From Candidatus Doudnabacteria bacterium (GTDB lineage: Bacteria; Patescibacteriota; Doudnabacteria; UBA920), in NCBI GenBank assembly GCA_963837465.1, contig CAWINB010000004.1, positions 266,853 to 330,852 on the forward strand: a stretch of DNA of 64,000 nt, given 5' to 3'. A program made the position numbers and the translations under genes. The notes under the pieces were generated by a model. It was not told the origin of the DNA. It did no database searches and worked only from the letters and a program-made list of their open reading frames with translations. Positions 1-64,000 of this stretch are shown piece by piece (positions within the stretch are counted from its first letter, which is position 1; the number at the start of each line of letters is the position of its first letter).

Positions 1-1287
1 ATAGAAGGCGGCCGCGAGCTTTTTGGCGGCGTTTCCGTTAACACTTCCAAGAATGCCGCGGTGGCCTTATTGTGCGCCAGCTTGCTTAACCGCGGCAAGA
101 CAATTTTAAAAAATGTGCCAAAAATAGAAGAGGTTTATCGCGTAATAGAGGTATTGGTCAGTATTGGGGTTTCCGTTAAGTGGCAGGGTAATAACGTGGA
201 AATCCAGCCGGGAAAAACAATCAAAATAAATAATATAGATAAAGTAGCGGCCATAAAAACCAGGAGCGTGTTAATGCTGCTCGGGCCGCTTTCTCACTTA
301 CTTAAACAGTTCAGCCTGCCTTTGGCCGGCGGCTGTAAATTGGGAGAGCGGACCGTGCGCCCGCATTTGTTTGGGCTGGAAAAGCTCGGCGTGCGCATTA
401 AAACCCATCACGACCATTACGCCGTAACATCGGCAAAGCTTACAGCTTCCGATGTAGTGCTGTACGAAATGGGCGATACGGTAACAGAAAATGTTTTAAT
501 GGCCGCGGCAAAAATTTCCGGTACCACAACCATCAAGCTGGCATCGGCCAATTATATGGTGCAGGATCTATGCCACTTTTTACAGGTTTTGGGAATAAAA
601 ATAGATGGCATTGGCACTTCCACTTTGGTTATCCATGGCAAGCCTGTTATAAACCACAGAGTGGAATACTATTTGAGCGAAGATCCCATAGAAGCTATGC
701 TGTTTTTGTCGCTGGCTGCCACAACCAACTCATCTGTAATAATAGAAAGATGTCCGGTAGATTTTTTGCAATTGGAACTTTTAAAACTGGAAAAAATGGG
801 CTTTAAATATAAAATTTTAAAAAATTACAAAAGCCATAACGCTATTACCAATTTGGTTGATATAAAAACTTTCCCTTCCAAACTCACCGCGCTGGAAGAA
901 AAAATCCACCCGCTAACCTCCAATGCCGGAATAAATATAGATAACCTGCCGTTTTTTGTGCCTATTGCCACGCAGGCCAAAGGAACAACTTTAATTCACG
1001 ACTGGGTTTACGAAAACCGCGCCATTTATTATATGGAACTTAACAAACTCCGGGCCAATATAATTTTGGCCGATGCCCACCGCGCCTACGTGGAGGGCCC
1101 AACCGAACTAAAAGGCGAAGAAGTCATCTGTCCCCCTGCCCTGCGTCCCGCCGCGATAATTTTGATAGCCATGCTGGCCGCCCGCGGCACCTCCATCCTC
1201 CGCAACGTCTACAGCATAAACCGCGGCTACGAAAACCTGGTCCAGCGATTGCAATCGCTCGGCGCCAAGATAGAAATACTAAGATAG
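1..1287 (+). CDS. murA: UDP-N-acetylglucosamine 1-carboxyvinyltransferase MurA, 5' end truncated by window edge
   Basis: Frame +1 is open from nt 1 (IEGGRELFGG...). The translation matches the MurA fold end to end (GKTILKNVPKIEEV, C-terminal LRPAAIILIAMLAARG). Confidence 0.9.
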   Translation: MEGGRELFGGVSVNTSKNAAVALLCASLLNRGKTILKNVPKIEEVYRVIEVLVSIGVSVKWQGNNVEIQPGKTIKINNIDKVAAIKTRSVLMLLGPLSHLLKQFSLPLAGGCKLGERTVRPHLFGLEKLGVRIKTHHDHYAVTSAKLTASDVVLYEMGDTVTENVLMAAAKISGTTTIKLASANYMVQDLCHFLQVLGIKIDGIGTSTLVIHGKPVINHRVEYYLSEDPIEAMLFLSLAATTNSSVIIERCPVDFLQLELLKLEKMGFKYKILKNYKSHNAITNLVDIKTFPSKLTALEEKIHPLTSNAGINIDNLPFFVPIATQAKGTTLIHDWVYENRAIYYMELNKLRANIILADAHRAYVEGPTELKGEEVICPPALRPAAIILIAMLAARGTSILRNVYSINRGYENLVQRLQSLGAKIEILR

Positions 1288-1343
1288 CTTTTAAACTTCG
1301 CTTATAACATCAAAACCTTTAAAGCTTCCTGTAATAGCCAGGC

Positions 1344-1889
1344 CTATAATTTTTCCTTTGCGCAATCCCTTTTTTTCACTTGCCTGGCGGTTTCGTTAAG
1401 GGTTGCGCCGGAGCCGACGGCGTCGTCTATAATAAGGATGTTTTGGTAGCTTCCGGCATCTTCAACAATAATAGTTTTAGCCGCGTTCTCAACTCTGTCC
1501 CCGAGTTTATTCAGGGTTTTTTGGGGAATCGCGATGGTATTTTTTATTTTGGTTACAGCTAATGTCCTTATGGGCAGATTAAGGGATTTCTCCAGTTCTT
1601 TCATTAACTGCACTTCGCGTTTAACCGTAGGCGGCACAAACAACACGCCGTCGATTTTGTATTTTTTTGCCAAAGACAGAACTCGCGGCCTTATATCCTT
1701 TATTAGGCTCTTAATAAGGTTTTTGTTTTGGCTTTGCTTGGCGTACAACAGTATTTGGCCGAGCTTGGTCTTGCCAAAACGTTCTATGCTGTAAAAATCC
1801 AAATAAAATAGTTTATCCAAAAATATTTTCGGGAATGTTTGTTTCATTTTATCCATTCCGTCAATCAGGGGCCTGTTGCCAAATGTCAT
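1344..1889 (-). CDS. ComF-family phosphoribosyltransferase-domain protein
   Basis: C-terminal PRTase motif IIDDAVGSGATLNETARQV. Size and layout resemble ComFC/GntX. Confidence 0.65.
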   Translation of the reverse strand: MTFGNRPLIDGMDKMKQTFPKIFLDKLFYLDFYSIERFGKTKLGQILLYAKQSQNKNLIKSLIKDIRPRVLSLAKKYKIDGVLFVPPTVKREVQLMKELEKSLNLPIRTLAVTKIKNTIAIPQKTLNKLGDRVENAAKTIIVEDAGSYQNILIIDDAVGSGATLNETARQVKKRDCAKEKL

Positions 1890-2070
1890 TTTGGTTAAAA
1901 ATTCATAATTTTGGTCATTCGACCAAAAAAATTTATCAGCTTAACTAAAAGTTAAACGTCAAAATTTGTTTTGACCGACTGCCTCAAAATTCTTAATTTT
2001 TACCTCAAAAGCCCATTTGGCAACAGGCCCATCAGAAGTTTTCATAGTAACCAATATTATAACACAAAAA

Positions 2071-2100
2071 GTTCCTAGTACACTAGGAACTAGGAACTTT
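2071..2100 (-). terminator. Hairpin plus T-run downstream of the TrmB-like gene
   Basis: Palindrome gttcctagt..actaggaac, followed by a T-run on the minus strand directly after the stop at 2110. Confidence 0.5.
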
Positions 2101-2109
2101 TATATGACA

Positions 2110-2853
2110 TTATGTTATCTCCACGCTTTTTGCCCCCCTCCATGAAAGCTCGTAAGCCTGGCGCATAGCATCGGCAATGGCTTTGCTTTCTATAACAATG
2201 GCCATTTTTTCCGCAAAATTCATAAAGGCCAGTTTATTGTTGTAGATGTTAACTTCTATGCCGGTGGTCATCAATTCAGGCGGGACCGCGATGGTTTCCG
2301 AAAGTTCTTGCTTATCATGATGCTTGTTTTTACGTATCCAAATAGATCCTGCCGGAGCTATCCTTCTGGCACGCATATTCAGTTTGACCCGCTGGTTAAT
2401 ATAATCGCCGCTGTAACCGGGCAGGTCTTTAAAATAATCGTCGGTCAGCCACATCAAAATTTCATTGGGCTTTTCCCGCAAAGTATCTTCAAAAACATTT
2501 TTAATTCCCTCAATGCTTTCGTAAAAAGTAACTTTGGGCCTAACCTCATTTTTATTATATATAGCTTCCAATTCGGGCATGGAATTTCTTATGCCTTGTT
2601 CCATTTCTTTAACCAAGAGCAATAACCTTTGCGGTGGTTCGGGCACAAACCTGGTCTTGCCTTTTATTTTAGTTTTTCCCACCACACCGCGGCTAATAAG
2701 ATAGCTTAAAACCGAGTAAGCCGTGGTTCGTTTAACTTTGGCTGTTTCGGCAATGGTCTGGGCACTGGATATTCCACATTCCAGAGCGGCCAGGTAAATC
2801 TTGATTTCGTTTTCCGAGAAACCTAATTTTTTAAGTAATTGATAAGTTTTCAT
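2110..2853 (-). CDS. TrmB-family HTH transcriptional regulator
   Basis: N-terminal MKTYQLLKKLGFSENEIKIYLAALECG winged-helix typical of TrmB. The long ORF extends to 2901; the start at the MKT codon is preferred. Confidence 0.65.
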   Translation of the reverse strand: MKTYQLLKKLGFSENEIKIYLAALECGISSAQTIAETAKVKRTTAYSVLSYLISRGVVGKTKIKGKTRFVPEPPQRLLLLVKEMEQGIRNSMPELEAIYNKNEVRPKVTFYESIEGIKNVFEDTLREKPNEILMWLTDDYFKDLPGYSGDYINQRVKLNMRARRIAPAGSIWIRKNKHHDKQELSETIAVPPELMTTGIEVNIYNNKLAFMNFAEKMAIVIESKAIADAMRQAYELSWRGAKSVEIT

Positions 2854-3015
2854 ATATAATGTCGAATAATTCGTCATTATTATAGTATAAAAAAGGCTCA
2901 ATTGTAAAGAGCTTTTAATACCTAAGACGATTTTTTAGTCAATTATGACTAAAATCATTGACAAAATTAGTAATTTTGTGGTAATTTAATATGTCTTTTA
3001 GTTAATATTAAGCTT

Positions 3016-3948
3016 GTGATTATGAATTGGACATTAGAAATCGACCCCTTATTTCAAACCGCGGGTCTAAAAACTAAGGGCACGGTCTTAATGAACGAGA
3101 ACACTTATGACTTTGACCCTAAAAATCCAAAGGACAGTTGGCTGTATCCGGTATTTTTAGGCCTTCGGGAATTAAAGAGGCAGGGTTTTACAGCTGAAAG
3201 CTTCGCGACCATTGGCACAGGATCGGGCATAGACTCCATTGGGGCGTATGAACTTTTTAGTCCAAAAGAAATTTATCAGGTAGATATACATCCCAATATA
3301 CCTGACATAGCGGACAAAAATGCCAAAGCCTTAATTCGAGGCAGGACAAAAATTAAAACATTTTTAGGTGATTTGTGCCAGCCGTTGATAAAAAGGGGTA
3401 TTAAGGTGGATTTAGCTTACGCCAACATTCCGAATATCCCGTCTCAAGAGTCCGTATTTTATAAAAAGGTCGCGGCTTCCAAGTTTATGGTCCGTGATTA
3501 CGAAGACTGTCCGGAGGTTTTTAAAAAATGGTGCTTGTCTTTGCAGTACCTGTTTTTAAAACAGGCCAAACAAATTCTTAAGCCAGGCGGCGTAGTCGTT
3601 AATGCCGTTGGCGCCCGAGTTCCGTATGAAATTCTAGAGCAGCTTTATGGCAGCTTGGGATATAAAACCAGCGAACTTACCAGCTTATACAAAATCCAAA
3701 GCGAACCGGAAGATACCTTGGCAGGATACGCCAAAGATGAAGTTGACGGGGTTGAGTTTGACTTTTACGATCACGAATTGGCTCAGCCATTTTGGCAAAA
3801 AAATTTGGAAAATAAAAACTTAAACACTCCCCGTCTAAAAGAGGCTTTAAAGCCTTTTAGGATTAGCGCCACCCAAGCCCTGTCGATTTTTGAAAATAAA
3901 GGCAAACAAGCAGGACATATTTGCGGTATTTTTAAATCAGTTCTCTAG
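3016..3948 (+). CDS. Putative class I SAM-dependent methyltransferase
   Basis: Rossmann motif I TIGTGSGIDSIGAYEL followed by an acidic residue. No precise family assignment is possible by eye. Confidence 0.4.
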   Translation: MIMNWTLEIDPLFQTAGLKTKGTVLMNENTYDFDPKNPKDSWLYPVFLGLRELKRQGFTAESFATIGTGSGIDSIGAYELFSPKEIYQVDIHPNIPDIADKNAKALIRGRTKIKTFLGDLCQPLIKRGIKVDLAYANIPNIPSQESVFYKKVAASKFMVRDYEDCPEVFKKWCLSLQYLFLKQAKQILKPGGVVVNAVGARVPYEILEQLYGSLGYKTSELTSLYKIQSEPEDTLAGYAKDEVDGVEFDFYDHELAQPFWQKNLENKNLNTPRLKEALKPFRISATQALSIFENKGKQAGHICGIFKSVL

Positions 3949-3952
3949 GTTT

Positions 3953-4858
3953 ATGCTTAAAAACATTTTACAAGCTATTGGCAATACTCCCTTAGTCCAA
4001 GTTGGTTTTGATACACCAGCCCGGGTCTTCGCTAAACTGGAATATCTAAACCCCGGCGGCAGTATTAAAGACAGATCAGCCTTATATATGGTTGAGGAGG
4101 CAGAAAAATCCGGTTTGCTAAAACCCGGGGGTACCATTATTGAGGCTTCGTCCGGAAATCAGGCTATTGCTCTGGCCATGATTGGAGCCATAAAAAAATA
4201 TAAAGTCATAATTACAGCGCCGGAAATAATTAGCCAAGAAAAACTCGCAGCTATTAAAGCTTACGGCGCGGAGGTTGTAATATGCCCAACATCAAGCTTT
4301 AGAGACCCAAAAAGTTACCATAGTTTGGCCGATAAAATTTTGGCCCAAACACCAAACAGCTTTATGCCTGACCAATATAGAAACATAAAAAACCAGGAAA
4401 CTCATTATAAGTTCACAGGGCCTGAAATTTGGGAACAAACCAAACACAAAGTCACTCATTTTTTTGCCGCGGCCGGTACCGGCGGTACGGTTAGCGGTGT
4501 TGGTAAATTTTTAAAAGAGCAAAATCCGGGTATAAAAATATTGGCTGTGGATGCGGCCGCGTCTTTTCACGCAACCAAAGGCAATCCAAAGCCTTATGCC
4601 ATAGAAAGTATGGGCATAGATTATGACTCGCCTCTTTTAAGCAACAATATTGTAGATGAATTCCTTACAGTTACGGATGAGCAAGCCTTTGATATGCTTA
4701 GAACCATGTCCCATGATTATGGATTTTTAATTGGTACCAGCAGCGGAGCAGCGGCCTTTGCTGCTGCTGAATACGCAAAAAAGTTGAACGGCGACGATTT
4801 GGCCGTTATAATTTTTGGCGATTCCGGACGGGCGTATCTTTCGAAAAATTATTATTAA
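3953..4858 (+). CDS. PLP-dependent cysteine synthase / cystathionine beta-synthase family enzyme
   Basis: PLP lysine motif GGSIKDRSALYM and glycine loop GTGGT. The start is moved to MLKNILQAIGNTPLV to avoid overlap with the upstream gene. Confidence 0.8.
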   Translation: MLKNILQAIGNTPLVQVGFDTPARVFAKLEYLNPGGSIKDRSALYMVEEAEKSGLLKPGGTIIEASSGNQAIALAMIGAIKKYKVIITAPEIISQEKLAAIKAYGAEVVICPTSSFRDPKSYHSLADKILAQTPNSFMPDQYRNIKNQETHYKFTGPEIWEQTKHKVTHFFAAAGTGGTVSGVGKFLKEQNPGIKILAVDAAASFHATKGNPKPYAIESMGIDYDSPLLSNNIVDEFLTVTDEQAFDMLRTMSHDYGFLIGTSSGAAAFAAAEYAKKLNGDDLAVIIFGDSGRAYLSKNYY

Positions 4859-4966
4859 TACTGGTTTATATACCCAATAATCATCTATAAAAAAGCTTGG
4901 CCTTAATGGGCCACGCTTTTTTAACATCACGGGAAATTTTAATTTTGTGATACAATTAAAGCAGTT

Positions 4967-5797
4967 ATGAAAAATCAACAACCCCACCACATCCACCACT
5001 ACCATCGCCATATGAGCATTAGTTATCCCGTGTCTTTGAGGCAGAGGGTTTATACGTTGCTGGTTGTGCCGGTGGTTTTGCTGGTGGCGGCTTTTTTTGT
5101 AATTTCCAGGCTGGGCGGGCACGCGGCGGCGCAGATTGCGGGTATTGGCTGGGGGTTTGTGCTTTCGGCGCTGGCTGTAACTTTTGTGCGGTTGCTTTTG
5201 GCTTATGTTTTAGCCTTGGCCCTGGCGATCCCGCTGGCTTTGCTGATTGAATATAATCCGCATGCGGAAAAAATATTTTTACCGCTGTTTGACGTAATGC
5301 AGTCCGTGCCTGTGCTGGCATTTTTCCCGGTGGTGATTATCTTTTTCGTCCACTATAATTTGTACAATTCCGCCGCGGTGTTTATTTTGCTTATTACAAT
5401 GATGTGGAGCATAATTTTTAGCGTGGTAGGCGGTTTGCGGGTTGTGCCGCAGGACATAAAAGACGCCGGCCGAGTTTTTCATATCCAGGGGTTTGATTAT
5501 TGGAAAAAAGTTTTGCTGCCCGCTGTTTTTCCTTACATTGTCACCGGCTCGCTGTTGGCCTGGGCCGGCGGCTGGAACATAATCATTGTGGCCGAAGTTT
5601 TACACACCTATATTCCCGGCGGCTCCAGCGCCCAGGATTTGTTCGGCATCGGTAGCTTGCTGGTCGCGGCCTCCGCCGGCGGCCAGCAGCGGGTATTTTT
5701 TATGACCCTGCTGGTTTTGGTGATTTTTGTGGCTCTGTTAAATTTATTCGTCTGGCAGAGACTGCTAAAGTACGCGGAGAAATTTAAGTTTGAGTAA
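4967..5797 (+). CDS. ABC transporter permease (SsuC/TauC-type)
   Basis: Multi-transmembrane protein with the binding-protein-dependent transport signature region. It is followed by its ATPase gene. Confidence 0.75.
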   Translation: MKNQQPHHIHHYHRHMSISYPVSLRQRVYTLLVVPVVLLVAAFFVISRLGGHAAAQIAGIGWGFVLSALAVTFVRLLLAYVLALALAIPLALLIEYNPHAEKIFLPLFDVMQSVPVLAFFPVVIIFFVHYNLYNSAAVFILLITMMWSIIFSVVGGLRVVPQDIKDAGRVFHIQGFDYWKKVLLPAVFPYIVTGSLLAWAGGWNIIIVAEVLHTYIPGGSSAQDLFGIGSLLVAASAGGQQRVFFMTLLVLVIFVALLNLFVWQRLLKYAEKFKFE

Positions 5798-5991
5798 CTA
5801 TAATTTTAACCACGCTTGCGTGGTGAATATATAGCATGAATCCGCCGAAACCTGTTTAGTTTATCAGATGGTTTGCTTCGCGGCAAGATTTGGAAAATGG
5901 AAAACGGATAATATTAGGGCGAAGGCGGAGAGTAACCGTGGTCTGTAGCGCGCCGATTTATCGGCTGTATTATTTAAAGACAACTGTAAAT

Positions 5992-6708
5992 ATGGAAAAT
6001 CTACAACCAATAATATCTTTTACCAACGTCGGAAAAATTTACCCCGGCGGGAGCGTGGGTTTAAAGGATGTCAGTTTTAGCGTCAATCCCGAAGAGTTTT
6101 TTGTGCTGGTCGGGCCTTCGGGCTGCGGCAAGTCCACTATACTTAAAATTATCGCGGGGCTTGAAAAGTCCACCCAGGGAACAGTAAAAAAACCGGACGA
6201 TGTTTCCATGGTTTTTCAAAGCGGCGCGCTTTTTCCCTGGCTGGATGTTTACGAAAATGTGGCTTTGGGACTGCGCGCCAAAAACGAAAGCCAAAGGAAA
6301 ACAGAACAGCAATGCGAAAAATATATTGCCATGACCGGCCTTACGGAATTTGTAAAAAAATACCCGCGCGACCTCTCCGGCGGACAGAAACAGCGTGTGG
6401 GCATTGCCCGCGCCCTGGCGGTTGAGCCAAAAGTCTTGCTGCTCGATGAGCCGTTCTCGGCTTTGGACACAGCCACTACGGAAGAACTGCACAGGGATCT
6501 TATTAAAATCTGGCAGGCCACCAAAAAAACCATTGTTATGGTTTCCCATTCCATAGAAGAAGCCGTGGCCCTGGCCGACCGCGTAATGCTTATGAAAGCC
6601 GGCAGTATTGAACAAACCTTCCAAATAAAACTCCCCTACCCCCGCCGCGAAAAAGAAACCGAATTTATGCACGAAGTCCAAACCATCCGGAAAAAGTTTT
6701 TTGAATAA
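5992..6708 (+). CDS. ABC transporter ATP-binding protein
   Basis: Walker A GPSGCGKST, signature LSGGQKQRV and Walker B LLLDEPFSALD. The start is at MENLQP rather than the upstream ORF-track start. Confidence 0.85.
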   Translation: MENLQPIISFTNVGKIYPGGSVGLKDVSFSVNPEEFFVLVGPSGCGKSTILKIIAGLEKSTQGTVKKPDDVSMVFQSGALFPWLDVYENVALGLRAKNESQRKTEQQCEKYIAMTGLTEFVKKYPRDLSGGQKQRVGIARALAVEPKVLLLDEPFSALDTATTEELHRDLIKIWQATKKTIVMVSHSIEEAVALADRVMLMKAGSIEQTFQIKLPYPRREKETEFMHEVQTIRKKFFE

Positions 6709-6995
6709 ATCTTTCCCAGTGCTTATTCGTGCGAATAAGCACTGTATCAAACTATAATAAAATAAGCTCTGTAAAGGAGCTTATTTTATTAATGTAAGGT
6801 CGTTGTTTAAAATTATAGGCTGCATGGCCTGAAGTTCGGCCGTATAAGATAATTCGGGCAAAGGATTTAAGCAGTAGAGCTTTTTGTTTAAGACATGGGC
6901 AAAGCCCATTTCTAAAAAAGTATGTAGCCGCAAATTATGATTTTCATATGCCATTTATTATTTTTTTAATCTCTCTGTAGGATTGATCAAGGCTT

Positions 6996-7307
6996 TTAAA
7001 TAAACTCAATACGCAATCCCAGCCTGAACGCCCTGGCGATTTTTTGTAAAGTATCGGTGGTAAAATTTTGCTTACCGGCTTCCAGTCTCGCTATATTGCT
7101 TTGGGTGGTGCCAAGCTTTTTCGCGAGTTGGGATTGGGATAGCCCTTGTTTTTTACGTAATTGCAGGATTTTGTATGCAATTTGCAATTGCTTGCTAACT
7201 TCACCGTAGTATTTTTTTGCTTCGGGGTTTTTAAGAAGCTTCTCACGGTATAAGTCATAGTTAGTAGGTTTTTTATTCATACAGTTTAGTATACGGTCGT
7301 TCACCAA
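6996..7307 (-). CDS. XRE-family helix-turn-helix DNA-binding protein
   Basis: LSQSQLAKKLGTTQSNIARLEAGKQNFT is a canonical HTH_3 motif. Confidence 0.7.
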   Translation of the reverse strand: MVNDRILNCMNKKPTNYDLYREKLLKNPEAKKYYGEVSKQLQIAYKILQLRKKQGLSQSQLAKKLGTTQSNIARLEAGKQNFTTDTLQKIARAFRLGLRIEFI

Positions 7308-7334
7308 ATGTCAATCTCGCTTATCCACAAGTTT

Positions 7335-7592
7335 TTATGCCGTCAGCGTTAAAACCTGTTTTCTGTTTCTCGGCCACTTTTTTACTTCCGCTTCCCGTTT
7401 TAAAGCTTTACTCCAGGAACGGAATTTTTCATTATAAACAATTTTTCCGCCGCCGTGGGATATTACGTATTTGGAGCCTTTGCCGGAATTATGCGCCAAC
7501 TCGCGCGATTTTAAATCCCTGGTACTGCCGCAATAAAGCGTGCCATCCTTGCATTTTAAAATATAAAAGTAGAACATTTTTTTGTGGACCAT
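7335..7592 (-). CDS. Small GIY-YIG nuclease-family protein (YhbQ/UPF0213-like)
   Basis: FYFYILKCKDGTLYCGSTRDLKSRELAHNSG matches the GIY-YIG core. It is 85 aa and lies 27 nt upstream of the HTH gene on the same strand. Confidence 0.7.
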   Translation of the reverse strand: MVHKKMFYFYILKCKDGTLYCGSTRDLKSRELAHNSGKGSKYVISHGGGKIVYNEKFRSWSKALKREAEVKKWPRNRKQVLTLTA

Positions 7593-7656
7593 TTCGGCGC
7601 AGGTGAAAAATCTATTTACCTTTGGTAAAAGAGATTTACAAAAATATATTAAATTC

Positions 7657-7968
7657 TCATATAGATGGGCTTGTCTTTGTTTCTGAAAATAATCCTGGTT
7701 GAGGCTTTTCAGCCATCTTAGTCAGGGCATGGTCAATAGCTTTGGTATAGGCTGTCGGTTGAAACCTAAGAGCTATATGCGTTCCTGGGAGCGGATAAAA
7801 ACCGTCCACACTATTTTTTGTAAGCTTATTGTGAATTTTTTCAGTCGGAACTATTTTGCTGTCCACAGAGTGAATGATTGATATTTTGATTCCCTTGGCT
7901 CTTAAATCAGCTATAAGTTTTTCTGCATCGGCCGCGGCTATTGCCTTTACGGCACCGTTCCTAGCTTA
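7657..7968 (-). pseudogene. C-terminal remnant of an alpha/beta hydrolase gene
   Basis: The minus-strand frame is open from a stop at about 7968 and reads ...SIIHSVDSKIVP...GTHIALRFQP, which resembles a hydrolase C-terminus carrying the catalytic His. The N-terminal two thirds are missing. Confidence 0.45.
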
Positions 7969-8040
7969 GGTAATAATTTATACAGCTTTCAAGAAAAAGT
8001 ACACTGGAGAGTGTCTGGGTGATTGGAGGATATACCGGTA

Positions 8041-8757
8041 TTAGCAATTAACATACTTAATGGGAAACTGCGCCCCCTTTGCAAAATATTTATCTACCTT
8101 ACCTGGAATGTATTTGTCCCTTATGTCTTGATTGCCTTTAATAGCACTAAACCGCCAGCGTTCCTTTTCTTTTATATAAGACCAAGCTTGTATTTGATAA
8201 ATTTCCTTAACGAGTCCTCTATAAACTGCAAAAGCAAATTGAGGTTGGATAATATGGCGTTTTGGATTAACTGGCCAATCGCCACGAGTAATATTATATA
8301 AGTCGGCTGAAGACATTTCACGATTATAGGTGCGATTTAAGTTTATTAAGATGCTTGGCTCTTCAATTTCTTTTTCCTGTGCCGAATATTTTTCAATAAC
8401 ATCGTAATCGGTCATTTTCCCACGATCGTCAGATTCGTGACCCATTACCATATTGCCTGGGAGATTTTTAAGACCAACAAAATCAATCAAAGCCGCCTCA
8501 ACTTCAAAGGCTTCTTTTTCTGTTAAGCCGTGTCGTATTATGCTATGCCTAACTTGTTGTCCCGAATTAATAATGTCTAATATAATCTTATGATTGGAGC
8601 TTTTAATAGCCTCCTTCTCTACCTCTCGTGCATGGTTATAAACTCTATTTCCTAAACCTTTGCCAATATAAAAGGCATCGCCACTGTCTGGATTCTCCAA
8701 GCAGTAAACATAATATTTTAATCTTTCAATAACGGATTGTGAGAATTTTTTTGACAT
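8041..8757 (-). CDS. GIY-YIG domain protein with an uncharacterized C-terminal domain
   Basis: N-terminus YYVYCLENPDSGDAFYIGKGLGNRVYNH is a GIY-YIG motif. The protein is 238 aa. Confidence 0.6.
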   Translation of the reverse strand: MSKKFSQSVIERLKYYVYCLENPDSGDAFYIGKGLGNRVYNHAREVEKEAIKSSNHKIILDIINSGQQVRHSIIRHGLTEKEAFEVEAALIDFVGLKNLPGNMVMGHESDDRGKMTDYDVIEKYSAQEKEIEEPSILINLNRTYNREMSSADLYNITRGDWPVNPKRHIIQPQFAFAVYRGLVKEIYQIQAWSYIKEKERWRFSAIKGNQDIRDKYIPGKVDKYFAKGAQFPIKYVNC

Positions 8758-8829
8758 ACAAAAAGGGCCACCCCGGGTTGTTTGGAAAAGTGATTTTCAA
8801 GCGATTGCAAATCGTACTAGATTGCAACC

Positions 8830-8903
8830 TGGTGGACCTGGGGGGAATCGGACCCCCGCCTCGGCAATGCGAATGCCGCGTAATACCACTTTACTACAGG
8901 CCC
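8830..8903 (-). tRNA. tRNA-Ala (anticodon CGC), CCA encoded
   Basis: Hand-folded cloverleaf on the minus strand: acceptor GGGCCUG with the G3:U70 Ala identity pair, anticodon loop UUCGCAU, T-arm GGGGG/CCCCC. Confidence 0.8.
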
Positions 8904-8905
8904 AT

Positions 8906-8945
8906 GTTGGAATTTTCCGCCGGAGGCGGATCCGCCTCCGGCGGA
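8906..8945. repeat. GGATCC-centred perfect palindrome, copy a (ttttCCGCCGGAGGCGGATCCGCCTCCGGCGGaaa)
   Basis: 28-bp perfect palindrome with ttttcc/ggaaa flanks. The same element recurs at 12343, 35046 and 62629. Confidence 0.85.
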
Positions 8946-9102
8946 AAGATTTAGGATTTATGATTTGAAGATTTCCGTTTTCGCCAGGAATTCGCAGGAC
9001 AAGCCTTGCGCCATTGAAGATTTAGGATTTGCAAACCACCGCATAATTTTAGCCGATTATGCTAAAGTAGTAAACCCCGCGGCAAATCCGCGCTCGTATT
9101 TT

Positions 9103-9753
9103 CTACAGCTTAACCAGCAAGAGCTGGGCTTCGCCGTTGTTTGGACAGCCATCATTATCTATTCCCTCATTAAATAAGTCCTGTTCAACAGACGGAGACA
9201 GGGTAAAGCCGCTGCCGGATTCTATGCCGAGGTAAATTCCGGCTGGCACGTTACAGCCGTTGCGGGTCGTTACGGTGTCCCAGTAGTTATAATCGTATTC
9301 GCCTCCCCAAGGAGTAGTTAAGGGCCATTGGGCAATATAAGGGCCGTCGCCGTTGCCCGAAACTTGGCTCATCCAGTTGGCTGGAACATATGATGGGTAA
9401 GGGTTGGTGTTGGTGTCGCAGTTTATCCAAACGCCGCAGACGCAGGAAGGCTGGTTGGCTGCAACATTGCAATCCTGGGTGGGATTGGCGGTGTTGTATG
9501 GCAAAGGCTTGGAAAGTCCCGGGTCCCAGCCGCGGTTAACATCGGGCGGATAAAAGCCGTTCTCGTTGTAATACAACTCCAAAGCTATCTGAAGTTGCTT
9601 GATGGTGGCCTGTGCCGTTACATCGCGGGCTTTTTCCCTCTCGTTGGACAGGGCTACAATAATTACGGAAGCCAGCAGCCCGATAATCGCGATAACTACA
9701 AGAAGCTCTATCAGGGTGAATCCTTGTTTTGTATTTTTTGTTTTAAAATTCAT
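9103..9753 (-). CDS. Type IV pilin / pseudopilin with prepilin N-terminal methylation motif
   Basis: KQGFTLIELLVVIAIIGLLASVII is the class III signal. The C-terminal region is Cys-rich. The start is placed at MNFKTKN. Confidence 0.8.
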   Translation of the reverse strand: MNFKTKNTKQGFTLIELLVVIAIIGLLASVIIVALSNEREKARDVTAQATIKQLQIALELYYNENGFYPPDVNRGWDPGLSKPLPYNTANPTQDCNVAANQPSCVCGVWINCDTNTNPYPSYVPANWMSQVSGNGDGPYIAQWPLTTPWGGEYDYNYWDTVTTRNGCNVPAGIYLGIESGSGFTLSPSVEQDLFNEGIDNDGCPNNGEAQLLLVKL

Positions 9754-9837
9754 CGCAAAACGCCGTTGTTTTTTTATTTCTTCCATGGAAATTTAGCCAT
9801 GGTATTATTATACCTTGTTTTTTGCTAAAATAATTAT

Positions 9838-10308
9838 ATGTTTAAATTAAAAATTATCGCTTTGGGTAAATTCAAGGAAAAGGCTTACAGGGAACTGGAA
9901 GCGGAGTTTTTAAAGCGCCTGTCCCCTTTTGCGAAAATTAAAGTTGTGGAAATCGCCGAGGAAGCTTATCGCAAGAATGATGATATTGAACGCGTTAAGC
10001 AAAAAGAGGCGGAAAAAATTATAAAACAATTGCCGGAGAATGGAGTAGTTATGCTGCTTGAGGAAAAAGGCACTCCCCGCAACTCTCTTGAATTCGCCCA
10101 GTTTTTGGAAAGAATCGGCTCTCTGGGAAAAGAACTGGTATTTGTAATCGGCAGCGGCGTTGGCTTGCATGAATCGCTAAAACGATATTCCAATTATTCC
10201 GTTTCGCTCTCTCCACTGACATTTCCACACAACATGGCCAGGGTGATTTTGGAAGAGCAACTTTACCGGGCTTGTACGATTTTGGCGCGTAAGGAATACC
10301 ATAAATAG
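9838..10308 (+). CDS. rlmH: 23S rRNA (pseudouridine1915-N3)-methyltransferase RlmH (SPOUT)
   Basis: 156 aa. The YbeA/RlmH pattern is present: the ...LLEEKG...VFVIGSGVGL... motif. Confidence 0.8.
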   Translation: MFKLKIIALGKFKEKAYRELEAEFLKRLSPFAKIKVVEIAEEAYRKNDDIERVKQKEAEKIIKQLPENGVVMLLEEKGTPRNSLEFAQFLERIGSLGKELVFVIGSGVGLHESLKRYSNYSVSLSPLTFPHNMARVILEEQLYRACTILARKEYHK

Positions 10309-10325
10309 GATTTAAGCTAGAGGTG

Positions 10326-11720
10326 TCAGGGTTTAGGCAAATCCCCTTTTTGGGGATTTTTTAGTTCGGCCGCTATCATAGCTAAAATAAACCACAGTAG
10401 CAACTGAGTTTGGTCCAGGGTGTAAAAGTAGTGGTCAAATTGCATTAGGGCGAGAAAAGAAATAAGGATGGCGAGGAGTGACGAGTAACGGGTAACGATT
10501 GACGAGTCTGGTTCCGATGTTAACCTTTTTGTAAGTAGCCATAGGTGCTGTAAAAATATCCAAAGCAGGATTAAGGCTGCCGGGATGCCTATTTCCGCGG
10601 CGGCGATTATAAAGTAATTGTGTACCGGCTGTTTTTCCCAGAGTTGGAGGGTTTTTCCGGAATATTGTTCCATATGAAGCAGGCTCTCCCCTAGCCCAAT
10701 CCCAAAAATGGGATTTTTTAATGCCATTTTTACCCCGGTAACATCGTAAAGCTTTCTGTTAACGGTAAATGCGTCGGAAAACGTAGCCCGTGTCATTATG
10801 TAGGGCCTAAAAATTAAAAATGACGCCAGTAAGAAGGTTAGTGTCATTATTATGGGGATCAAAACCCTATTTGTCTTTACAGCTACTGGATTTTTCTTTA
10901 TACGTGACCAAAATATCAGGCCAAAGAAAATTATTAGCCCAAAAGCTAAAGCCACGTAGGCTCCCCTTGAAAAGGTTACCGTTAGAGCCAAAATGTTCAA
11001 AAATAACAAAATATAGTAAATAATCCTAGATTTTAGCGTATTTGCTGTTAAGATAAGGTCTAGAATTACAAAAATTCCTGCCACAAGCAAGGCTGAAAGT
11101 GCGTTTGGATGTGGAAATGTGCCATAAGCGCGAATATGTGATGTTTCACCTGAAACAATTTTAGCAATTCCTACTATATTTAAGCCAATATGCTCTTCTC
11201 CAAGTTTATATAGCCCAATTGATTTTTGGGTTATAAATTGTATTAAGGCAATTATTGCTTCCAAGCCGCAAAGCCAGGCAAAAAGCTTGTAAATTTGGGT
11301 TTTTGGCTCAAATTCCTTAATAATTACCACAAATGTTCCATATGCAACAATTAATTCTACCCACCTTATAAACAAATAAGCATTTAGCCTTGTATTTAAG
11401 CTAAAATGTACCAAAAAACCTAGAAAAACCGCAAAAATAAGCCATTTTCCTAATTTTAGAGCATCCCAAAACTCTCTGGGATGCGTAAAAAGTACCAAAA
11501 CAAAAGTGATAAATATTAAAATATCGCTTAAATATAGGGAAAAAGATGTAAAATCTGAATATTCCCCTATTAAATAAGCCTCTTTTGTTAAAAAAACATG
11601 GCGAACAGGGAAGAAAATGCTTATTATTAGCAACATCAGAGCCGTTTTTAAATAAATTTGACTATTTTTTATATTTATGATATAATTTAATATTATGAAA
11701 AATTGTGCCCGTGAAATCAA
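10326..11720 (-). CDS. O-antigen ligase (Wzy_C) family polytopic membrane protein
   Basis: About 12 hydrophobic helices and the TFSRGAYVALAFGLIIF motif typical of the O-antigen ligase/polymerase family. An alternative internal start near 11639 is possible. Confidence 0.55.
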   Translation of the reverse strand: MISRAQFFIILNYIINIKNSQIYLKTALMLLIISIFFPVRHVFLTKEAYLIGEYSDFTSFSLYLSDILIFITFVLVLFTHPREFWDALKLGKWLIFAVFLGFLVHFSLNTRLNAYLFIRWVELIVAYGTFVVIIKEFEPKTQIYKLFAWLCGLEAIIALIQFITQKSIGLYKLGEEHIGLNIVGIAKIVSGETSHIRAYGTFPHPNALSALLVAGIFVILDLILTANTLKSRIIYYILLFLNILALTVTFSRGAYVALAFGLIIFFGLIFWSRIKKNPVAVKTNRVLIPIIMTLTFLLASFLIFRPYIMTRATFSDAFTVNRKLYDVTGVKMALKNPIFGIGLGESLLHMEQYSGKTLQLWEKQPVHNYFIIAAAEIGIPAALILLWIFLQHLWLLTKRLTSEPDSSIVTRYSSLLAILISFLALMQFDHYFYTLDQTQLLLWFILAMIAAELKNPQKGDLPKP

Positions 11721-11795
11721 AATTAAAACTTACTAAGACTATTTTAACATAGTTGTTTTTTTGTTATACTTTTCAAAGTGTTGTTTTAAAAATTT

Positions 11796-11871
11796 GCTCT
11801 CGTAGCTCAATGGATTAGAGCAGTAGCGTCCTAAGCTATTGATGTTGGTTCGATTCCAGCCGAGGGCACCA
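11796..11871 (+). tRNA. tRNA-Arg (anticodon CCT), CCA encoded
   Basis: Cloverleaf: acceptor GCUCUCG, D-arm GCUC/GAGC, anticodon loop GUCCUAA, T-arm GUUGG/CCAGC. Confidence 0.8.
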
Positions 11872-11924
11872 CTCACTTCGCTCGTGGCCTGCGGCCGAAA
11901 AAAGTTTGCTATAATTATTTTTTT

Positions 11925-12269
11925 ATGATAGACCCGGATTTAAAAATACAACTGGATCAAATAAATCAAAATTTAGTTGCTATAGAAAAGAACAAGAGCG
12001 GGGGAGTTTGGCGCTCGTTTTTTAACGGAATGTTTGGGGCTTTTGGGTATTTGGTGGGGATTGTCATAGTTGTTATTTTGGCGGGTTGGTTTTTAAATAA
12101 AACGGGTTTAATAATGCCGTTCCAGGAACAGTGGCAAAAGTTCCAGAATTTTATGTACCAGGCGGAAAATACCATGAGCGCGACCCAGCAGCAAAGCCAG
12201 CAGGGGAGCATACAAAACGGACAAGTTTATACTTTGCCCAACGGGCAAAAAGTGCAGGTGGTGCAATAG
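11925..12269 (+). CDS. Hypothetical small membrane protein with Gln-rich tail
   Basis: One transmembrane helix (FGYLVGIVIVVILAGWFL). No recognisable domain. Confidence 0.4.
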   Translation: MIDPDLKIQLDQINQNLVAIEKNKSGGVWRSFFNGMFGAFGYLVGIVIVVILAGWFLNKTGLIMPFQEQWQKFQNFMYQAENTMSATQQQSQQGSIQNGQVYTLPNGQKVQVVQ

Positions 12270-12342
12270 CCCTTGAAAAGTTCGGTGAAAGTGTGTAAAA
12301 TTATTCGGTGGTTTATAAATCTCGCATCTTCAATCACAAATC

Positions 12343-12378
12343 TTTCCGCCAAGGGCGGATCCGCCTTTGGCGGAAAAT
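12343..12378. repeat. GGATCC-centred palindrome, copy b (imperfect)
   Basis: tttccGCCAAGGGCGGATCCGCCTTTGGCggaaa, immediately upstream of tRNA-Ala(GGC). It is flanked by aaatcctaaat. Confidence 0.7.
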
Positions 12379-12392
12379 CCTAAATTTAATAC

Positions 12393-12466
12393 GGGCCTGT
12401 AGTATAATGGTAATACGGGACTATGGCATAGTTCAGTCGGGGGTCCGATTCCCCCCAGGTCCACCA
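12393..12466 (+). tRNA. tRNA-Ala (anticodon GGC), CCA encoded
   Basis: Acceptor GGGCCUG with G3:U70, anticodon loop AUGGCAU. The 3' half is identical to the Ala-CGC gene. Confidence 0.8.
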
Positions 12467-13929
12467 AAAGAAACTCTCTGGCGATTAGCCACCGCCTTAA
12501 AATCATCTTTCCAAATAAACACAATACTTTTATCACCATTTTCAGTCTTCCACTCAGTGGTTTCCACTAAAGACTTAATAAGCTGACGCTTTTCTTCAGG
12601 GGTTCCTTTCCGATACGTCTGAGTAGGCCTTTTAAGCATTTTTCCAAGCCCGATAATATAATCCATTACATCACTGTCAGCCCGTTCTAAAGCCATTCTG
12701 CGTTCACATAAATCTTGTTCCTTATTAAGTAGTTCAGAATTTTTTACCTTAAATTCATTTTCGGTAATAGTGTTATTCAGACATAGCGTCAGTAGGGCGC
12801 TTTTTTCGTTTTTAAGCTTAGCCGTTTCCAGGTCAACATTTTGGATCTGATTTTTTTGGTCATTTTTTAAATCTTCACGGAATGCTTGGACGGCTTTTAA
12901 AAACTGTGCGGCTTCTTTGTCATCAAATTCCAGCAATTGCAATTGTTTTGCGAACTCATTTTCTACCCATTCCTCTCTAATGTTACACTTACAATCCAAA
13001 TTCCTGCAGGCATAGTAGCGGTATTTATGATGCGAGGAAATGGAACGCAAGGGCTTACCGCAAACACGGCATTTAAGCAGGCCGGAAAACTGGTAAACGA
13101 ACTTTCGGTGGTGCTTGTAACTTTTGTCATCTAAAATTTCCTGCACTTGGTCAAACAATTTTTTGCTTATCAGGGCTTTATGGCTACCTTTTTTTAGCCC
13201 TCCTTTAAACCTGAAAAATCCGTAATAAAAAGGATTGCGTAAAATTTTATACAAAGCCTTGGAGGGCAAAACCTTTGACGGACGTTTCGTAGTAGCCTTA
13301 GTTTTTAGCCCCATATCGGTCAATTTTTTACGCAATTCCTCTATGCTGGTATCGCCATTGGAAAAAATTTCAAACGCCCTGCAAACCATTCGTCCGTAAA
13401 TTGGGTCAGGCTCTTTGTTGCCCCTGCCGACTGAACAGTAGCCGAGCGGGGGAGACATAGGTGATCTTCCATCTTCAACCATGCCATTAATGCCCTTGTG
13501 AATTTCTTGTTTAAGGTTATGCAGATAATACTTTGCTATACCAAATGAAATAGCTGAAAAACCCCAATTAGACTGAGTGCTATTTAGGTTATCTGCAACA
13601 AAATGAATTTCAAACCCTTCTAAAACTAAATCATCACAAACCGCAGCATCATGAAAATTTCTGGCAAATCTATCCAACTTATGCAGGATTAAACCTTTCG
13701 GCTTATAATGCCGCATGTCATTTATCATTTGGTTGAATATTGGACGCTTGTTGTCTTTTGCACTTTGAACTTCTATATATGGTTTGGAGTTTAGCTGAAA
13801 ATTGTTGCGCTTTGCGTATTCCCTAATCTGCCGTTCTTGTTCATCCAAAGAGGCTCCCTCGCTCTGCTCCTCGCTGGAGACACGGACGTAAAAGTAGAAG
13901 AGGCCGTTATGATTATTTTTTTCTGTCAT
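12433..13929 (-). CDS. Large serine recombinase (resolvase catalytic domain + recombinase domain + zinc ribbon)
   Basis: N-terminal YVRVSSEEQ..SLDEQ resolvase motif and a Cys cluster (CRVCGKPL..CRNLDCKC). The C-terminal codons run into the tRNA-Ala 3' end. Confidence 0.85.
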   Translation of the reverse strand: MTEKNNHNGLFYFYVRVSSEEQSEGASLDEQERQIREYAKRNNFQLNSKPYIEVQSAKDNKRPIFNQMINDMRHYKPKGLILHKLDRFARNFHDAAVCDDLVLEGFEIHFVADNLNSTQSNWGFSAISFGIAKYYLHNLKQEIHKGINGMVEDGRSPMSPPLGYCSVGRGNKEPDPIYGRMVCRAFEIFSNGDTSIEELRKKLTDMGLKTKATTKRPSKVLPSKALYKILRNPFYYGFFRFKGGLKKGSHKALISKKLFDQVQEILDDKSYKHHRKFVYQFSGLLKCRVCGKPLRSISSHHKYRYYACRNLDCKCNIREEWVENEFAKQLQLLEFDDKEAAQFLKAVQAFREDLKNDQKNQIQNVDLETAKLKNEKSALLTLCLNNTITENEFKVKNSELLNKEQDLCERRMALERADSDVMDYIIGLGKMLKRPTQTYRKGTPEEKRQLIKSLVETTEWKTENGDKSIVFIWKDDFKAVANRQRVSFGGPGGNRTPD

Positions 13930-14116
13930 ATTTTTTCAGCGTAAAGCTGATCTTTCTGAATTCAGCCTTGGCGAAGTTTAAGGCGCAGAGTAGGGAATAA
14001 GCTCGGCCAAAATCTTTTTGCATTATGCATCTGTTTCTGTCACTTTCTAGTTCAGCTATCTTAGAGCTACATTTTTTTAACCATTCCCATTTTTCTTGCT
14101 TTGACTTAAATTTCAT
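13913..14116 (-). CDS. Hypothetical small basic protein upstream of the recombinase (possible directionality factor, speculative)
   Basis: 67-aa ORF overlapping the recombinase start by 17 nt. No motif recognised. Confidence 0.3.
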   Translation of the reverse strand: MKFKSKQEKWEWLKKCSSKIAELESDRNRCIMQKDFGRAYSLLCALNFAKAEFRKISFTLKKYDRKK

Positions 14117-14352
14117 TTTAAAAAATAAAAAACCACCAGAGCTAAAACCTTTGAGTTGCTTAGACCTAAAGGTTGCTCTAGTGGTGTTATAACTATAGCA
14201 AAATCTTCGCAGGTTTTATACCTTAGGTCTAAGCAATATTAATTTTATACCGTCTAGCTAGTCTGTAAATGGTCAAATCAAAACTAACGTTTTTATTACG
14301 TTTCTAAGTCTTTTAGCTTTTTAGTGTATATATTTATTAAAAGGCTAAAAAA

Positions 14353-16149
14353 CTAGACTTCTTGTTCTCTGTCTGCAAGCGCTGATGACAGTTTGTAAGT
14401 TTTCTTGCCCTTAGCACCTTTTGATTCAAAAATTAGTTTTTCTTCCAGCAAAGCTTTTAGCGCATCATGGACGGCGTTAGCTCCGAGCTTATCTTTTAAG
14501 AGTTTTACTATTTCCTGTCGGGATAGCGTAGTGCCTCCAACAAGAAGCTCAAGGATTTTAGCTTTGGCAACATCTCTTTTTACTTCTTCCTTGAATTCAC
14601 CGACATAGTCAAAACCGAGCTTATCGCCCTGCTGGTTAATGCGAAGCTGAAACGGCTTTAATTCCTCGCCACCGCGTATTTTATTTTGGGAAAAAGTAAG
14701 CGATTTTTCGTTAAAGTTCCGGTCAATCATCAAGTGGGCTTCCACGGCAGCCAGAATGTCGCTAGAGCCACGCATGCTTTGAGAACCTGACCTGCTTTGA
14801 CCAGGCTGTTCTTTTCGGTGATGATGGGTCAGCAGTATCGTAATGCTTTCCCTCAGTAACGGACTAAAACTGTTGAAAAATTCTGCCATTTGCTTGGCGT
14901 CATTTTCCTCTTTTCCATGCACACGCACTAAACTGTCAAAGCAAACAAGTTTGATGTTATGTTCCTTTACAAATTCCAATAGCTTTTCTATATGCTGTTT
15001 GTTATCAACCCGAAATTCGCTTTTAATCCAAAAATAAATCTCCTTACCCTGCTCATGGCCAAGCATTCTTAGTCTGCGTTTAATTTCTCCCCGCTTGTTT
15101 TCCTCATCAATGATCAGCACGTTGCCTTGAGTGGTATTAAAGTGGGAAAAAACGGGTAATCCACTGGCTACAGACTCCGCAAGATGCAACTCAACCCAAG
15201 TTTTAAAACTACGAGGGGCAGCGGATAGGACGGTTATGGCACCAGAAGGAATTAAGCCTTGCACTAACCAAGGAGGTTCTTGTTCAGTTTCTTTTAATAA
15301 GTCATCGGCCAAGATCGGCTGGGTTGCAAATGCTGGCGTCTGTTGGTTATTTTTAAGCTTTCCTCTCTCCTTGTCTCCAATTGAATAGAATACTTGGCCT
15401 AGTTCATCTTCAGGCATTGGCGGAGTATTTTTTTGGTTCCAATCCTGCATATATGGCCATACGACATCAAACCATTTAGCTTCAGGCAGATAATGCATTA
15501 ATTCGCCTGCAATTTGGGCAGCTGAGGAATTACGCTTGCCTTCCGCAACTCCCTTATGAATATTTTGCTCAACTTCTTCCTGGTCATTCTTAACGCCATT
15601 GGCGACTTCATTTTTTATTTCTTTCTTAATAGCTGATATTTCTTTTGGCGAATCACCGTTATTGGCATTTTCCCATTCAAGATACAAAGTTAAAGGGAAT
15701 TCCGCTAACTCTGCATCGTCAAAACTTTTAATCCATTCGTAAATACCCTTTTTTGTTTTTGAAGGGGCTACGATAATGTAGCCCGCCTCTCCTCTGATGT
15801 CCGTTAATTCTCTGATTCTGGTTTTATTGCCTAAGACATAATCTTTTGGAAATTTAAAGAAGTAGTGTCTGCCGTCTCCGCCACTTTTTGCCGTAACAGT
15901 ATCAGGAAGTTCGGGTATAGGCGCACCTTTCTCAAAATCCAAGACCGCTAAACCAGACAGCTTGCCAGTAATGACAGCTATCCCGCTGACATCAGGCCTA
16001 CTAAACCATTCTTTAATTTTTTCTTCTGTAGGTAATTGAGTTTGGTATTTTTTCCAACTTACTAACGGCTTCTTGTCTTGATCTACAGGAAGCAAAGAAA
16101 ACCCTCGTTTTAAGTATGACAATGCCGCCTGTAAAGGTGGCATAAACAT
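14353..16149 (-). CDS. Bifunctional primase-polymerase (Prim-Pol N-terminal) fused to an AAA_25/RepA-like ATPase
   Basis: N-terminal LLPVDQDKKPLVSWKKYQ..GIAVITGKLSGLAVLDFE matches Prim-Pol. The C-terminal half has VLIIDEENK plus a RecA-like P-loop region and HHHRKEQ. Confidence 0.7.
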   Translation of the reverse strand: MFMPPLQAALSYLKRGFSLLPVDQDKKPLVSWKKYQTQLPTEEKIKEWFSRPDVSGIAVITGKLSGLAVLDFEKGAPIPELPDTVTAKSGGDGRHYFFKFPKDYVLGNKTRIRELTDIRGEAGYIIVAPSKTKKGIYEWIKSFDDAELAEFPLTLYLEWENANNGDSPKEISAIKKEIKNEVANGVKNDQEEVEQNIHKGVAEGKRNSSAAQIAGELMHYLPEAKWFDVVWPYMQDWNQKNTPPMPEDELGQVFYSIGDKERGKLKNNQQTPAFATQPILADDLLKETEQEPPWLVQGLIPSGAITVLSAAPRSFKTWVELHLAESVASGLPVFSHFNTTQGNVLIIDEENKRGEIKRRLRMLGHEQGKEIYFWIKSEFRVDNKQHIEKLLEFVKEHNIKLVCFDSLVRVHGKEENDAKQMAEFFNSFSPLLRESITILLTHHHRKEQPGQSRSGSQSMRGSSDILAAVEAHLMIDRNFNEKSLTFSQNKIRGGEELKPFQLRINQQGDKLGFDYVGEFKEEVKRDVAKAKILELLVGGTTLSRQEIVKLLKDKLGANAVHDALKALLEEKLIFESKGAKGKKTYKLSSALADREQEV

Positions 16150-16185
16150 TTAAAAGCAGTTATTAAAATTTGGGGTATTAAAAAA

Positions 16186-16476
16186 TTGGGACAAGAGTTG
16201 CTATGTGTGGAGTTTTTTCCTTATCATTCTTTTAGATTTAAATACTCCTCGAAACTTAAGGTTCCTTCTCAAGTTTTTGCTTTCAATCTAGTGAGGCAAG
16301 CTATGAAAAAGAGCCAACCTATTATCATCATGAGGAGTGCTAAACTGTGGTACAGTCAAGTTAAAGATTTAAAAACTTACAAATACAAAACTATCTTACA
16401 TAATCCCCAAAATCCCTGTGTCACTCCAAACAATATGCGCCGTGGAAAATTTAAAGAAATCTTCCAGTCAAAATAA
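16186..16476 (+). CDS. Hypothetical protein
   Basis: ORF only. An internal start at MKKSQP (16309) is plausible. Confidence 0.25.
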   Translation: MGQELLCVEFFPYHSFRFKYSSKLKVPSQVFAFNLVRQAMKKSQPIIIMRSAKLWYSQVKDLKTYKYKTILHNPQNPCVTPNNMRRGKFKEIFQSK

Positions 16477-16488
16477 AACTTCTGAATT

Positions 16489-16926
16489 ATGAACGATATA
16501 AAACTTGCAATTGAAGATGACTCTGAATTATTGCGGAAATATGGATTGGCAGTAGCTTGTAATAATTCTGTTGAGTATTTATTAGGTCAATATCTAATAT
16601 TAGTCAGTAAATTAAACCAAGCGGATATAGAAACTGTAAATGATTTATTGGATTTTACAGCCTTAAAAAAGAAGGTCGAGCTAAGTGCTAAATTTTTTAA
16701 AAATAAGGAAATTGTAAAATATTTGAATGAAGCTGTGCAGGATAGAAATTTACTTGCTCACGGAGTAAGCGCAAGTACTAACAACCAACACATTTTAATG
16801 CTAAAACGTAAAAATGTTGATTTAGACCAGGAATTACTAGACAAAATAATTAAAAGAGATAAAAATATTTTAGGAATGCTTTATGCAGAAATATTATCAG
16901 CAGGTTTTAAACTTAAGAGTCCCTGA
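16489..16926 (+). CDS. Hypothetical protein with an Rx4H motif (HEPN-like candidate)
   Basis: 145 aa, predicted alpha-helical. The motif QDRNLLAHG fits the minimal HEPN Rx4-6H signature; no other support. Confidence 0.35.
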   Translation: MNDIKLAIEDDSELLRKYGLAVACNNSVEYLLGQYLILVSKLNQADIETVNDLLDFTALKKKVELSAKFFKNKEIVKYLNEAVQDRNLLAHGVSASTNNQHILMLKRKNVDLDQELLDKIIKRDKNILGMLYAEILSAGFKLKSP

Positions 16927-16944
16927 TAAACTAACCTAAATAAC

Positions 16945-17136
16945 ATGCAATTAGATAAAAAATCCACTGAATCTTTTAGAGAGTCATATAAAAAAAGAGG
17001 TTGGGATATGACTGACGCAGAGGCTGAACAAATGAGCATAACCTTAGGCAATTACCTGGAAACAGTTGTATCAATTTATGAAGAAGGTCCAGCATTAAAA
17101 AAAGGGAGTCAAACAACTCCAACGGTTAATTTTTGA
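16945..17136 (+). CDS. Hypothetical small protein
   Basis: 63-aa ORF immediately after the HEPN-like ORF. Confidence 0.25.
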   Translation: MQLDKKSTESFRESYKKRGWDMTDAEAEQMSITLGNYLETVVSIYEEGPALKKGSQTTPTVNF

Positions 17137-17406
17137 GTATTTAAGATATTTTCGTAAATTTGCTTTACTAATGCGAGATAGTGTTTCCACCTATGCCGTA
17201 AGCCTCCACCAAAAGCAAAAGTTTTCCAAAAATTCGTTTTGTGCCTGTAAACATTGATTTTATAGGCTTTCCAAACTCGTCAGATTGATGCTTTTGGGAA
17301 GCCTTTTAAAATTATTTGGCTTAGGGTAAACTGAAAGTGTGGTTCTCTTTCTCCTCAGGTTATCCTAAAGAGAATTAATTTTTTCGATACGCTAATTTAT
17401 TTTACT

Positions 17407-18222
17407 ATGAGAAATGGACTTGAGGGCGGAACGCCTCCTGCGGATTCAACCATAGAAACAAAAGCAAAAAAATGGGAACGGAGAGTTGAAGGCTTTAGAA
17501 AAGCTTACCCCCACATTACAGATGTGCTTAATTACTCTGATCGTCTCCAAGGTGCTAATTCTGGAGACGTTGTTGATATGACAAAAACAGAAGGAGATGC
17601 GGTTGCCGTGGTAAATACGGACACCGGCACTGTTATTTCAAAAAATCGGGAGGCGGTAACAGAAAAGTTATACGGCTGTGCCGGGATTTTTATTGACGGC
17701 CCCGATTGTAATGAAATGGTTCACATGACTCCCAGTTCTAGTTTAGGATATAAATATCATAAATATTCTGCGGAACAACAACCTACCTATGTTGCACGCA
17801 ATGTTGATAAAATCATTTCTTCTCTTCCCGAGAGAACTTCATTAGAACAATGCAGGGCAGTAATTGTGGTAAATATTGCTGACGAATCTTACCCCAAGCG
17901 TAACGATTACCATTATGAAAAACAGTATGCGGCATGGGATAGATTGAAAAAACAGTTTGAAGATTTGGGTCTAAAAAATATTAAAATTGTTGAAGTGCCC
18001 ATGGATGAATCGGCTTTGTATTACACGCCAGAAAGACCGGATAAAATATTGGTTATGGGTCGAAAGATTGGCATAAATCCTGATGGCAGTTATGACAAAA
18101 GCCAAGAAAAAACAGTTGATGAAATATGGGTATCTTTGGATCCAAGAGAAACTGCAGATTATGGAATAAAAAGACCTATGGCAGAGCCAGAGGAGACTTC
18201 ATCATTCAATCAAGCTGCTTAA
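17407..18222 (+). CDS. Hypothetical protein
   Basis: 271-aa ORF with no recognisable motif. It lies between the element and tRNA-Pro. Confidence 0.4.
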   Translation: MRNGLEGGTPPADSTIETKAKKWERRVEGFRKAYPHITDVLNYSDRLQGANSGDVVDMTKTEGDAVAVVNTDTGTVISKNREAVTEKLYGCAGIFIDGPDCNEMVHMTPSSSLGYKYHKYSAEQQPTYVARNVDKIISSLPERTSLEQCRAVIVVNIADESYPKRNDYHYEKQYAAWDRLKKQFEDLGLKNIKIVEVPMDESALYYTPERPDKILVMGRKIGINPDGSYDKSQEKTVDEIWVSLDPRETADYGIKRPMAEPEETSSFNQAA

Positions 18223-18456
18223 TCTGTTGGTGCTCAAGATCATTTCGTAAATCTCCCTGACCAAAGCCAGATAAGTTTTCCACATATACCGTAAACCCCC
18301 GCCACAAAAAAGGCCTTCCCAAGTGGAAGGTCTTTTTTGGCCAGCTGTCGCGTAAAGCTATGGCTGACACAGGCTTCGGCAAATCTTCTTTTGCCGGTTG
18401 TCGTTTTATTCGCTTGCTGGTCTAAGGCGTGAGCCGGACGAAGCCTTGGCGAAGTC

Positions 18457-18530
18457 TGGTCGGGATGCTGGGAATCGAACCCAGTCTCCACGCACCCGAA
18501 GCGTGTGTACTACCGGTATACTACATCCCG
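18457..18530 (-). tRNA. tRNA-Pro (anticodon CGG), CCA encoded
   Basis: Minus-strand cloverleaf: acceptor CGGGAUG, anticodon loop UUCGGGU with G37, T-arm CUGGG/CCCAG. Confidence 0.8.
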
Positions 18531-18719
18531 TCGTCGCAATTGGCCGCGAGCTTTCGTCTTTTGCTTTAAGCAAAAGACTCCAACTCTCCGCAATTGCTCC
18601 TCTTTCCCAAAAATCCCTTAATGTAACCTCAGACGGATTTTTGGGAACCCTTTTATCAATGGCAAAATCCCATATATTATATACTGTTAAAATACTTTGA
18701 GCAATGGTATTATTAGCTT

Positions 18720-19511
18720 ATGAATAAGCAATTGGTCTGTAAAAACCTTTTAGTAAGCTATTCGGAAGAAGCCCGAAAAGATTTTTTCACTACTATATTA
18801 TTTTTGCACGGCTGGCGTTCTAGCAAGGATGTTTGGCGCGGGGTCGTGTTAAGGATTAAGGATTCCTCCTTCACTAAAGTTTTGGCGGACAAGAAAGGAT
18901 TAAGGATTTACGCTTTGGATTTCCCTGGCTTTGGCGGTTCCCAAATGCCGCCGCGGGCCATGACGGTGGGGGATTACGCGAATATGGTCGCGGAGTTTAT
19001 CAAAAAATTGGATTTAAAAAACGTAATAATAGTGGGGCATTCGTTTGGGGGAAGGGTGGGGATTAAATTGGCCGCAGTTCATCCGGAATTAACCGGTAAA
19101 TTGGTTTTAGTTGACAGCGCCGGGTTTGCCATGGAAGGAACCAAAAAAAGTTTGATGGGAGCCGCTGCCAAAATCGTCAAACCCTTTTTTAAGGCCAAAT
19201 TCATGCAGCCGTTCAGAAGAAAAATTTATAAGCAAATCGGCGCCGAAGATTACCTGGCCACTCCGGAACTGCAAAAAACTTTTGTGAATGTTGTTGGCGA
19301 GGATTTAACCGAAGATATGAAAAAGATAAAATGTCTCACGCTAATCATCAACGGCGAAAATGATCAAGACACGACGGTTGAATTTGGCAAAAGGATGCAG
19401 TCCTTAATTCCAAAGTCCAGATTCCAAATCATTCCAAACGCCGGGCACTTTAGTTTTATAGATCAGCCCGAGGAATTTATCAGTTTAATTTCAAATTTTA
19501 TTAAACAATGA
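18720..19511 (+). CDS. Alpha/beta-fold hydrolase
   Basis: Nucleophile elbow GHSFGG and C-terminal GHF motif. Confidence 0.8.
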   Translation: MNKQLVCKNLLVSYSEEARKDFFTTILFLHGWRSSKDVWRGVVLRIKDSSFTKVLADKKGLRIYALDFPGFGGSQMPPRAMTVGDYANMVAEFIKKLDLKNVIIVGHSFGGRVGIKLAAVHPELTGKLVLVDSAGFAMEGTKKSLMGAAAKIVKPFFKAKFMQPFRRKIYKQIGAEDYLATPELQKTFVNVVGEDLTEDMKKIKCLTLIINGENDQDTTVEFGKRMQSLIPKSRFQIIPNAGHFSFIDQPEEFISLISNFIKQ

Positions 19512-19554
19512 TAAACGAATGCTAATTCTCACGAATTAGCATTCGCAATGACAT

Positions 19555-21000
19555 ATGACCTTTGATCCTTACAGGCTAATAAAATATCATCTCTATTTGC
19601 TCCAAATGGAGAATTACGAACTGGGACGGTTTTGGCAGCTGCTTTTTGGGCGTGGCTGGTTCCCAAAAAAAGAGCGGAGAAAAAACTTAGTTTGGACAGG
19701 CAAAGCGGTACTGCTTTTTATTTTGGCTGAGATTTTTATTTTGGCCGCGGCTCTTGTGTTGCTGCTCAAAGGGTTTTATACGCCCTATGCTTTGTGGTGG
19801 CAAAAAGCCTTTACGTTTTTGGTTGTAGTTTACATTTTGGATTTTTTCACCCCTGTTTTTTTAACCGCTGCGGTTTTAATTTTATGGCCGTTTGATTTTA
19901 CGGCCAAGCAGATAATTGTCGGACGGGCCAAATCAAAAATCAAAAATCAAAAATCAAAAATCAAAATTATCGGTATCGCGGGAAGCTACGGCAAGACTAC
20001 GATGAAGGAAGTGTTGAAAGAGGTTTTGGGTTCAAAGTTCAAGGTTTTAGCCGCTCCTGATAGTATCAATACACCTGTGGGCATTGCGCGGTGGATTTCA
20101 GATAAAGTTGAGGCTTCCGCGGAAATATTAATAGTGGAAATGGGGGAGCATTACAGGGGTGATATCAGGGAGATTTGCGGTATTGCAAAACCGGATATCG
20201 CGGTTGTGACCGGAATTAACCAATCGCATTTGGAGCGTTTTAAGACGATGGAAAATTTAACGGCTACAATTTTTGAAATAGTTTCCTGCGCCGGCCCGGG
20301 CGCCAAAATCCTGGTCAACGGCGATGATAAAAACGTAACGGCGGGTTATAAAAAGTTTGCTTCGCCGGACCGCGAAGTTACGGAGTATCAAGCGTCAAAT
20401 ATCAAACATCCGGCATTCAATGCGGAAAAGTTGGCCTGGGATTTTGAGCTGGACGGAGTTGGCAGAACATCGGTGGATTTATTGGGCGGATACGCGCTGG
20501 GCAACATTGACGCGGCGGCAAAAATCTCGCGGGAACTTGGAATGACGGGCGAGCAAATAAAAGCAGGCATCGCAAAAATTAAGCCCGTTGAACATCGTCT
20601 CCAGCCGCTTAAGGGAGCGGGCGATGTCTTAATAATAGACGACGCTTATAACGGTAATCCCGACGGCGCGGCCGAAGCCATAAAAGTTTTGTCGCGTTTT
20701 TCAGGCAGGCGAAAAGTTTATATTACGCCGGGGCTGGTGGAAATGGGTTCCGAATCGGCGGATATCCATAGGGCCATAGGGAGGCAGCTGGCGGAAGTTG
20801 CGGATGTTGTGGTATTAATTAAGAACAGTGTGACACCGTGGATAGAAGAGGGTGTTAAGGCGGGTAACAGGAAGCCGGAAGCCGGAAGCCGTATTCTGTG
20901 GTTTGCTACCGCGCAAGAGGCGCATTCATCTTTGAGAAATATTTTAAAGCCCGGGGATGTGGTGGTGTTTCAGAATGACTGGGGAGACAACTATTTATAA
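19555..21000 (+). CDS. murF: MurF-like Mur ligase (UDP-MurNAc-tripeptide--D-Ala-D-Ala ligase family) with an unusual N-terminal 3-TM extension
   Basis: P-loop GIAGSYGKTT and the DSINTPVGIA (GNxNNxIGxP-like) motif. A Mur ligase C-terminal domain follows. The first roughly 130 aa are hydrophobic helices, not the usual MurF N-domain. Confidence 0.65.
   Translation: MTFDPYRLIKYHLYLLQMENYELGRFWQLLFGRGWFPKKERRKNLVWTGKAVLLFILAEIFILAAALVLLLKGFYTPYALWWQKAFTFLVVVYILDFFTPVFLTAAVLILWPFDFTAKQIIVGRAKSKIKNQKSKIKIIGIAGSYGKTTMKEVLKEVLGSKFKVLAAPDSINTPVGIARWISDKVEASAEILIVEMGEHYRGDIREICGIAKPDIAVVTGINQSHLERFKTMENLTATIFEIVSCAGPGAKILVNGDDKNVTAGYKKFASPDREVTEYQASNIKHPAFNAEKLAWDFELDGVGRTSVDLLGGYALGNIDAAAKISRELGMTGEQIKAGIAKIKPVEHRLQPLKGAGDVLIIDDAYNGNPDGAAEAIKVLSRFSGRRKVYITPGLVEMGSESADIHRAIGRQLAEVADVVVLIKNSVTPWIEEGVKAGNRKPEAGSRILWFATAQEAHSSLRNILKPGDVVVFQNDWGDNYL
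19931..19966. repeat. Heptanucleotide tandem repeat (tcaaaaa x5) inside the murF-like coding region
   Basis: Period-7 repeat seen directly. It encodes KSKIKNQKSKIKI at the junction of the membrane domain and the ligase domain. Confidence 0.85.
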
Positions 21001-21033
21001 TGAGCAAAAACGATAAAAATAACCTCCGGCCCA

Positions 21034-22174
21034 ATGCTTAAAAAGATTCTGCAAAAAATATCGGAGCCGCGTATTGAGTATCAGCCGCTTATTGAGGTTA
21101 GGGTTTTTAAGGATGCCTTGCTCCATAACCTCAGCCAGTACCAAAAAAAATACTCCCGGCTCAAGTTCGCGCCGGTGCTTAAAAGCAACGCTTACGGCCA
21201 CGGTTTAATCCCGGCGGCAAAAATATTGGACGTCCAGGCGCTGCCTTTTTTTATGGTGGATTCGTTTTATGAAGCTTTATTGATAAGGCGCGAGGGCGTA
21301 AAAACCAAAATTTTAATATTGGGTTACAGCCGGCAGGAGCAAATTTTAAACAACAAACTCAAAAATTGCAGTTTCGGCATTATAGATTTTGAACAATTAA
21401 AAAGCATCATCGCCAAATTAAAGCGTCCGCAGAGCTTTCATTTAAAAATAGATACCGGCATGCACAGGCAGGGGATACTGATTGATCAAGTTAAGGAAGC
21501 CATAGAGCTAATCAAGAACAACCCCAATTTTATTTTAGAAGGTGTTTGCAGCCATTTGGCGGACGCGGACGGCGAAACAAAAGATTTTACAAAAGGACAA
21601 ATAGCCAAATGGAACGGGCTGGTAAAAATTTTTAGACAGGAATTTGGCCAAATAAAATACTTCCACGCTTCCAACACCGCGGGCGCGGCTTACGCCGCGG
21701 AAATTGACGCTAATGTCAGCCGCCTGGGCCTGGGCCTTTACGGCATCAATACTTCGGAGTTTGAAAAACTGGATTTGAAACCCGCTTTGGAAATGGTTTC
21801 CATTATAAGCTCCTTAAAAACCATTTCGGCCGGGGAAAAAGTCGGTTACGGCATTACGTTTGAGTCATCGCGTCCGATGATTGTTGCCACCGTGCCGGTG
21901 GGGTATAATGAAGGCGTGGACAGGCGCTTGTCCAATAAGGGTTGTTTTAAAGTCGGCAATGTATTTTGTCCGCTTGCAGGGCGGGTGAGTATGAATATGA
22001 GCAGCATAGATGTGTCTGAACGCGCCGGCAACCAGGCTGGAAGATGAAGTTGTAATAATTAGTAAAAATCCGAAAGATAAAAATTCAGCGGAAAACTTGG
22101 CAAAAATGTGTGAGCGCGTTCCGTACGAAATTTTGGTGCATATTCCCCAGTCTCTAAGAAGGATTGTGGTGTAA
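21034..22174 (+). CDS. alr: Alanine racemase, interrupted by an apparent frameshift near 22030-22040
   Basis: PLP lysine motif VLKSNAYGHG. Frame 1 stops at 22047 after ..DVSERAGNQAGR. The canonical C-terminus LEDEVVIISKNP...YEILVHIPQSLRRIVV continues in frame 2 to 22174. Confidence 0.75.
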
Positions 22175-22232
22175 TAGCAATCCGCGGAGTTGCAGTCCCT
22201 CTCATGAACATTTACGGCCCAATATCAATCAT

Positions 22233-23423
22233 ATGAATAAAAACATCGGCGTATTTTTTGGTTCCGGTTCAACCGAGCATGATATTTCCATAATCACCGC
22301 GCAGTTGGTAATCGCGGGTCTTAAAGGTTTGGGTTACCAGGTTACACCGGTCTACATTACCAAAGCGGGCAAGTGGATGATAGGGGAAGATTTGGGTAAC
22401 TTAAAATTGTTTACCGATCCCCAAAAAAAAGTTGAAGACGAGAAAAAATATTTTGAATATTATTTGGATTTGGAAACATCGGTCGGCAAACTGGTTTTTA
22501 GGCGTAAAGGGTTTACCGGAAAATTTATTACTGTTGATTTGGCTTTCCCGGCCTTGCACGGAACTTTTGGCGAAGACGGCACAATCCAAGGCGTGTTTGA
22601 AATGCTCGGTGTCCCTTACGTGGGCTGCGGCGTGGCGGCTTCGGCTGTGGCTATGGATAAGGCGCTGACTAAAATTGTCATGCAACAAAAAAATATTCCT
22701 ACGACTAAGTTCCTGGATTTTACCAAAGCCGAATGGGATAGCGATAAATCCGAAATCATAAATCACATAAATCAAAACTTAACCTGGCCGTTATTTGTTA
22801 AGCCGGCGCACCTTGGGTCTTCCATAGGCATTGCCAAAGTAAAAGATGTTAAAGATTTGGAAAATAAAATAGAGGTCGCCCTGCATTATGACGAAAAAGT
22901 TTTGGTGGAGGAGTCCGTGGAAAATTTAATGGACGTAACCTGCTGCTTAATCGGCAACAGCAGTCCGCGCCCTTCACTTTTACAGGAATCAATTTTTAAG
23001 GAAGATTTATTTAATTTTGACGACAAGTATATACTCGGCGGCGGCGCGCAAATTGGCAAAGGCCAGAACAGTCTGGTTATTCCGGCCAGGTTAGACGCAA
23101 GCCAGACGTTGGCCATCCAGCAAACTGCCATAAAAGTTTATAAAGTTTTGGGCTGCAGCGGCATTGCGCGCGTGGATTTTTTATACAACAAACAGACCAA
23201 GGAATTTTTTGCCAACGAGGTTAATCCCATGCCCGGAACACTGTACCATCATTTATGGAAAGCCAGCGGTTTGGAATTGGATCATCTGTTGGCCGAGTTG
23301 ATAAAACTAGCTGAAGAAAAATACGAGCAAAAGCGCCAAATAAGTTTTAGTTTTGAATCCAGCGTGCTTACGCAACTGGGCGGAGTTAAGGGCGGCGCGA
23401 AAATTAAACCGCAGGCAATTTAG
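22233..23423 (+). CDS. ddl: D-alanine--D-alanine ligase
   Basis: N-terminal GVFFGSGSTEHDISI and ATP-grasp motifs. The start is chosen at MNKNIG. Confidence 0.85.
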   Translation: MNKNIGVFFGSGSTEHDISIITAQLVIAGLKGLGYQVTPVYITKAGKWMIGEDLGNLKLFTDPQKKVEDEKKYFEYYLDLETSVGKLVFRRKGFTGKFITVDLAFPALHGTFGEDGTIQGVFEMLGVPYVGCGVAASAVAMDKALTKIVMQQKNIPTTKFLDFTKAEWDSDKSEIINHINQNLTWPLFVKPAHLGSSIGIAKVKDVKDLENKIEVALHYDEKVLVEESVENLMDVTCCLIGNSSPRPSLLQESIFKEDLFNFDDKYILGGGAQIGKGQNSLVIPARLDASQTLAIQQTAIKVYKVLGCSGIARVDFLYNKQTKEFFANEVNPMPGTLYHHLWKASGLELDHLLAELIKLAEEKYEQKRQISFSFESSVLTQLGGVKGGAKIKPQAI

Positions 23424-23512
23424 ACTGTTTCATCCAAAAGCGGTCATAAGATGGTGAAACCTAGGTTAGGCAACGCCTGTTTTACATTGAACTTGCGGAA
23501 AATGGATTATTT

Positions 23513-24259
23513 ATGATTGCCATGAACCTGAGATATGAAAAACAAAAACTTAAGCAAGGTTATAATTATGTAATCGGCTGTGACGAAGTCGGGCGCGGTT
23601 GTTTGGCCGGGCCTGTTGTGGCTGCGGCAGTGATTTTTAATCACTCAAGTGGACCAAAATGGCTTTCCCAAATTAATGACAGCAAAAAACTTTCGCCGGA
23701 AAAGCGTGAGTATCTTTGCGAAAAAATTAAATTACACGCCTTGTGGAGCATAGGCGAGGTTTCATCCGAAGTTGTAGATGAAATAAATATCCATAATGCC
23801 AGTTTGCTGGCTATAAAAAAGGCGATTGAGGGACTGATGAGTGTGCCCATCCCGGAATTTTTCAGGGCCTTATCTGAAAAATATCCGGGATCCAGTTCGT
23901 TGCTTAGTTCTGGATCCCTGCTCCATCCTTCACATAAAGCTTCGGCGGACACGGTCGGGGGCCGGGGTGGGACACGCGAATTATTCCTGTCCGTTGACGG
24001 AAAATTCAAAGTCCCGGGCTTGGACATGGACCAGGAAGCAATTATAGAAGGCGACGGTAAAATTTTATCCATAGCCGCGGCTTCTATTGTAGCAAAAGTT
24101 TATCGAGATGATTTGATGAAAAATTTTGACAACCAATACTCCGGTTATGAATTTGCCAGGCATAAAGGCTACGCCACCGAATATCATCGTTCTATGGTTC
24201 TAAAGCACGGACTGTCTCCAATTCATCGCGTAACTTTTTGCCAAAATCTTTTGGTATAA
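23513..24259 (+). CDS. rnhB: Ribonuclease HII carrying an in-frame insertion of about 40 aa
   Basis: GCDEVGRGCLAGPVVAAAV active-site region. An insertion between PEFF and LSVDGKF is encoded by a palindrome-containing segment at 23864-23987. Confidence 0.8.
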   Translation: MIAMNLRYEKQKLKQGYNYVIGCDEVGRGCLAGPVVAAAVIFNHSSGPKWLSQINDSKKLSPEKREYLCEKIKLHALWSIGEVSSEVVDEINIHNASLLAIKKAIEGLMSVPIPEFFRALSEKYPGSSSLLSSGSLLHPSHKASADTVGGRGGTRELFLSVDGKFKVPGLDMDQEAIIEGDGKILSIAAASIVAKVYRDDLMKNFDNQYSGYEFARHKGYATEYHRSMVLKHGLSPIHRVTFCQNLLV

Positions 24260-24369
24260 TAAAGTGCGGCCGCATTTTATTATACCAACATCAAACAGCG
24301 CAAGCACGCCGCTGACAAACAGCGGTTTTTGATTTATACTATGAGGAGCCACGTTGCTCAAACCCACAC

Positions 24370-24459
24370 GGAGAGGTGCGAGAGTGGTTGAATCGGACGG
24401 TCTCGAAAACCGTTAGCTCCGCAAGGGGCTCGAGGGTTCGAATCCCTCCCTCTCCGCCA
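24370..24459 (+). tRNA. tRNA-Ser (anticodon CGA), long variable arm, CCA encoded
   Basis: Acceptor GGAGAGG/CCUCUCC, anticodon loop CUCGAAA, extended variable stem. Confidence 0.8.
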
Positions 24460-24541
24460 TCGCTTCGCTGAAGCGAAGCTAAGGCTGACAAAGTCCGCCC
24501 TTAGATTAGCGAAAGCGAGCATTCATAACAAAGATAAAAAT

Positions 24542-24685
24542 ATGTTTTACGTTTACAGTTTAAAATGCAGAGAAGGGTGCTATATTGGTTGTACTGATGA
24601 CTTGAAAGACAATTGGGCTGATAAAAAATTTGTTGAAGATTGGGATAATGTTACTTCTAAAGGGAACCCGACCAGACCTGAATAG
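24542..24685 (+). pseudogene. Truncated GIY-YIG (YhbQ-like) gene fragment next to tRNA-Ser
   Basis: 48-codon ORF MFYVYSLKCREGCYIGCTDDLKDNW... keeps only the first GIY-YIG half-motif. Confidence 0.4.
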
Positions 24686-24719
24686 CTGGATATTTTAACC
24701 TCGGTCATCGCGGCCAGTT

Positions 24720-24914
24720 ATGAATCCGGAAGCTCGAATAGGTTGCGGCTCCGGGCAGGCAGAGGAAATTATTTTTAGGAAGTGTCCTCAGGCAAAAATA
24801 ATTGGCGTCGATTCTTCGGGGCCGATGCTGGAAATTGCCCAAAAAAGATTGGCTGATAATCAAAACTTTCAAGCCGTAAACAAAGACGTCTCGAAATTAA
24901 AATTTAATCTATGA
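24720..24914 (+). pseudogene. Fragment of a SAM-dependent methyltransferase gene
   Basis: GCGSGQAEEII...IIGVDSSGPMLEIAQKRL is motif I/II of a class I methyltransferase. The ORF is only 64 aa. Confidence 0.4.
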
Positions 24915-25426
24915 GCCTATATTTTTTACTCTTCGGTGATTTTTTGCTGCAGGAACCAATTTCGGCCGGGGCTCTTTTGTTGGAAGGCTATCAGCACCAT
25001 TATAATGTTTGGATAATCCATTTACTTTTTGTTATTGCCACGGTGCTTGATACCGCCTGCTTTTACTACTTGGGTGTATTTTTCCATAAAAAATTTTCTC
25101 ACGGCAAATTGGTTTTATACACTAAAAATAAAGCTGAAGCGTTTTTAAAATTTGCCGGCAAAAACGGCCAAAGAATCGCCCTGTTTGTTTACGGACCCAT
25201 TATATTCCCGATATCGGCTTTTATTGCCCCGTGGCTTGAAATATCTTTTTGGGACGCCTTGGTGTTCTTGTTTCTGGGTGATTTGGTTTTCTGGTACGGA
25301 AGCGAATGGCTGGTGGTTTTTGGAGTAAAAAGTTTTATACCCGATCCCCAGTGGGCGCTGTATTCGGTGCTGATAATTTTTACATTACTGGCTTTTGGGA
25401 CAAAATATTTTAGAAAAAGGCCCTAA
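24911..25426 (+). CDS. Hypothetical polytopic membrane protein
   Basis: Four or five predicted transmembrane helices. No motif recognised. Confidence 0.45.
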   Translation: MSLYFLLFGDFLLQEPISAGALLLEGYQHHYNVWIIHLLFVIATVLDTACFYYLGVFFHKKFSHGKLVLYTKNKAEAFLKFAGKNGQRIALFVYGPIIFPISAFIAPWLEISFWDALVFLFLGDLVFWYGSEWLVVFGVKSFIPDPQWALYSVLIIFTLLAFGTKYFRKRP

Positions 25427-25469
25427 AAAAGACTTTGCTAAGTAGTTGCTATTTAATAAACCCAAGTTG

Positions 25470-25502
25470 AAACCGGCGACATTTTACAGTCGCCGGTTTT
25501 TG
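25470..25502 (+). terminator. Rho-independent terminator
   Basis: Stem aaaccggcgac/gtcgccggttt with an 8-nt loop, followed by a T-run. Confidence 0.6.
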
Positions 25503-25803
25503 CGCACAAAAAGAGTCCCGTCTCCGCGTGTCGCAAGCCTCCTCTCCCAGCGGAATAAGGGGGAAGAGGCTAATTTTATGCAAAAAACTTTCCTCTTCCC
25601 GAAAGGGATCAAAATGGCTTTCTTCTTGGTCACGACGGCCACGCTGCCGTCGTCCCATAAAACAAACTCAACCACCTTTTTAATTCTCATTGAATCCTCC
25701 TTTATAAGGCCAATAAAGCAGGATAGTTAGTAATTTAAACTTAATCAAAAAATAAACAAAACTTTACAAATTTATCACAAAATGTTATATTTATAACAAT
25801 CTT

Positions 25804-26454
25804 ATGAGAACAATAGCCGGGCTTACAGAAAATCAAATTAAGCAATCCCCATTTCTTGAGGAGGCTTTGGGTTTGGGTATTATTAACCTTACTGCTTTGG
25901 CCAGAAGGCTGAAACCGCGGATTGAGGAAAAGAATCTTAAAAAAACCAGTGTCGGGGCCGTCGCCATGGCTTTGCAGCGGCTGGGCGGTAAATTAAAAAA
26001 ACAATCCGCGGGCAAAATTAAAATTTTATTGCCAAAAGATTTAACTTTGCGATCCAACATTACCGAATACGTTTTTGGACTCTCCCCATCGTTTGGCCGC
26101 CTGCAGCAGGAATTAATCAGCGGCTTAAAAATCCAGAAAGAAGTCTATATAACGACGGCGCAGGGGATATCGGAAGCGACTATTTTTGTAAGCAGTGGCG
26201 TAGCAAATAAACTCGAGCTTTTATTTAAAAAAGAAAAATTATTGTTTAAGCTGGAAAATCTTTCCATAATTATTTTAAGATTTTCCGAAAATACTATCCG
26301 CATGCCAGGCGTGTATTATAATATCCTCAAGGCCCTGGCTTGGGAAGGCGTGCCGGTTAATGAGGTGATTTCGGTGGGTAACGAGTTGTCATTGGTTTTT
26401 GAGTACAGCCAAATCGACAGAGCTTTTGCTGTCATTCAGCAACTTATTAAATAA
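25804..26454 (+). CDS. Hypothetical protein
   Basis: 216-aa ORF with no recognisable catalytic motif. Confidence 0.45.
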   Translation: MRTIAGLTENQIKQSPFLEEALGLGIINLTALARRLKPRIEEKNLKKTSVGAVAMALQRLGGKLKKQSAGKIKILLPKDLTLRSNITEYVFGLSPSFGRLQQELISGLKIQKEVYITTAQGISEATIFVSSGVANKLELLFKKEKLLFKLENLSIIILRFSENTIRMPGVYYNILKALAWEGVPVNEVISVGNELSLVFEYSQIDRAFAVIQQLIK

Positions 26455-26459
26455 AGCTT

Positions 26460-27611
26460 ATGAATAAAAAGAACTTAATTATTTTTTATCTCTACAGTTT
26501 CTTTGGCGGGTTTTATATTGCCAACGGTACTACGGTTTTGTTTGAACGCGTTTTGGGGTTTTCATATTCCAGGGTGTTTACGCTGGGCGCGGTTTATATG
26601 TTGATGTTTGTAATTTTTAATGTACCGGCCGGCGCGTTGGCCGACATTATCGGGCGCAAAAAAACTTTAATTTCAGGAAGCTTGGTACTGGTACTGGCTT
26701 CTTTGGCAACCGGAATCAGCAGGAATTTTATCCAAGTCCTGCTGAGCTTTTTTTTGTGGTCTTTGGGCTTTTCTTTAATTACGGGCGCGGACGAAGCCAT
26801 GCTTTACGACTCGCTTAATAATGAAAACGCTTATTCCAAATCCTGGGGGCGGGCCAGTTTTTACAGCCTGCTCGGCCTGGCCTTGGCCGGCATTTTGGGC
26901 CCGCTGCTGTTTTCCAAAAATTTCCGCTTTCCTTATTTGTTTTCCGCGGTGCCTTTTTTTCTGTCCGCCCTCTGTCTGCTGTTTTTTTCCGAAAATTCTC
27001 CCAAGTCCAGCCTGACTTTAACGCATCATCTGTCCCAAACTTACCAGGGAATAAAAATTGCCTTTAGCAATAAGTACGTGCTGTGGGCCATTGGAGTTTT
27101 GGCGCTGGTATTTGGTTCAATGTATACTTTTACCAATTCCTACCAGCCGTATTTACGGCAAATTGGCTTTTCCATTAAAGCCTTCAGTGTTATTTTGCCT
27201 TTAATGTTTATCCTGCAGGCTGCGGGCGGCCCCTTAGCCGGAAAGATTTACAGCAAAAACAGCGAAAATAAAATTTTTATTGCCGGCCTTTTGGCCATAG
27301 CCTTGAGCTTTGCGATTTTAGGGTTTTTTAACAGCAAGTTTAACCTGGCAGTATTATTGGCTTACAGTTTGGTGCAGGGCGTTATCCAGCCGGTCATAAG
27401 CACTTATACCAACCGGTTTGTGGAAACCAAATTCCGGGCCACGGTGGTTTCCGCGCAAAGCATGGTGGCAACGGTTGCCGCGGCTTTGCTGTTATTTTTA
27501 TTCGGATTTTTGTCAGGGCCTTTGGGCCTGGATAATTTGTTAATGCTTTTGGGCGTCTTGGTCCTGGTTTTTGGCGCGATGCTGTTGGTATTTAAGCCGG
27601 CAACGGAATAA
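26460..27611 (+). CDS. MFS transporter
   Basis: 12 hydrophobic helices. The loop GRKKTL between TM2 and TM3 matches the MFS signature. Confidence 0.75.
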   Translation: MNKKNLIIFYLYSFFGGFYIANGTTVLFERVLGFSYSRVFTLGAVYMLMFVIFNVPAGALADIIGRKKTLISGSLVLVLASLATGISRNFIQVLLSFFLWSLGFSLITGADEAMLYDSLNNENAYSKSWGRASFYSLLGLALAGILGPLLFSKNFRFPYLFSAVPFFLSALCLLFFSENSPKSSLTLTHHLSQTYQGIKIAFSNKYVLWAIGVLALVFGSMYTFTNSYQPYLRQIGFSIKAFSVILPLMFILQAAGGPLAGKIYSKNSENKIFIAGLLAIALSFAILGFFNSKFNLAVLLAYSLVQGVIQPVISTYTNRFVETKFRATVVSAQSMVATVAAALLLFLFGFLSGPLGLDNLLMLLGVLVLVFGAMLLVFKPATE

Positions 27612-27617
27612 TTTTTT

Positions 27618-28715
27618 ATGGCAGGAAAAAAAGTTTTAATCCTTCATAGCTCAGTGGGGCTTGGGCATAAAAGCATTGCCGAGAATATCGGGTTTTATTT
27701 GCAAGCGGCCGGGTACGAGGTAAAAATCCACAATGCCCATAAAACCCAAAGCGTAAAACTGGTCGGCATCAGCGCCGGAATTTATAACTGGATGGTGGAA
27801 CGCGCGCCGTTTGTTTGGAGCTGGCTGTATAATACCGGCTGGTTCATCAGCGCCACTCTGCCGCTGCGCGATGCCGCGGCAGGCTTAAATTATAAAAACA
27901 TTCTTGAGGTTATAAATAATTTCCAGCCGGACGCGGTGGTATCCACCCATACCACAACCTCGGCCGTGCTAGATTATTTGAAAGCTAAAAAGTTATATAA
28001 CAAAAAATTTGGTATTGCCTTTAGTGACTTTCATCTGCACCGCTACTGGCTTTACCCCAGGGCGGATTTTTATCTGGCGAACACAGAAGATCAAAAACGG
28101 GAAATGGCGCAGCTTGGCATAAACCCGGCAAAAATTTTTGTCTGCGGAGTAACGCTTAAGCCAAAAGCCGCGGTGGATGTGGCGGCTATCAAAAATCAAT
28201 TGTCGATAAAAGAGGGTGAAAAAGTCGCGCTGATCTCAAGCGGATCCATGGGTACCGGCCTTGATGCCGATTTTATTGATGCCCTGGCAAGCCAAACCGG
28301 AACCAAGTTGGTGATTGTTTGCGGTAAAAATGAACGGGCGCGGCAAAACTTGGAAAAAAAATTCAGCGGCCGGGAAAACGTCGCGGTCCTGGGATATTAT
28401 TCGCCCATGGATAACCTCTATGCCATAGCGGACATTTTTATTACAAAACCCGGCGGGCTTTCGACGGCGGAAGCTTTGTTCTGGAGGCTGCCGCTTTTGG
28501 TTTATTATCATTTGCCCGGCCAGGAAGAACACAACTATAGTTACCTGCTGCAAAAAAAACTTATAATGCCCAAGAGCGGCAACATCGCGGCGCAGGCTGA
28601 GCATGAACTGCGTACGGGAGCATTCAAGCAATCGCTGGCGGCAAATCCTGAAGCCGGACGCATCTTTAATAATGGACAAGCGGTTGTTGAAGCAGTAAGT
28701 AAGCGGCTGGCTTAA
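27618..28715 (+). CDS. GT28-family glycosyltransferase (MGDG synthase / UgtP-like)
   Basis: N-terminal KVLILHSSVGLGHKS and a C-terminal GT-B nucleotide-binding region. Confidence 0.65.
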   Translation: MAGKKVLILHSSVGLGHKSIAENIGFYLQAAGYEVKIHNAHKTQSVKLVGISAGIYNWMVERAPFVWSWLYNTGWFISATLPLRDAAAGLNYKNILEVINNFQPDAVVSTHTTTSAVLDYLKAKKLYNKKFGIAFSDFHLHRYWLYPRADFYLANTEDQKREMAQLGINPAKIFVCGVTLKPKAAVDVAAIKNQLSIKEGEKVALISSGSMGTGLDADFIDALASQTGTKLVIVCGKNERARQNLEKKFSGRENVAVLGYYSPMDNLYAIADIFITKPGGLSTAEALFWRLPLLVYYHLPGQEEHNYSYLLQKKLIMPKSGNIAAQAEHELRTGAFKQSLAANPEAGRIFNNGQAVVEAVSKRLA

Positions 28716-28859
28716 ATCCGCCGCACGGTCTTTAGCCCCTTTTTGGCCAATATATTAAGTTTCATAACCTTAATCCATGCCTTAAAACAGGTTTGACGTA
28801 ATTTTTTTAATGGTTTAATATACCAATATATTGGACTTTAACCCAGCCACCAAAGGCTA

Positions 28860-29025
28860 AAGAAACAGTCCAAAAAGTTCATTTCGGCTGTAATCCCATA
28901 ATTTCGGCTGTTTGTCATAAAAATTTTTTCCGCTTAGCTCTCTGGCTAAACATCAAAAATTCTTTATGCCAATCGTCACGTAATTCTGGAATTCCATCAC
29001 GAAAGCGACTTTCCGCGCTGTTTCT
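28860..29025. repeat. 166-bp MITE-like intergenic repeat, copy 1, with 7-8 bp terminal inverted repeats (agaaacag...ctgtttct)
   Basis: About 95% identical to 49215-49380. The element starts agaaacag and ends ctgtttct. Confidence 0.7.
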
Positions 29026-29079
29026 AAAACCAGCGGTGATATCCCACCTTTTATTAAGAGGGAAATTAACTTTACAACA

Positions 29080-29682
29080 ATGCCCAAAAAGGAAAAAACC
29101 TCATTTTTTGGAAAAATTATGGGCGGTAACGTAACCGAAGACAATATGAGCCAAAATGTAACTGTTTCACAATATCAAAGCGAACCCCTGGAAGCCGAAG
29201 AGCTTGCTCCGGATGATGTCGTGGAAGACCAGGAATTGGAAATGGAAGAAGAGCAACAGCGGGAAGTTCCGGTAAGGCAGCCTGTTAAAGAACCCCAGGC
29301 TAACGGTAATGGCAACGGCAACGGCAACAACGAGGAATGGCTAAACGATTTTGAAGGCCAGCTTAATATAGACATGTACCAGACCAAGGACAATGTCATT
29401 ATTAAATCCACTATTGCCGGCGTGCGCCCCGAAGACATAGATATTACGGTGGCCAACGATATGGTGACAATAAAAGGCAGCCGCAAGAAAGAAGAAAACA
29501 TCGCCCAGGATGACTACTTTTACCAGGAATGCTACTGGGGCAATTTCTCCCGCTCGGTAATAATCCCCGTAGACATAGACAGCGAACAAATTGAGGCGGA
29601 TTTAAAAGATGGAATCTTAACCGTAATTATTCCCAAGGCGGCTAAGGCGAAGACGAAGAAGGTTAAGGTTAAGGGAATGTAA
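29080..29682 (+). CDS. Hsp20/alpha-crystallin family small heat-shock protein with acidic N-terminal extension
   Basis: The C-terminal 100 aa form an alpha-crystallin domain (...VRPEDIDITVANDMVTIKG..ADLKDGILTVIIPK). An NGNGNGNGN linker is present. Confidence 0.8.
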   Translation: MPKKEKTSFFGKIMGGNVTEDNMSQNVTVSQYQSEPLEAEELAPDDVVEDQELEMEEEQQREVPVRQPVKEPQANGNGNGNGNNEEWLNDFEGQLNIDMYQTKDNVIIKSTIAGVRPEDIDITVANDMVTIKGSRKKEENIAQDDYFYQECYWGNFSRSVIIPVDIDSEQIEADLKDGILTVIIPKAAKAKTKKVKVKGM

Positions 29683-29744
29683 TAGCTGGACGGAATACAC
29701 GGATAGGGCACAGAGGACACGGAAAAAAACGAAAATTTAGAGAA

Positions 29745-29774
29745 AACCCCGCTCGTTACGGAGCGGGGTTTTAT
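29745..29774 (+). terminator. Rho-independent terminator after the Hsp20 gene
   Basis: aaccccgctcgttacggagcggggtt followed by ttat. Confidence 0.7.
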
Positions 29775-29786
29775 GATGGGTATTAT

Positions 29787-30029
29787 CTATTTAGCCAGTA
29801 CAAAATTTTTTTGGAGCGGATGGGGTAATTTTGCAAAAACCAACTTCTTTGCCTGGCTTAAAAATTTACTGGCTTCCAGAAGTTCGGTGAGAACAGGATT
29901 ATTTTTTTTATCAAAATGTACTATTAAATTACCCATTTCCTGAGCATATTCAATAGGCTGCTTACCGGTTTCCCACATAAGCACGTCAGCTTCGGGTTCG
30001 TATGAAATTTTAATTTTTTGCTTCTTCAT
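29787..30029 (-). CDS. DUF2283-like small protein (putative antitoxin partner)
   Basis: KISYEPEADVLMWE matches the DUF2283 pattern. The ATGA overlap with the upstream ORF indicates translational coupling. Confidence 0.5.
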   Translation of the reverse strand: MKKQKIKISYEPEADVLMWETGKQPIEYAQEMGNLIVHFDKKNNPVLTELLEASKFLSQAKKLVFAKLPHPLQKNFVLAK

Positions 30030-30274
30030 AAATATTGTTTCGCGCGGCCCGGATAAAATGTAATAACTTTAAAATTTCCAGCCTCTCGTTTATATACTAC
30101 CCGTAAAACATGAGTTTTGTCAATTTTTCTCTGGGCGATAAATAAAGGCAGTCTGGATAAATCACGAGAATCCGGATTTATAACGGTACGCGCTACCTGC
30201 AGTTTGGAAACTAAAAATTTATGGCGTTTTAAGATATTGAATTTTTCAGTCGCGTGTTTGGTAAAAACAATCAT
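30026..30274 (-). CDS. DUF4258-like small protein (putative toxin partner)
   Basis: 82 aa, overlapping stop/start with the DUF2283-like ORF. This pairing is recurrently reported as a two-gene module. Confidence 0.5.
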   Translation of the reverse strand: MIVFTKHATEKFNILKRHKFLVSKLQVARTVINPDSRDLSRLPLFIAQRKIDKTHVLRVVYKREAGNFKVITFYPGRAKQYL

Positions 30275-30405
30275 ACTCTAATTTTAACACAAAAAAAATG
30301 CCCTGTACCATCCATCCTCGCGGATTTTGGTACAGGGCGAGACTTTCGCTTACGGTTAACATCGGGGCTTTGGCGTCGGTAAAACTGTGATTTGGATTTA
30401 TTCAG

Positions 30406-31002
30406 CTAAAACCACTTACCAGTACTTTCAGAGTATAGGTTAAAGTTTTCATCCAGCTCGAGTCCGTAGCCGCTGAAGTCGTAGCCGTCTTCCGTTTTCC
30501 AAAGTTTGAGCCACGACTGGCCACGATACAGGAATTGCATGTCAATCAGTTTGATATTGCCGTCTTTTACAAATCGCATTAGCGCATCATGGAATAACGC
30601 GCCGACATCGCCTTTCCTTAGAGTAATCTGGCTACCAAGCGGGAAATCGGGGATTCTTCTCGCTTCAGACCAACAACCATCACTCCAAGAATTGGCTCTG
30701 AGGCTGTTTTCTTTTTGAGAGGTGTAAGCAGTATATCTGATAGAGCAAGGAGAAAATCCTATTTCTTCCAATCCGCTCCCCCTGTTGGTAAAGATCACCT
30801 TGCGGTAATAAGTTGGTTCGTGGTGCTCTGGTCGAAAAAGAAGTCGAAGAGTGGTGTGCCCGAACTTAATTGTTGGGTTGTCGATGAATTCTCGCTTTGA
30901 GTTCCACCACTCATTTAGGTAATAAATAATAGCTTGTGGCCATTCATTGGACGGAAATCGTCGCGAACCTGCTACTACGATGGAAAGACCCGGTTTATTC
31001 AT
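30406..31002 (-). CDS. Hypothetical protein
   Basis: 198-aa ORF, Trp/Arg-rich, no recognised motif. Confidence 0.45.
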   Translation of the reverse strand: MNKPGLSIVVAGSRRFPSNEWPQAIIYYLNEWWNSKREFIDNPTIKFGHTTLRLLFRPEHHEPTYYRKVIFTNRGSGLEEIGFSPCSIRYTAYTSQKENSLRANSWSDGCWSEARRIPDFPLGSQITLRKGDVGALFHDALMRFVKDGNIKLIDMQFLYRGQSWLKLWKTEDGYDFSGYGLELDENFNLYSESTGKWF

Positions 31003-31150
31003 ATTTCCTCCTAGTCTGTTAGAGTATCATTTACTTTTATCATTTATGTCAATTTTGTATGACCAGATTTATTAAAGCTTAGATTGGTGCTTTTAAAAAA
31101 AGGCTATTTATGTTAAAATTTAGTTGTCAGAATTATATGACATATAAAAT

Positions 31151-31912
31151 ATGGAAGAAGAACTGCAAAAATTGGGCTTAAATGAGCATGAGGCCAGGGT
31201 TTATTTGGCAGCTTTGGGTTTGGGGGCTTGTTCGGCCGGGCAGATAGCCGAGCAAACAGGCATAAAACGGCCAACGGTTTATTTGGCTTTGGAAAATTTA
31301 AGCAAACAGGGATTAATGTCGGAAAGTTTTGCCGGAAAGAAAAGGTTGTTTGAGGCGGAGAAACCGCAGAAATTGGAGAAGTTGACCAAGCGGATGCGGC
31401 GGCAGGTTGTGGACGCGGAAATTTTATTGGAAAGTATTTTGCCGGGACTTATTAACCTGCCAAAACAATACGCCGAGGAGCCAAAAGTAAGTTTTTATTC
31501 CGGGATTGAAGGCTTAAAAAATATCGCCCTGGAAATATCCGCCTGTAAGTCTTCCTGGTATTTTTTTGGCTCCGGCGCGAAAATTTTGGAAAAATTAATT
31601 AAGTCCAAACGAATGGATGTTTTGCATGATTCTTGGGCTTTGCGCAACAGCCCCAACCGTCCGAAAATTTACATAATTACCGACAACGGAGTTTTTGCTT
31701 TGGGGAAAGAATGGGAACAAACAAAAACCCCTTGGCGGGAGATGAAAATTTTGCCCGGTATTATTAATGTTGGTTCTGGCTTTATCATCTACGAAGATAA
31801 ACTGGCTGTGTTGAGCCTAGAAAATAAACCTTTTGTAGCAGTAATAAAAAGTAAGGAAGTTGTGGAAGTGGTTAAGGTTATGTACCAGTTGATTTGGAAA
31901 AGCCTGGTATAA
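31151..31912 (+). CDS. TrmB-family HTH transcriptional regulator (second copy)
   Basis: LNEHEARVYLAALGLGACSAGQIAEQTGIKRPTVYLALENL, same domain layout as the 2110-2853 gene. Confidence 0.65.
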   Translation: MEEELQKLGLNEHEARVYLAALGLGACSAGQIAEQTGIKRPTVYLALENLSKQGLMSESFAGKKRLFEAEKPQKLEKLTKRMRRQVVDAEILLESILPGLINLPKQYAEEPKVSFYSGIEGLKNIALEISACKSSWYFFGSGAKILEKLIKSKRMDVLHDSWALRNSPNRPKIYIITDNGVFALGKEWEQTKTPWREMKILPGIINVGSGFIIYEDKLAVLSLENKPFVAVIKSKEVVEVVKVMYQLIWKSLV

Positions 31913-31950
31913 TATTTGACTTTGTTTGTTGATGCGTCTAAAGTATTAGT

Positions 31951-32163
31951 ATGACACAGGCGATTATTACAAAAATCGACAAAGGTTCGGTGGCTTTGCC
32001 CAAGGCTTGGAAAGGCAGCAAGGTATTTTTGCGTGTCACAGGCGACCGGGCGACTATTACCAGACTGAATAATTCAAAAGCGATTTTTTCCGCCGATGAA
32101 GTAAAAGACTTGCGGAAACTGGGAAATAAAGTTAGCGAGTCGGTACTTAAAAAATTCTTGTAG
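31951..32163 (+). CDS. Small putative antitoxin (AbrB/SpoVT-like swapped-hairpin candidate)
   Basis: 70 aa, 8 nt upstream of the PIN-domain gene. Confidence 0.4.
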   Translation: MTQAIITKIDKGSVALPKAWKGSKVFLRVTGDRATITRLNNSKAIFSADEVKDLRKLGNKVSESVLKKFL

Positions 32164-32170
32164 ACGTAAT

Positions 32171-32599
32171 TTGTTTATGAAAGTTGTGGCTGACACGAAC
32201 GTAGTTGTTTCAATGCTGCTTTGGGGTAAATCCTTAGAGCGGCTTTTTGTTATGGTTAATAACAGGAAGATAATTTTGTGTTTTTCCCCTGCTACGGTTG
32301 ACGAGCTGTTTCGGGTTATCCATTATCCAAAAATAATCAGGCAGGCTGACAAGTTGGCGGTTCCTGTTGAAGCCCTGGTTGACAAGCTGCTTACCTTTTC
32401 TTTTATATGTCATCCGAAGACAAAAATTACAAAAATATCCGAAGACGAAAGCGATAACAGAATATTGGAAACTGCCTTAACGTCCAATGCCTACTGTATT
32501 ATTTCCGGTGATGGTCACTTATTGCAGCTAAGAAATTATAAAGATATCCCTATTTATTTACCCGCCCAATTTTTACGATTGGTTTCTTATGGTGCATAA
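32171..32599 (+). CDS. PIN-domain protein (putative VapC-like toxin)
   Basis: N-terminal VVADTNVVVS, and later ...TALTSNAYCIISGDGHL, giving the acidic residues of a PIN fold. Confidence 0.6.
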   Translation: MFMKVVADTNVVVSMLLWGKSLERLFVMVNNRKIILCFSPATVDELFRVIHYPKIIRQADKLAVPVEALVDKLLTFSFICHPKTKITKISEDESDNRILETALTSNAYCIISGDGHLLQLRNYKDIPIYLPAQFLRLVSYGA

Positions 32600-32720
32600 G
32601 TTATTTTAGACAGCCTTAGGTTTTGGCTAAGGAAAATGCCAGTTTTAACTTAAGTAAAAAAAATGCTAAAATGAGGAAGACTTTTATCTAGCGGAAATAA
32701 ACTGCATTTTCAAAACCAAT

Positions 32721-34977
32721 ATGGCTAAGCGGAAAAAAATACAGGATAAAGAAGGCAGAAAAAAAACCAAACCTGCTCTTAATCTTTCGTACGAGACCAA
32801 GCGCGGGATTATGGTGGTGGTGTTCGTGGTTTTGGCGCTGGTTGCGGTTTTAAGCATCGCCGGGGTTGCGGGGAGTTTGGGCCAGGAGATGCTATGGGGA
32901 TTGTCGCTGGTGTTTGGGCTTATGACTTACGTGGTCCCCTTGATTTTGCTCAGCGTGGCTGTGTCCATATATAAGCAGGATTTGGAAAGACAGGGCCGCG
33001 GCCACAATTTTTACTGGCGCATTTATTTGGGCGCCCTGATTTTGGCAGGCAGTATTGCCGGTTTAGTTCACATTTTTTATTTAAACAGCCAAACCGACGC
33101 GTTTGCCCTAGCCGCCCAGGGAAGAGGCGGCGGCTATTTGGGGGCGGTTTTTTCGTCCCTGCTTTATGTCCACTTGGGTTTTTGGGCCGGTTGTTTGATT
33201 TTATTGGCTTTGGTTTTAATAGGTATGCTGGTGACGTTTGATGTGCCGCTTGGGTCGTTGTGGCCGAAGTCGGAAGAGAAAGAAAATATAGAAGACAGAA
33301 TAAAGAAGACAGAAGACAGTGAATCGGTGGCGGATGTTAAGCTCGCGCCGTTAAAAATCAATGCCATGGGCAAAGAGGGTTTTATTGAGGAAAAGGTTAT
33401 GGATAAAAATCCCAAACTCGCGGATAATAACCTTAAAGAAGATGTTAAATTAAAAACCCAGACCATCCAAACCAAAGCCATCAACACTCCCAAAAACCAG
33501 GCGGTGCAATTGGAGGCTATGACCGTGGAAGACCGCAAAGACTGGAAACTGCCTAATTTTGATATTTTAGACGATAATCATACCGAAGTGGACAGCGGCA
33601 ACATAGAAGTCAACGTGGCCATAATTAAAAAAACCCTGTCCGACTTTGGCATAGAAGTGGAAATGGGCGAGGTTAACGTTGGGCCGACTGTTACGCAATA
33701 CACCCTGCGTCCCGCTACCGGCGTAAAATTGTCGCAAATCGCCGGCCTGCAAAATGATCTGGCCCTGGCTTTGGCCGCTTCCAGCCTGCGTATGGAACTG
33801 CCCATTCCGGGCAAGGCTTTAGTCGGCATAGAAGTCCCGAATAAATCCACGGCCATTGTCCGTTTGCGGGAAGTTATGCAGACCGAAGGTTTTGTTAGCC
33901 ATAAAAGCAAACTGGCCCTGGCTTTGGGCCGCGATGTGGCCGGACATGCTATGGTGGTGGATTTGGCTAAAATGCCGCATTTGCTTATTGCCGGCGCCAC
34001 GGGCACGGGTAAAAGCGTAGCCATTAACAGCCTGTTTATTTCTTTGCTTTACCGCAATACGCCACAGGATGTAAAGTTTATAGTCATTGATCCAAAGCGG
34101 GTGGAAATGACTCCTTACAACGGCATCCCGCATTTGCTGACACCGGTTGTCATTGACCACGAAAAAGCCGTTAACGCGCTAAAGTGGGCGGTGGCCGAAA
34201 TGGACAGGCGCTACAAACTTTTATCCGAAGCCGGCAAGCGCAATATTTCGGAATATAACGAGCACGCGCCCCTGCCAATGCCTTATATCGTGATTTTGGT
34301 GGATGAGCTGGCGGATTTGATGGCCGTGGCTCAAGCCGATGTGGAAGCCACAATCGTACGCTTGTCGCAAATGGCGCTGCGCCATAGGCATCCATTTGGT
34401 TTTAGCCACCCAGCGGCCGTCGGTTGAGATTATCACCGGGCTGATTAAAGCCAACATTACTTCGCGCGTAGCATTTGCCGTGGCTTCGCAAATAGACAGC
34501 CGTACCATTTTGGATTCCTCGGGAGCGGAAAAATTGCTGGGCAACGGCGACATGCTGTATACATCCGCTGAATTTAACAAACCCAAGCGCGTGCAGGGCG
34601 CCTACATTGGCGAAAAGGAAGTTAAAAAAGTGGTGGATTTTTTTAAGGCGCAAACCGGAGCTGTTATTTACAACGAGGAAATTGTGGAAAAACCCAAAAG
34701 GCCCTTGGGTATTCCGGGTATGGAAAGCGAAGACGGCGGCGATAATGACCCGCTTTTGGCGGAAGCCACGGAGGAAGTCAAACGGGCCGGCAAAGCGTCA
34801 GCCTCTTTACTGCAAAGACGTCTGCGCGTAGGCTACGCCCGGGCCGCCCGACTGTTGGATATTATGGAACAAAAAGGCATAATCGGTCCCGGCGAAGGCG
34901 CCAAGCCGCGGGAAGTTTACGGCGTGATTCCGCCGGATGAAAAAGCGGAGTACGGGATAGAAGAGGGGATGCGGTAA
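32721..34977 (+). CDS. ftsK: DNA translocase FtsK/SpoIIIE, split by an apparent frameshift near 34375-34395
   Basis: N-terminal transmembrane helices, Walker A AGATGTGKS, Walker B ILVDELADL. Frame 3 stops at 34427 after RLSQMA. Frame 1 continues with GIHLVLATQRPSVEIITGLIKANI and the C-terminal gamma domain. Confidence 0.8.
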
Positions 34978-35045
34978 TTTCAAATTTCAAATATCAAAAC
35001 AAAAGCCGGCCGACCCAATATCAAAATTAAGGCATCGCGTCCGCA

Positions 35046-35086
35046 TTTGTAATTTTCCGCCGGAGGTGGTTCCGCCTTTGGCGGAG
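35046..35086. repeat. GGATCC-family palindrome, copy c (degenerate, centre ggttcc)
   Basis: ttttCCGCCGGAGGTGGTTCCGCCTTTGGCGGag, flanked by inverted atttcaaat/atttgaaat motifs. Confidence 0.65.
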
Positions 35087-35110
35087 ATATTTGTAATTTG
35101 AAATTTTGTC

Positions 35111-36067
35111 ATGATTTTTGAAAAGAAGAAAATAAGAATCGAAACCTTAAGCGAATATTTGGCCGAAGCCAGGCGCGATTTAAACCTGAGCCTTGAACAA
35201 GTCGCCCAAAAAACATCCATTAAGCCGGAATTTTTAAATGCCCTGGAAAGCGGCCAGTTTAAAATTTTGCCAGCCGATGTTTATGTATTCGGCTTTTTAA
35301 GTCGGCTGGCGGAAATTTACTCCGCCAACTCCAGGGAACTGATTGCCCAGTATCAAAAAGAAAAAGGCATCCAGCGGCAGATTGGGAAGATTGATAGCCC
35401 GATCGGGTTGCCGTGGTATAAAAAATACTTCGGACGAATAGTGGTCACGCCCAAGCTCGTAACCTTGTTTTTAGGCCTGGCCTTCGTGGCTTTGACAGTG
35501 GTTTATATTGTTTGGCAGGTTTTTTCCATCAACAAGACGCCGAACCTGAAAATATTTTCCCCGGCCAATAACAGCGTTATCCAGGGTTCCTCTCTGCGGA
35601 TTTCCGGCCAGACAGACTCCGGAATGACCGTATCCATAAACGGGGAAAAGATTTTTGTGGATAATCAGGGCAATTTTCAAACTCCGGTCAGCCTGACCCC
35701 GGGACCCAAGACTATTACTGTCACGGCCGAAAATCATTTTGGCAAATCTACCAGCCAAACTTTGAACGTCACAGGGGCGGAAACTGCCGCGACAAACACC
35801 GTATTCAGTTTAAAAGTTGATTTTACCGGACCGGTGACTTTAAACGTCGCGGCAGACGGCCAGCCTGGCCAAACCTTGAATTTTGGCAAAGGCGGGAGCG
35901 AAACTTTTACCGCCAGCCAGGAAATACTTCTTTCCACTTCGGATGCCGGAGCCACTATAATTACTTTAAACGGACAATCTTTGGGAGCTATGGGCAAGTC
36001 CGGGGAAAAATTAACCAATATTGCTTTTTCGCCCCAGTATAACCCCCCATCCGTCGGCCATAAATAA
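35111..36067 (+). CDS. RodZ-like protein (N-terminal XRE HTH, one TM, C-terminal beta-rich domain)
   Basis: The HTH LSLEQVAQKTSIKPEFLNALESG, a single transmembrane helix, then a Thr/Gly-rich C-terminal domain. Confidence 0.6.
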   Translation: MIFEKKKIRIETLSEYLAEARRDLNLSLEQVAQKTSIKPEFLNALESGQFKILPADVYVFGFLSRLAEIYSANSRELIAQYQKEKGIQRQIGKIDSPIGLPWYKKYFGRIVVTPKLVTLFLGLAFVALTVVYIVWQVFSINKTPNLKIFSPANNSVIQGSSLRISGQTDSGMTVSINGEKIFVDNQGNFQTPVSLTPGPKTITVTAENHFGKSTSQTLNVTGAETAATNTVFSLKVDFTGPVTLNVAADGQPGQTLNFGKGGSETFTASQEILLSTSDAGATIITLNGQSLGAMGKSGEKLTNIAFSPQYNPPSVGHK

Positions 36068-36214
36068 GCCAAGTTATCCACAATAATAAAATTGACAATA
36101 GGTGAACGTTCGTTTATAATGTAATAAATTAGCTATTTTAAAAATTAAACAACCATAAAATATGGCAAGTTATTGCTTTAAATACTGTCATGTTTATGCG
36201 CAAAATAGATCTTT

Positions 36215-37294
36215 ATGCCTAAGCAAACATCAAAAACACCTATTGCTGATTCCGGCAAGTGGAAGGCGGTTACGAGCGCCATTGACCAAATTCAGGAAAA
36301 ATTTGGCGCTGGCAGCATTATGAAACTTTCGGATTCCAAAACCATGGATGTTGAGTCCGTGCCCACGGGGAGCATTAGTTTGGATTTGGCTCTGGGCGTA
36401 GGCGGTATTCCCAAAGGCCGTGTTATAGAAATTTACGGTCCGGAAAGTTCGGGCAAAACCACTTTAACTTTACATATGATAGCCGAGGTGCAAAAGCGGG
36501 GGGGCTTGGCCGCTTTTATAGATGCTGAGCACGCTCTTGATCCGGAATATGCCAAGCGCATCGGTGTAAAACTGGAAGACTTGCTTATCAGCCAGCCGGA
36601 CAACGGCGAGCAGGCTTTGGATATTTGTGAAACTTTGGTTCGTTCCAATGGGCTGGACTTAATTGTCATAGATTCCGTGGCCGCGTTAACGCCCCGCAAT
36701 GAAATAGAAGGCGAAATGGGCGATAGCCATATGGGGCTTCATGCCAGGTTAATGTCGCAGGCCCTGCGAAAACTTACGGCCATTATAAGCAAAACCAACA
36801 CTACGGTTATTTTTATCAACCAAATTCGGATGAAGATTGGCGTAATGTTCGGTAATCCGGAAACCACCACTGGCGGCAACGCGCTAAAGTTTTACGCTTC
36901 GGTAAGGATAGAAGTGCGAAGGAGCGCGCAAATAAAAAACGGTGACAGAATTATCGGCAACCGGACCAAAGCCAAAATTGTAAAAAATAAAGTCGCTCCG
37001 CCGTTTAAGGTCGCGGAGTTTGATATTATGTACAACGAAGGGATTTCCGCGGCCGGAGACTTGCTGGATACGGGAGTATTGGTCGGAGCCATAGAAAAAA
37101 GCGGCAACACTTACAGCTTCGGCGACGTAAAATTCGGCGTCGGCAAGGAAGCCTCCAAGACATTTTTGAAAGAAAACGCCAAAGTCTTTAAAGATGTGGA
37201 CAAAGCCGTCCGCGACAAAGTAAAAGCCGGGGAAATACCCATGGCTCAAAAGCCCGCAGAGGAAGAAAGCGAAGAAGCCGAGGGTGAAAAATAA
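36215..37294 (+). CDS. recA: Recombinase RecA
   Basis: [13 protein letters not shown] Walker A, plus the L1/L2 loops. Full length with an acidic C-terminal tail. Confidence 0.95.
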
Positions 37295-37305
37295 TTTTGT
37301 ATTTG

Positions 37306-37339
37306 ACCTGAGGTTGTAATTTATAACCTCAGGTTTTTT
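37306..37339 (+). terminator. Rho-independent terminator after recA
   Basis: acctgaggtt..aacctcaggt stem followed by a T-run. Confidence 0.7.
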
Positions 37340-37355
37340 GATTAAAGCGCTAAGA

Positions 37356-37901
37356 ATGAAAAACAAAAATCAAAATTTAAGAATGGAGTTAACGGTTCCG
37401 ATAGAATTAATTGAGCGGCGGATTTATGTTATCCGTGGTCAGAAAGTCATGCTTGATCAGGATTTGGCTTTGCTTTATCAGGTGGGGGTTAAAGTCTTAA
37501 ACCAGGCAGTGAGGAGAAATATTTACAGATTTCCCGGTGACTTTATGTTTAAGCTCAGCTTAGCGGAAACTAAATTTCTAAGGTCACAAATTGTGACCTT
37601 AGAAACAGGACGGGGAAGATATTCTAAGTATTCTTTTTACGCTTTTACAGAACAAGGAGTAGCCATGTTGTCGTCGGTATTAAGAAGTCCCAGAGCAATT
37701 TCCGTAAACATTGCTATCATGCGGGCCTTTGTTAAGCTTAGGGAAATTATGTCCACGCATAAGGATCTGGCCAGGAAAATGGAAAAGCTTGAACAAGGAC
37801 AAAAGAAACAACAATTGGACATCGCCCTAATTTTTAAAGTTATTGAAAAGTTCCTAAAAACCCCTCCAAAATCCCAAACTACAATTGGTTTTAGGACTTA
37901 A
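37356..37901 (+). CDS. ORF6N-domain DNA-binding protein (KilA-N-like)
   Basis: IRGQKVMLDQDLALLYQVGVKVLNQAVRRNIYRFPGDFMFKL matches the ORF6N consensus. The ATG at 37356 is preferred over the upstream TTG. Confidence 0.6.
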   Translation: MKNKNQNLRMELTVPIELIERRIYVIRGQKVMLDQDLALLYQVGVKVLNQAVRRNIYRFPGDFMFKLSLAETKFLRSQIVTLETGRGRYSKYSFYAFTEQGVAMLSSVLRSPRAISVNIAIMRAFVKLREIMSTHKDLARKMEKLEQGQKKQQLDIALIFKVIEKFLKTPPKSQTTIGFRT

Positions 37902-37994
37902 TTTTTGTAAAAATAGGAATTAGACAACTTTTGTCTTCTAAATAAAAGTATTATAATATCTTTACGTGACAAGCAATTAATAACTTTATGAACC

Positions 37995-39032
37995 ATGTAT
38001 AAGTACTATTTTTCCATTGATTACTCTGAAGGTGCTCATCCGAGCATCATAGATTTACTGAGCAAAACGAACCTTGAGCAGGAGCCGGGTTATGGCGAGG
38101 ACAAATTTTGTGAGCAGGCAAAAGGGTTAATTAAAAAGGCTTTAGGCGGTACAGATCCGGACATTCATTTTGTAACTTCGGGTACCCAAGCCAATATGGT
38201 TGTCCTATCTTCAATCCTAAGGCCTTATGAATCAGTCATCGCTCCGGAGTCCTCACATATCAATGTACATGAAACCGGAGCTATAGAAGCCACAGGTCAC
38301 AAGATTAATCTTGTGACTACTCTAGACGGCAAATTAACTGTTGATATGATTAGGAAGGTTGTAGAGGAGCACAACTTTGACCAGATGGTAAAACCGAGGG
38401 TTGTGCATTTAACACATCCTACCGAACTTGGAACAATTTATAACAAAACCGAGCTCATAAATATTTCCAAATACTGTCACGAAAACGGCTTATATGTCTA
38501 CATTGATGGTGCGAGATTGGCTATGGCTATAGAAAGCCACGATTCAGATTTAACATTGCCGGAAATATCCAAGTTAGTAGATGTATTTTATATTGGGGGT
38601 ACTAAAAATGGCGCATTGATAGGCGAAGCTATTGTTATTAACAATAATGAACTAAAAGAAAACTTTAGGTATCATATGCGACAGCGAGGCGCTTTGCTTT
38701 CCAAAGGCAGGGTCTTAGGCATACAGTTTGTCGGTTTATTTACTGATGACTTATATTTTAAGCTAGCTAAACATGCCAACGATATGGCAACAAAATTGTC
38801 AGAAGCTATTAAAGGATTTGGATTTGGTTTTTTAACAACTACCCAGGCCAATCAGGTTTTTCCTGTTCTACCTAATGATCTCATTTCTAAATTAGAAAAA
38901 ATGTATGCCTTTTTCGTTTGGAGCAAAGTGAATGAAAATCATTCTTCTGTCAGACTAGTTACATCATGGGCCACGAAAGAAACGATGGTCGAAGAGTTTA
39001 TTAAAGACCTGCAGAAGTTAATAAAAAAATAG
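37995..39032 (+). CDS. Low-specificity threonine aldolase / beta-eliminating lyase family PLP enzyme
   Basis: TSGTQANMVVLSS and a later GGTKNG PLP-lysine region typical of threonine aldolase. Confidence 0.65.
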   Translation: MYKYYFSIDYSEGAHPSIIDLLSKTNLEQEPGYGEDKFCEQAKGLIKKALGGTDPDIHFVTSGTQANMVVLSSILRPYESVIAPESSHINVHETGAIEATGHKINLVTTLDGKLTVDMIRKVVEEHNFDQMVKPRVVHLTHPTELGTIYNKTELINISKYCHENGLYVYIDGARLAMAIESHDSDLTLPEISKLVDVFYIGGTKNGALIGEAIVINNNELKENFRYHMRQRGALLSKGRVLGIQFVGLFTDDLYFKLAKHANDMATKLSEAIKGFGFGFLTTTQANQVFPVLPNDLISKLEKMYAFFVWSKVNENHSSVRLVTSWATKETMVEEFIKDLQKLIKK

Positions 39033-39090
39033 TACTCCAAATTTTTATCCAGGCAAAAAAGTTTATTATGTGCCTTAATCCCGTCTTCCA

Positions 39091-39120
39091 AAACCCGCCA
39101 TTATACAATGGCGGGTTTTT
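39091..39120 (+). terminator. Rho-independent terminator
   Basis: aaacccgcca..tggcgggttt followed by tt. Confidence 0.7.
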
Positions 39121-39187
39121 GATGCGGCAACGATATATTAAACAACAATTTTCCTGTTCAGGCGGCTTATGTTAGAATTAACCAGTT

Positions 39188-41563
39188 ATGGAACAATCAG
39201 ATAAAATTTACTGCAGTTTGGATATTGAGACTTCGGGATTTGATCCAAAGACTTGCGAGGTTTTGGAGGTGGGGTTTGTATTTTTTGAAATCGGTGACAG
39301 CGGCGTAAAGATTGTTGAAGAGTGGACCCAGGTTTTTAAGCCAAGCCAGCCGGTGACCGCGCAAATTTTGGGTTTGACGGGCATTAGCCAGAAAGAATTG
39401 GATGAGGCGCCGCCTTTTTCCGGGTTTCGTGAATTTTTGCGGGAAAAATTTGGGAGTGCCGTAATTTTGGGCCATAATGTGGTCTTTGACATAAAGTTTT
39501 TGGAAGGCTTTGGCATAAAATTTTCCGGGGAAATTATAGACACCCTTGACTTGGTACAGTGGATTTTGCCGACGCATCATAGCTACAACCTGGAAAATTT
39601 GATGCATACTTTCGGCATCAGCCACAAAGAAGCCCACAGGGCTTTGGCCGACAGCCGGGCTACGCTCAAGCTTTTGGAAAAACTGCTCCAGATCTACCGC
39701 GGTTTTCCGGAGATGTTGAAGCGGCAAATTCAAAAATTGATTGAGCCTCATAATTTTTCCTGGCAGAGCTTGCTTGCCGTAAGTCTGCCGCCTGTATCGT
39801 TTGAGGAATTTTCAGAAGATGAACCGGTAAAAAAAATAAAAAGTTCAGAAAATACAAAAATCGGTTTTAACTTTGAAGCTAAGGAAATCCTCAACTTTCC
39901 ATTGGGTCAAAATTATGTTGGGTTTTTGGCCCAGGCTTTAAAAAAAATATCAGGCGCCGCCCTGTTGGTTGTCCCCAAGCCGCAGGAAGTTTTAAACCTG
40001 TATCGCCAGGGGTTGGTTGATCATCCCGTGTTTTTGCCGGAGTCCAGTTTTGACGGGGAAAAATTCAGCCGTTTGCTAAAAAAGCCGTCGCTGTCTCCGG
40101 AAGAAGTAAAATTTATCCTGAAGATTCTGGTCTGGAAAAGAACCAACTGGCAGAGCCAAAGCCTGCTGGATCTGAATCTGTCGTTTTTCGGCGGCCAGTT
40201 TAAAAGTTTGATTTCCGGCGGAAAACTTGTTGAACAAAACACCAAAGGACTCTTGGCCTGCGACCAGACAACCTTTTTGGAACTTTCCGCCCGGGGTTTA
40301 TATTCCCAACGCCAGGTGGTGGTCTGCGGGCTGAATGAATTTGAATCTGCCATAACGGCTAATATCGGCACTAAAATCAGCTGGGGTTATATTAATTATC
40401 TTCTCAGGTCTTTTTATAATTTTGAACTTGAACTGGGAGAAGAAAAATATAAAACTCCGGCGCGGGAAGCTTTGGCCGCGGGCGACTTGTTTTTTGGTTT
40501 GGTTAACGCTCTGCTGCAATCCGACCCGCCGGGATTTGTTTATTATAAAATTTCCCGGCAGAGCGAAAGTGAAGACAGTTACCAAAAAATAAAAGGCGCG
40601 GCCGAAAATTACGCCTCCAAGTTGTCCCGCGCGAACGAAATTTTCCAATCGGACCAGGTAGCCGCGTTCTCCGCCAGCTTGCCGGACTTTTTTAAACTTG
40701 AAGCCAACCGAGTTAAATGGATTGAAATTTCCCCAAACCGCTGCGCTTTTTTAAGCCAGCCGCTGGATATAACGGAAATAGTCCAAAAGGTTTTAATGCC
40801 TTTTCCAAATCTTGGTTTCGCCGATTGTTTGGATAGTAAAGTTTTGCCGGAATTTTTTTCCTGGCGGCTTGGGTTGGGGGATTTTAAATTCAGGCAATTT
40901 TTGCCGCAAGCAATTAAGACAGGCGTCAGCCCCAAGTCCGCGCGGGGGGATTTGTTTAACGGTGTAAAAAGCCCGCATGTCGGCAGCGGCAGAAAAATTA
41001 ATTATCATTGTCTGGCCAAGCCTCCCCAGCTTTCCGAACTGGCTGAACTTGCAGACAAAAAGGACGCTTTGCCGGCCGCTATTTTATTTGCCGGCCCGCT
41101 CCAGGTACGGGAATTTTACGACCAAAACTATCAGGCTTTAAAAACCACCGCCACTGTGCTGGCCCAGAATAATTCCGGCGGCAGCAATAAAATTTTCCGC
41201 AACTTTTCCATCCGCCAAAACAGCCTTTTATTATGCACCGACAAATTCGTTTTAAAACATTTGACTTCGGCAAATTCCCTGGCTCCGGTAAGCCATCTTA
41301 AGGTAAAAACCCTGGTCTTGTGTCGTTTGCCGTTTGACCAGTTCACGCACCCTTACCAGGAAGCCCTGGGCCAAACCTTGTCCAATGCTTTTGAAGACTA
41401 CTCGCTGCCAAAAGCTTTGTATAATTTCCACAGCCTGTTAAAGTTTTTTTACACCCCGGAACTTAAGGATATTTACATAATTGACGCGAAACTGGCAAAA
41501 CCTTACGCTAAAATTTTTAAAGATTACTTCCAAACCATCCCTAATGCGGTATTTAAGGAGTAA
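39188..41563 (+). CDS. DnaQ-like (DEDDh) 3'-5' exonuclease domain fused to an uncharacterized C-terminal region of about 600 aa
   Basis: The N-terminal 170 aa carry Exo I SLDIETSG, Exo II HNVVFD and Exo III HRALAD motifs. No Walker A or DEAH motif was seen in the remainder. Confidence 0.6.
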   Translation: MEQSDKIYCSLDIETSGFDPKTCEVLEVGFVFFEIGDSGVKIVEEWTQVFKPSQPVTAQILGLTGISQKELDEAPPFSGFREFLREKFGSAVILGHNVVFDIKFLEGFGIKFSGEIIDTLDLVQWILPTHHSYNLENLMHTFGISHKEAHRALADSRATLKLLEKLLQIYRGFPEMLKRQIQKLIEPHNFSWQSLLAVSLPPVSFEEFSEDEPVKKIKSSENTKIGFNFEAKEILNFPLGQNYVGFLAQALKKISGAALLVVPKPQEVLNLYRQGLVDHPVFLPESSFDGEKFSRLLKKPSLSPEEVKFILKILVWKRTNWQSQSLLDLNLSFFGGQFKSLISGGKLVEQNTKGLLACDQTTFLELSARGLYSQRQVVVCGLNEFESAITANIGTKISWGYINYLLRSFYNFELELGEEKYKTPAREALAAGDLFFGLVNALLQSDPPGFVYYKISRQSESEDSYQKIKGAAENYASKLSRANEIFQSDQVAAFSASLPDFFKLEANRVKWIEISPNRCAFLSQPLDITEIVQKVLMPFPNLGFADCLDSKVLPEFFSWRLGLGDFKFRQFLPQAIKTGVSPKSARGDLFNGVKSPHVGSGRKINYHCLAKPPQLSELAELADKKDALPAAILFAGPLQVREFYDQNYQALKTTATVLAQNNSGGSNKIFRNFSIRQNSLLLCTDKFVLKHLTSANSLAPVSHLKVKTLVLCRLPFDQFTHPYQEALGQTLSNAFEDYSLPKALYNFHSLLKFFYTPELKDIYIIDAKLAKPYAKIFKDYFQTIPNAVFKE

Positions 41564-42039
41564 TCCATAAAGTATCCCGTGACAACATGCAAAACCCTGT
41601 TTTACTAAAGTTTTGATGGCTTTCTTGCTACAAAGGTATAGTCCCCAAGTTATCCACACATTATCCTAAGCCTTAAAAATGTTAATTTAGCATGTTTAGC
41701 GCTAATAAATGCTTTAAATAAGCAGAATTGATACTAAAAAGCCTTCTCTTATTGACAAATCAATATAAGCCTGATATTATAAATGTATAGTTAATTTGTG
41801 GGTAACTTTGGAAACCAAAAGTTCTTTAACAATTTTTACAGTCAATATCAAACTGGACAAAGGAAAATGGCTTTTAAAAGGTTAAAAGCGTTTTTCCTTT
41901 AAACTTCTCGTCAAAGCCTGTCCAATCCAGGCTGTTTGAAAAACAAAAACAAAAATATGCAGGTCAGATGTTCTTACCGAACAACTGGCAAATTATATTC
42001 CAAAATAGGATATAATTATTGTTAAGGTCCATAAAACGA

Positions 42040-42240
42040 CCAGAAGAGAAGTTTGAAGTGCAGTTTGAAATCAGATTGGAATTCAGACGCTCTCCCGTAT
42101 CTTACGATCGGGAAGGCCGGAATTCGACAGAGTGTTGCCTGCTACTCAAGGTTTAGGGTCTAAATAGTTTAGGTCTTAAATCTTGAGTGGCACGTAGCCG
42201 ATCGAAACCCGGTTACAGGCCCCTCCGCAACCTATTTTTT
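42040..42240 (+). ncRNA. Candidate structured RNA of unknown class in a 765-bp gene-free interval
   Basis: Nested complementary segments: gatcgg/ccgatc and actcaag/cttgagt. A GGAAUUCGACAGAG box resembles the tmRNA 5' consensus, but no matching 3' T-arm was found. Confidence 0.2.
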
Positions 42241-42328
42241 TAAATAACGTTGGCCCGATGGGGCCTTTTACTATTGTATAAAAAATTTAAATCATATATA
42301 ATAAATCTATCTTAATTAAGACCATTTT

Positions 42329-42634
42329 ATGCCAACACAACAATTTATAGAACAAATGAAGCAAAAGTTGCTGGATCACCAAAAAAAACTGCTCGGTGAT
42401 TTGGCCCGCCTAAACCCCAATGAACATTTAGGGGAAGATTTGGACTCCAACGCCCAGGAGGTGGAAGACAACGAAGTCAGCCAGGATATAATCGCCCGCG
42501 TAGAGGCGGATTTAGCAAAAATAGAAAAGGCCCTAGCCAAAATTCAGAACGGCACATACGGCACCGACGACGAAGGCAGGGAAATTCCCCAGGACAGGCT
42601 GAATGTTTTGCCGTGGGCTGATAAATCCATATAA
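42329..42634 (+). CDS. DksA/TraR-like protein lacking the Cys4 zinc finger
   Basis: Coiled-coil N-terminus with acidic tip residues, then a C-terminal TYGTDDEGREIPQDRLNVLPWA. No cysteines. Confidence 0.45.
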   Translation: MPTQQFIEQMKQKLLDHQKKLLGDLARLNPNEHLGEDLDSNAQEVEDNEVSQDIIARVEADLAKIEKALAKIQNGTYGTDDEGREIPQDRLNVLPWADKSI

Positions 42635-42657
42635 AATCAAGGTTTAATTTTTACAAA

Positions 42658-43095
42658 ATGCAGGAAGATGCCCCACAAAAAAATGCCGCTGTCTTTTTAA
42701 AGCCCGGCGTTTTTTTTGTATTTTTAATAGTATTGGATCAACTGGCAAAGCATTTTGCCGAACATATATTCTTCAACGACCGTTTCGCTTTTAGCCTGCC
42801 CGTGCCAGAACCGCTGATGTACATTATTTACTTCCTGGTCACGGCCGGAATTATTTATTACATTGCCGGGCATTATAAAAATTTCCCCCCAAGTTCCGCC
42901 GCCGCCTGGGTATTAATTTTAGCCGGCGCCTTATCCAACATCGGGGAAAGGATTCTGCTCGGCAGAGTACGGGATTTTATTTATATCAGCTTTTACCGCT
43001 GGACAGGAGTTTATAATTTGGCGGACGGATATATAATCGTTGGAATAACAATTTTATTAATGGCTCGTAATAATGACAAAAATAATAAAAATTAA
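42658..43095 (+). CDS. lspA: Lipoprotein signal peptidase (signal peptidase II)
   Basis: Four transmembrane helices, NIGERILLGRVRDFIYI and VYNLADGYI, equivalent to the FNxAD box. Confidence 0.7.
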   Translation: MQEDAPQKNAAVFLKPGVFFVFLIVLDQLAKHFAEHIFFNDRFAFSLPVPEPLMYIIYFLVTAGIIYYIAGHYKNFPPSSAAAWVLILAGALSNIGERILLGRVRDFIYISFYRWTGVYNLADGYIIVGITILLMARNNDKNNKN

Positions 43096-43170
43096 AAAAA
43101 TGACAAAAATAGGCTGCGGTTAATATTTGCTCACTTTTGTCATTCTTGTCATTTTTGCTCATTTCTTTTT

Positions 43171-44676
43171 ATGATTTCAAAAGTTTTTAGCGCCGCGGTT
43201 TTAGGCCTGGACGCGGAGTTGATAGAAGTAGAGGCCGACGTGACCAACGGGCTTCCCGCCACGGTTATAGTGGGTCTCCCGGATACCGCCGTGCAGGAAA
43301 GCCGTGAACGTGTTAAGGCCGCGATTAAAAATTCCGGCTGCAGCTATCCGCCCACGCGCGTCAGCGTTAACCTGGCACCGGCCGACGTGCCCAAACTCGG
43401 CACCCATTTTGATTTGCCCATTGCTTTATGCGTGCTTATGGCATCTGAGCAGTTGGACTGTATAAATACCGGCAAGATATTTTTGGGAGAGCTTTCGCTG
43501 GACGGGCAACTGCGTGCCGTGCCCGGAGTTTTGGCCGTTGCGATAACGGCAAAGCGGCTCGGAATTAAGGAACTTTTTGTCCCCAAGTCCAATGCCAAAG
43601 AAGCGGCTTTGGTCGGGGGGATAAAAATTTATCCGGTGGACAACTTAAAGCAGCTGCTCGGGCATTTGATGGGACTTGAACTTTTGCCGATAGAGCCGGA
43701 AGCTCAGCCGCAAAAGATTTTAAAAAATTTTCAGGCGGCGCTGGATATGAAAGATGTCGCCGGACAGGAATTGGCTAAGCGGGCCTTGGAAATAGCGGCT
43801 TCAGGCTCGCATAATATCCTGCTTTCCGGACCCCCGGGGTCGGGAAAGACTTTACTTGCCCGGGCGTTGTCCGGAATTTTGCCGGACCTGTCTTTGGACG
43901 AAGCGTTGGAGCTGACAAAAATTTACAGCATTGGCGGCAAACTCCAGGGGAGTTTTATTTCCAGCCGGCCGGTACGCAGTCCGCACCATACCACTTCCAA
44001 TGTAGCCTTGGTTGGAGGAGGCGCCAATCCCAAACCCGGAGAAATAACTTTAGCCCACCGCGGTGTTTTATTTTTGGACGAATTTCCGGAATTTCCGCGT
44101 AACGTTTTAGAAGCTTTGCGCCAGCCTTTGGAAGACGGGGTGGTCACGGTCTCGCGGGCCAGCGGCACTTTTACTTTTCCGGCCAAATTTACTTTGGTGG
44201 CGGCGCAGAATCCGTGCCCGTGCGGTTATTTGGGAGATGCGGCAAAAAAATGCGTCTGCGGCCCGGGACAGATTTTTAAATACCAGAAAAAAATTTCCGG
44301 CCCCCTGCTGGACAGAATAGATCTTCACGTGGAAGTGCCGCGCCTGCCTTATGAAAAAATGGCGGATGCCACGGCGGCTGAAAAATCTGATGGCATAAAA
44401 AAAAGAGTGGAGCATGCCCGGGAAGTTCAGCGCCTGCGTTTTGGTAAAAGCAAAACCAACAGCGAAATGAATTTAGTGGAAATAAAACAATACTGCAAAC
44501 TGGGAGATGCCGAGCAGGAAATGCTAAAACAAGCCATGAAAACCTACAACTTTTCCGGCCGCTCCCTCCACCGCATCCTAAAAGTCTCCCGCACCATAGC
44601 CGACCTGGCCTCCGCCGAAACCATCACCACCCAACACCTGGCCGAAGCCATAATGTATAGGCCGAAAAGTGAATAA
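43171..44676 (+). CDS. YifB/ComM-family Mg-chelatase-like AAA+ ATPase
   Basis: N-terminal Lon-like domain, Walker A GPPGSGKT, Walker B LFLDEF, and the Cys cluster CPCGYLGDAAKKCVC. Confidence 0.85.
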   Translation: MISKVFSAAVLGLDAELIEVEADVTNGLPATVIVGLPDTAVQESRERVKAAIKNSGCSYPPTRVSVNLAPADVPKLGTHFDLPIALCVLMASEQLDCINTGKIFLGELSLDGQLRAVPGVLAVAITAKRLGIKELFVPKSNAKEAALVGGIKIYPVDNLKQLLGHLMGLELLPIEPEAQPQKILKNFQAALDMKDVAGQELAKRALEIAASGSHNILLSGPPGSGKTLLARALSGILPDLSLDEALELTKIYSIGGKLQGSFISSRPVRSPHHTTSNVALVGGGANPKPGEITLAHRGVLFLDEFPEFPRNVLEALRQPLEDGVVTVSRASGTFTFPAKFTLVAAQNPCPCGYLGDAAKKCVCGPGQIFKYQKKISGPLLDRIDLHVEVPRLPYEKMADATAAEKSDGIKKRVEHAREVQRLRFGKSKTNSEMNLVEIKQYCKLGDAEQEMLKQAMKTYNFSGRSLHRILKVSRTIADLASAETITTQHLAEAIMYRPKSE

Positions 44677-44686
44677 GTATCAATTT

Positions 44687-44718
44687 AAAACAGTCCTTAT
44701 TAATAAGGACTGTTTTAA
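44687..44718 (+). terminator. Rho-independent terminator
   Basis: aaaacagtccttatt/aataaggactgtttt. Confidence 0.7.
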
Positions 44719-44769
44719 ACAATTTCTGCCTGGTTATTTTTACATCCTGCCAAAGGCGAAGTTTTATAT

Positions 44770-45102
44770 ATGAGCACGCTGGGGCTTTCCCAGGAAGTTT
44801 TTAAAAAAACTTTCAGAAAAATGGATATGATTCCACTGTCGGAAAATTACCATATGCGTGAATTGGTGGATGAAAGTCCGGAAGGCAGGGCTTACGCGGA
44901 AAAAGTAAAAAATAATTTCAGGCAGGTAAAGCTGATTCCCAAAACATTTTTGCCCTTTGAAGTGGATATTGGGATTTTTGCCGATAAAGTATTAATAACT
45001 TCTTTAAAAAAAGAATATTTTACTGTCAGTATTGAAAGCGCGGAAATCAGCCGGGCGTTTAGGCAGTTGTTTGAGGCGATGTGGCAACTATCTCTCAATT
45101 AA
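44770..45102 (+). CDS. Hypothetical protein
   Basis: 110-aa ORF. Confidence 0.4.
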   Translation: MSTLGLSQEVFKKTFRKMDMIPLSENYHMRELVDESPEGRAYAEKVKNNFRQVKLIPKTFLPFEVDIGIFADKVLITSLKKEYFTVSIESAEISRAFRQLFEAMWQLSLN

Positions 45103-45125
45103 GTGTCAAGGGTGACCCTTGACAC
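45103..45125. repeat. Palindrome gtgtcaagggtgacccttgacac (copy 1), terminator-like with a T-run
   Basis: Perfect 23-nt palindrome. An identical copy lies at 50730-50752. Confidence 0.65.
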
Positions 45126-45191
45126 TGCTGTTTTGTAAAGCCATATTCCGGTTTGCAGGTAAAAATAATGGTTTTGTAGTATAATATAGTT

Positions 45192-46088
45192 ATGCAAAAA
45201 ATCAAAAAAGCAATTATTCCGGCGGCGGGGTTTGGGACAAGGTTTTTGCCGGCCACCAAGGCTATGCCTAAGGAGATGTTGCCTATTGTAGATAAGCCGA
45301 TTATCCAGTATGTGGTGGAAGACGCGGTGAGCGCGGGGATTGAAGATATAATTATAGTCACCGGCTGGCACAAACGAACCATTGAAGACCATTTTGACTA
45401 TCCTTTTGAATTGGAAAAAAGACTGCTTGAGGCGGGCAAAAACGAACAAGCGGAACAAGTCCGCAAAATCGCGGAAATGGCGAATTTTTATTACGTAAGG
45501 CAAAAAGGGCCGTTGGGCAATGCCACGCCGATTTGGAACGCGCGCAAATTTATCGCAGACGAACCTTTTTTGGTTTTGTGGGGCGATGATTTTATAGACG
45601 CCAACCCCAGCCGTTCCCAACAGCTGGCAGACGCTTACACAAAATTAGGCGGCAGCGCGGTTTTAGGCAGCATTAGAATGGACGGCGAGGAAGACTATAA
45701 GCGCTATGGCTACGCGGCGGGAAAAGAAAAAGAGGCGGGCATTTTAAAAATAGAGCAAATTATTGAAAAACCGGGCGTTGGTATGATAAACTCGGACTAT
45801 GCCGTGGTCTCCGGCGCGGTTTACAGCCCGGAAATATTTGAGGCCATAGAAGAGAGTATGCGCCGCTTGGAAAATAGCAGCATGCCCCATGAACTGGTTT
45901 ACGTGGATGCCATAAATATTTTATTGGAACAAAAAAAAGATTGCTACGCCGTGGAAATTAAAAACGGCAAGTACTATGACACAGGCAACAAGCTGGAGTA
46001 CCTAAAAGCCGTGGTGGAGTTCGGTTTGAAGCATGACGAGCTGAAAGAGGAGTTTGGAGAATATTTGAGGCATTTGAATCAGGAATAA
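45192..46088 (+). CDS. galU: UTP--glucose-1-phosphate uridylyltransferase
   Basis: KAIIPAAGFGTRFLPATKAMPKEMLPIVDKP is the canonical GalU N-terminus. Confidence 0.85.
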   Translation: MQKIKKAIIPAAGFGTRFLPATKAMPKEMLPIVDKPIIQYVVEDAVSAGIEDIIIVTGWHKRTIEDHFDYPFELEKRLLEAGKNEQAEQVRKIAEMANFYYVRQKGPLGNATPIWNARKFIADEPFLVLWGDDFIDANPSRSQQLADAYTKLGGSAVLGSIRMDGEEDYKRYGYAAGKEKEAGILKIEQIIEKPGVGMINSDYAVVSGAVYSPEIFEAIEESMRRLENSSMPHELVYVDAINILLEQKKDCYAVEIKNGKYYDTGNKLEYLKAVVEFGLKHDELKEEFGEYLRHLNQE

Positions 46089-46157
46089 TGAATTATGAGT
46101 TACGGGGAACTTAATGCCCCCTAATTCATAATTCCAAATTTATAATTCGTAAAATAC

Positions 46158-47462
46158 ATGAAACCAAAAATAAAAAATAAATATACAAAAATCGTCGCGG
46201 CGCTAATATCTGTCAGCCTTCTGTCCGCCGGTTGCGGCGGCGGTTCGTCCGGCGCGGGCAGCAGCCGCGTGGTGCTTAATTTTTGGGATCCTTTTGAAAG
46301 CAGCCAGGATTTACAGCCGTTGATTGCCCAGTACGAACAAAAACATCCCAACGTACAGGTTGTTTACACGCAGAAGGATATTACCACTTATCCAGATGAC
46401 CTTATAAACGCGCTGGCTTCCGGCAGCGGACCGGATATTTTTGCCATCAACAACAACTGGCTGCCGCAGTACCTCAACAAAGTTACGCCGGCTCCCAGCA
46501 ACATTATTTCCTATACCGACTACAAGACCGCTTTTGTGGACGCGGCGGTAAACGATTTTACGCTCAACCAGCAGGTTTACGGAGTGCCTTTGTACGTAGA
46601 TTCCCTGGGACTTTATTATAATAAAGATATTTTAGGCAGCGCCGGTATTGCCGTGCCGCCGCAAACCTGGGACCAGCTTTCCGCGGATGCGCAAAAAATC
46701 AAACGCGCCGACAGTACCGGCTACTTTACCTTGAGCGGTTTGGCCGCCGGCACCAACGACAACGTCAACCGCGCCGTGGACATTTTATATTTGTTGATGC
46801 TGCAACAGGGAGCGGTGCCTTATACTGCCGACGGCACCCAGCCGACTTTTGCCAACACCGTACAGCAGAACGGACAGAGCGCCAACCCGGGACTGACTGC
46901 CTTAAATTTTTATACCTCTTTTGCCAATCCTTACAGCCAAAATTATAACTGGAACGCGCGCAGCGATTACTCCATAGATGCGTTCGCCAACGGCCGCGCC
47001 GCCTTTTTGTACAGCTATTCCTATACCGCTGCCACCATCAAACAAAAAAATCCCAACTTAAATTTTGACGTCGCTCCCGTGCCGCAGCCAAATTTAAACC
47101 AGCCGGCGGTTAATTTTGCCAATTACTGGGGCGAGGTGGTAAGCAAGCAGAGCAAAAACAGCGCCTGGGCCTGGGATTTTTTGAATTTTTTGACCAGCAA
47201 AGCCTCTCTGGACAAATATTACGCCAGCGACAAAGAACCTTCTTCCCGCAATGACCTTATAGCTTTGCAGATCCAGGATCCGGACATTGGCGTTTTTGCC
47301 AACGCCAACTTAACGGCCAAGACTTTTTACAAACCAGACCAGGTAAAAATAGACGACATCTTCGGGGAAATGATAGACAACATCATCTTAAAAGGCATGA
47401 CCTCCCAGCAGGCCCTGACCCAGGCGCAGGAGGAGGCGCAGACGGTGAACGCGGGGCAGTAA
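46158..47462 (+). CDS. ABC transporter substrate-binding lipoprotein (family 1 SBP, sugar-type)
   Basis: Lipobox LLSAGC followed by a Gly/Ser linker. The VVLNFWDPFES..YEQKHPNV pattern is typical of a family 1 SBP. Confidence 0.7.
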   Translation: MKPKIKNKYTKIVAALISVSLLSAGCGGGSSGAGSSRVVLNFWDPFESSQDLQPLIAQYEQKHPNVQVVYTQKDITTYPDDLINALASGSGPDIFAINNNWLPQYLNKVTPAPSNIISYTDYKTAFVDAAVNDFTLNQQVYGVPLYVDSLGLYYNKDILGSAGIAVPPQTWDQLSADAQKIKRADSTGYFTLSGLAAGTNDNVNRAVDILYLLMLQQGAVPYTADGTQPTFANTVQQNGQSANPGLTALNFYTSFANPYSQNYNWNARSDYSIDAFANGRAAFLYSYSYTAATIKQKNPNLNFDVAPVPQPNLNQPAVNFANYWGEVVSKQSKNSAWAWDFLNFLTSKASLDKYYASDKEPSSRNDLIALQIQDPDIGVFANANLTAKTFYKPDQVKIDDIFGEMIDNIILKGMTSQQALTQAQEEAQTVNAGQ

Positions 47463-47465
47463 GAA

Positions 47466-47675
47466 AATTATTCTAATTAACCTAATTGTTCTAAGTACTC
47501 TAAATAATGTCCAATGTCGAAAGTCCCAGTGGCCGAAAATTTGATCTTGAATTTAATTTTCAATAAAATATACCAAAAAGTAACTAATAAAGACAGCCAC
47601 GACTAGACATTTGGCATTGGACATTGGTGCTTTTTAGGGCACTTAGAACAATTAGGATAATTAGAAATTTAGCAC
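47466..47675. repeat. Long imperfect inverted repeat (about 26-bp arms, roughly 150-bp spacer) upstream of the secreted-protein array
   Basis: ttctaattaacctaattgttctaagt ... acttagaacaattaggataattagaa, with inner aatgtccaatgtc/gacattggacatt pairs. Confidence 0.5.
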
Positions 47676-47708
47676 AAAAAGGTATATAATGAGGTTGTAT
47701 TTATCCAA

Positions 47709-48173
47709 ATGAAACAAAAATTACTGCTAGTTTTAATTATTTTTGGTTTTATAACCGTACCTCTTTTAGTCTCGGCCCACGGGCTGGTTCCCTGCGGCGG
47801 GATTAACGAGAACCCCTGCACGGTTACGGATATTTTTGTTCTGATTGCCAGGGCCACCAACTGGCTTATTGCCGTGGCCGGGTTGTATGCGGTTTACCAG
47901 ATAATCAATCAGGGTTTTTATCTCATAATTTCCGTGGGCAATGAGGAAGCTATTACGGCAAGAAAAAATGCTTTAACCAATGTTGTTATTGGTTTTGTGC
48001 TTATATTATTTGCCTACATGTTTGTTAATACTGTAGTCAATGTTTTATTGACCAGAAGTTTGACCCCTGCCAATCATCCTGAATGCAAACTGGACTTAAC
48101 CAACCCTTTAAATTACCTGACCATAAACCAGAATCCATGCACCAACCTGCCCGATACGGGATTGCACCAATAA
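47709..48173 (+). CDS. Small secreted protein, paralog 1 of the GNEE..EKGK double-TM (pilin-like) family
   Basis: Signal peptide MKQKLLLVLIIFGF..SAHG, conserved C-terminal module ISVGNEEAITARKNALTNVVIGFVLILFAY, and a Cys-containing tail. Confidence 0.6.
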   Translation: MKQKLLLVLIIFGFITVPLLVSAHGLVPCGGINENPCTVTDIFVLIARATNWLIAVAGLYAVYQIINQGFYLIISVGNEEAITARKNALTNVVIGFVLILFAYMFVNTVVNVLLTRSLTPANHPECKLDLTNPLNYLTINQNPCTNLPDTGLHQ

Positions 48174-48186
48174 AATAAAAAATAAA

Positions 48187-48609
48187 ATGAAACAAAATTT
48201 TAAAAAAATATTTTTGTTTGCCGGAATGGCGGTTTTTAATGTTTTAATTTTAAGCGCGTTGCCTTTTAGCGCGGGCGCGACGTTTAACTGCACGACTTAC
48301 CAAAACCAATTTACCCTAAGCACTACTACCAGTGGCACGGTCGTAAACATCTCAACCGGCTATCCCGTCTACTGCTCGGCCGGCGACTTGGCGGTGCAGG
48401 TTATTAATTACCTTTCGGCTATATCCGGGACGGTGGTAATAATATTTTTAATCATTGGCGGGTTTTTGTATGTAACTTCCGCCGGCAACGAGGAGCAGTC
48501 GGAAAAAGCCAGGAAGATCATAACCAATTCCATTATTGGCCTGGTGGTAATTATTTTGGCCTTTACGATAGTAAAAGTGGTTTCGAGTTTGCTGACGCTT
48601 GGGCATTAA
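48187..48609 (+). CDS. Small secreted protein, paralog 2
   Basis: MKQ signal peptide, C-terminal IIGGFLYVTSAGNEEQSEKARKIITNSIIGLVVIILAFTIV. Confidence 0.6.
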   Translation: MKQNFKKIFLFAGMAVFNVLILSALPFSAGATFNCTTYQNQFTLSTTTSGTVVNISTGYPVYCSAGDLAVQVINYLSAISGTVVIIFLIIGGFLYVTSAGNEEQSEKARKIITNSIIGLVVIILAFTIVKVVSSLLTLGH

Positions 48610-48805
48610 CCCGCAGTACATTCGCGTTGGCATCCCATAAACGGGCCAACTGCGGTTGTTGTTTTTCCATCAAAATTTTCCGATTAACCCGATTCTCAGG
48701 CTGTTCTGATTTTTAAGGCGATATTTTTTGATTCTTATATTTTATGCTATAATTACAGCAACTAAATTTTAGTATCACTACTAAACTTGGAAGGGGGTGA
48801 ACAGA

Positions 48806-49210
48806 TTGAAACAAATAATGCAAAAAATAAATTTTCTTAAAGCGGCGGAAGTTATTTTGGCTGTTTTGCTGGTGTTCGCCCCGTTTTTGGTAACCGCCCA
48901 GTTTAGCCCAAGCAACAACCAGGCTCTTTGCAACGGCACCGGTCTTAATTGTCAGTCTACCAGTGTTAACGGCCTCATCCAAACCGTAATAGACTGGCTT
49001 TTGGGGATAGCTTTTGCTCTTGCCGTGCTGTTTTTGATAATCGGCGGCTTTTGGTACATCACTTCCGCCGGTAACGAAGAAACCGCGGAAAAAGGTAAAA
49101 GTACGGCCATTAACGCTATTATTGGTATTGTAATAATTATTTTGTCTTACGTTATTATTAACGTAATCTCCAACCTTGTCGCCAGCCCCAACTCTACCAC
49201 CGCGCCGTAA
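48806..49210 (+). CDS. Small secreted protein, paralog 3
   Basis: TTG start giving MKQIMQ with the SD ggaagggggtga. C-terminal IIGGFWYITSAGNEETAEKGKSTAINAIIGIVIIILSYVI. Confidence 0.6.
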   Translation: MKQIMQKINFLKAAEVILAVLLVFAPFLVTAQFSPSNNQALCNGTGLNCQSTSVNGLIQTVIDWLLGIAFALAVLFLIIGGFWYITSAGNEETAEKGKSTAINAIIGIVIIILSYVIINVISNLVASPNSTTAP

Positions 49211-49214
49211 AGAT

Positions 49215-49380
49215 AAGAAACATTCCAAAAAGTCCATTTCGGCTGTAATCCCATAATTTCGGCTGTTTGTCATAAAAATTTTTTCCGCTTAGCTCTCTGG
49301 CTAAACATCAAAAATTCTTTATGCCAATCGTCACGTAATTCTGGAATTCCATCACGAAAGCGACTTTTCGTACCGTTTCT
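49215..49380. repeat. 166-bp MITE-like intergenic repeat, copy 2
   Basis: About 95% identical to 28860-29025, in the same orientation. Confidence 0.7.
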
Positions 49381-49495
49381 TTGATACCTGTTCGGAAATA
49401 ATTTTAACAGATGTGCCCCAAGTTTACATTAGCTTGGGGCCAGGCCCGAGAGCGAAAGTTTTTTACTTTCGGACCTGTGATTATTAAGCGATGCC

Positions 49496-49912
49496 ATGAA
49501 ACAAAAAATAATATCAAAAATTAAATTTATAAAATACACACTAACTTTGGCGGCCTTGTTTGTTCCTGTTCTGGCTTCGGCCCAAAGCAACGCGGTAACC
49601 GGAGGCCTGCAAAATGCCACGGGCCTGCAGTCACTTTTCGGCACAGGCGGCTTGAATAATTCCCAGAGCTTGAGTGATCTTATAGTTAATGTCGTAAGGT
49701 TACTGCTGACTTTTTCCGGTGTGATAGCCATACTGTTTGTAATCATTGGCGGTTTCCAGTACGTAACCTCCGGCGGTAACGAAGAAACTGCGGAAAAAGG
49801 CAAAAAAACGGTAATCAACGCCATCATCGGCATTATTCTGATAATCCTTTCCTACGTTATTATAAACGTCATTGCCAATACGGTGAGTAGTAATAGTGGG
49901 TATGGGTTTTGA
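49496..49912 (+). CDS. Small secreted protein, paralog 4
   Basis: Signal peptide ..VLASAQ. C-terminal IIGGFQYVTSGGNEETAEKGKKTVINAIIGIILIILSYVI. Confidence 0.6.
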   Translation: MKQKIISKIKFIKYTLTLAALFVPVLASAQSNAVTGGLQNATGLQSLFGTGGLNNSQSLSDLIVNVVRLLLTFSGVIAILFVIIGGFQYVTSGGNEETAEKGKKTVINAIIGIILIILSYVIINVIANTVSSNSGYGF

Positions 49913-49958
49913 TGGGCTTTAATTAATTTTTTACAAAGTATCATCCGCCGGAGCTTTA

Positions 49959-50624
49959 GTGAAGATAAATAAAGACTTTAAAATGTTTCAAATAAATCAA
50001 AATAAAGGTTTTATTTTTCAGTTTTTTGTTTTAACTATTTTAAGCTTGTTGTTTTTTGCTTTTTTTGATACTGCCTTGGCCCAAACGGCTGGTACTGCCA
50101 CGGCAGGCACTCCTTGCGCGGTTGTTGGGACACAAGATATCTGTGGTGCTGGCTTGATATGCTGCCTTGGTACGTCGGGAAGTAATAATACCTGTCAGGC
50201 TGTCCAACAGTGCAATGGCGGGACCAATACACCTACTCCTACTCCTCAAATACCATCTTCCATTACTAACATATCTCCCTTTACAGCACCTTGTCCGCAG
50301 AACTACTCTTTACTTAACGGCCTCTGTCTGCCATCCCAAGCACCTTTTGGAACCACGGGACTTGCTGGCGCTACCAGCCTTTCGGCTCTTTTGGTCTATG
50401 TCATTCAAATCCTTTTAACCTTTGCCGGAGTTTTGGCGGTGTTAATGCTGGTGGTCGGCGGTTACTGGTATATGGCGGCCGGCGGTAATGAGGAACTAGC
50501 GGAAAAAGGAAAGAAAACCATTATCAATTTTGTGCTTGGCTTGGTTATCATTATTATGGCTTACACGCTCGTGGCCATTCTTTCCGGAGCGCTTACGGGT
50601 AATACCGGTTTTCCTAATCTATAG
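49959..50624 (+). CDS. Small secreted protein, paralog 5 (longer Cys/Thr/Pro-rich variable region)
   Basis: Signal peptide ..ALAQ, six Cys in the variable region, C-terminal VVGGYWYMAAGGNEELAEKGKKTIINFVLGLVIIIMAY. Confidence 0.6.
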   Translation: MKINKDFKMFQINQNKGFIFQFFVLTILSLLFFAFFDTALAQTAGTATAGTPCAVVGTQDICGAGLICCLGTSGSNNTCQAVQQCNGGTNTPTPTPQIPSSITNISPFTAPCPQNYSLLNGLCLPSQAPFGTTGLAGATSLSALLVYVIQILLTFAGVLAVLMLVVGGYWYMAAGGNEELAEKGKKTIINFVLGLVIIIMAYTLVAILSGALTGNTGFPNL

Positions 50625-50729
50625 AGAAATATTCAAAGCCGCTTCCTGGATTTTTATTGGAGACGGCTTTTACGTTGCCAGATAGCATATAAAACTGTTA
50701 AAATAAATAAATTGTTTCGGATAACGGCA

Positions 50730-50752
50730 GTGTCAAGGGTGACCCTTGACAC
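50730..50752. repeat. Palindrome gtgtcaagggtgacccttgacac (copy 2), 5 nt upstream of tRNA-Leu
   Basis: Identical to 45103-45125. Confidence 0.65.
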
Positions 50753-50757
50753 TATTT

Positions 50758-50844
50758 GGGGACGTGGCGGAATTGGCATACGCACAGCGCTTAGGACGCT
50801 GCTCCTGAAAAGGATTGTGGGTTCAAATCCCACCGTCCCCACCA
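50758..50844 (+). tRNA. tRNA-Leu (anticodon TAG), long variable arm, CCA encoded
   Basis: Acceptor GGGGACG/CGUCCCC, anticodon loop CUUAGGA, extended variable arm. Confidence 0.8.
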
Positions 50845-50974
50845 TTGAATTAACCACCACCATATAGCAATGGTGATGGTTATCATCAAGCCGGTCAATT
50901 ATCACTCTTGCCAACCTACTGATAATTTAATATACTGTTAGAACTTACAGACTTAATAAACTTATCACAATCAC

Positions 50975-52861
50975 ATGGGAAAAATTGTAAAAAATATTGT
51001 CCTTATTTTAATCGGTTTTCTTATAATCACCGCGATTTTTGCCGCTTTTAGCCAGAACACCAAAGTTACCCCTGTGCCGATTTCCGACATAGCCACCCTA
51101 CTCAGCCAGAACAAAGTGGACACTCTTACGGTTACGGACACCACGGTTACAGCCAAGCTTAAAAATAGCGATACGGAAGACCAGGCCACGGTAATCAGCA
51201 ACACCGACGTAATTAGTTTTTTTAAGGATACCGGAGTATCAGCTGGCAGCCTGATGCCGAATGAGGTAAAAATTGTCTACGACAACGGCAGCACGGCCGC
51301 CGGAATTGCCGACGCTATTCTGCCGTTTTTAATCCCGTTTATTCTGGTTTCTCTGTTTGTTTATTTTATGATGCGCCAGGTTCAGGGCAGCAACAATCGC
51401 GCGCTTAGCTTTGGACAAAGTTCGGTAAAGCTTAACGACGAGCGCAAAAACCGCGTCAAGTTCAGCGATGTTGCGGGCGCCAAAGAAGCCAAGGAAGAGT
51501 TAAAAGAAATAGTGGAATTTTTAAGGTTCCCCCAAAAGTTTTTGTCCTTGGGCGCCAAAATTCCCAAAGGGGTGCTGCTTTTAGGAAGTCCGGGCGTGGG
51601 AAAAACCTTGCTGGCCCGCGCCGTGGCTGGCGAAGCCAACGTGCCGTTTTTTCATATATCCGGTTCGGAATTTGTGGAAATGTTTGTGGGCGTGGGAGCT
51701 TCGCGCGTGCGGGATTTGTTTAAAAAAGCCAAAAAGAACGCTCCCTGCATAATTTTTGTGGATGAAATAGACGCGGTCGGACGCCAGCGCGGAGCGGGCG
51801 TGGGCGGAGGCCATGACGAGCGCGAACAGACGCTGAACCAGATTCTGGTGGAAATGGACGGTTTTGAAACCGATACCAACGTTATTGTTATGGCCGCCAC
51901 CAACAGGCCGGACGTGTTGGACCCGGCTCTTTTGAGACCCGGACGATTTGACCGCCAGGTATTTTTGGACCTGCCGGACATAAAAGACCGCGAAGAAATT
52001 TTAAAAGTCCACTCCAAGAACAAGCCTTTGGCCAAAGATGTCAACTTGCGCAAAATCGCCGAGCGCACGCCGGGTTTTTCCGGCGCCGACCTGGCCAATT
52101 TGATTAACGAAGCCGCTATTTTTGCCGCCAGGCAGGACAAAAAAGAAATTACGGCCTACGAGCTTAAGGAATCCATTGAAAAGGTTATGATGGGACCCCA
52201 GCGCAAAAGTATGGTAATGTCCGCCCAGGAAAAGGAACTGACGGCGTACCATGAGGGCGGCCACGCGCTTATTGGCAGCGTATTGCTATATTCCGATCCG
52301 GTTCACAAAGTATCCGTTATCTCCCGCGGTCGCGCTTTGGGTTACACCATGAAACTGCCGGTGGAAGACAAGCATACCCACACCCGCCAGAGCTTTTTTG
52401 ACGAAATCGCGGCTTTGCTGGGAGGTTACGCCGCGGAAAAATTGGTGTTCAATGAACTGACCACCGGCGCCTCCAATGACCTGAAAGTTGCCACCGGCAT
52501 GGCCAGGAAGCTGGTTATGAATTACGGCATGAGCGAGGAGATTGGGCCTATTGCCCTGGGCGAACAGCATGACATGGTATTTTTGGGCAGGGAAATCTCC
52601 GAACAGAGAAACTACAGCGAATCCGTGGCTAAAACCATAGACGAGGAAGTTTCCAAGATTATGAAAGCCGGACTTTCCCGCGCCACCGAACTTTTAATCA
52701 AATACAAAAGCTATTTGGATATCATAGCTCAAAGGCTGGTTAAAGAAGAAACTTTGGAGCAGGAACAGTTTTATGAGATTGTTAAAGATATCATTCCGGC
52801 CGGAAAAAAGACCGTCCCGGAGTTTGACGTTACGGAAGCTCCGGCCCCAAACCCGCTATGA
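50975..52861 (+). CDS. ftsH: ATP-dependent zinc metalloprotease FtsH
   Basis: Walker [12 protein letters not shown] region, and the zinc-binding motif HEGGHAL. Confidence 0.95.
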
Positions 52862-52889
52862 GCCTGGTTAATAATATCTCGGAGTTGGT

Positions 52890-53651
52890 ATGCCCAAATT
52901 GCGACAAATCGCCTATGACTCATTCGTGTCCACCGGCTGTTACCCGCGTCGGTGGACTTTGGCATTAATCCAGGTAATTGCTTTTTCCTTAGTCGGCGAG
53001 CTGGCCCGTCCCCGCTGGTTGGTCTCTCCTTTTTTATTCTGGCTTTTAGCCGGGGCTGCGGTGCTTGGGCCCGTAACGGCCCGGCTTTGGCTGGAAATAG
53101 AAGCCGCGGAATCAAAAGTTCCAAAGCCTGTGCCGGCAAATATTTTTATTCAAAGCTGCGCCACCGCGACTGCTGTTATATTTTGCTCTGTCGGACTCAG
53201 TATAGCCGCCCGTTTTGTTGACGGGACTTGGATTTTTTTGGCCCTTGTTTCCAGCCTGATTGCCGCCACCGCGACTCTGGCAATGCTTTACGCGGTTTTA
53301 TGCGCCCAGCCGTTTGACAGGTCTTTAGCCCTGGCTTTATCAACCTGGAACAAAAAAATTTCCCTGGCCGCGGCCGCGGCCTTTATTCTGATACTGGCGC
53401 AGGGCGTTAGTTTTGCCCTGGTCCACGGGGTGTTTCTAAACTTCCTTTCTTTGTCAGGGTTTTCAGTTTTTACCCATTCTGCTACAATATGGGTATTGCT
53501 TTTAGCCTTGGTTTTTGTTGTTGTTTTGGCCGCGGCTTTTTTAAACTGTTTTTTGGTGCTTTTGTTCCTGGAAACCATCAGGAGGGAAAAAGAACCGGAA
53601 AGCCTGAAAAATGACGTTGTTAAACTGGTGGCATTGGAAGCTGAAAGGTGA
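52890..53651 (+). CDS. Hypothetical polytopic membrane protein
   Basis: Six or seven hydrophobic helices. No motif recognised. Confidence 0.45.
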   Translation: MPKLRQIAYDSFVSTGCYPRRWTLALIQVIAFSLVGELARPRWLVSPFLFWLLAGAAVLGPVTARLWLEIEAAESKVPKPVPANIFIQSCATATAVIFCSVGLSIAARFVDGTWIFLALVSSLIAATATLAMLYAVLCAQPFDRSLALALSTWNKKISLAAAAAFILILAQGVSFALVHGVFLNFLSLSGFSVFTHSATIWVLLLALVFVVVLAAAFLNCFLVLLFLETIRREKEPESLKNDVVKLVALEAER

Positions 53652-53667
53652 TTTTGCGATAAACCCC

Positions 53668-53744
53668 GGACGCGTAGCTCAGTTGGTTAGAGCGACTCGT
53701 TGACGTCGAGTAGGTCCCCCGTTCGAATCGGGCCGCGTCCACCA
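53668..53744 (+). tRNA. tRNA-Val (anticodon GAC), CCA encoded
   Basis: Acceptor GGACGCG/CGCGUCC, anticodon loop UUGACGU. Confidence 0.8.
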
Positions 53745-53834
53745 TAGAAATAATTAATCATTGACAATTGACTTTTAACTGTTGCTTCCGTTCCGCAGCC
53801 GTCAAAGGTCAAATGTCAAAAGTAAAATCTACTT

Positions 53835-54530
53835 TTGATGCCATCTTTAGACCAGAAAGAGCTGGAAAAAATCCTCGGGCTTAAACTTAATAACCCGGAC
53901 ATTTACCTTTCCGCGTTTACCCACCGGTCCTACCTCAACGAGAACCGCGGTTTCCACCTGCCCCATAACGAACGCCTGGAGTTTTTAGGCGACGCGGTTT
54001 TGGAACTTGCGGCCACGGAATACCTATATCGTAACTACCCCCATCCGGAAGGGGAGCTGACCAACTTTAGGAGCGCGCTGGTCAATTATAAAATGCTCAG
54101 CCTGATTGCTTCACGCCTTGGATTTGAAAAATTTTTATTGATGTCGCGCGGCGAAGCCAGGGATACCGGCCGCGCCAGGCAGGTAATTTTAGCCAACTGC
54201 ATAGAGGCGGTGCTTGGGGCAATGTATCTGGATGCCGGCTACCAGGAGACCACCAACTTTATCGCCAGGGAAATTCTGGTGGAATTGCCGGCGATTATTA
54301 CCGGCGGCAGTTATATGGATGCCAAATCCAAACTTCAGGAGTTAGTACAGGAAAAACGCGGCATAACCCCAACTTACGGAGTAGTTTCCGAAACCGGCCC
54401 GGATCATAATAAGTTATTTGTAGTAGCCGCCTTAGTCGGCCAAACCGAAGTCGGCCGCGGCCAGGGACCAAGTAAGCAGGAAGCGGAACTTGCGGCGGCG
54501 GAAAACGCATTGAAAAATAATAATTTTTAA
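53835..54530 (+). CDS. rnc: Ribonuclease III
   Basis: The RNase III signature ERLEFLGDAVLEL, and a C-terminal dsRBD. Confidence 0.9.
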   Translation: MMPSLDQKELEKILGLKLNNPDIYLSAFTHRSYLNENRGFHLPHNERLEFLGDAVLELAATEYLYRNYPHPEGELTNFRSALVNYKMLSLIASRLGFEKFLLMSRGEARDTGRARQVILANCIEAVLGAMYLDAGYQETTNFIAREILVELPAIITGGSYMDAKSKLQELVQEKRGITPTYGVVSETGPDHNKLFVVAALVGQTEVGRGQGPSKQEAELAAAENALKNNNF

Positions 54531-54704
54531 GTGAAGTTTTATAAAACAAAAATAGAAATATTAGCCGGTACCGATTATAGAGAAATTTATACTAAGGCCA
54601 AAGCCATATTTTTGCAAATTTAAAAAGAAAAGCAAGCGCGAGCCTTATGTAAGGTCGGCCTACTTTAACGGCGATAAAATATTTTAGATTATTTTTGGGA
54701 ACAT

Positions 54705-54938
54705 TTGCACCAGAACAATTCAGCTGACAGGTTCAGAAGGCTAAAATTTTACCAGTGCGCATTGGAATTAATAAAGAATAATAAAAACGATCCTATAACG
54801 GTTCAAAATCCCAATCGTCCGAATGAGGTTTTCCACAGGTTTTTTGGCAGAAGCGCCGATGGACAAGAATTTATAACCCAAATTAAAGAAAATAAAAGAA
54901 CAGATCAAAAGTTTTTTATATCAGTTTTTCCAAAATAA
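54705..54938 (+). CDS. Hypothetical small protein
   Basis: 77-aa ORF only. Confidence 0.25.
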   Translation: MHQNNSADRFRRLKFYQCALELIKNNKNDPITVQNPNRPNEVFHRFFGRSADGQEFITQIKENKRTDQKFFISVFPK

Positions 54939-55081
54939 AAAAACCCTCCGCCAATTGTAATCACAGTAACTGTGAGTCACGGCCGAAAGCTTTTTCGCAA
55001 AGTCCTCCGCAAGTGTGGTGCAAAAACCACGGGGTTGAGAATTTATAGTATAATTTTAACAAGAAATAAGTATTTGTCAAT

Positions 55082-57709
55082 ATGTACCTGAAACGCCTGG
55101 AAATCCACGGATTTAAATCTTTCGCCCAAAAAACCACTATGGAGTTCAGTAGCGGCGTTATTGCTATTGTTGGGCCCAACGGTAGCGGTAAGTCCAATGT
55201 GGCGGATTCCCTAAGGTGGGTTTTGGGCGAACAGAGCCCCAAAATAATCCGCGGCAAAAAAAGCGACGATGTAATTTTCGCCGGCAGTGATAAAAAGACC
55301 CGGCAGGGTTTTGCCGAAGTCACCGCGACTTTTGATAACAGCGATAACCGCATTCCGGTGGATGCCTCCGAAGTCAGCATCGGCCGCAGGATTGACAGGA
55401 GCGGTGAAAGCGAATATTTGCTCAACGGCAATAAAGTAAGGCTTTTGGATATTGTGGATTTGGTTTTAAAAAGCAATATTGGAACTTCCAGGTACACTGT
55501 TATCGGCCAGGGCACCATTGACCAGATGATTTTGCAGGGACCGGGCGAAATTAAAAATTTGCTGGACGAGGCCAGCGGAGTAAAAAGCTATTACCTCAAG
55601 CGCGAAAAAACTTTAAGACGTTTGGAGCAGACAGCGCAAAATTTAATGCGCGCCGAAGACCTTATCGCGGAAATAGAACCGAGGCTGAAATCTTTAAGGA
55701 GACAGGCAAAAAAAATGGAAGCGCGGGCCGAAGTTGAACAGGAGCTGAAAATTTACCAGCGGGAATTTTTTAGCGGCGCTTTTTGGCAGCTTAGGCACGG
55801 CTTGGATGGCATTTTAACGCAGCTGCAGTATACCGGCCGGCAAAAGAAAGTTTTGGAAGACCGGTCCGCGGTTTTGCGCGGGCAGGCGGAAGTTTTGGAA
55901 TCTGGAGTTCAGCAGGGCGGGGGGAAGTTTGACGCGGTTCAGGAAGAAATGGCTAAACTGCAAAGCCAAAAGAATAAGCTGTTGGAGGATTTAAGCTTGG
56001 TCCGCGGCAAAATGCAAAGCCAAAAGACCGCGGTTTCCGGCGACGCCCAAAGCCTGCAGGTTGAGGCGCACACAGCCGCCGGAAAAATTGAAGAAGTAAC
56101 GGCCAAAATCCTGCAAATTCAGGCAGAACATCAGCAAGCAGAAAAAGGTTTTGTAGCCCAGTTTCAGTTTCTGGAAGCGGTCAACAAAAAGCTTGATGAG
56201 TTGTCGCAAAAGTTAAGCCAGCCGACGCAAATTGACTGGAGCGTTTTGGGTAGAGAGCTGGAGGTTTTGGAAAATATCTGGAATGATTTTTATAACAATC
56301 TTCCCGCGGCCCAAAATCTGGACGAAATAAAATTAAAAGCCCGGGGTTTAAACAGCGGGTTTTTAAAGTTTAAGACCGCGGCCAAAGCGGCGGTTTTGGA
56401 CCCCCAGGCCGGAATGCTTATAATAAAACAGGAATTGGACGGTTTGTTTAAGCAAAAGGAGCAGTTAAGCGGCGCCGTTAACGCGGCACAGCTTGATATG
56501 AGCAAAAACAAAATCGCGCTGGATTTTTCCCAAAGGGAGCTTTCGGGCCTGCGGCAGCAAAAATTCCACCTGGATTTGGAACTGAAAAAAGCCCAAAGCA
56601 GTTCGCCGGATGAATTTTGGAATGATCTTTTAAGCGAGGAGCAAAAAATAAAAATTTTGGTTGACGCTTTGGGCGCGGAAATAATCAAAGTGGAAAATAT
56701 TTTAAGGGAATATTACGCTTCGGAAGACGCCAGACAGAAAATCCTGCGTGAAACCGAAAATTCATTCAGGGATTTGCAGGACCAGCTTTCCGGGGTCAAA
56801 GACCGGGAATCGTTAATTAATATAGAAAAGGCCAAAATTGACACCCAAATGCAGGTCTTGGCCGAGGAAGTAAAAAGAATTTTGGGCGAGCGGGAGTGGC
56901 AGGGTTTTGCCGACATTAAAATGGAAAACCAAACCGCGGATTTGGAAGCCAAAATTATGCGGCTGAAAAACCAGCTGGATACCATCGGCGGAATGGATGA
57001 CTTAACCTTAAAGGAGTATCAGGAAACCGAGGCGCGGCATACCAATTTGAGCGCTCAGGTTAACGATTTAAAGCAGGGGGTCACGGACTTGCAGCAAATT
57101 ATAGACGAATTGGACGGCCACATAAAGCAAAGGTTTAACGAGTCTTTCCATAAGATTAACGAAAAATTTGAATTTTATTTCCGGGTGTTATTCAACGGCG
57201 GGCGGGCGTACTTAAGCCCGGTAAAAAATGAGGAAGACGAGTCGATTTCTGCCGAATCCACCGAAGACGCATCGGAGAGCGCGGTCAATGAATCGGAAAC
57301 ATTAAGACCCGAAGAAAAATTATTACAAAAATACGGCAAGGCTTCTTCCGGTATTACTGGCATAGATATTAAAGCCACGCCGCCGGGCAAAAAGCTGGCC
57401 AGCATCCAGGCGCTGAGCGGCGGCGAACGGGCTCTTACTTCCATAGCCCTGTTGTGCGCTTTGCTGTCCTGCTTTCCCTCTCCTTTTGTGGTCCTAGACG
57501 AAGTTGACGCGGCTTTGGACGACGCCAACACCATACGTTTTGGCCAAATCCTGGGAACTCTTGCCCACCAAACCCAATTTGTTACCATTACCCACAACCG
57601 CGAAACCATGTCCCAGGCCAATATTTTGTATGGGGTAACTATGGGGGATGATGGGGTATCTAAGCTGTTGTCGGTTAAACTTGAGCAGGCGAAGGAGTTT
57701 GCTAAATAA
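55082..57709 (+). CDS. smc: SMC-family chromosome segregation ATPase (short, 875 aa)
   Basis: N-terminal Walker A GPNGSGKSN. C-terminal signature LSGGERALTSIAL with D-loop VLDEVDAALD. Long coiled coils. Confidence 0.8.
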   Translation: MYLKRLEIHGFKSFAQKTTMEFSSGVIAIVGPNGSGKSNVADSLRWVLGEQSPKIIRGKKSDDVIFAGSDKKTRQGFAEVTATFDNSDNRIPVDASEVSIGRRIDRSGESEYLLNGNKVRLLDIVDLVLKSNIGTSRYTVIGQGTIDQMILQGPGEIKNLLDEASGVKSYYLKREKTLRRLEQTAQNLMRAEDLIAEIEPRLKSLRRQAKKMEARAEVEQELKIYQREFFSGAFWQLRHGLDGILTQLQYTGRQKKVLEDRSAVLRGQAEVLESGVQQGGGKFDAVQEEMAKLQSQKNKLLEDLSLVRGKMQSQKTAVSGDAQSLQVEAHTAAGKIEEVTAKILQIQAEHQQAEKGFVAQFQFLEAVNKKLDELSQKLSQPTQIDWSVLGRELEVLENIWNDFYNNLPAAQNLDEIKLKARGLNSGFLKFKTAAKAAVLDPQAGMLIIKQELDGLFKQKEQLSGAVNAAQLDMSKNKIALDFSQRELSGLRQQKFHLDLELKKAQSSSPDEFWNDLLSEEQKIKILVDALGAEIIKVENILREYYASEDARQKILRETENSFRDLQDQLSGVKDRESLINIEKAKIDTQMQVLAEEVKRILGEREWQGFADIKMENQTADLEAKIMRLKNQLDTIGGMDDLTLKEYQETEARHTNLSAQVNDLKQGVTDLQQIIDELDGHIKQRFNESFHKINEKFEFYFRVLFNGGRAYLSPVKNEEDESISAESTEDASESAVNESETLRPEEKLLQKYGKASSGITGIDIKATPPGKKLASIQALSGGERALTSIALLCALLSCFPSPFVVLDEVDAALDDANTIRFGQILGTLAHQTQFVTITHNRETMSQANILYGVTMGDDGVSKLLSVKLEQAKEFAK

Positions 57710-57810
57710 ATTTCAAATATCAAATTACAAATTTCAAATGTCCGGTGACGGTGTTTGAAATTTTACTGATTGGATTTCATTTGAAATTTGGTATTTGTAA
57801 TTTGATATTT
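57708..57810. repeat. Long AT-rich inverted repeat (about 33-bp arms) between smc and dedA, built from tttcaaat/caaattacaaat units
   Basis: aaatttcaaatatcaaattacaaatttcaaatg ... catttgaaatttggtatttgtaatttgatattt. It probably acts as a bidirectional terminator. Confidence 0.6.
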
Positions 57811-57812
57811 TT

Positions 57813-58421
57813 ATGTCTGCTCTCCTTTCTTCTCTCACCAACATCATTATCCATATAATCTCCACCCTTGGTTATGCCGGCGTGGGTTTTTTAATGGCCC
57901 TGCAGACCGTGGCCGTTCCAATTCCGAGTGAAGTTATTTTGCCTTTCGCGGGTTTTTTGGCCGGAACCGGCAGGTTTAATATTTTTATTATCGCGATTGT
58001 CGGCGGACTGGGCAGCTGCATCGGCTCATCGGTTGCTTATTATATTGGCGATTTTGGCGGCCGACCCCTGGTTGCAAAGTACGGAAAATATCTTTTAATT
58101 TTGCACGGCGATTTAAGCCTGGCGGAAAAGTTTTTTACAAAGTTTGACGCAGAAGCCGCCTTTTTTGGCCAGCTACTGCCCATTGTCCGCAGCTTCATAG
58201 GCTTTGCCGCGGGTATAACCAAAGCTCCCTTTAAAAAGTTTTTAGTATACGTGCTTTTGGGTTCCTTTTTGTGGAGCCTTGGGCTTGCTTATTTGGGAGA
58301 GAAATTGGGACAGAATTGGGAAAGTTTACATAGTAAATTCCAGCATTTGGATTTAGCTGTAATTTTTTTAATTGTCATCGGCCTAATATTTTGGATTTAC
58401 CGCCACAGCAAGAGACCATAA
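57813..58421 (+). CDS. DedA-family membrane protein (VTT domain)
   Basis: LPFAGFLAGTG and GRPLVAKYGKYL fit the DedA/SNARE-associated pattern. Confidence 0.75.
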   Translation: MSALLSSLTNIIIHIISTLGYAGVGFLMALQTVAVPIPSEVILPFAGFLAGTGRFNIFIIAIVGGLGSCIGSSVAYYIGDFGGRPLVAKYGKYLLILHGDLSLAEKFFTKFDAEAAFFGQLLPIVRSFIGFAAGITKAPFKKFLVYVLLGSFLWSLGLAYLGEKLGQNWESLHSKFQHLDLAVIFLIVIGLIFWIYRHSKRP

Positions 58422-58459
58422 TACTTTTGAGCGGCCGTCCAAAAGTATTATGGTATTTT
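58416..58459 (+). terminator. Rho-independent terminator after the DedA gene
   Basis: Perfect 14-bp stem ccataatacttttg/caaaagtattatgg with a 10-nt loop, followed by tatttt. Confidence 0.7.
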
Positions 58460-58465
58460 AGTTAA

Positions 58466-58900
58466 AAGAAAAAGACCTGGGCATTTAGCTCAGGCCTGAT
58501 CCGTGACACCCGATTGTGCCACGGAAGATAATGGCAAGCTTTCATGCAAGTTGATCCAAGAGGCATTTAACGGTAAGACTTCTGGAAATCATAGCCGGTC
58601 TTTGCAGGGCGATCTCGTGGACTACGGCGAAGTTAGTTATGATTTCGTCAGTGGAATATCCAATCACACTGTCCGGAGAGAGAGTCAATAAGGGTTTTGT
58701 GGTAGCGTGCAGATCTATCGGCGTCAAAGAATCTGTGATCGCCCATAAATAGGCACACTACACGGCGATGTTCTGGCGGTTGACGATCAATCGGCTAAAT
58801 GCTAGAATATCAGCACGCTCAAGTAGTTATTTAAATGGATTTAAAGATTCTCTGAGTTTGCTGCTTAAGAGATTTTAATTCATTTACGACAATATCTTAA
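58466..58900 (-). ncRNA. Candidate minus-strand non-coding RNA of about 400 nt, unknown class, ending at a hairpin plus U-run
   Basis: A 480-bp gap with no credible ORF. The minus strand ends with a cctgagc..gcccagg hairpin followed by UCUUUUUCUUUU. Long-range complementarity (GGGCGAUC/GAUCGCCC) is present. Confidence 0.25.
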
Positions 58901-58937
58901 TATCCGCAATATCAATTAATACCTTTTAATATTTTCT

Positions 58938-59348
58938 ATGCTAACCATTCGTTTACAACGTACCGGCAAAAAAAACCAGGCTGATTTTAGGATTGTGCTG
59001 GCGGAAAAGGAAGCGCCGGTGCAGAAAAAGTTTGTGGAAATTTTAGGCAGTTATAATCCCCGCAGGAAAACTTTCCAGGTCAGGGAAGAACGGGTTAAAT
59101 ACTGGATTGGCCAAAGGGTGGAGCTAAGCGAAACCATGCATAATCTGTTTGTAACCAAAGGGTTTGTGCAGGGAACAAAAGTAAAAGCTTTCAGCATTCC
59201 CAAAAAGCCCGTTGAACCGGCGGCGGAAGCCAAGGCGGCGGCAACGGAAACTCCGGCTGAAGTTGGGGAAGCGGTTGCCGAAGTTGAAGCTAAGATAGAG
59301 GCTCCTGTCGCGGAAGAATCCAAGTCCGCCGAAACCCCGGCGCAATAG
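58938..59348 (+). CDS. rpsP: 30S ribosomal protein S16 with Ala/Glu-rich C-terminal extension
   Basis: MLTIRLQRTGKKNQADFRIVLAE..ILGSYNP. Confidence 0.9.
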   Translation: MLTIRLQRTGKKNQADFRIVLAEKEAPVQKKFVEILGSYNPRRKTFQVREERVKYWIGQRVELSETMHNLFVTKGFVQGTKVKAFSIPKKPVEPAAEAKAAATETPAEVGEAVAEVEAKIEAPVAEESKSAETPAQ

Positions 59349-59360
59349 TATCAAATATAA

Positions 59361-59392
59361 AAAACTTCCGCCTTTAGGGGCGGAAGTTTTTT
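59361..59392 (+). terminator. Rho-independent terminator after rpsP
   Basis: aaaacttccgcc..ggcggaagtttttt. Confidence 0.75.
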
Positions 59393-59552
59393 ATTGACAC
59401 GCATTTTTGCATCAATTATAATATCCCTAAGATAGCACACGCTAGAAGTAAACCGCGTAAAAGAGACGGGGAGATAAATTCAGCTCCACTGATATATTCT
59501 CTAACGGGGTAAAGGTCGTAGCAGAATTACGCTATCCAGAAATTGCATTTAT

Positions 59553-59945
59553 ATGGAGCAAGATCAGACATTTGTGGAGTTTGTTGTAAAAGCGTTGGTT
59601 GACCATCCCGAGGATGTAAAAACCGAGCGCGTCGTGGATGAAATGGGAGTATTGATTACTCTTCACTTAAACCCCGAAGATATGGGCCAGGTTATTGGCC
59701 GTATGGGCCAGACTGCCAAAGCTATCCGCACTCTTTTAAGAGTCGTTGGCGCCAAGCACAAAGCCCGCGTCAACTTAAAAATTTACGAACCCGAAGGTTC
59801 CCACAGGGGACCGCGCCGCGAAGGCGGTATGGGAATGGGCCACGGGCCGAGCATGGGCCACCAGGGCGGCATGAACGGTTCCATGGGCGGCGGCCAAATG
59901 GGCCAAAGCGTGAGCGATGATTCCATTGACGAGTTTAAACTCTAG
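59553..59945 (+). CDS. KH-domain RNA-binding protein (YlqC-like) with Gly/Met-rich tail
   Basis: VIGRMGQTAKAIRTLL is a KH GXXG loop. This is the conserved position between rpsP and trmD. Confidence 0.75.
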   Translation: MEQDQTFVEFVVKALVDHPEDVKTERVVDEMGVLITLHLNPEDMGQVIGRMGQTAKAIRTLLRVVGAKHKARVNLKIYEPEGSHRGPRREGGMGMGHGPSMGHQGGMNGSMGGGQMGQSVSDDSIDEFKL

Positions 59946-60090
59946 GTTGCGGAAATACGCGGAATTTAACGCGGAAAGACGCTGAATCTAAAATAAATAA
60001 CCCTGCTCGCAAGCCACGTAAAATAAATCTACGTGGCAAGAGTGGGGTTATTTTGTTAAGATGTAATTGATAACGATAACGTGCCACAAG

Positions 60091-60131
60091 GGTTGCCCTT
60101 GTGTTGCACAAGGGCAACCCTTGTGAAGAAG
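60091..60131. repeat. 41-nt perfect inverted repeat overlapping the trmD start
   Basis: cacaagggttgcccttgtg ttg cacaagggcaacccttgtg. Each half is itself nearly palindromic. Confidence 0.8.
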
Positions 60132-60842
60132 AAATTGACCATAAAAATAATAACTTTATTTCCAAAATTCATAGAAAATTTTTTGGAAAATTTTGGCATT
60201 GTCAAAAGGGCGGTCGGTTTGGGGCTTTTGGATATCCGGCCGGTAAATTTAAGGAGTTTTGGTTTAGGCGATCGTCAAGTCGTGGATGACAGGCCTTATG
60301 GCGGGGGTGTGGGGATGGTATTACGTGCTGACGTATTGTTTAAAGCAATGCAAGGGGTAAGGGCTAAGGGGTTAGGGGTTAGAAAGAAACAGAAAGTGAT
60401 TTTGCTTACGCCGCAGGGAAAAAAGTTTGAGCAGAAAGACGCTCATAGGTTGGCAAAATATGACGAGTTAATTTTTGTCTGCGGCAGGTACGAAGGTTTT
60501 GACGAACGCATTAGGCAATTCGCGGACGAGGAAATTTCCATTGGCGATTATATTTTAATGGGCGGCGAACTGCCGGCTTTGGTAATAAGCGAAGCGGTTA
60601 TGCGGCTTAGGCCCGGAATTTTGGGCAAAGATGAATCGTCCGTGGCCGAATCTTTTTCGGAAAATTTGCTTGAGCACCCGCAGTATACAAAGCCGTATGA
60701 GTGGAAAGTAAAAAGTAAAAAGTTAAAAGTTCCCAAAGTTTTACTGACCGGACATCATAAAAATATAGAAGAATTTAGGAATAAAGAATCATATAAGCGC
60801 ACAAAAAAACGTCGGCCGGATTTAATTAAAAATCAAAAATAG
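60123..60842 (+). CDS. trmD: tRNA (guanine37-N1)-methyltransferase TrmD
   Basis: LTIKIITLFPKF N-terminus and the SPOUT fold (...DDRPYGGG...GGELPALV). GTG at 60123 is preferred over the ORF-track start inside the palindrome. Confidence 0.85.
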   Translation: MKKKLTIKIITLFPKFIENFLENFGIVKRAVGLGLLDIRPVNLRSFGLGDRQVVDDRPYGGGVGMVLRADVLFKAMQGVRAKGLGVRKKQKVILLTPQGKKFEQKDAHRLAKYDELIFVCGRYEGFDERIRQFADEEISIGDYILMGGELPALVISEAVMRLRPGILGKDESSVAESFSENLLEHPQYTKPYEWKVKSKKLKVPKVLLTGHHKNIEEFRNKESYKRTKKRRPDLIKNQK

Positions 60843-60845
60843 ATT

Positions 60846-61499
60846 ATGGACCAAACTCAGGACAGGGTGATATATTTAACTTTTGATGACGGGCCGCTTG
60901 AGCCCCACACTTCTAAAATTTTGGATATACTAAAGCAGTACAATGCCAAGGCTGCATTCTTTTTTTGCGGCAAAAATATTGAAAGAAACGCCGGAAGTGT
61001 AGCAAGGGTTGTTTCAGAGGGTCATTCCCTTGGTAACCATACGTACTCGCACGATTTTTGGAAAGTAATTACCGGAAACCTGCTTGGCGAAATTGAGCAG
61101 ACGGAACTGCTAATAAAAAATTATGCGAATATTACATCATTGCTTTACCGTTCTCCCTGGGGTATAACGCTTCCCCGTCTCAGGGCTAATTTATTGGCCG
61201 CAGGTTTTGCCGTTTGTTCCTGGAATATTACGGCTTTTGATTGGTGGCAACCATCCGCGGAATTTATAGCGAGGCACGTTATCGCGAGAGCTTTTCCCGG
61301 GGCCGTGGTGTTGCTCCATGACGGCAACAGAACATTGCCGGGGAACCGGGAAAATACCGTAAAAGCTTTGCCGGTTATTATTAAAGCCCTGCGGGAACAG
61401 GGATATATGTTTAAGCCTCTAAAGCCGGACTGGCATAATCAGCGTGTTTTTTTGAAGGATTTTCTGACAGATATTATCACTGTCTTTAAAAACTATTGA
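60846..61499 (+). CDS. Polysaccharide deacetylase (NodB-domain) family protein
   Basis: YLTFDDGP and the later HTYSH / LLHD motifs. Confidence 0.8.
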   Translation: MDQTQDRVIYLTFDDGPLEPHTSKILDILKQYNAKAAFFFCGKNIERNAGSVARVVSEGHSLGNHTYSHDFWKVITGNLLGEIEQTELLIKNYANITSLLYRSPWGITLPRLRANLLAAGFAVCSWNITAFDWWQPSAEFIARHVIARAFPGAVVLLHDGNRTLPGNRENTVKALPVIIKALREQGYMFKPLKPDWHNQRVFLKDFLTDIITVFKNY

Positions 61500-61511
61500 T
61501 TATCTAAAGGT

Positions 61512-62261
61512 ATGGAAATTAAAAAGTTATACTACTTCTCGATAATTGTTGCCGCCCTTAACGAAGAAAAATATATTGCGGATTGCATTTCAGCATTGAA
61601 GGGCCAAAATTATCGGGGTGAGTTTGATATAATTATTGTCGACAACGGCAGTAATGATAATACCCGCAAAATTGCCCAAAAATTGGGAGTAAGAGTTATC
61701 CCCGAACCTCAAAGAGGCGTCTCTTACGCTTTAATTACCGGTTGCCGCGAAGCAAAAGGGGAAATACTCGCTTTCACAGATGCCGATACCAGGCCACGGG
61801 CCGATTGGCTTTCTAAATTAAACGGGATTTTTAATTCCGGGGAAAATGTAGCAGGAGGCGGCGGAGGTCTTTTTTATTACGATGGCCCAAAATGGGCAAA
61901 TATTCTTTTTCAGGATTTTTTAATCAGGTTTTATGTTAAGTATTTTCAGAAACGACATCAAGGCCTGGCAGGGTGTAATATGGCAGTCCGCGCGGATGTC
62001 TACAAAAAAATAGGAGGGTTTGCTCCTGGATTTAATTGGGGTCAGGACTGGCAAATGGGGAAAAGAGTCAGCCGGTTGGGTAATGTTATTTTTGATCCGG
62101 ATATTGTAGTTAATACGTCTTTCCGCAGGTTTAACGGCCGATATAATAGCCCACTGTTAAAAAATATTTACGCGATTAAAGAATTTTTGGTAGCGGGGGT
62201 CAGGATGCTGCCTTTAATGTATTTGGGGGCAAAGCTTAAACCGCAAAAACCTGTGAGATAA
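61512..62261 (+). CDS. GT2-family glycosyltransferase
   Basis: SIIVAALNEEKYI...IIIVDNGSNDNT..FTDAD (DXD). Confidence 0.8.
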   Translation: MEIKKLYYFSIIVAALNEEKYIADCISALKGQNYRGEFDIIIVDNGSNDNTRKIAQKLGVRVIPEPQRGVSYALITGCREAKGEILAFTDADTRPRADWLSKLNGIFNSGENVAGGGGGLFYYDGPKWANILFQDFLIRFYVKYFQKRHQGLAGCNMAVRADVYKKIGGFAPGFNWGQDWQMGKRVSRLGNVIFDPDIVVNTSFRRFNGRYNSPLLKNIYAIKEFLVAGVRMLPLMYLGAKLKPQKPVR

Positions 62262-62269
62262 ATAATTTT

Positions 62270-63319
62270 ATGCCTACACATGAATTCATCGTCGAAGCCT
62301 TAAAAACGCGCCTGGATAAATATCTCGCGGAGCAAATAAAAGATATTTCCAGGAGCCGGATTCAGCGCGACATAGAGGGTGGCCTTGTGGAGGTTAACGG
62401 GGAATTGATTACAGAAAGCAAATTTGTAGTCAGGCTGGATGACAAAATAGCTTACAGGCAATCGGCAGACAGCAATCGGCAGACAGGACTTAAGCCTACA
62501 GATACTCCGCTGAGGATTTTATACAATAACCACGGCCTGCTCATTGTAGACAAGCCAGCAGGATTAACGGTTCATCCGGGAGCCGGGTTTAAAGGGGAGA
62601 CTTTGGCCAGCGCGCTTTTGTATCATTTTTCCGCCGGAGGCGGATCCGCCTCCGGCGGAAAAAATATCCACTTAGTCGGCGAGGAGCACCGGCCGGGGAT
62701 TGTGCACAGGCTTGATAAAGATACCAGCGGCGTAATTTTGGTGGCCGCTACCCAGGAAATGTACGAACATTTAAAAAACGCTTTCGCGGAACGCAAAGTA
62801 AAAAAAGAATACATAGCCTTGGTTTCCGGCCGGGTGGAAAAGCCGCACGGGTTTATAGAAGCGCCCATTGGCAAAAGCAAAACAGATTTTAGGAAACAGA
62901 CTGCGAAAAATCCGGTGGAGGGCAAGGAGGCGGTAACTGAGTATAAAGTTCTGGAGTATTTAAATCAGAAAAATCGGAAAATCGGAGAATCGGAAAGCTC
63001 GGATCCGACTTCCGATGTATCTGATTTTTCCGATAAATCCGGTGTTGACACTTACACCCTAATTCTGGTAAAATTGCATACAGGCAGAACGCATCAAATT
63101 CGGGTGCATATGGCATTTATTGGACATCCGCTTATGGGCGACAGCTTATACGGCGGGAAAAGAGGTTTTTTAAAAAATCTTACAAGACAATTCCTGCACG
63201 CTAAAAAAATAGAAGTTCAGTTGCCGGACGATTCCTGGATAGAAGCAGAGTCAGAATTTCCGGATGATCTTAAAAAAGTTTTGATTGGGTTAAACAGTAA
63301 AGTTGTTAAACAATTATAA
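62270..63319 (+). CDS. RluA-family (RluD-like) pseudouridine synthase carrying two in-frame insertions
   Basis: S4-like N-terminus and catalytic HRLDKDTSG. Inserts at aa about 119-133 (palindrome copy d) and aa about 232-262 (Ser/Asp-rich). Confidence 0.8.
   Translation: MPTHEFIVEALKTRLDKYLAEQIKDISRSRIQRDIEGGLVEVNGELITESKFVVRLDDKIAYRQSADSNRQTGLKPTDTPLRILYNNHGLLIVDKPAGLTVHPGAGFKGETLASALLYHFSAGGGSASGGKNIHLVGEEHRPGIVHRLDKDTSGVILVAATQEMYEHLKNAFAERKVKKEYIALVSGRVEKPHGFIEAPIGKSKTDFRKQTAKNPVEGKEAVTEYKVLEYLNQKNRKIGESESSDPTSDVSDFSDKSGVDTYTLILVKLHTGRTHQIRVHMAFIGHPLMGDSLYGGKRGFLKNLTRQFLHAKKIEVQLPDDSWIEAESEFPDDLKKVLIGLNSKVVKQL
62629..62662. repeat. GGATCC-centred perfect palindrome, copy d, inside a coding sequence
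   Basis: ttttCCGCCGGAGGCGGATCCGCCTCCGGCGGaaaa, encoding FSAGGGSASGGK in frame. Confidence 0.85.
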
Positions 63320-63384
63320 ATTAACAGAATTAGGAATTAGTCCGCCCAAGGCGGAATACTTCATAATTCATACTTCATGATTTC

Positions 63385-63771
63385 ATGCAAATTGTAAAAA
63401 ATGTCTCCGACAGCCAGTTAAAAACTCTGCCCAGCTTTAAACCGGGCGACACCGTTAAGGTCCACCAGCGGATTAAAGATTATATTGAAGACCAGAAGAC
63501 CAAAAAGGTAACCATAAAAGAACGCGTCCAGGTTTTTGAAGGTTTGGTGATTGCCCGCAAGGGCGGCAGCGGCGTTAACGGTACTTTTATGGTGCGCAAA
63601 ATTTCCTACGGCGTGGGCGTGGAGAGAATCTATCCGCTTCATTCCCCCAACATCGTCAAACTGGAAATCACCAAATCCCCTCAAGTCCGCCACGCCAAAC
63701 TTTACTACGTAAGGGACAGGCAGGACAATACGCCAAGAACCAGAAAAGAAAAAGTTGTAAAAAAGGCTTAA
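63385..63771 (+). CDS. rplS: 50S ribosomal protein L19
   Basis: [39 protein letters not shown]. Confidence 0.9.
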
Positions 63772-63780
63772 TCTCGATAA

Positions 63781-63813
63781 AAAAATTCCCCTCTGTAGGG
63801 GAGTTTTTATTTT
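63781..63813 (+). terminator. Rho-independent terminator after rplS
   Basis: aaaaattcccctc..gaggggagttttt. Confidence 0.75.
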
Positions 63814-64000
63814 GTCCGGTATCGATGAACTTTTTAGGATTTATTCCAAAAAGGCAGGCGTGGATATTAACCCTCATATGCTTAGGCATATGCTTGGCCG
63901 TGATATGGCGGAGAACGGAGCCAACGAGCACAACATTTCTAACGTACTTGGCCACTCGCGCTTGGACAGCTCCAGAATTTACACTATGTTGTTTGGCACG
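63812..64000 (+). pseudogene. C-terminal fragment of a tyrosine recombinase (XerC/XerD/phage-integrase family), running off the window
   Basis: Frame 2 reads ..AGVDINPHMLRHMLGRDMAENGANEHNISNVLGHSRLDSSRIYTML, the catalytic box II (HxLRH ... LGH ... Y). No N-terminal domain lies upstream; rplS ends 40 nt before it. Confidence 0.5.

Follow-up and report, generated by a model that had tools for sequence, protein, structure and literature searches.

Bacterial MITEs, whose definition and whose precedents for co-transcription are available in the literature (Delihas 2011, PMC3184786; PMC2649163), include Correia/nemis (Neisseria), ERIC (enterobacteria), RUP (S. pneumoniae), Chunjie (Geobacter), and Nezha (cyanobacteria) (PMC3184786). 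Such elements are mostly shorter than 200 bp, carry terminal inverted repeats but no transposase gene, lie between genes and often within transcribed spacers, form a long stable stem-loop over their whole length, and are patchily distributed among related genomes (PMC3184786). The repeats described here, copies A, B, and C, share these properties. Their host is a member of Candidatus Doudnabacteria (Patescibacteria/CPR) whose genome measures about 868 kb, and they were counted within one stretch of 64 kb, the window. They differ from the families above in having no detectable sequence similarity to any of them, in their CPR host, in showing a target-site duplication at just one of the three copies, and in having termini that are unlike between A/B and C. 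In the Bacillus cereus group, the bcr1 repeat (~155 bp) is of similar size, has a 5-bp flanking direct repeat as does C, is not conserved in its genomic distribution between relatives, and has undergone compensatory changes that keep its RNA structure (PMC3184786); however, transcription of bcr1 has been demonstrated, whereas here we infer it. Likewise, Correia repeat enclosed elements are inverted-repeat elements that lie beside genes and are co-transcribed with them, as the present copies would be, and their hairpin can be bound or cleaved by RNase III, altering expression of the adjacent gene (PMC2649163). The window itself encodes an RNase III (53835-54530), and by analogy a comparable cleavage may occur here. 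Correia ends can create promoters, whereas nothing promoter-like lies in A or B, and the TA duplication typical of Correia elements is not seen.

Two further groups of palindromic repeats invite comparison. REP and REPIN sequences, which are mobilized by RAYTs, are similarly extragenic hairpin palindromes composed of inverted copies of a shorter motif, but REPs measure about 20-35 nt and are G+C-rich and REPINs measure about 100 nt, as against 165 nt and 37% G+C here. Membership in that group was rejected, as motif singlets do not exceed chance and the window holds no RAYT/Y1 transposase gene. Rickettsia palindromic elements (RPEs) are known for in-frame insertion into protein-coding genes, whereas all three copies here are intergenic, C possibly donating an alternative ATG to the downstream open reading frame. 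RPEs (105-146 bp; PMC3184786) nonetheless resemble the present repeats in being palindromes of similar size whose host depends on other organisms and has a small, reduced genome. Little has been written on non-coding repeats in the tiny, streamlined genomes of CPR/Patescibacteria, and a targeted full-text search of the literature returned no account of either MITEs or palindromic repeats from this group.

The family was first noticed as a pair of near-identical 166-bp segments, and that pair is real. Copies A (28860-29025) and B (49215-49380), of 166 nt each, form the single two-copy family returned by a repeat search of the window; they agree at 160 of 166 positions (96%; blastn E 1e-60), with a sharp loss of identity at both edges and flanks devoid of any similarity. 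All six mismatches fall within the outer 33 nt, leaving the inner 133 nt identical, a clustering with P about 6e-5 under a uniform mutation model. With 133 nt identical, A and B are, to judge from their sequences, recent copies. A third and diverged member, C (1869-2030), was recovered by blastn (E 1.6e-9) at about 60% identity to A/B, and it aligns with them over its full length, with common motifs at matching positions and the same 20-nt internal repeat, apex, and length; its orientation relative to A is weakly determined (101 versus 98 matches). On this alignment A, B, and C are homologous. Across the copies, none of which is assigned a strand, the element measures 162-167 nt, the terminal inverted repeat of B possibly reaching 49381. 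The window thus holds at least three members, at unrelated loci and in intergenic DNA only.

Copy A follows a glycosyltransferase gene (MGDG-synthase-like, GT; ending at 28715) and precedes the Hsp20 gene, whose ATG at 29080 lies 54 nt beyond its end. Copy B lies between two paralogues of the T4SS_pilin family (PF18895): it begins 4 nt past the stop codon of paralogue 3, and 115 nt separate its end from the ATG (49496) of paralogue 4, so that the initial placement of both repeats 55-115 nt upstream of plus-strand genes is borne out. Copy C has a TrmB-like gene (2110-2901, minus strand) on one side and a ComF-like phosphoribosyltransferase (PRTase) gene (1344-1889, minus strand) on the other. 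In an independent Logan assembly, a contig from this organism begins inside B at 49338. From there to the first A/B mismatch is exactly 30 nt (k-1), which is the expected behavior of an assembly at a repeat.

The termini read AAGAAACAG...CTGTTTCT in A and AAGAAACAT...CCGTTTCTT in B, and C ends in a perfect 17-nt inverted pair, GGGCCTGTTGCCAAATG / CATTTGGCAACAGGCCC; the A/B termini differ in sequence from those of C, while the subterminal and apical parts are kept. The preliminary description was right that the ends are inverted but too modest in giving them 7-8 bp: the symmetry runs beyond the termini through the entire element, which is one imperfect palindrome with a stem of about 64 bp, and terminal inverted repeats around a core are what is seen in MITEs. 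It was equally right about a duplicated internal motif, cagccgaaat being the reverse complement of the subterminal direct repeat ATTTCGGCTGT, which motif search and alignment place twice in each copy at 20-nt spacing (A, 28881-28911, plus strand; B, 49236-49266). Its counterpart in C, found by alignment, is ATTTTGGT, again twice (1888 and 1908), and ATTTYGGYT repeats at exactly 20-nt spacing are consequently kept in A, B, and C. A search for target-site duplications, proposed as a check at the outset, gave a divided answer. The pentamer ATCAG, as read from the sequence and without strand, abuts C on the left (1864-1868) and on the right (2031-2035) and is a candidate duplication, whereas at the boundary set by A/B identity no clear duplication flanks A (GCTAA before, AAAAC after) or B (AGATA before, TTGAT after). 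The 5-bp duplication at C would point to a cut-and-paste or copy-in DDE-type enzyme. Together with the ends of C (GGGGCCTG..GCCAAATG) it may resemble the inverted repeats of the Tn3 family; the GGGG ends are absent from A/B.

The element contains no transposase reading frame and, at less than 200 bp, has the size of a MITE; every frame is interrupted or without homologues. That neither A nor B carries a conserved reading frame, as had been stated, therefore stands: the minus-strand 31-aa tail has no Pfam match and no homologue among 5.8e9 proteins, and a single query that combined the six frames of both A and C found none in the same collection (0 among 4058 candidates scored). Rfam 15 reported only tRNAs in the window at the gathering threshold, and its E-value mode gave plant miRNA-precursor models as best matches, at 22 bits versus thresholds of 54-230. 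No match to the element was found in viral contigs (four patterns) or in plasmid and phage collections. In genome and metagenome contigs the pattern ATTTCGGCTGT-N9-ATTTCGGCTGT retrieved only unrelated 20-nt tandem repeats (L001-L005), and isolated singlets of the 11-nt motif in the window, outside the element copies, are not more frequent than chance. No transposase is encoded in the 64-kb window, no Y1-transposase/RAYT domain occurs among its proteins, and the element termini were not found elsewhere in the window, at the relatives' loci, or in viral contigs; no parent IS was found.

Comparison of filled and empty sites covers A and B. At the orthologous GT-Hsp20 spacer, A is missing from five related Candidatus Doudnabacteria genomes, in which the spacer measures 104-155 nt (L011, L012, L015/16, L017, and L018) versus 364 nt in the window, and in the one genome compared for B (L007) the spacer between pilin paralogues 3 and 4 is 104 nt long and lacks the element. 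These relatives are only about 70-73% identical in DNA, so exact insertion points are not mappable. In about 154 kb of the relatives' syntenic DNA no family member was found. Upstream of A, by 38 nt, lies an Hsp20 promoter-like site, TTGACG-N17-TAATAT (28793-28821, plus strand), that is kept in seven genomes, of which five have no element and a sixth (L007) has a scaffold gap at the site. That gap, a run of N100, occupies the Hsp20 5' UTR of L007. Because a conserved promoter-like site stands upstream of it, A would lie within the Hsp20 5' UTR and is not the source of the promoter; the early suggestion that the element supplies promoter sequence is thus not supported, at least for A. The search for promoter-like sites came up empty within A and B and gave a weak match (9/12) within C, and all three copies sit in spacers judged likely to be transcribed.

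Taken together, A, B, and C probably represent one family of non-coding, MITE-like repeats of ~165 nt, each an imperfect palindrome over its whole length. The MITE-like character first proposed for A and B is upheld by at least three members in 64 kb, inverted termini, the lack of coding capacity, empty sites in relatives, and one 5-bp direct repeat. On this reading the family would be one more of the commonplace mobile "junk" repeats of bacteria, and only its sequence is new. The element would be non-autonomous and would owe its spread to new sites to a transposase whose gene lies elsewhere. Insertion between promoter and start codon (A and probably C) or between cistrons (B) would entail co-transcription with the neighboring genes, and in the mRNA each copy may form a long, imperfect double-stranded hairpin able to change stability or processing of the message, for example via the RNase III of the window, as has been described for Correia/nemis, ERIC, and bcr1 repeats. 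Effects on regulation, if there are any, would be a by-product of insertion and would not explain why the element exists. Several observations count against the MITE reading. If a single transposase acted on all copies, conserved ends would be expected, yet the termini of A/B and C are unlike, and the six differences between A and B lie precisely at the ends, where a transposase should conserve sequence. No transposase is present in the window, only three copies were seen, and A and B have no clear duplication. In practice, such elements break short-read assemblies, remodel 5' UTRs (that of Hsp20, for example), and can serve as markers for strains.

The strongest competitor, though an unlikely one, is that the family works at the RNA level as a structured module, with the hairpin itself under selection; it would then be a small RNA gene or else a cis-regulatory leader that is mobile. 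It might be a target of RNase III or of an RNA-binding protein, or might act on the Hsp20, pilin, and ComF-like genes as a 5' stabilizer or attenuator. The stability of the fold and its upkeep during divergence count for the MITE-like reading, and the compensatory pairs, bulge positions, and apex suit this one too. The hairpins are far more stable than shuffled sequences, A folding at -44.1 kcal/mol (z -4.3) on the plus strand and -61.5 kcal/mol (z -5.5) on the minus strand, and C at -57.6 and -65.1 kcal/mol (z -7.1 and -7.3) on its two strands. Covariance-model folding, which had been suggested as a check, scores A, B, and C at 189, 192, and 169.5 bits, respectively. Between A/B and C, 19 of the 64 stem pairs are altered on both sides with pairing kept, compared with 6.5 +/- 2.2 in shuffled controls and 0-4 with slid partners, and 95% of cells are paired; bulge positions in the upper stem are common to both. 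The apical stem-loop GCTTAGC-loop-GCTAAAC (28932-28951, without strand; helix 2, 7 pairs, 100% paired) is kept in C with one compensatory pair, and it and the subterminal motifs are conserved while the termini vary freely, the 133-nt identity of A and B lying likewise in the inner part. Of these features the whole-length hairpin had gone unmentioned at the start, as had the third copy and the clustering of mismatches in the outer 33 nt.

Further points for selection on the RNA are the location of all three copies in likely transcribed spacers and the predicted fold of the Hsp20 5' UTR, in which the A hairpin is an independent module. Against such selection, the hairpin does not pair with or sequester the ribosome-binding region, and occlusion of the Hsp20 start in the manner of an RNA thermometer was rejected on that ground. 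The minus strand of the window folds better in all copies and has more G-U pairs (7/6/3 versus 4/2/0), but this excess of 16 versus 6 comes from only two independent lineages and is not significant, and the better-folding strand has no consistent orientation, being antisense to the neighboring genes at A and B but sense at C. The module would also lack its own promoter and terminator. An intrinsic terminator has a short G+C-rich stem and then a U tract; nothing terminator-like overlaps any of the three copies, and on neither strand is the hairpin followed by a run of T. No Rfam family matches it beyond generic miRNA-type hairpins far under threshold. Given its absence from the orthologous sites and from the relatives' DNA, the element is not a conserved regulator of the Hsp20 or pilin genes. 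Moreover, a palindromic mobile element would give the same apparent covariation if its propagation needs the hairpin. A variant that grants mobility, in which the hairpin is a mobile RNA module selected for its structure (a ~165-nt imperfect dsRNA with a conserved apex, two conserved internal-loop motifs per arm spaced by 20 nt, and a base free to vary), is slightly less likely still. Were it true, the Hsp20, pilin, and ComF-like competence genes downstream might come under the control of an RNA-binding protein or RNase III, and a bacterium that has very few classical regulators would possess, in this element, a portable post-transcriptional switch. If the hairpin also acts as RNA, it would exemplify how transposition can spread regulatory sequence through a reduced genome.

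It is improbable that a single segmental duplication or gene conversion between two spacers, without mobility, gave rise to A and B and that C is an unrelated lookalike hairpin. Just two near-identical copies were seen, neither with an evident target-site duplication, and an identical core of 133 nt with diverged edges resembles a conversion tract. However, the copied segment has exactly the limits of a palindrome that is complete in itself, inverted termini included, and a random duplication would not pick out such a unit; the flanks of A and B are unrelated, and both sites are empty in relatives. The full-length agreement of C with A/B in motifs, internal repeat, apex, and length argues in the same direction, and because C exists at an unrelated locus, the preliminary description's own alternative to mobility, a simple duplication giving only two copies, does not hold.

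Very improbable is a protein-binding DNA site, whether an operator or iteron array for one of the nearby TrmB-type regulators or a recombination site. In this view the two 11-nt direct repeats in each arm, two helical turns apart, would serve as binding sites. The exact 20-nt spacing of ATTTYGGYT in all copies and the TrmB-family genes beside C (2110-2901) and 2 kb from A (31151-31912) would suit such a function. Yet a 64-bp palindrome far exceeds known operators, B has no TrmB gene near it, the isolated motif in other spacers of the window is not enriched beyond chance, and in relatives these genes and the promoter are retained although the element is missing. Least credible of all is the view that A and B are attL and attR of a 20-kb integrated island or remnants of a gene 3' end, which the direct repeats flanking 20 kb and a minus-strand tail open for 31 codons up to its stop codon (SRFRDGIPELRDDWHKEFLMFSQRAKRKKFL*) might evoke: both forms were rejected, the tail peptide because it lacks a Pfam match or homologue, and the island because the 20 kb in between holds syntenic housekeeping genes (Hsp20, FtsK, RecA, LspA, ComM, a sugar-nucleotide transferase, a substrate-binding protein, and pilins) in the same order in six relatives, with no integrase.

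The probable MITE-like nature of the A/B/C family finds a parallel in the same stretch of DNA. A second and unrelated MITE family, in which the terminal repeats are conserved and the cores vary, occupies 47471-47666 of the window and is common to other Doudnabacteria (L012, 17058-17178; L018, 17579-17822). The presence of this second, textbook family in the window genome and in relatives implies that small non-autonomous elements appear active in the lineage, and at least two unrelated hairpin-forming insertion families are found within these 64 kb.

The two 166-nt segments of the preliminary description are present as it reported them, copy A at 28860-29025 and copy B at 49215-49380, and a repeat search of the window finds them 96% identical (blastn E 1e-60). 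In pairwise alignment their similarity stops abruptly at both edges and the flanks are unrelated; the two copies agree at every position of the inner 133 nt, all six mismatches being confined to the outer 33 nt. Copy A runs from AAGAAACAG to CTGTTTCT and B from AAGAAACAT to CCGTTTCTT, and the duplicated internal motif of that description is ATTTCGGCTGT, which occurs twice at 20-nt spacing. The short terminal inverted repeat likewise exists, but it makes up just the base of a much larger symmetry, in which each copy forms a single imperfect hairpin with 62-65 base pairs (for copy A, -44.1 kcal/mol, z -4.3, on the plus strand; -61.5 kcal/mol, z -5.5, on the minus strand). Moreover, searching the window with the element as query by sensitive blastn reveals a third, diverged member, copy C at 1869-2030 (E 1.6e-9), 64% identical to A and B across a local match of 133-139 nt and about 59% identical at full length. 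Copy C is equal in length to A and B and also folds as a single hairpin (z about -7); its termini are perfect over 17 nt, and it shares with A and B the 20-nt-spaced ATTTYGG repeats and the apical stem-loop. Between A/B and C the termini differ while the subterminal and apical parts are conserved, and whether C points the same way as A is only weakly determined. ATCAG abuts C on both sides as a 5-bp flanking duplication; neither A nor B has a clean target-site duplication. When a covariance model built from A, B and C was run over the window without filters, the three copies scored 169-192 bits and the next match 16 bits, and no fourth family member was found in the window.

In the three-way alignment of the copies, standard pairs occupy 95% of cells, and 19 of the 64 pairs are altered on both sides between A/B and C with pairing kept, as against 6.5 +/- 2.2 such pairs in shuffled controls and 0-4 when the partners were slid. 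A and C also share the positions at which the upper half of the stem is interrupted. Together, the pair changes and the shared interruptions argue that the ancestor of the copies was itself an imperfect palindrome and that its hairpin has been maintained since. The conservation data fit RNA, single-stranded DNA and cruciform DNA alike as the maintained structure. In every copy the minus strand of the window gives the better fold and more G-U pairs (7/6/3 versus 4/2/0, not significant).

Independent assembly and comparison with relatives bear on the history of these copies. The same organism is present, at 99.97% identity, in a Logan assembly of run ERR10755945, one contig of which begins at window position 49338, exactly 30 nt ahead of the first position at which B and A differ; an assembly graph with k = 31 breaks in this way at a repeat. 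The closest named RecA homologues of the window belong to Candidatus Doudnabacteria, and syntenic loci were obtained via RecA from six genomes (L007, L011, L012-14, L015/16, L017 and L018) with about 70-73% identity to the window in alignable DNA. The spacer between the glycosyltransferase and Hsp20 genes, which flank A, is 104-155 nt in five of these six relatives versus 364 nt in the window. In L007 the spacer between pilin paralogues 3 and 4 measures 104 nt, lacks B and retains the two small hairpins that trail B in the window. Given these short spacers, and given that a search of about 154 kb of the relatives' loci with the covariance model turned up no family member, A and B are lineage-specific insertions. 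The L007 Hsp20 leader (5' UTR), in scaffold GROS21-1_SAMEA9560796_METAG-scaffold_385, contains a 100-N scaffold gap at 5800-5899, placed much as A is and flanked left and right by TTAAC; this gap may conceal a repeat that failed to assemble and that carries a 5-bp duplication.

The placement of both copies 55-115 nt upstream of plus-strand genes also holds: 54 nt separate the end of A from the Hsp20 start codon, and 115 nt separate the end of B from the next T4SS_pilin-family paralogue. Copy B begins 4 nt past the stop codon of the preceding paralogue and is intercistronic. The proposal that the element supplies a promoter is not supported for copy A. A -35/-10 pair, TTGACG-N17-TAATAT at 28793-28821, is conserved in all seven genomes and stands about 60 nt ahead of the Hsp20 ATG in the relatives; in the window A intervenes between the two, which places it within the Hsp20 5' UTR and not as the source of that promoter. 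When the predicted leader is folded, the element forms a hairpin of its own and makes no pairs with the ribosome-binding region. Copy C is preceded by a terminator-like hairpin and, read by eye on the minus strand at about 2056-2064, an extended -10-like TGTTATAAT, and it stops 13-22 nt ahead of the likely start of the ComF-like gene. The longest ORF of this phosphoribosyltransferase gene opens at an ATG inside the left arm of C (1887-1889; MTFGNRPLIDG...), and two more in-frame ATGs lie just outside; the insertion of C may have added an upstream in-frame ATG and an alternative N-terminus to the protein. Judged by the positions of A, B and C, the element is probably co-transcribed with its neighbours.

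MITEs have a core enclosed by terminal inverted repeats, are flanked by direct repeats, lack a transposase, are mostly shorter than 200 bp, form long stem-loops at the RNA level and are frequently co-transcribed with effects on mRNA stability (Delihas 2011, PMC3184786). By the criteria of that review the element is MITE-like, as first described, with three homologous copies, inverted termini, no coding capacity, a conserved hairpin, filled versus empty sites and a 5-bp duplication at one copy. The best-supported reading is that A, B and C are a non-autonomous, MITE-like palindromic element. Such an element would be copied in trans by a transposase acting on it and tolerated solely in spacers, where it would be transcribed and might affect mRNA. 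Its closest likeness is bcr1, in size, 5-bp duplication, compensatory changes and lack of a known transposase, although bcr1 has two hairpins and the present element one. Functionally it would work much as Correia and ERIC do (PMC2649163). A REP/REPIN test is negative, and no Rfam family matches. The element is best filed as new by sequence, not in kind, among the small palindromic or MITE-like repeats, here in a CPR bacterium.

Certain features do not agree with a simple MITE, namely the want of a clean duplication at A and B, the differing termini of A/B and C, and the gathering of the A/B differences at the ends. These keep alive a rival in which the inner hairpin is the selected functional part, an RNA module; we consider this rather improbable. 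They keep alive, too, a weaker rival, conversion between copies. Other identities fall away. Searches of Pfam and of 5.8 billion proteins give no match or homologue for the sole tidy open frame, a 31-codon minus-strand tail, and a six-frame query of A and C found none either, which excludes a gene fragment and agrees with the reported absence of a conserved ORF; Rfam gathering-threshold matches in the window are tRNAs only (E-value mode adds generic miRNA-precursor noise), the copies lack the U tract of a terminator, and the 20 kb between A and B is no island, as it holds Hsp20, FtsK, RecA, LspA, ComM, a nucleotidyltransferase, a solute-binding protein and pilins in the order seen in relatives. 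Phage, plasmid and viral-contig collections hold no match to the element, and pattern scans of large genome and metagenome contig collections gave chance matches only.

In support of the MITE-like reading, the same lineage also carries a second, classical MITE family, which occupies differing loci in three species and whose ends (AATTATTCTAATTRACCTAATT) are conserved while its cores vary. Its window member, unrelated to A, B and C, is a 196-nt hairpin at 47471-47666 with inverted arms of about 55 nt (-75.6 kcal/mol, z -8.8), between the solute-binding-protein gene and pilin paralogue 1; L007 has 28 nt only at this site. The copies in L012 (17058-17178) and L018 (17579-17822) lie between lspA and comM and have the same terminal repeats, AATTATTCTAATTRACCTAATT..., around cores that differ in sequence and size. 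This is a textbook MITE family common to several species.

Within the gene-free interval 41563-42329, a non-coding region of about 420 nt (41751-42172) is conserved at 68-80% identity in all six relatives, which is about the level of coding DNA and, in the closest relative, L018, exceeds it. It has its own conserved TTGACA-N17-TATGAT promoter and a terminal hairpin, and compensatory changes occur in several of its helices (18 of 92 predicted pairs). Its ORFs do not exceed 45 aa, Rfam gives no match at E <= 1, and it is not called as a tmRNA. Lying upstream of a 101-aa gene and lspA, it is a candidate for a structured RNA not yet described.

FtsK, a single ORF of 742-761 aa in relatives, is split in the window (32721-34977) into overlapping ORFs at 32721-34427 and 34339-34977, the second with the gamma domain; a frameshift, a pseudogene or a sequencing error could explain the split. 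Between tRNA-Ala(GGC) and tRNA-Pro(CGG), a likely small integrative element (about 12390-18530) encodes on the minus strand a large serine recombinase (12433-13929) and a primase-polymerase/AAA_25 protein (14353-16149), and a second tRNA-Ala gene (8830-8903) forms an inverted pair with tRNA-Ala(GGC). A G+C-rich perfect palindrome, TTTTCCGCCGGAGGCGGATCCGCCTCCGGCGGAAA, occurs in four spacers (8907-8966, 12336-12395, 35047-35106 and 62621-62680) and looks like a bidirectional terminator; inside one of the copies a Logan contig from this organism breaks off. Finally, variable slots between conserved syntenic genes hold different toxin-antitoxin-type pairs in each genome: DUF2283 with a partner and a PIN protein in the window (29787-30274 and 32171-32599), HicAB in L011 (4200-4665), PemK in L012 (11026-11696) and PIN in L018.

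Follow-up and report, generated by a model that had tools for sequence, protein, structure and literature searches.

A probable chromosomal array of five VirB2-like T4SS pilin paralogs in a Candidatus Doudnabacteria genome

We analyzed a 64-kb window (64,000 nucleotides, the whole stretch of DNA under study) and found five tandem genes on the + strand that probably constitute a chromosomal array of anciently diverged VirB2-like T4SS pilin paralogs (PF18895) of Candidatus Doudnabacteria-type Patescibacteria, exported and assembled as proposed below. VirB2-like pilin arrays have already been published for Patescibacteria, and this locus is a further example. In PMC12102498, an array comprises at least two VirB2-like pilin genes, in tandem or one non-pilin gene apart; five such genes in tandem in a Patescibacteria genome fall within this definition.

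The genes occupy positions 47709..48173 (paralog 1, 154 aa), 48187..48609 (paralog 2, 140 aa), 48797..49210 (paralog 3, 137 aa from a GTG at 48797), 49496..49912 (paralog 4, 138 aa) and 49959..50624 (paralog 5, 221 aa). A conserved TTG at 48806 offers an alternative start for paralog 3 (MKQ..., 134 aa). A putative sigma-70-like promoter (TAGAAA-17-TATAAT), called purely by its match to the consensus, lies at 47662..47690 on the + strand, 19 nt 5' of the paralog 1 ATG. Open reading frames, hydropathy and alignment agreed with an earlier sequence-only reading of this DNA, which described five tandem + strand genes with a signal-like N-terminus, a variable middle and a conserved C-terminal module. 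All five proteins begin with a hydrophobic segment closed by an A-x-A-like motif (VSA/HG, AGA/TF, VTA/QF, ASA/QS and ALA/QT in paralogs 1 to 5). The export signals expected by that reading are thus present by the -3/-1 rule, the sole basis of the cleavage call, and all five paralogs are predicted to lose a signal peptide. The C-terminal module consists in every paralog of a hydrophobic helix, an invariant GNEE loop and a second hydrophobic helix. This is the topology of VirB2-type pilins, namely a cleavable signal peptide (cleavage being predicted here), two TM helices and a short cytoplasmic loop. The AlphaFold2 model of paralog 4 places two helices in the module, at residues 59-90 and 96-132, joined as a helix-loop-helix hairpin and with pLDDT values above 90. 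The ectodomain, in turn, is paralog-specific in each gene.

We searched the proteins against profile databases. The gathering score of PF18895 (T4SS_pilin; 26.6 bits, 71 positions) was passed by all five paralogs, with 32.4, 45.4, 51.2, 46.8 and 32.7 bits over profile positions 2-71, 10-71, 2-71, 3-71 and 13-70 for paralogs 1 to 5, respectively. When window ORFs down to a length of 50 aa were screened with a family HMM, precisely these five matched. Because all five pass PF18895 independently and the family HMM picks only them, the family resemblance is not due to chance. The TrbC/VirB2 profile PF04956 (gathering score 27.9 bits) aligned over nearly its whole length to paralog 4 (25.8 bits, E 1.3e-5) and paralog 5 (24.8 bits, E 2.6e-5), just under threshold, and paralogs 1 to 3 gave no PF04956 match in the Pfam search. 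The scores for NCBIfam NF045849 (Mbov_0395 pilin-like conjugal transfer protein) were 15.8, 36.0, 33.4, 33.4 and 26.2 bits for paralogs 1 to 5, all under its cut-off of 40 bits but, for four of the five, close to it. A comparison by hhalign with six bona fide plasmid VirB2/TrbC proteins was not significant (probability 2.6%, E 0.018). No match for these proteins was found by sequence search of the PDB, and fold searches were non-specific, the query being a helical hairpin. The profile search that the sequence-only reading had proposed therefore upheld its TrbC/VirB2-like T4SS pilin assignment, with PF18895 matched throughout and PF04956 narrowly missed by two paralogs.

The individual paralogs differ mainly in their cysteines and ectodomains. 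Paralog 1 has the most divergent core of the five (VGNEEAITARK); the module consensus given earlier fits paralogs 2 to 5. Its short N-terminal ectodomain carries C29/C37, kept in 47 of 47 orthologues, and two further Cys lie in a C-terminal tail placed extracellularly. Paralog 2, with a conserved C35/C63, is the orthologue of gene 3 in six-gene arrays; the second pilin in such arrays, a long protein of 350-450 aa, is absent from the window array. Between genomes, no core is better conserved than that of paralog 3 (75-90% identity), which makes this protein a candidate major subunit. Paralog 4 contains no Cys. Paralog 5 has an ectodomain of ~100 aa with a TPTPTP linker ahead of the conserved core, and eight Cys rather than the six counted earlier; C112/C123 is kept in 15/15 orthologues.

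A search for relatives returned 208 homologues, all matching PF18895, and the named ones belong to Candidatus Doudnabacteria (Patescibacteria/CPR); the nearest relatives are MAGs of this group. This lineage supports the episymbiont host suggested by the sequence-only reading as likely. The related loci (n = 75) contain arrays of 5-8 such genes within a shared housekeeping order of ComM, GalU, solute-binding protein, array, tRNA-Leu and FtsH, the synteny with the four protein genes extending to 48-58 loci. In the window, tRNA-Leu(tag) (50758..50844, + strand) forms the conserved downstream boundary of the array and is followed by ftsH (50975-52861); the same tRNA region lies 3' of the arrays in loci L002 and L006. 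In relatives, the long pilins retain the PF18895 module at the C-terminus, beneath ectodomains of ~200-440 aa, and one of them carries an InlB B-repeat domain.

The genetic linkage to virB4 or other T4SS genes that marks VirB2-type pilins is lacking here. No VirB4/VirD4-like ORF was present among the scanned window ORFs of at least 110 aa (nearly all, including every large one), and no VirB4, VirB6, VirB3 or VirD4 homologue among the ORFs scanned across the 64-kb window. The 47 kb upstream and the 13 kb downstream of the array are free of T4SS genes. The arrays of the 75 related loci likewise have no T4SS machinery at distances of up to 10 kb, with just an SLT-domain ORF 3' of the array in L067 and L061. 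The earlier remark that no VirB4 lies nearby thus describes a rule for the lineage. PMC12102498 finds a pilin gene close to virB4 in no more than 1135 of 1948 assemblies, and its Table S1 scores one assembly of the GTDB class Doudnabacteria as VirB4-positive; the literature places VirB4 in 2,417 of 3,035 Patescibacteria assemblies.

The closest comparison is with the published Patescibacteria arrays, such as the Nanosynbacter lyticus TM7x 'Sec-secreted array' and the essential six-pilin array of Southlakia epibionticum ML1. PMC12102498 lists 441 VirB2-like arrays in 383 Patescibacteria assemblies. Both there and here, the genes are detected by PF18895, lie in tandem on one strand (2-11 genes there) and show low identity between paralogs (mean 25% there, pairwise 26-50% here). 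A Sec-type signal, a conserved helical hairpin, a divergent exposed part and a monoderm, ultrasmall host are also shared. However, the class here is Doudnabacteria, whereas PMC12102498 highlights Microgenomatia and Saccharimonadia, and the array here sits in a housekeeping neighbourhood, as opposed to the T4SS cluster SEML1_0006-0019 that contains the S. epibionticum array. Positional orthology, conserved Cys pairs and interspersed PF05635 cassettes were found here and are not mentioned for published arrays in the consulted passages of those papers.

Similarity to other pilins is more distant. Like the conjugative TrbC/VirB2 pilins of Gram-negative MPF_T systems (T-pilus, RP4, pKM101), the paralogs have a long signal peptide and two hydrophobic helices with a short charged loop, and PF04956 aligns almost full length to two of them at E about 1e-5. 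However, these scores fall under the gathering score, three paralogs have no match and the hhalign comparison is not significant. Sizeable N-terminal ectodomains with disulfide pairs are a further difference, and the genes are not beside virB1, virB3 or virB4, whereas 6/6 compared plasmid genes lie between virB1 and virB3. The Mycoplasma ICE proteins Mbov_0395 and ICE_MMCAP2_0565 (NF045849) are likewise small two-helix proteins, of a wall-less/monoderm MPF_FATA-type system, and their 80-residue profile aligns almost end to end with paralogs 2-4 at 33-36 bits, though under the 40-bit cut-off. They are encoded by a single-copy ICE gene, as opposed to a chromosomal array.

We propose that the preproteins would be inserted by Sec and then cleaved by signal peptidase I. 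By analogy with TrbC/VirB2/TraA pilins, the N-terminal ectodomain and the C-terminus would lie outside and the charged GNEE..EKGK loop in the cytoplasm. Subunits may then be pulled out of the membrane pool by a VirB4-type ATPase, with its gene at another site in the genome, and be polymerised into a filament or conduit at the surface. This structure would be the Patescibacteria T4SS that is essential to the epibiotic growth of Southlakia epibionticum. Paralogs 3 and 4, short and best conserved, may be the bulk subunits, and paralogs 1 and 5, together with the long second pilin of relatives, have larger disulfide-bonded ectodomains and may be specialised or minor, host-contacting subunits. A more far-reaching version, which we put forward only as a tentative possibility, is that the Doudnabacteria array is a core locus uncoupled from T4SS genes, whose 5-8 position-conserved, anciently diverged paralogs have fixed structural roles in a heteropolymeric surface filament of bulk and disulfide-ectodomain subunits, or serve a T4SS-free function.

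Rather unlikely, in our judgment, is that the proteins work independently of any T4SS, the PF18895 hairpin being a mere Sec/YidC-inserted anchor that displays adhesins or envelope organisers without polymerisation or VirB4. The uncoupling of the array from T4SS genes and its housekeeping synteny would fit such display, as would the marginal homology to true VirB2 in hhalign, the spread of ectodomain sizes in the family (~15 to ~440 aa) and a singleton family member inside a cell-division cluster (mraZ-rsmH-ftsL-PBP) in L052. However, the hairpin core is conserved beyond the needs of an anchor, as seen in the invariant GNEE and the paralog 3 core. In addition, PF18895 genes of other Patescibacteria classes adjoin virB4 in most assemblies having both, and the pilins of S. 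epibionticum are essential along with the T4SS. The sequence-only reading had instead suggested diversifying selection on a surface-exposed part. In such a variation cassette, the paralogs would be interchangeable major pilins kept for antigenic or host-range variation, as proposed for the tandem VirB2 copies of Anaplasma phagocytophilum and Bartonella; PMC12102498 raises the idea for Patescibacteria arrays too. The Anaplasma and Bartonella copies are also divergent pilins in a row, for which the literature discusses surface variation, but they are diderm, of PF04956 type and thought to vary for immune evasion, whereas the copies here diverged long ago, have one-to-one orthologues in other genomes and are under structural constraint. 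The differences between paralogs do lie mostly in the exposed N-terminal part, and most comparisons of orthologues give a dN in the ectodomain that is 2-5 times that in the core. However, every window paralog has a positional orthologue in other, widely diverged genomes (paralog 1 takes the first position in 48/48 clear cases). The middle regions that differ among paralogs are conserved among these orthologues (up to 75% identity over the full length), and the ectodomain Cys pairs are kept in 42-47 of 47-48 of them, which argues against a fast-varying cassette. Recent duplicates are absent, the highest identity between paralogs being 50%, and the paralogs are anciently diverged. dN/dS was below 1 where computable, except in one short signal-peptide segment, but dS was saturated, so this ratio is no test of positive selection. 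Diversifying selection on the variable parts is thus not supported, and we consider a variation cassette improbable.

Two elements in and around the array bear on readings that invoke mobile DNA. A long, imperfect inverted repeat (47471..47666, a hairpin of ~196 nt) lies upstream of paralog 1, with arms at 47471-47504 and 47633-47666 plus an inner pair, and folds at -75.6 kcal/mol (z = -8.8). The repeat noticed in the earlier reading is therefore real, but it does not bracket the array, both arms being 5' of gene 1. Its arms match sequences flanking an IVP gene at the same syntenic spot in L004 and L006, and a faint remnant of the IVP C-terminus is discernible at 47508-47591, within the repeat. 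By this sequence evidence, the repeat is a decayed cassette whose version in relatives carries a PF05635 (23S_rRNA_IVP/four-helix-bundle) gene between homologous arms, and it is probably outside pilin function. A MITE-like repeat of 166 nt (49215..49380), weakly palindromic and non-coding, is also genuine; the array holds one copy, in the spacer of paralogs 3 and 4, and another, 96% identical to it, occupies 28860-29025. Together with the small size and 2-3 hydrophobic segments of the proteins, these elements could be taken to indicate unrelated membrane proteins (holin-like or bacteriocin immunity, which the earlier reading named among its refuting outcomes) or a phage or mobile-element module. 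This is very improbable: Pfam, NCBIfam and PHROGs gave no holin or immunity match (the single PHROGs match, E = 0.008, is to a PHROG of unknown function), IMG/VR viral contigs and plasmids held no relatives, and the array has a conserved core-genome position and a G+C in line with the rest of the window. Least probable of all is that the pilin genes are targets of a diversity-generating retroelement with Avd-like (PF05635) genes, although PF05635-like ORFs lie directly 5' of pilin 1 or between pilins in 19/75 loci and the window retains a decayed cassette of this kind. Neither the scanned window ORFs nor the annotated flanks yielded a reverse transcriptase, and no template/variable repeat pair was found in the region. 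These genomes carry PF05635 genes at other sites too (L069), so a selfish cassette fits better.

An array of VirB2-like T4SS pilins thus remains our preferred reading, and it leaves the overall picture unchanged. The pilin series distinguishes the Patescibacteria T4SS from other monoderm T4SSs. This T4SS is essential to epibiotic growth in the one species tested, S. epibionticum, where the pilin series itself is essential (PMC10633639, PMC12857230), and according to published reviews a pilus has yet to be observed in a Patescibacterium. The related Doudnabacteria loci all have such an array, in a syntenic position and away from virB4, and its paralogs are one-to-one orthologous with constrained ectodomains, which favours fixed, distinct pilin roles over antigenic variation. 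If true, a heteropolymeric filament with fixed paralog roles would give VirB2-type pili a multi-pilin architecture not known from them so far. Once a culturable relative is obtained, the GNEE loop and the conserved Cys pairs offer concrete targets.

Five tandem + strand genes at 47709-50624 encode proteins of 154, 140, 137, 138 and 221 aa (paralogs 1 to 5: 47709-48173, 48187-48609, 48797-49210, 49496-49912 and 49959-50624). In the alignment of the five paralogs, the motif G-N-E-E is invariant and separates two hydrophobic helices, upstream of which the sequences have little in common. Hydropathy profiles of all five proteins showed three hydrophobic segments, one N-terminal and two C-terminal; Kyte-Doolittle means were 2.4 to 2.9 for the C-terminal pair, the first of which was weaker in paralog 1 (~1.7). 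The N-terminal segment was closed in each case by a small-x-small motif (VSA/HG, AGA/TF, VTA/QF, ASA/QS and ALA/QT, the slash marking the predicted cleavage), which by the -3/-1 rule would be a signal peptidase I site. These ORFs, alignment and hydropathy data bear out the sequence-only reading of five consecutive, putatively exported proteins with a conserved C-terminal module, with small corrections. The Cys counts were 4, 2, 2, 0 and 8, so that paralog 5 carries eight Cys and not the six counted before. The true start of paralog 3 is probably the TTG at 48806, giving MKQ... as in the neighbouring paralogs; the GAGGGG-GTG-...-TTG-AAA-CAA arrangement was kept in most of its orthologues. Among the window ORFs of at least 50 aa, the family HMM matched exactly these five.

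All five paralogs scored 32 to 51 bits against PF18895, "Type IV secretion system pilin" (gathering score 26.6 bits), and the earlier pilin interpretation was right in this respect. Paralogs 4 and 5 also matched PF04956 (TrbC/VirB2) at E ~1e-5, slightly under the threshold, and the best NCBIfam matches, likewise below the cut-off, were to the "Mbov_0395 pilin-like conjugal transfer protein" of a Mycoplasma ICE. A holin-like identity, one of the competing families named in the sequence-only reading, was also considered, and the PHROGs search of the paralogs returned no holin and no other annotated family. A sequence-profile search of the PDB gave no match. The AlphaFold2 model of paralog 4 (62 sequences) showed a helix-loop-helix hairpin (residues 59-90 and 96-132, pLDDT >90) with low confidence elsewhere, and fold searches were uninformative because the hairpin fold is too simple. 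When six genuine VirB2/TrbC proteins of MPF_T plasmids were compared with the family profile against profile, the first helix alone was aligned, without significance. Thus, PF18895 membership is established; the proteins are tied to classical VirB2 by the near-threshold PF04956 matches, by their common topology and by the fact that PF18895 has served as a VirB2 profile in published work.

The array lies on an 868,218-bp contig, with a ComM-like Mg-chelatase ATPase, a GalU-type nucleotidyltransferase and an ABC solute-binding protein (SBP) immediately 5' and tRNA-Leu and FtsH immediately 3'. The window is otherwise housekeeping (RecA, FtsK, SMC, RNase III, Mur/Ddl enzymes and others farther off), and no VirB4, VirD4, VirB6 or relaxase domain was found in its scanned ORFs, in agreement with the earlier remark that no secretion ATPase lies near the array. 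FtsK is spread over two overlapping ORFs, 32721-34427 (4TM, alpha and motor domains) and 34339-34977 (gamma domain), reflecting either a gene frameshift or a sequencing error. A type IV pilin-like protein at 9103-9786 (-), T2SS protein G-like with an N-terminal methylation motif, indicates that the genome also has T4P/T2SS-type pilins unrelated to the array. A large serine recombinase at 12433-13929 (-) overlaps the 3' part of tRNA-Ala(ggc) (12393-12466) and is accompanied by a Prim-Pol/AAA_25 primase-helicase ORF (14353-16149, -) and then ORFs without a family match; 12393-16149 is probably a mobile element integrated at this tRNA. ARAGORN called seven tRNAs and the Rfam model six at gathering score, the difference being tRNA-Val(gac) at 53668-53744.

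Homologues of paralog 4 numbered 208, all with PF18895, and those named belonged to Candidatus Doudnabacteria. When one genome was scanned for each species, 75 related loci were found, almost all with a Doudnabacteria or Patescibacteria label; the label "uncultured Candidatus Saccharibacteria" on many of them was taken to be generic. Practically every locus with sufficient flank had 5 to 8 tandem pilin genes, beside homologues of SBP (58 loci), ComM (54) and FtsH (48), and three contigs encoding close homologues kept the order ComM, GalU, SBP, 5-6 PF18895 genes, FtsH, RNase III, SMC. Neither IMG/VR viral contigs nor plasmids contained relatives. No possible VirB4 (large Walker-A ORF) lay within 10 kb of any related array, and ten large unexplained neighbours contained no T4SS domain except a 686-aa SLT lytic-transglycosylase (VirB1-like) protein directly after the array in a more divergent genome group (L067 12301-14361, -; L061 12299-13864, -), the sole T4SS-associated domain seen adjoining any array. 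One 1.21-Mb genome carried both a six-gene array (L022) and a single PF18895-like gene (L052 10007-10390) within a cell-division cluster (mraZ, rsmH, ftsL-like, pilin-like, PBP).

For every window paralog, the best match in other arrays was clear and lay at the equivalent position: paralog 1 at position 1, paralog 2 at position 3 of six-gene and position 2 of five-gene arrays, and paralogs 3, 4 and 5 at positions 4, 5 and 6. The long second pilin of six-gene arrays (350-450 aa) was absent from the window and several other five-gene arrays. Identity between orthologues (43-75%) exceeded that between paralogs (26-50%), and in all 48 clear cases across the loci the array began with the pilin 1 orthologue. 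Ectodomain Cys pairs were conserved in orthologues of paralog 1 (C29/C37, 47/47), paralog 2 (C35/C63, 16/16), paralog 3 (C45/C52, 42-44/48) and paralog 5 (C112/C123, 15/15), which fits a predicted extracytoplasmic location. By the Nei-Gojobori method, dN of the ectodomain was ~2-5 times that of the core in most comparisons, and omega was <1 wherever defined, save one short signal-peptide segment, with dS saturated. Taken together, these comparisons indicate that the array is an old set whose subunits are distinct and under structural constraint; the diversifying selection suggested earlier for the variable regions was not supported. The positional orthology and the Cys pairs argue against a recently amplified or hypervariable cassette. 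In the long pilins of relatives, the PF18895 module stays C-terminal, behind ectodomains of ~200-440 aa, so the architecture is a variable ectodomain on a conserved pilin core. A 404-aa pilin (L020 2418-3632) has a divergent InlB B-repeat domain (PF18998) ahead of the core; no ectodomain family was recognisable in the remaining long pilins (350-530 aa).

An inverted repeat at 47471-47666, upstream of paralog 1, forms a hairpin of ~196 nt (z = -8.8) and occurs once within the window. Its arms are homologous to the flanks of a PF05635 gene (23S_rRNA_IVP, four-helix-bundle, Avd-like) at the same position in two related loci (L004 6377-6878 and L006 6308-6764; flanking inverted repeats ~35-55 nt), and a faint remnant of the PF05635 protein C-terminus lies between them. 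The arm homology and this remnant identify the repeat, from sequence comparison, as a decayed PF05635 cassette with terminal inverted repeats. PF05635-like ORFs occurred in 19 of the 75 loci, directly upstream of the pilin array or inside it, and the cassette looks like an IVS-like selfish element inserting in intergenic spacers of arrays. A promoter-like site comes after the 3' arm. The MITE-like repeat described as interleaved with the array was recovered as a non-coding, weakly palindromic element of 166 nt between pilins 3 and 4 (49215-49380), with a 96% identical copy at 28860-29025 and none found in related loci. A 25-nt near-perfect palindrome with a GTGTCAAGGGTGACCCTTGACAC core lies just 5' of tRNA-Leu (50729-50753), with a second copy (45102-45132) just downstream of an ORF whose end is at 45102; it resembles a repeated hairpin of the REP or terminator type.

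We propose that Sec would export the pilin preproteins with cleavage of the signal peptide, and that the hairpins would pool in the membrane, where the ectodomain and C-terminus would face outwards and the GNEE..EKGK loop inwards. Extraction and polymerisation of the subunits would then fall to a VirB4-type machine whose genes lie elsewhere. Paralogs 3 and 4, short and highly conserved, would be the bulk subunits, and paralogs 1 and 5, with their ectodomains, the specialised ones. Some weight must be given to the main rival, in which the hairpin is a membrane anchor only and no T4SS is involved, since the array stands apart from T4SS genes and one lone member of the family resides in a dcw cluster (L052). 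Two observations speak against this rival: the core is extremely conserved, and in other classes there is linkage to virB4.

Quinonero-Coronel et al. (2025) searched 3,035 Patescibacteria genomes with profiles including PF04956 and PF18895 and reported 1,948 VirB4-positive assemblies with VirB2-like pilins, close to virB4 in just 1,135 (PMC12102498). The same paper described 441 arrays from 383 assemblies, each with 2-11 pilin genes (mean identity 25%), drew a parallel to the VirB2 paralogs of Bartonella and Anaplasma, and in its Table S1 scored one class-Doudnabacteria assembly as VirB4-positive. In Southlakia epibionticum, the pilin series is essential (PMC10633639, PMC12857230). The T4SS cluster of this species has no recognisable relaxase or coupling protein according to Wang et al. 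(PMC10633639), and a 2025 review lists six VirB2-like pilins, conserved in structure and divergent in sequence, and speculates that a pilus may serve as a conduit to the host (PMC12857230); what the T4SS does in Saccharibacteria is described in a 2024 perspective as "completely unknown" (PMC11665869). The window array is a further example, from Doudnabacteria, of these Patescibacteria VirB2-like arrays, a kind already described.
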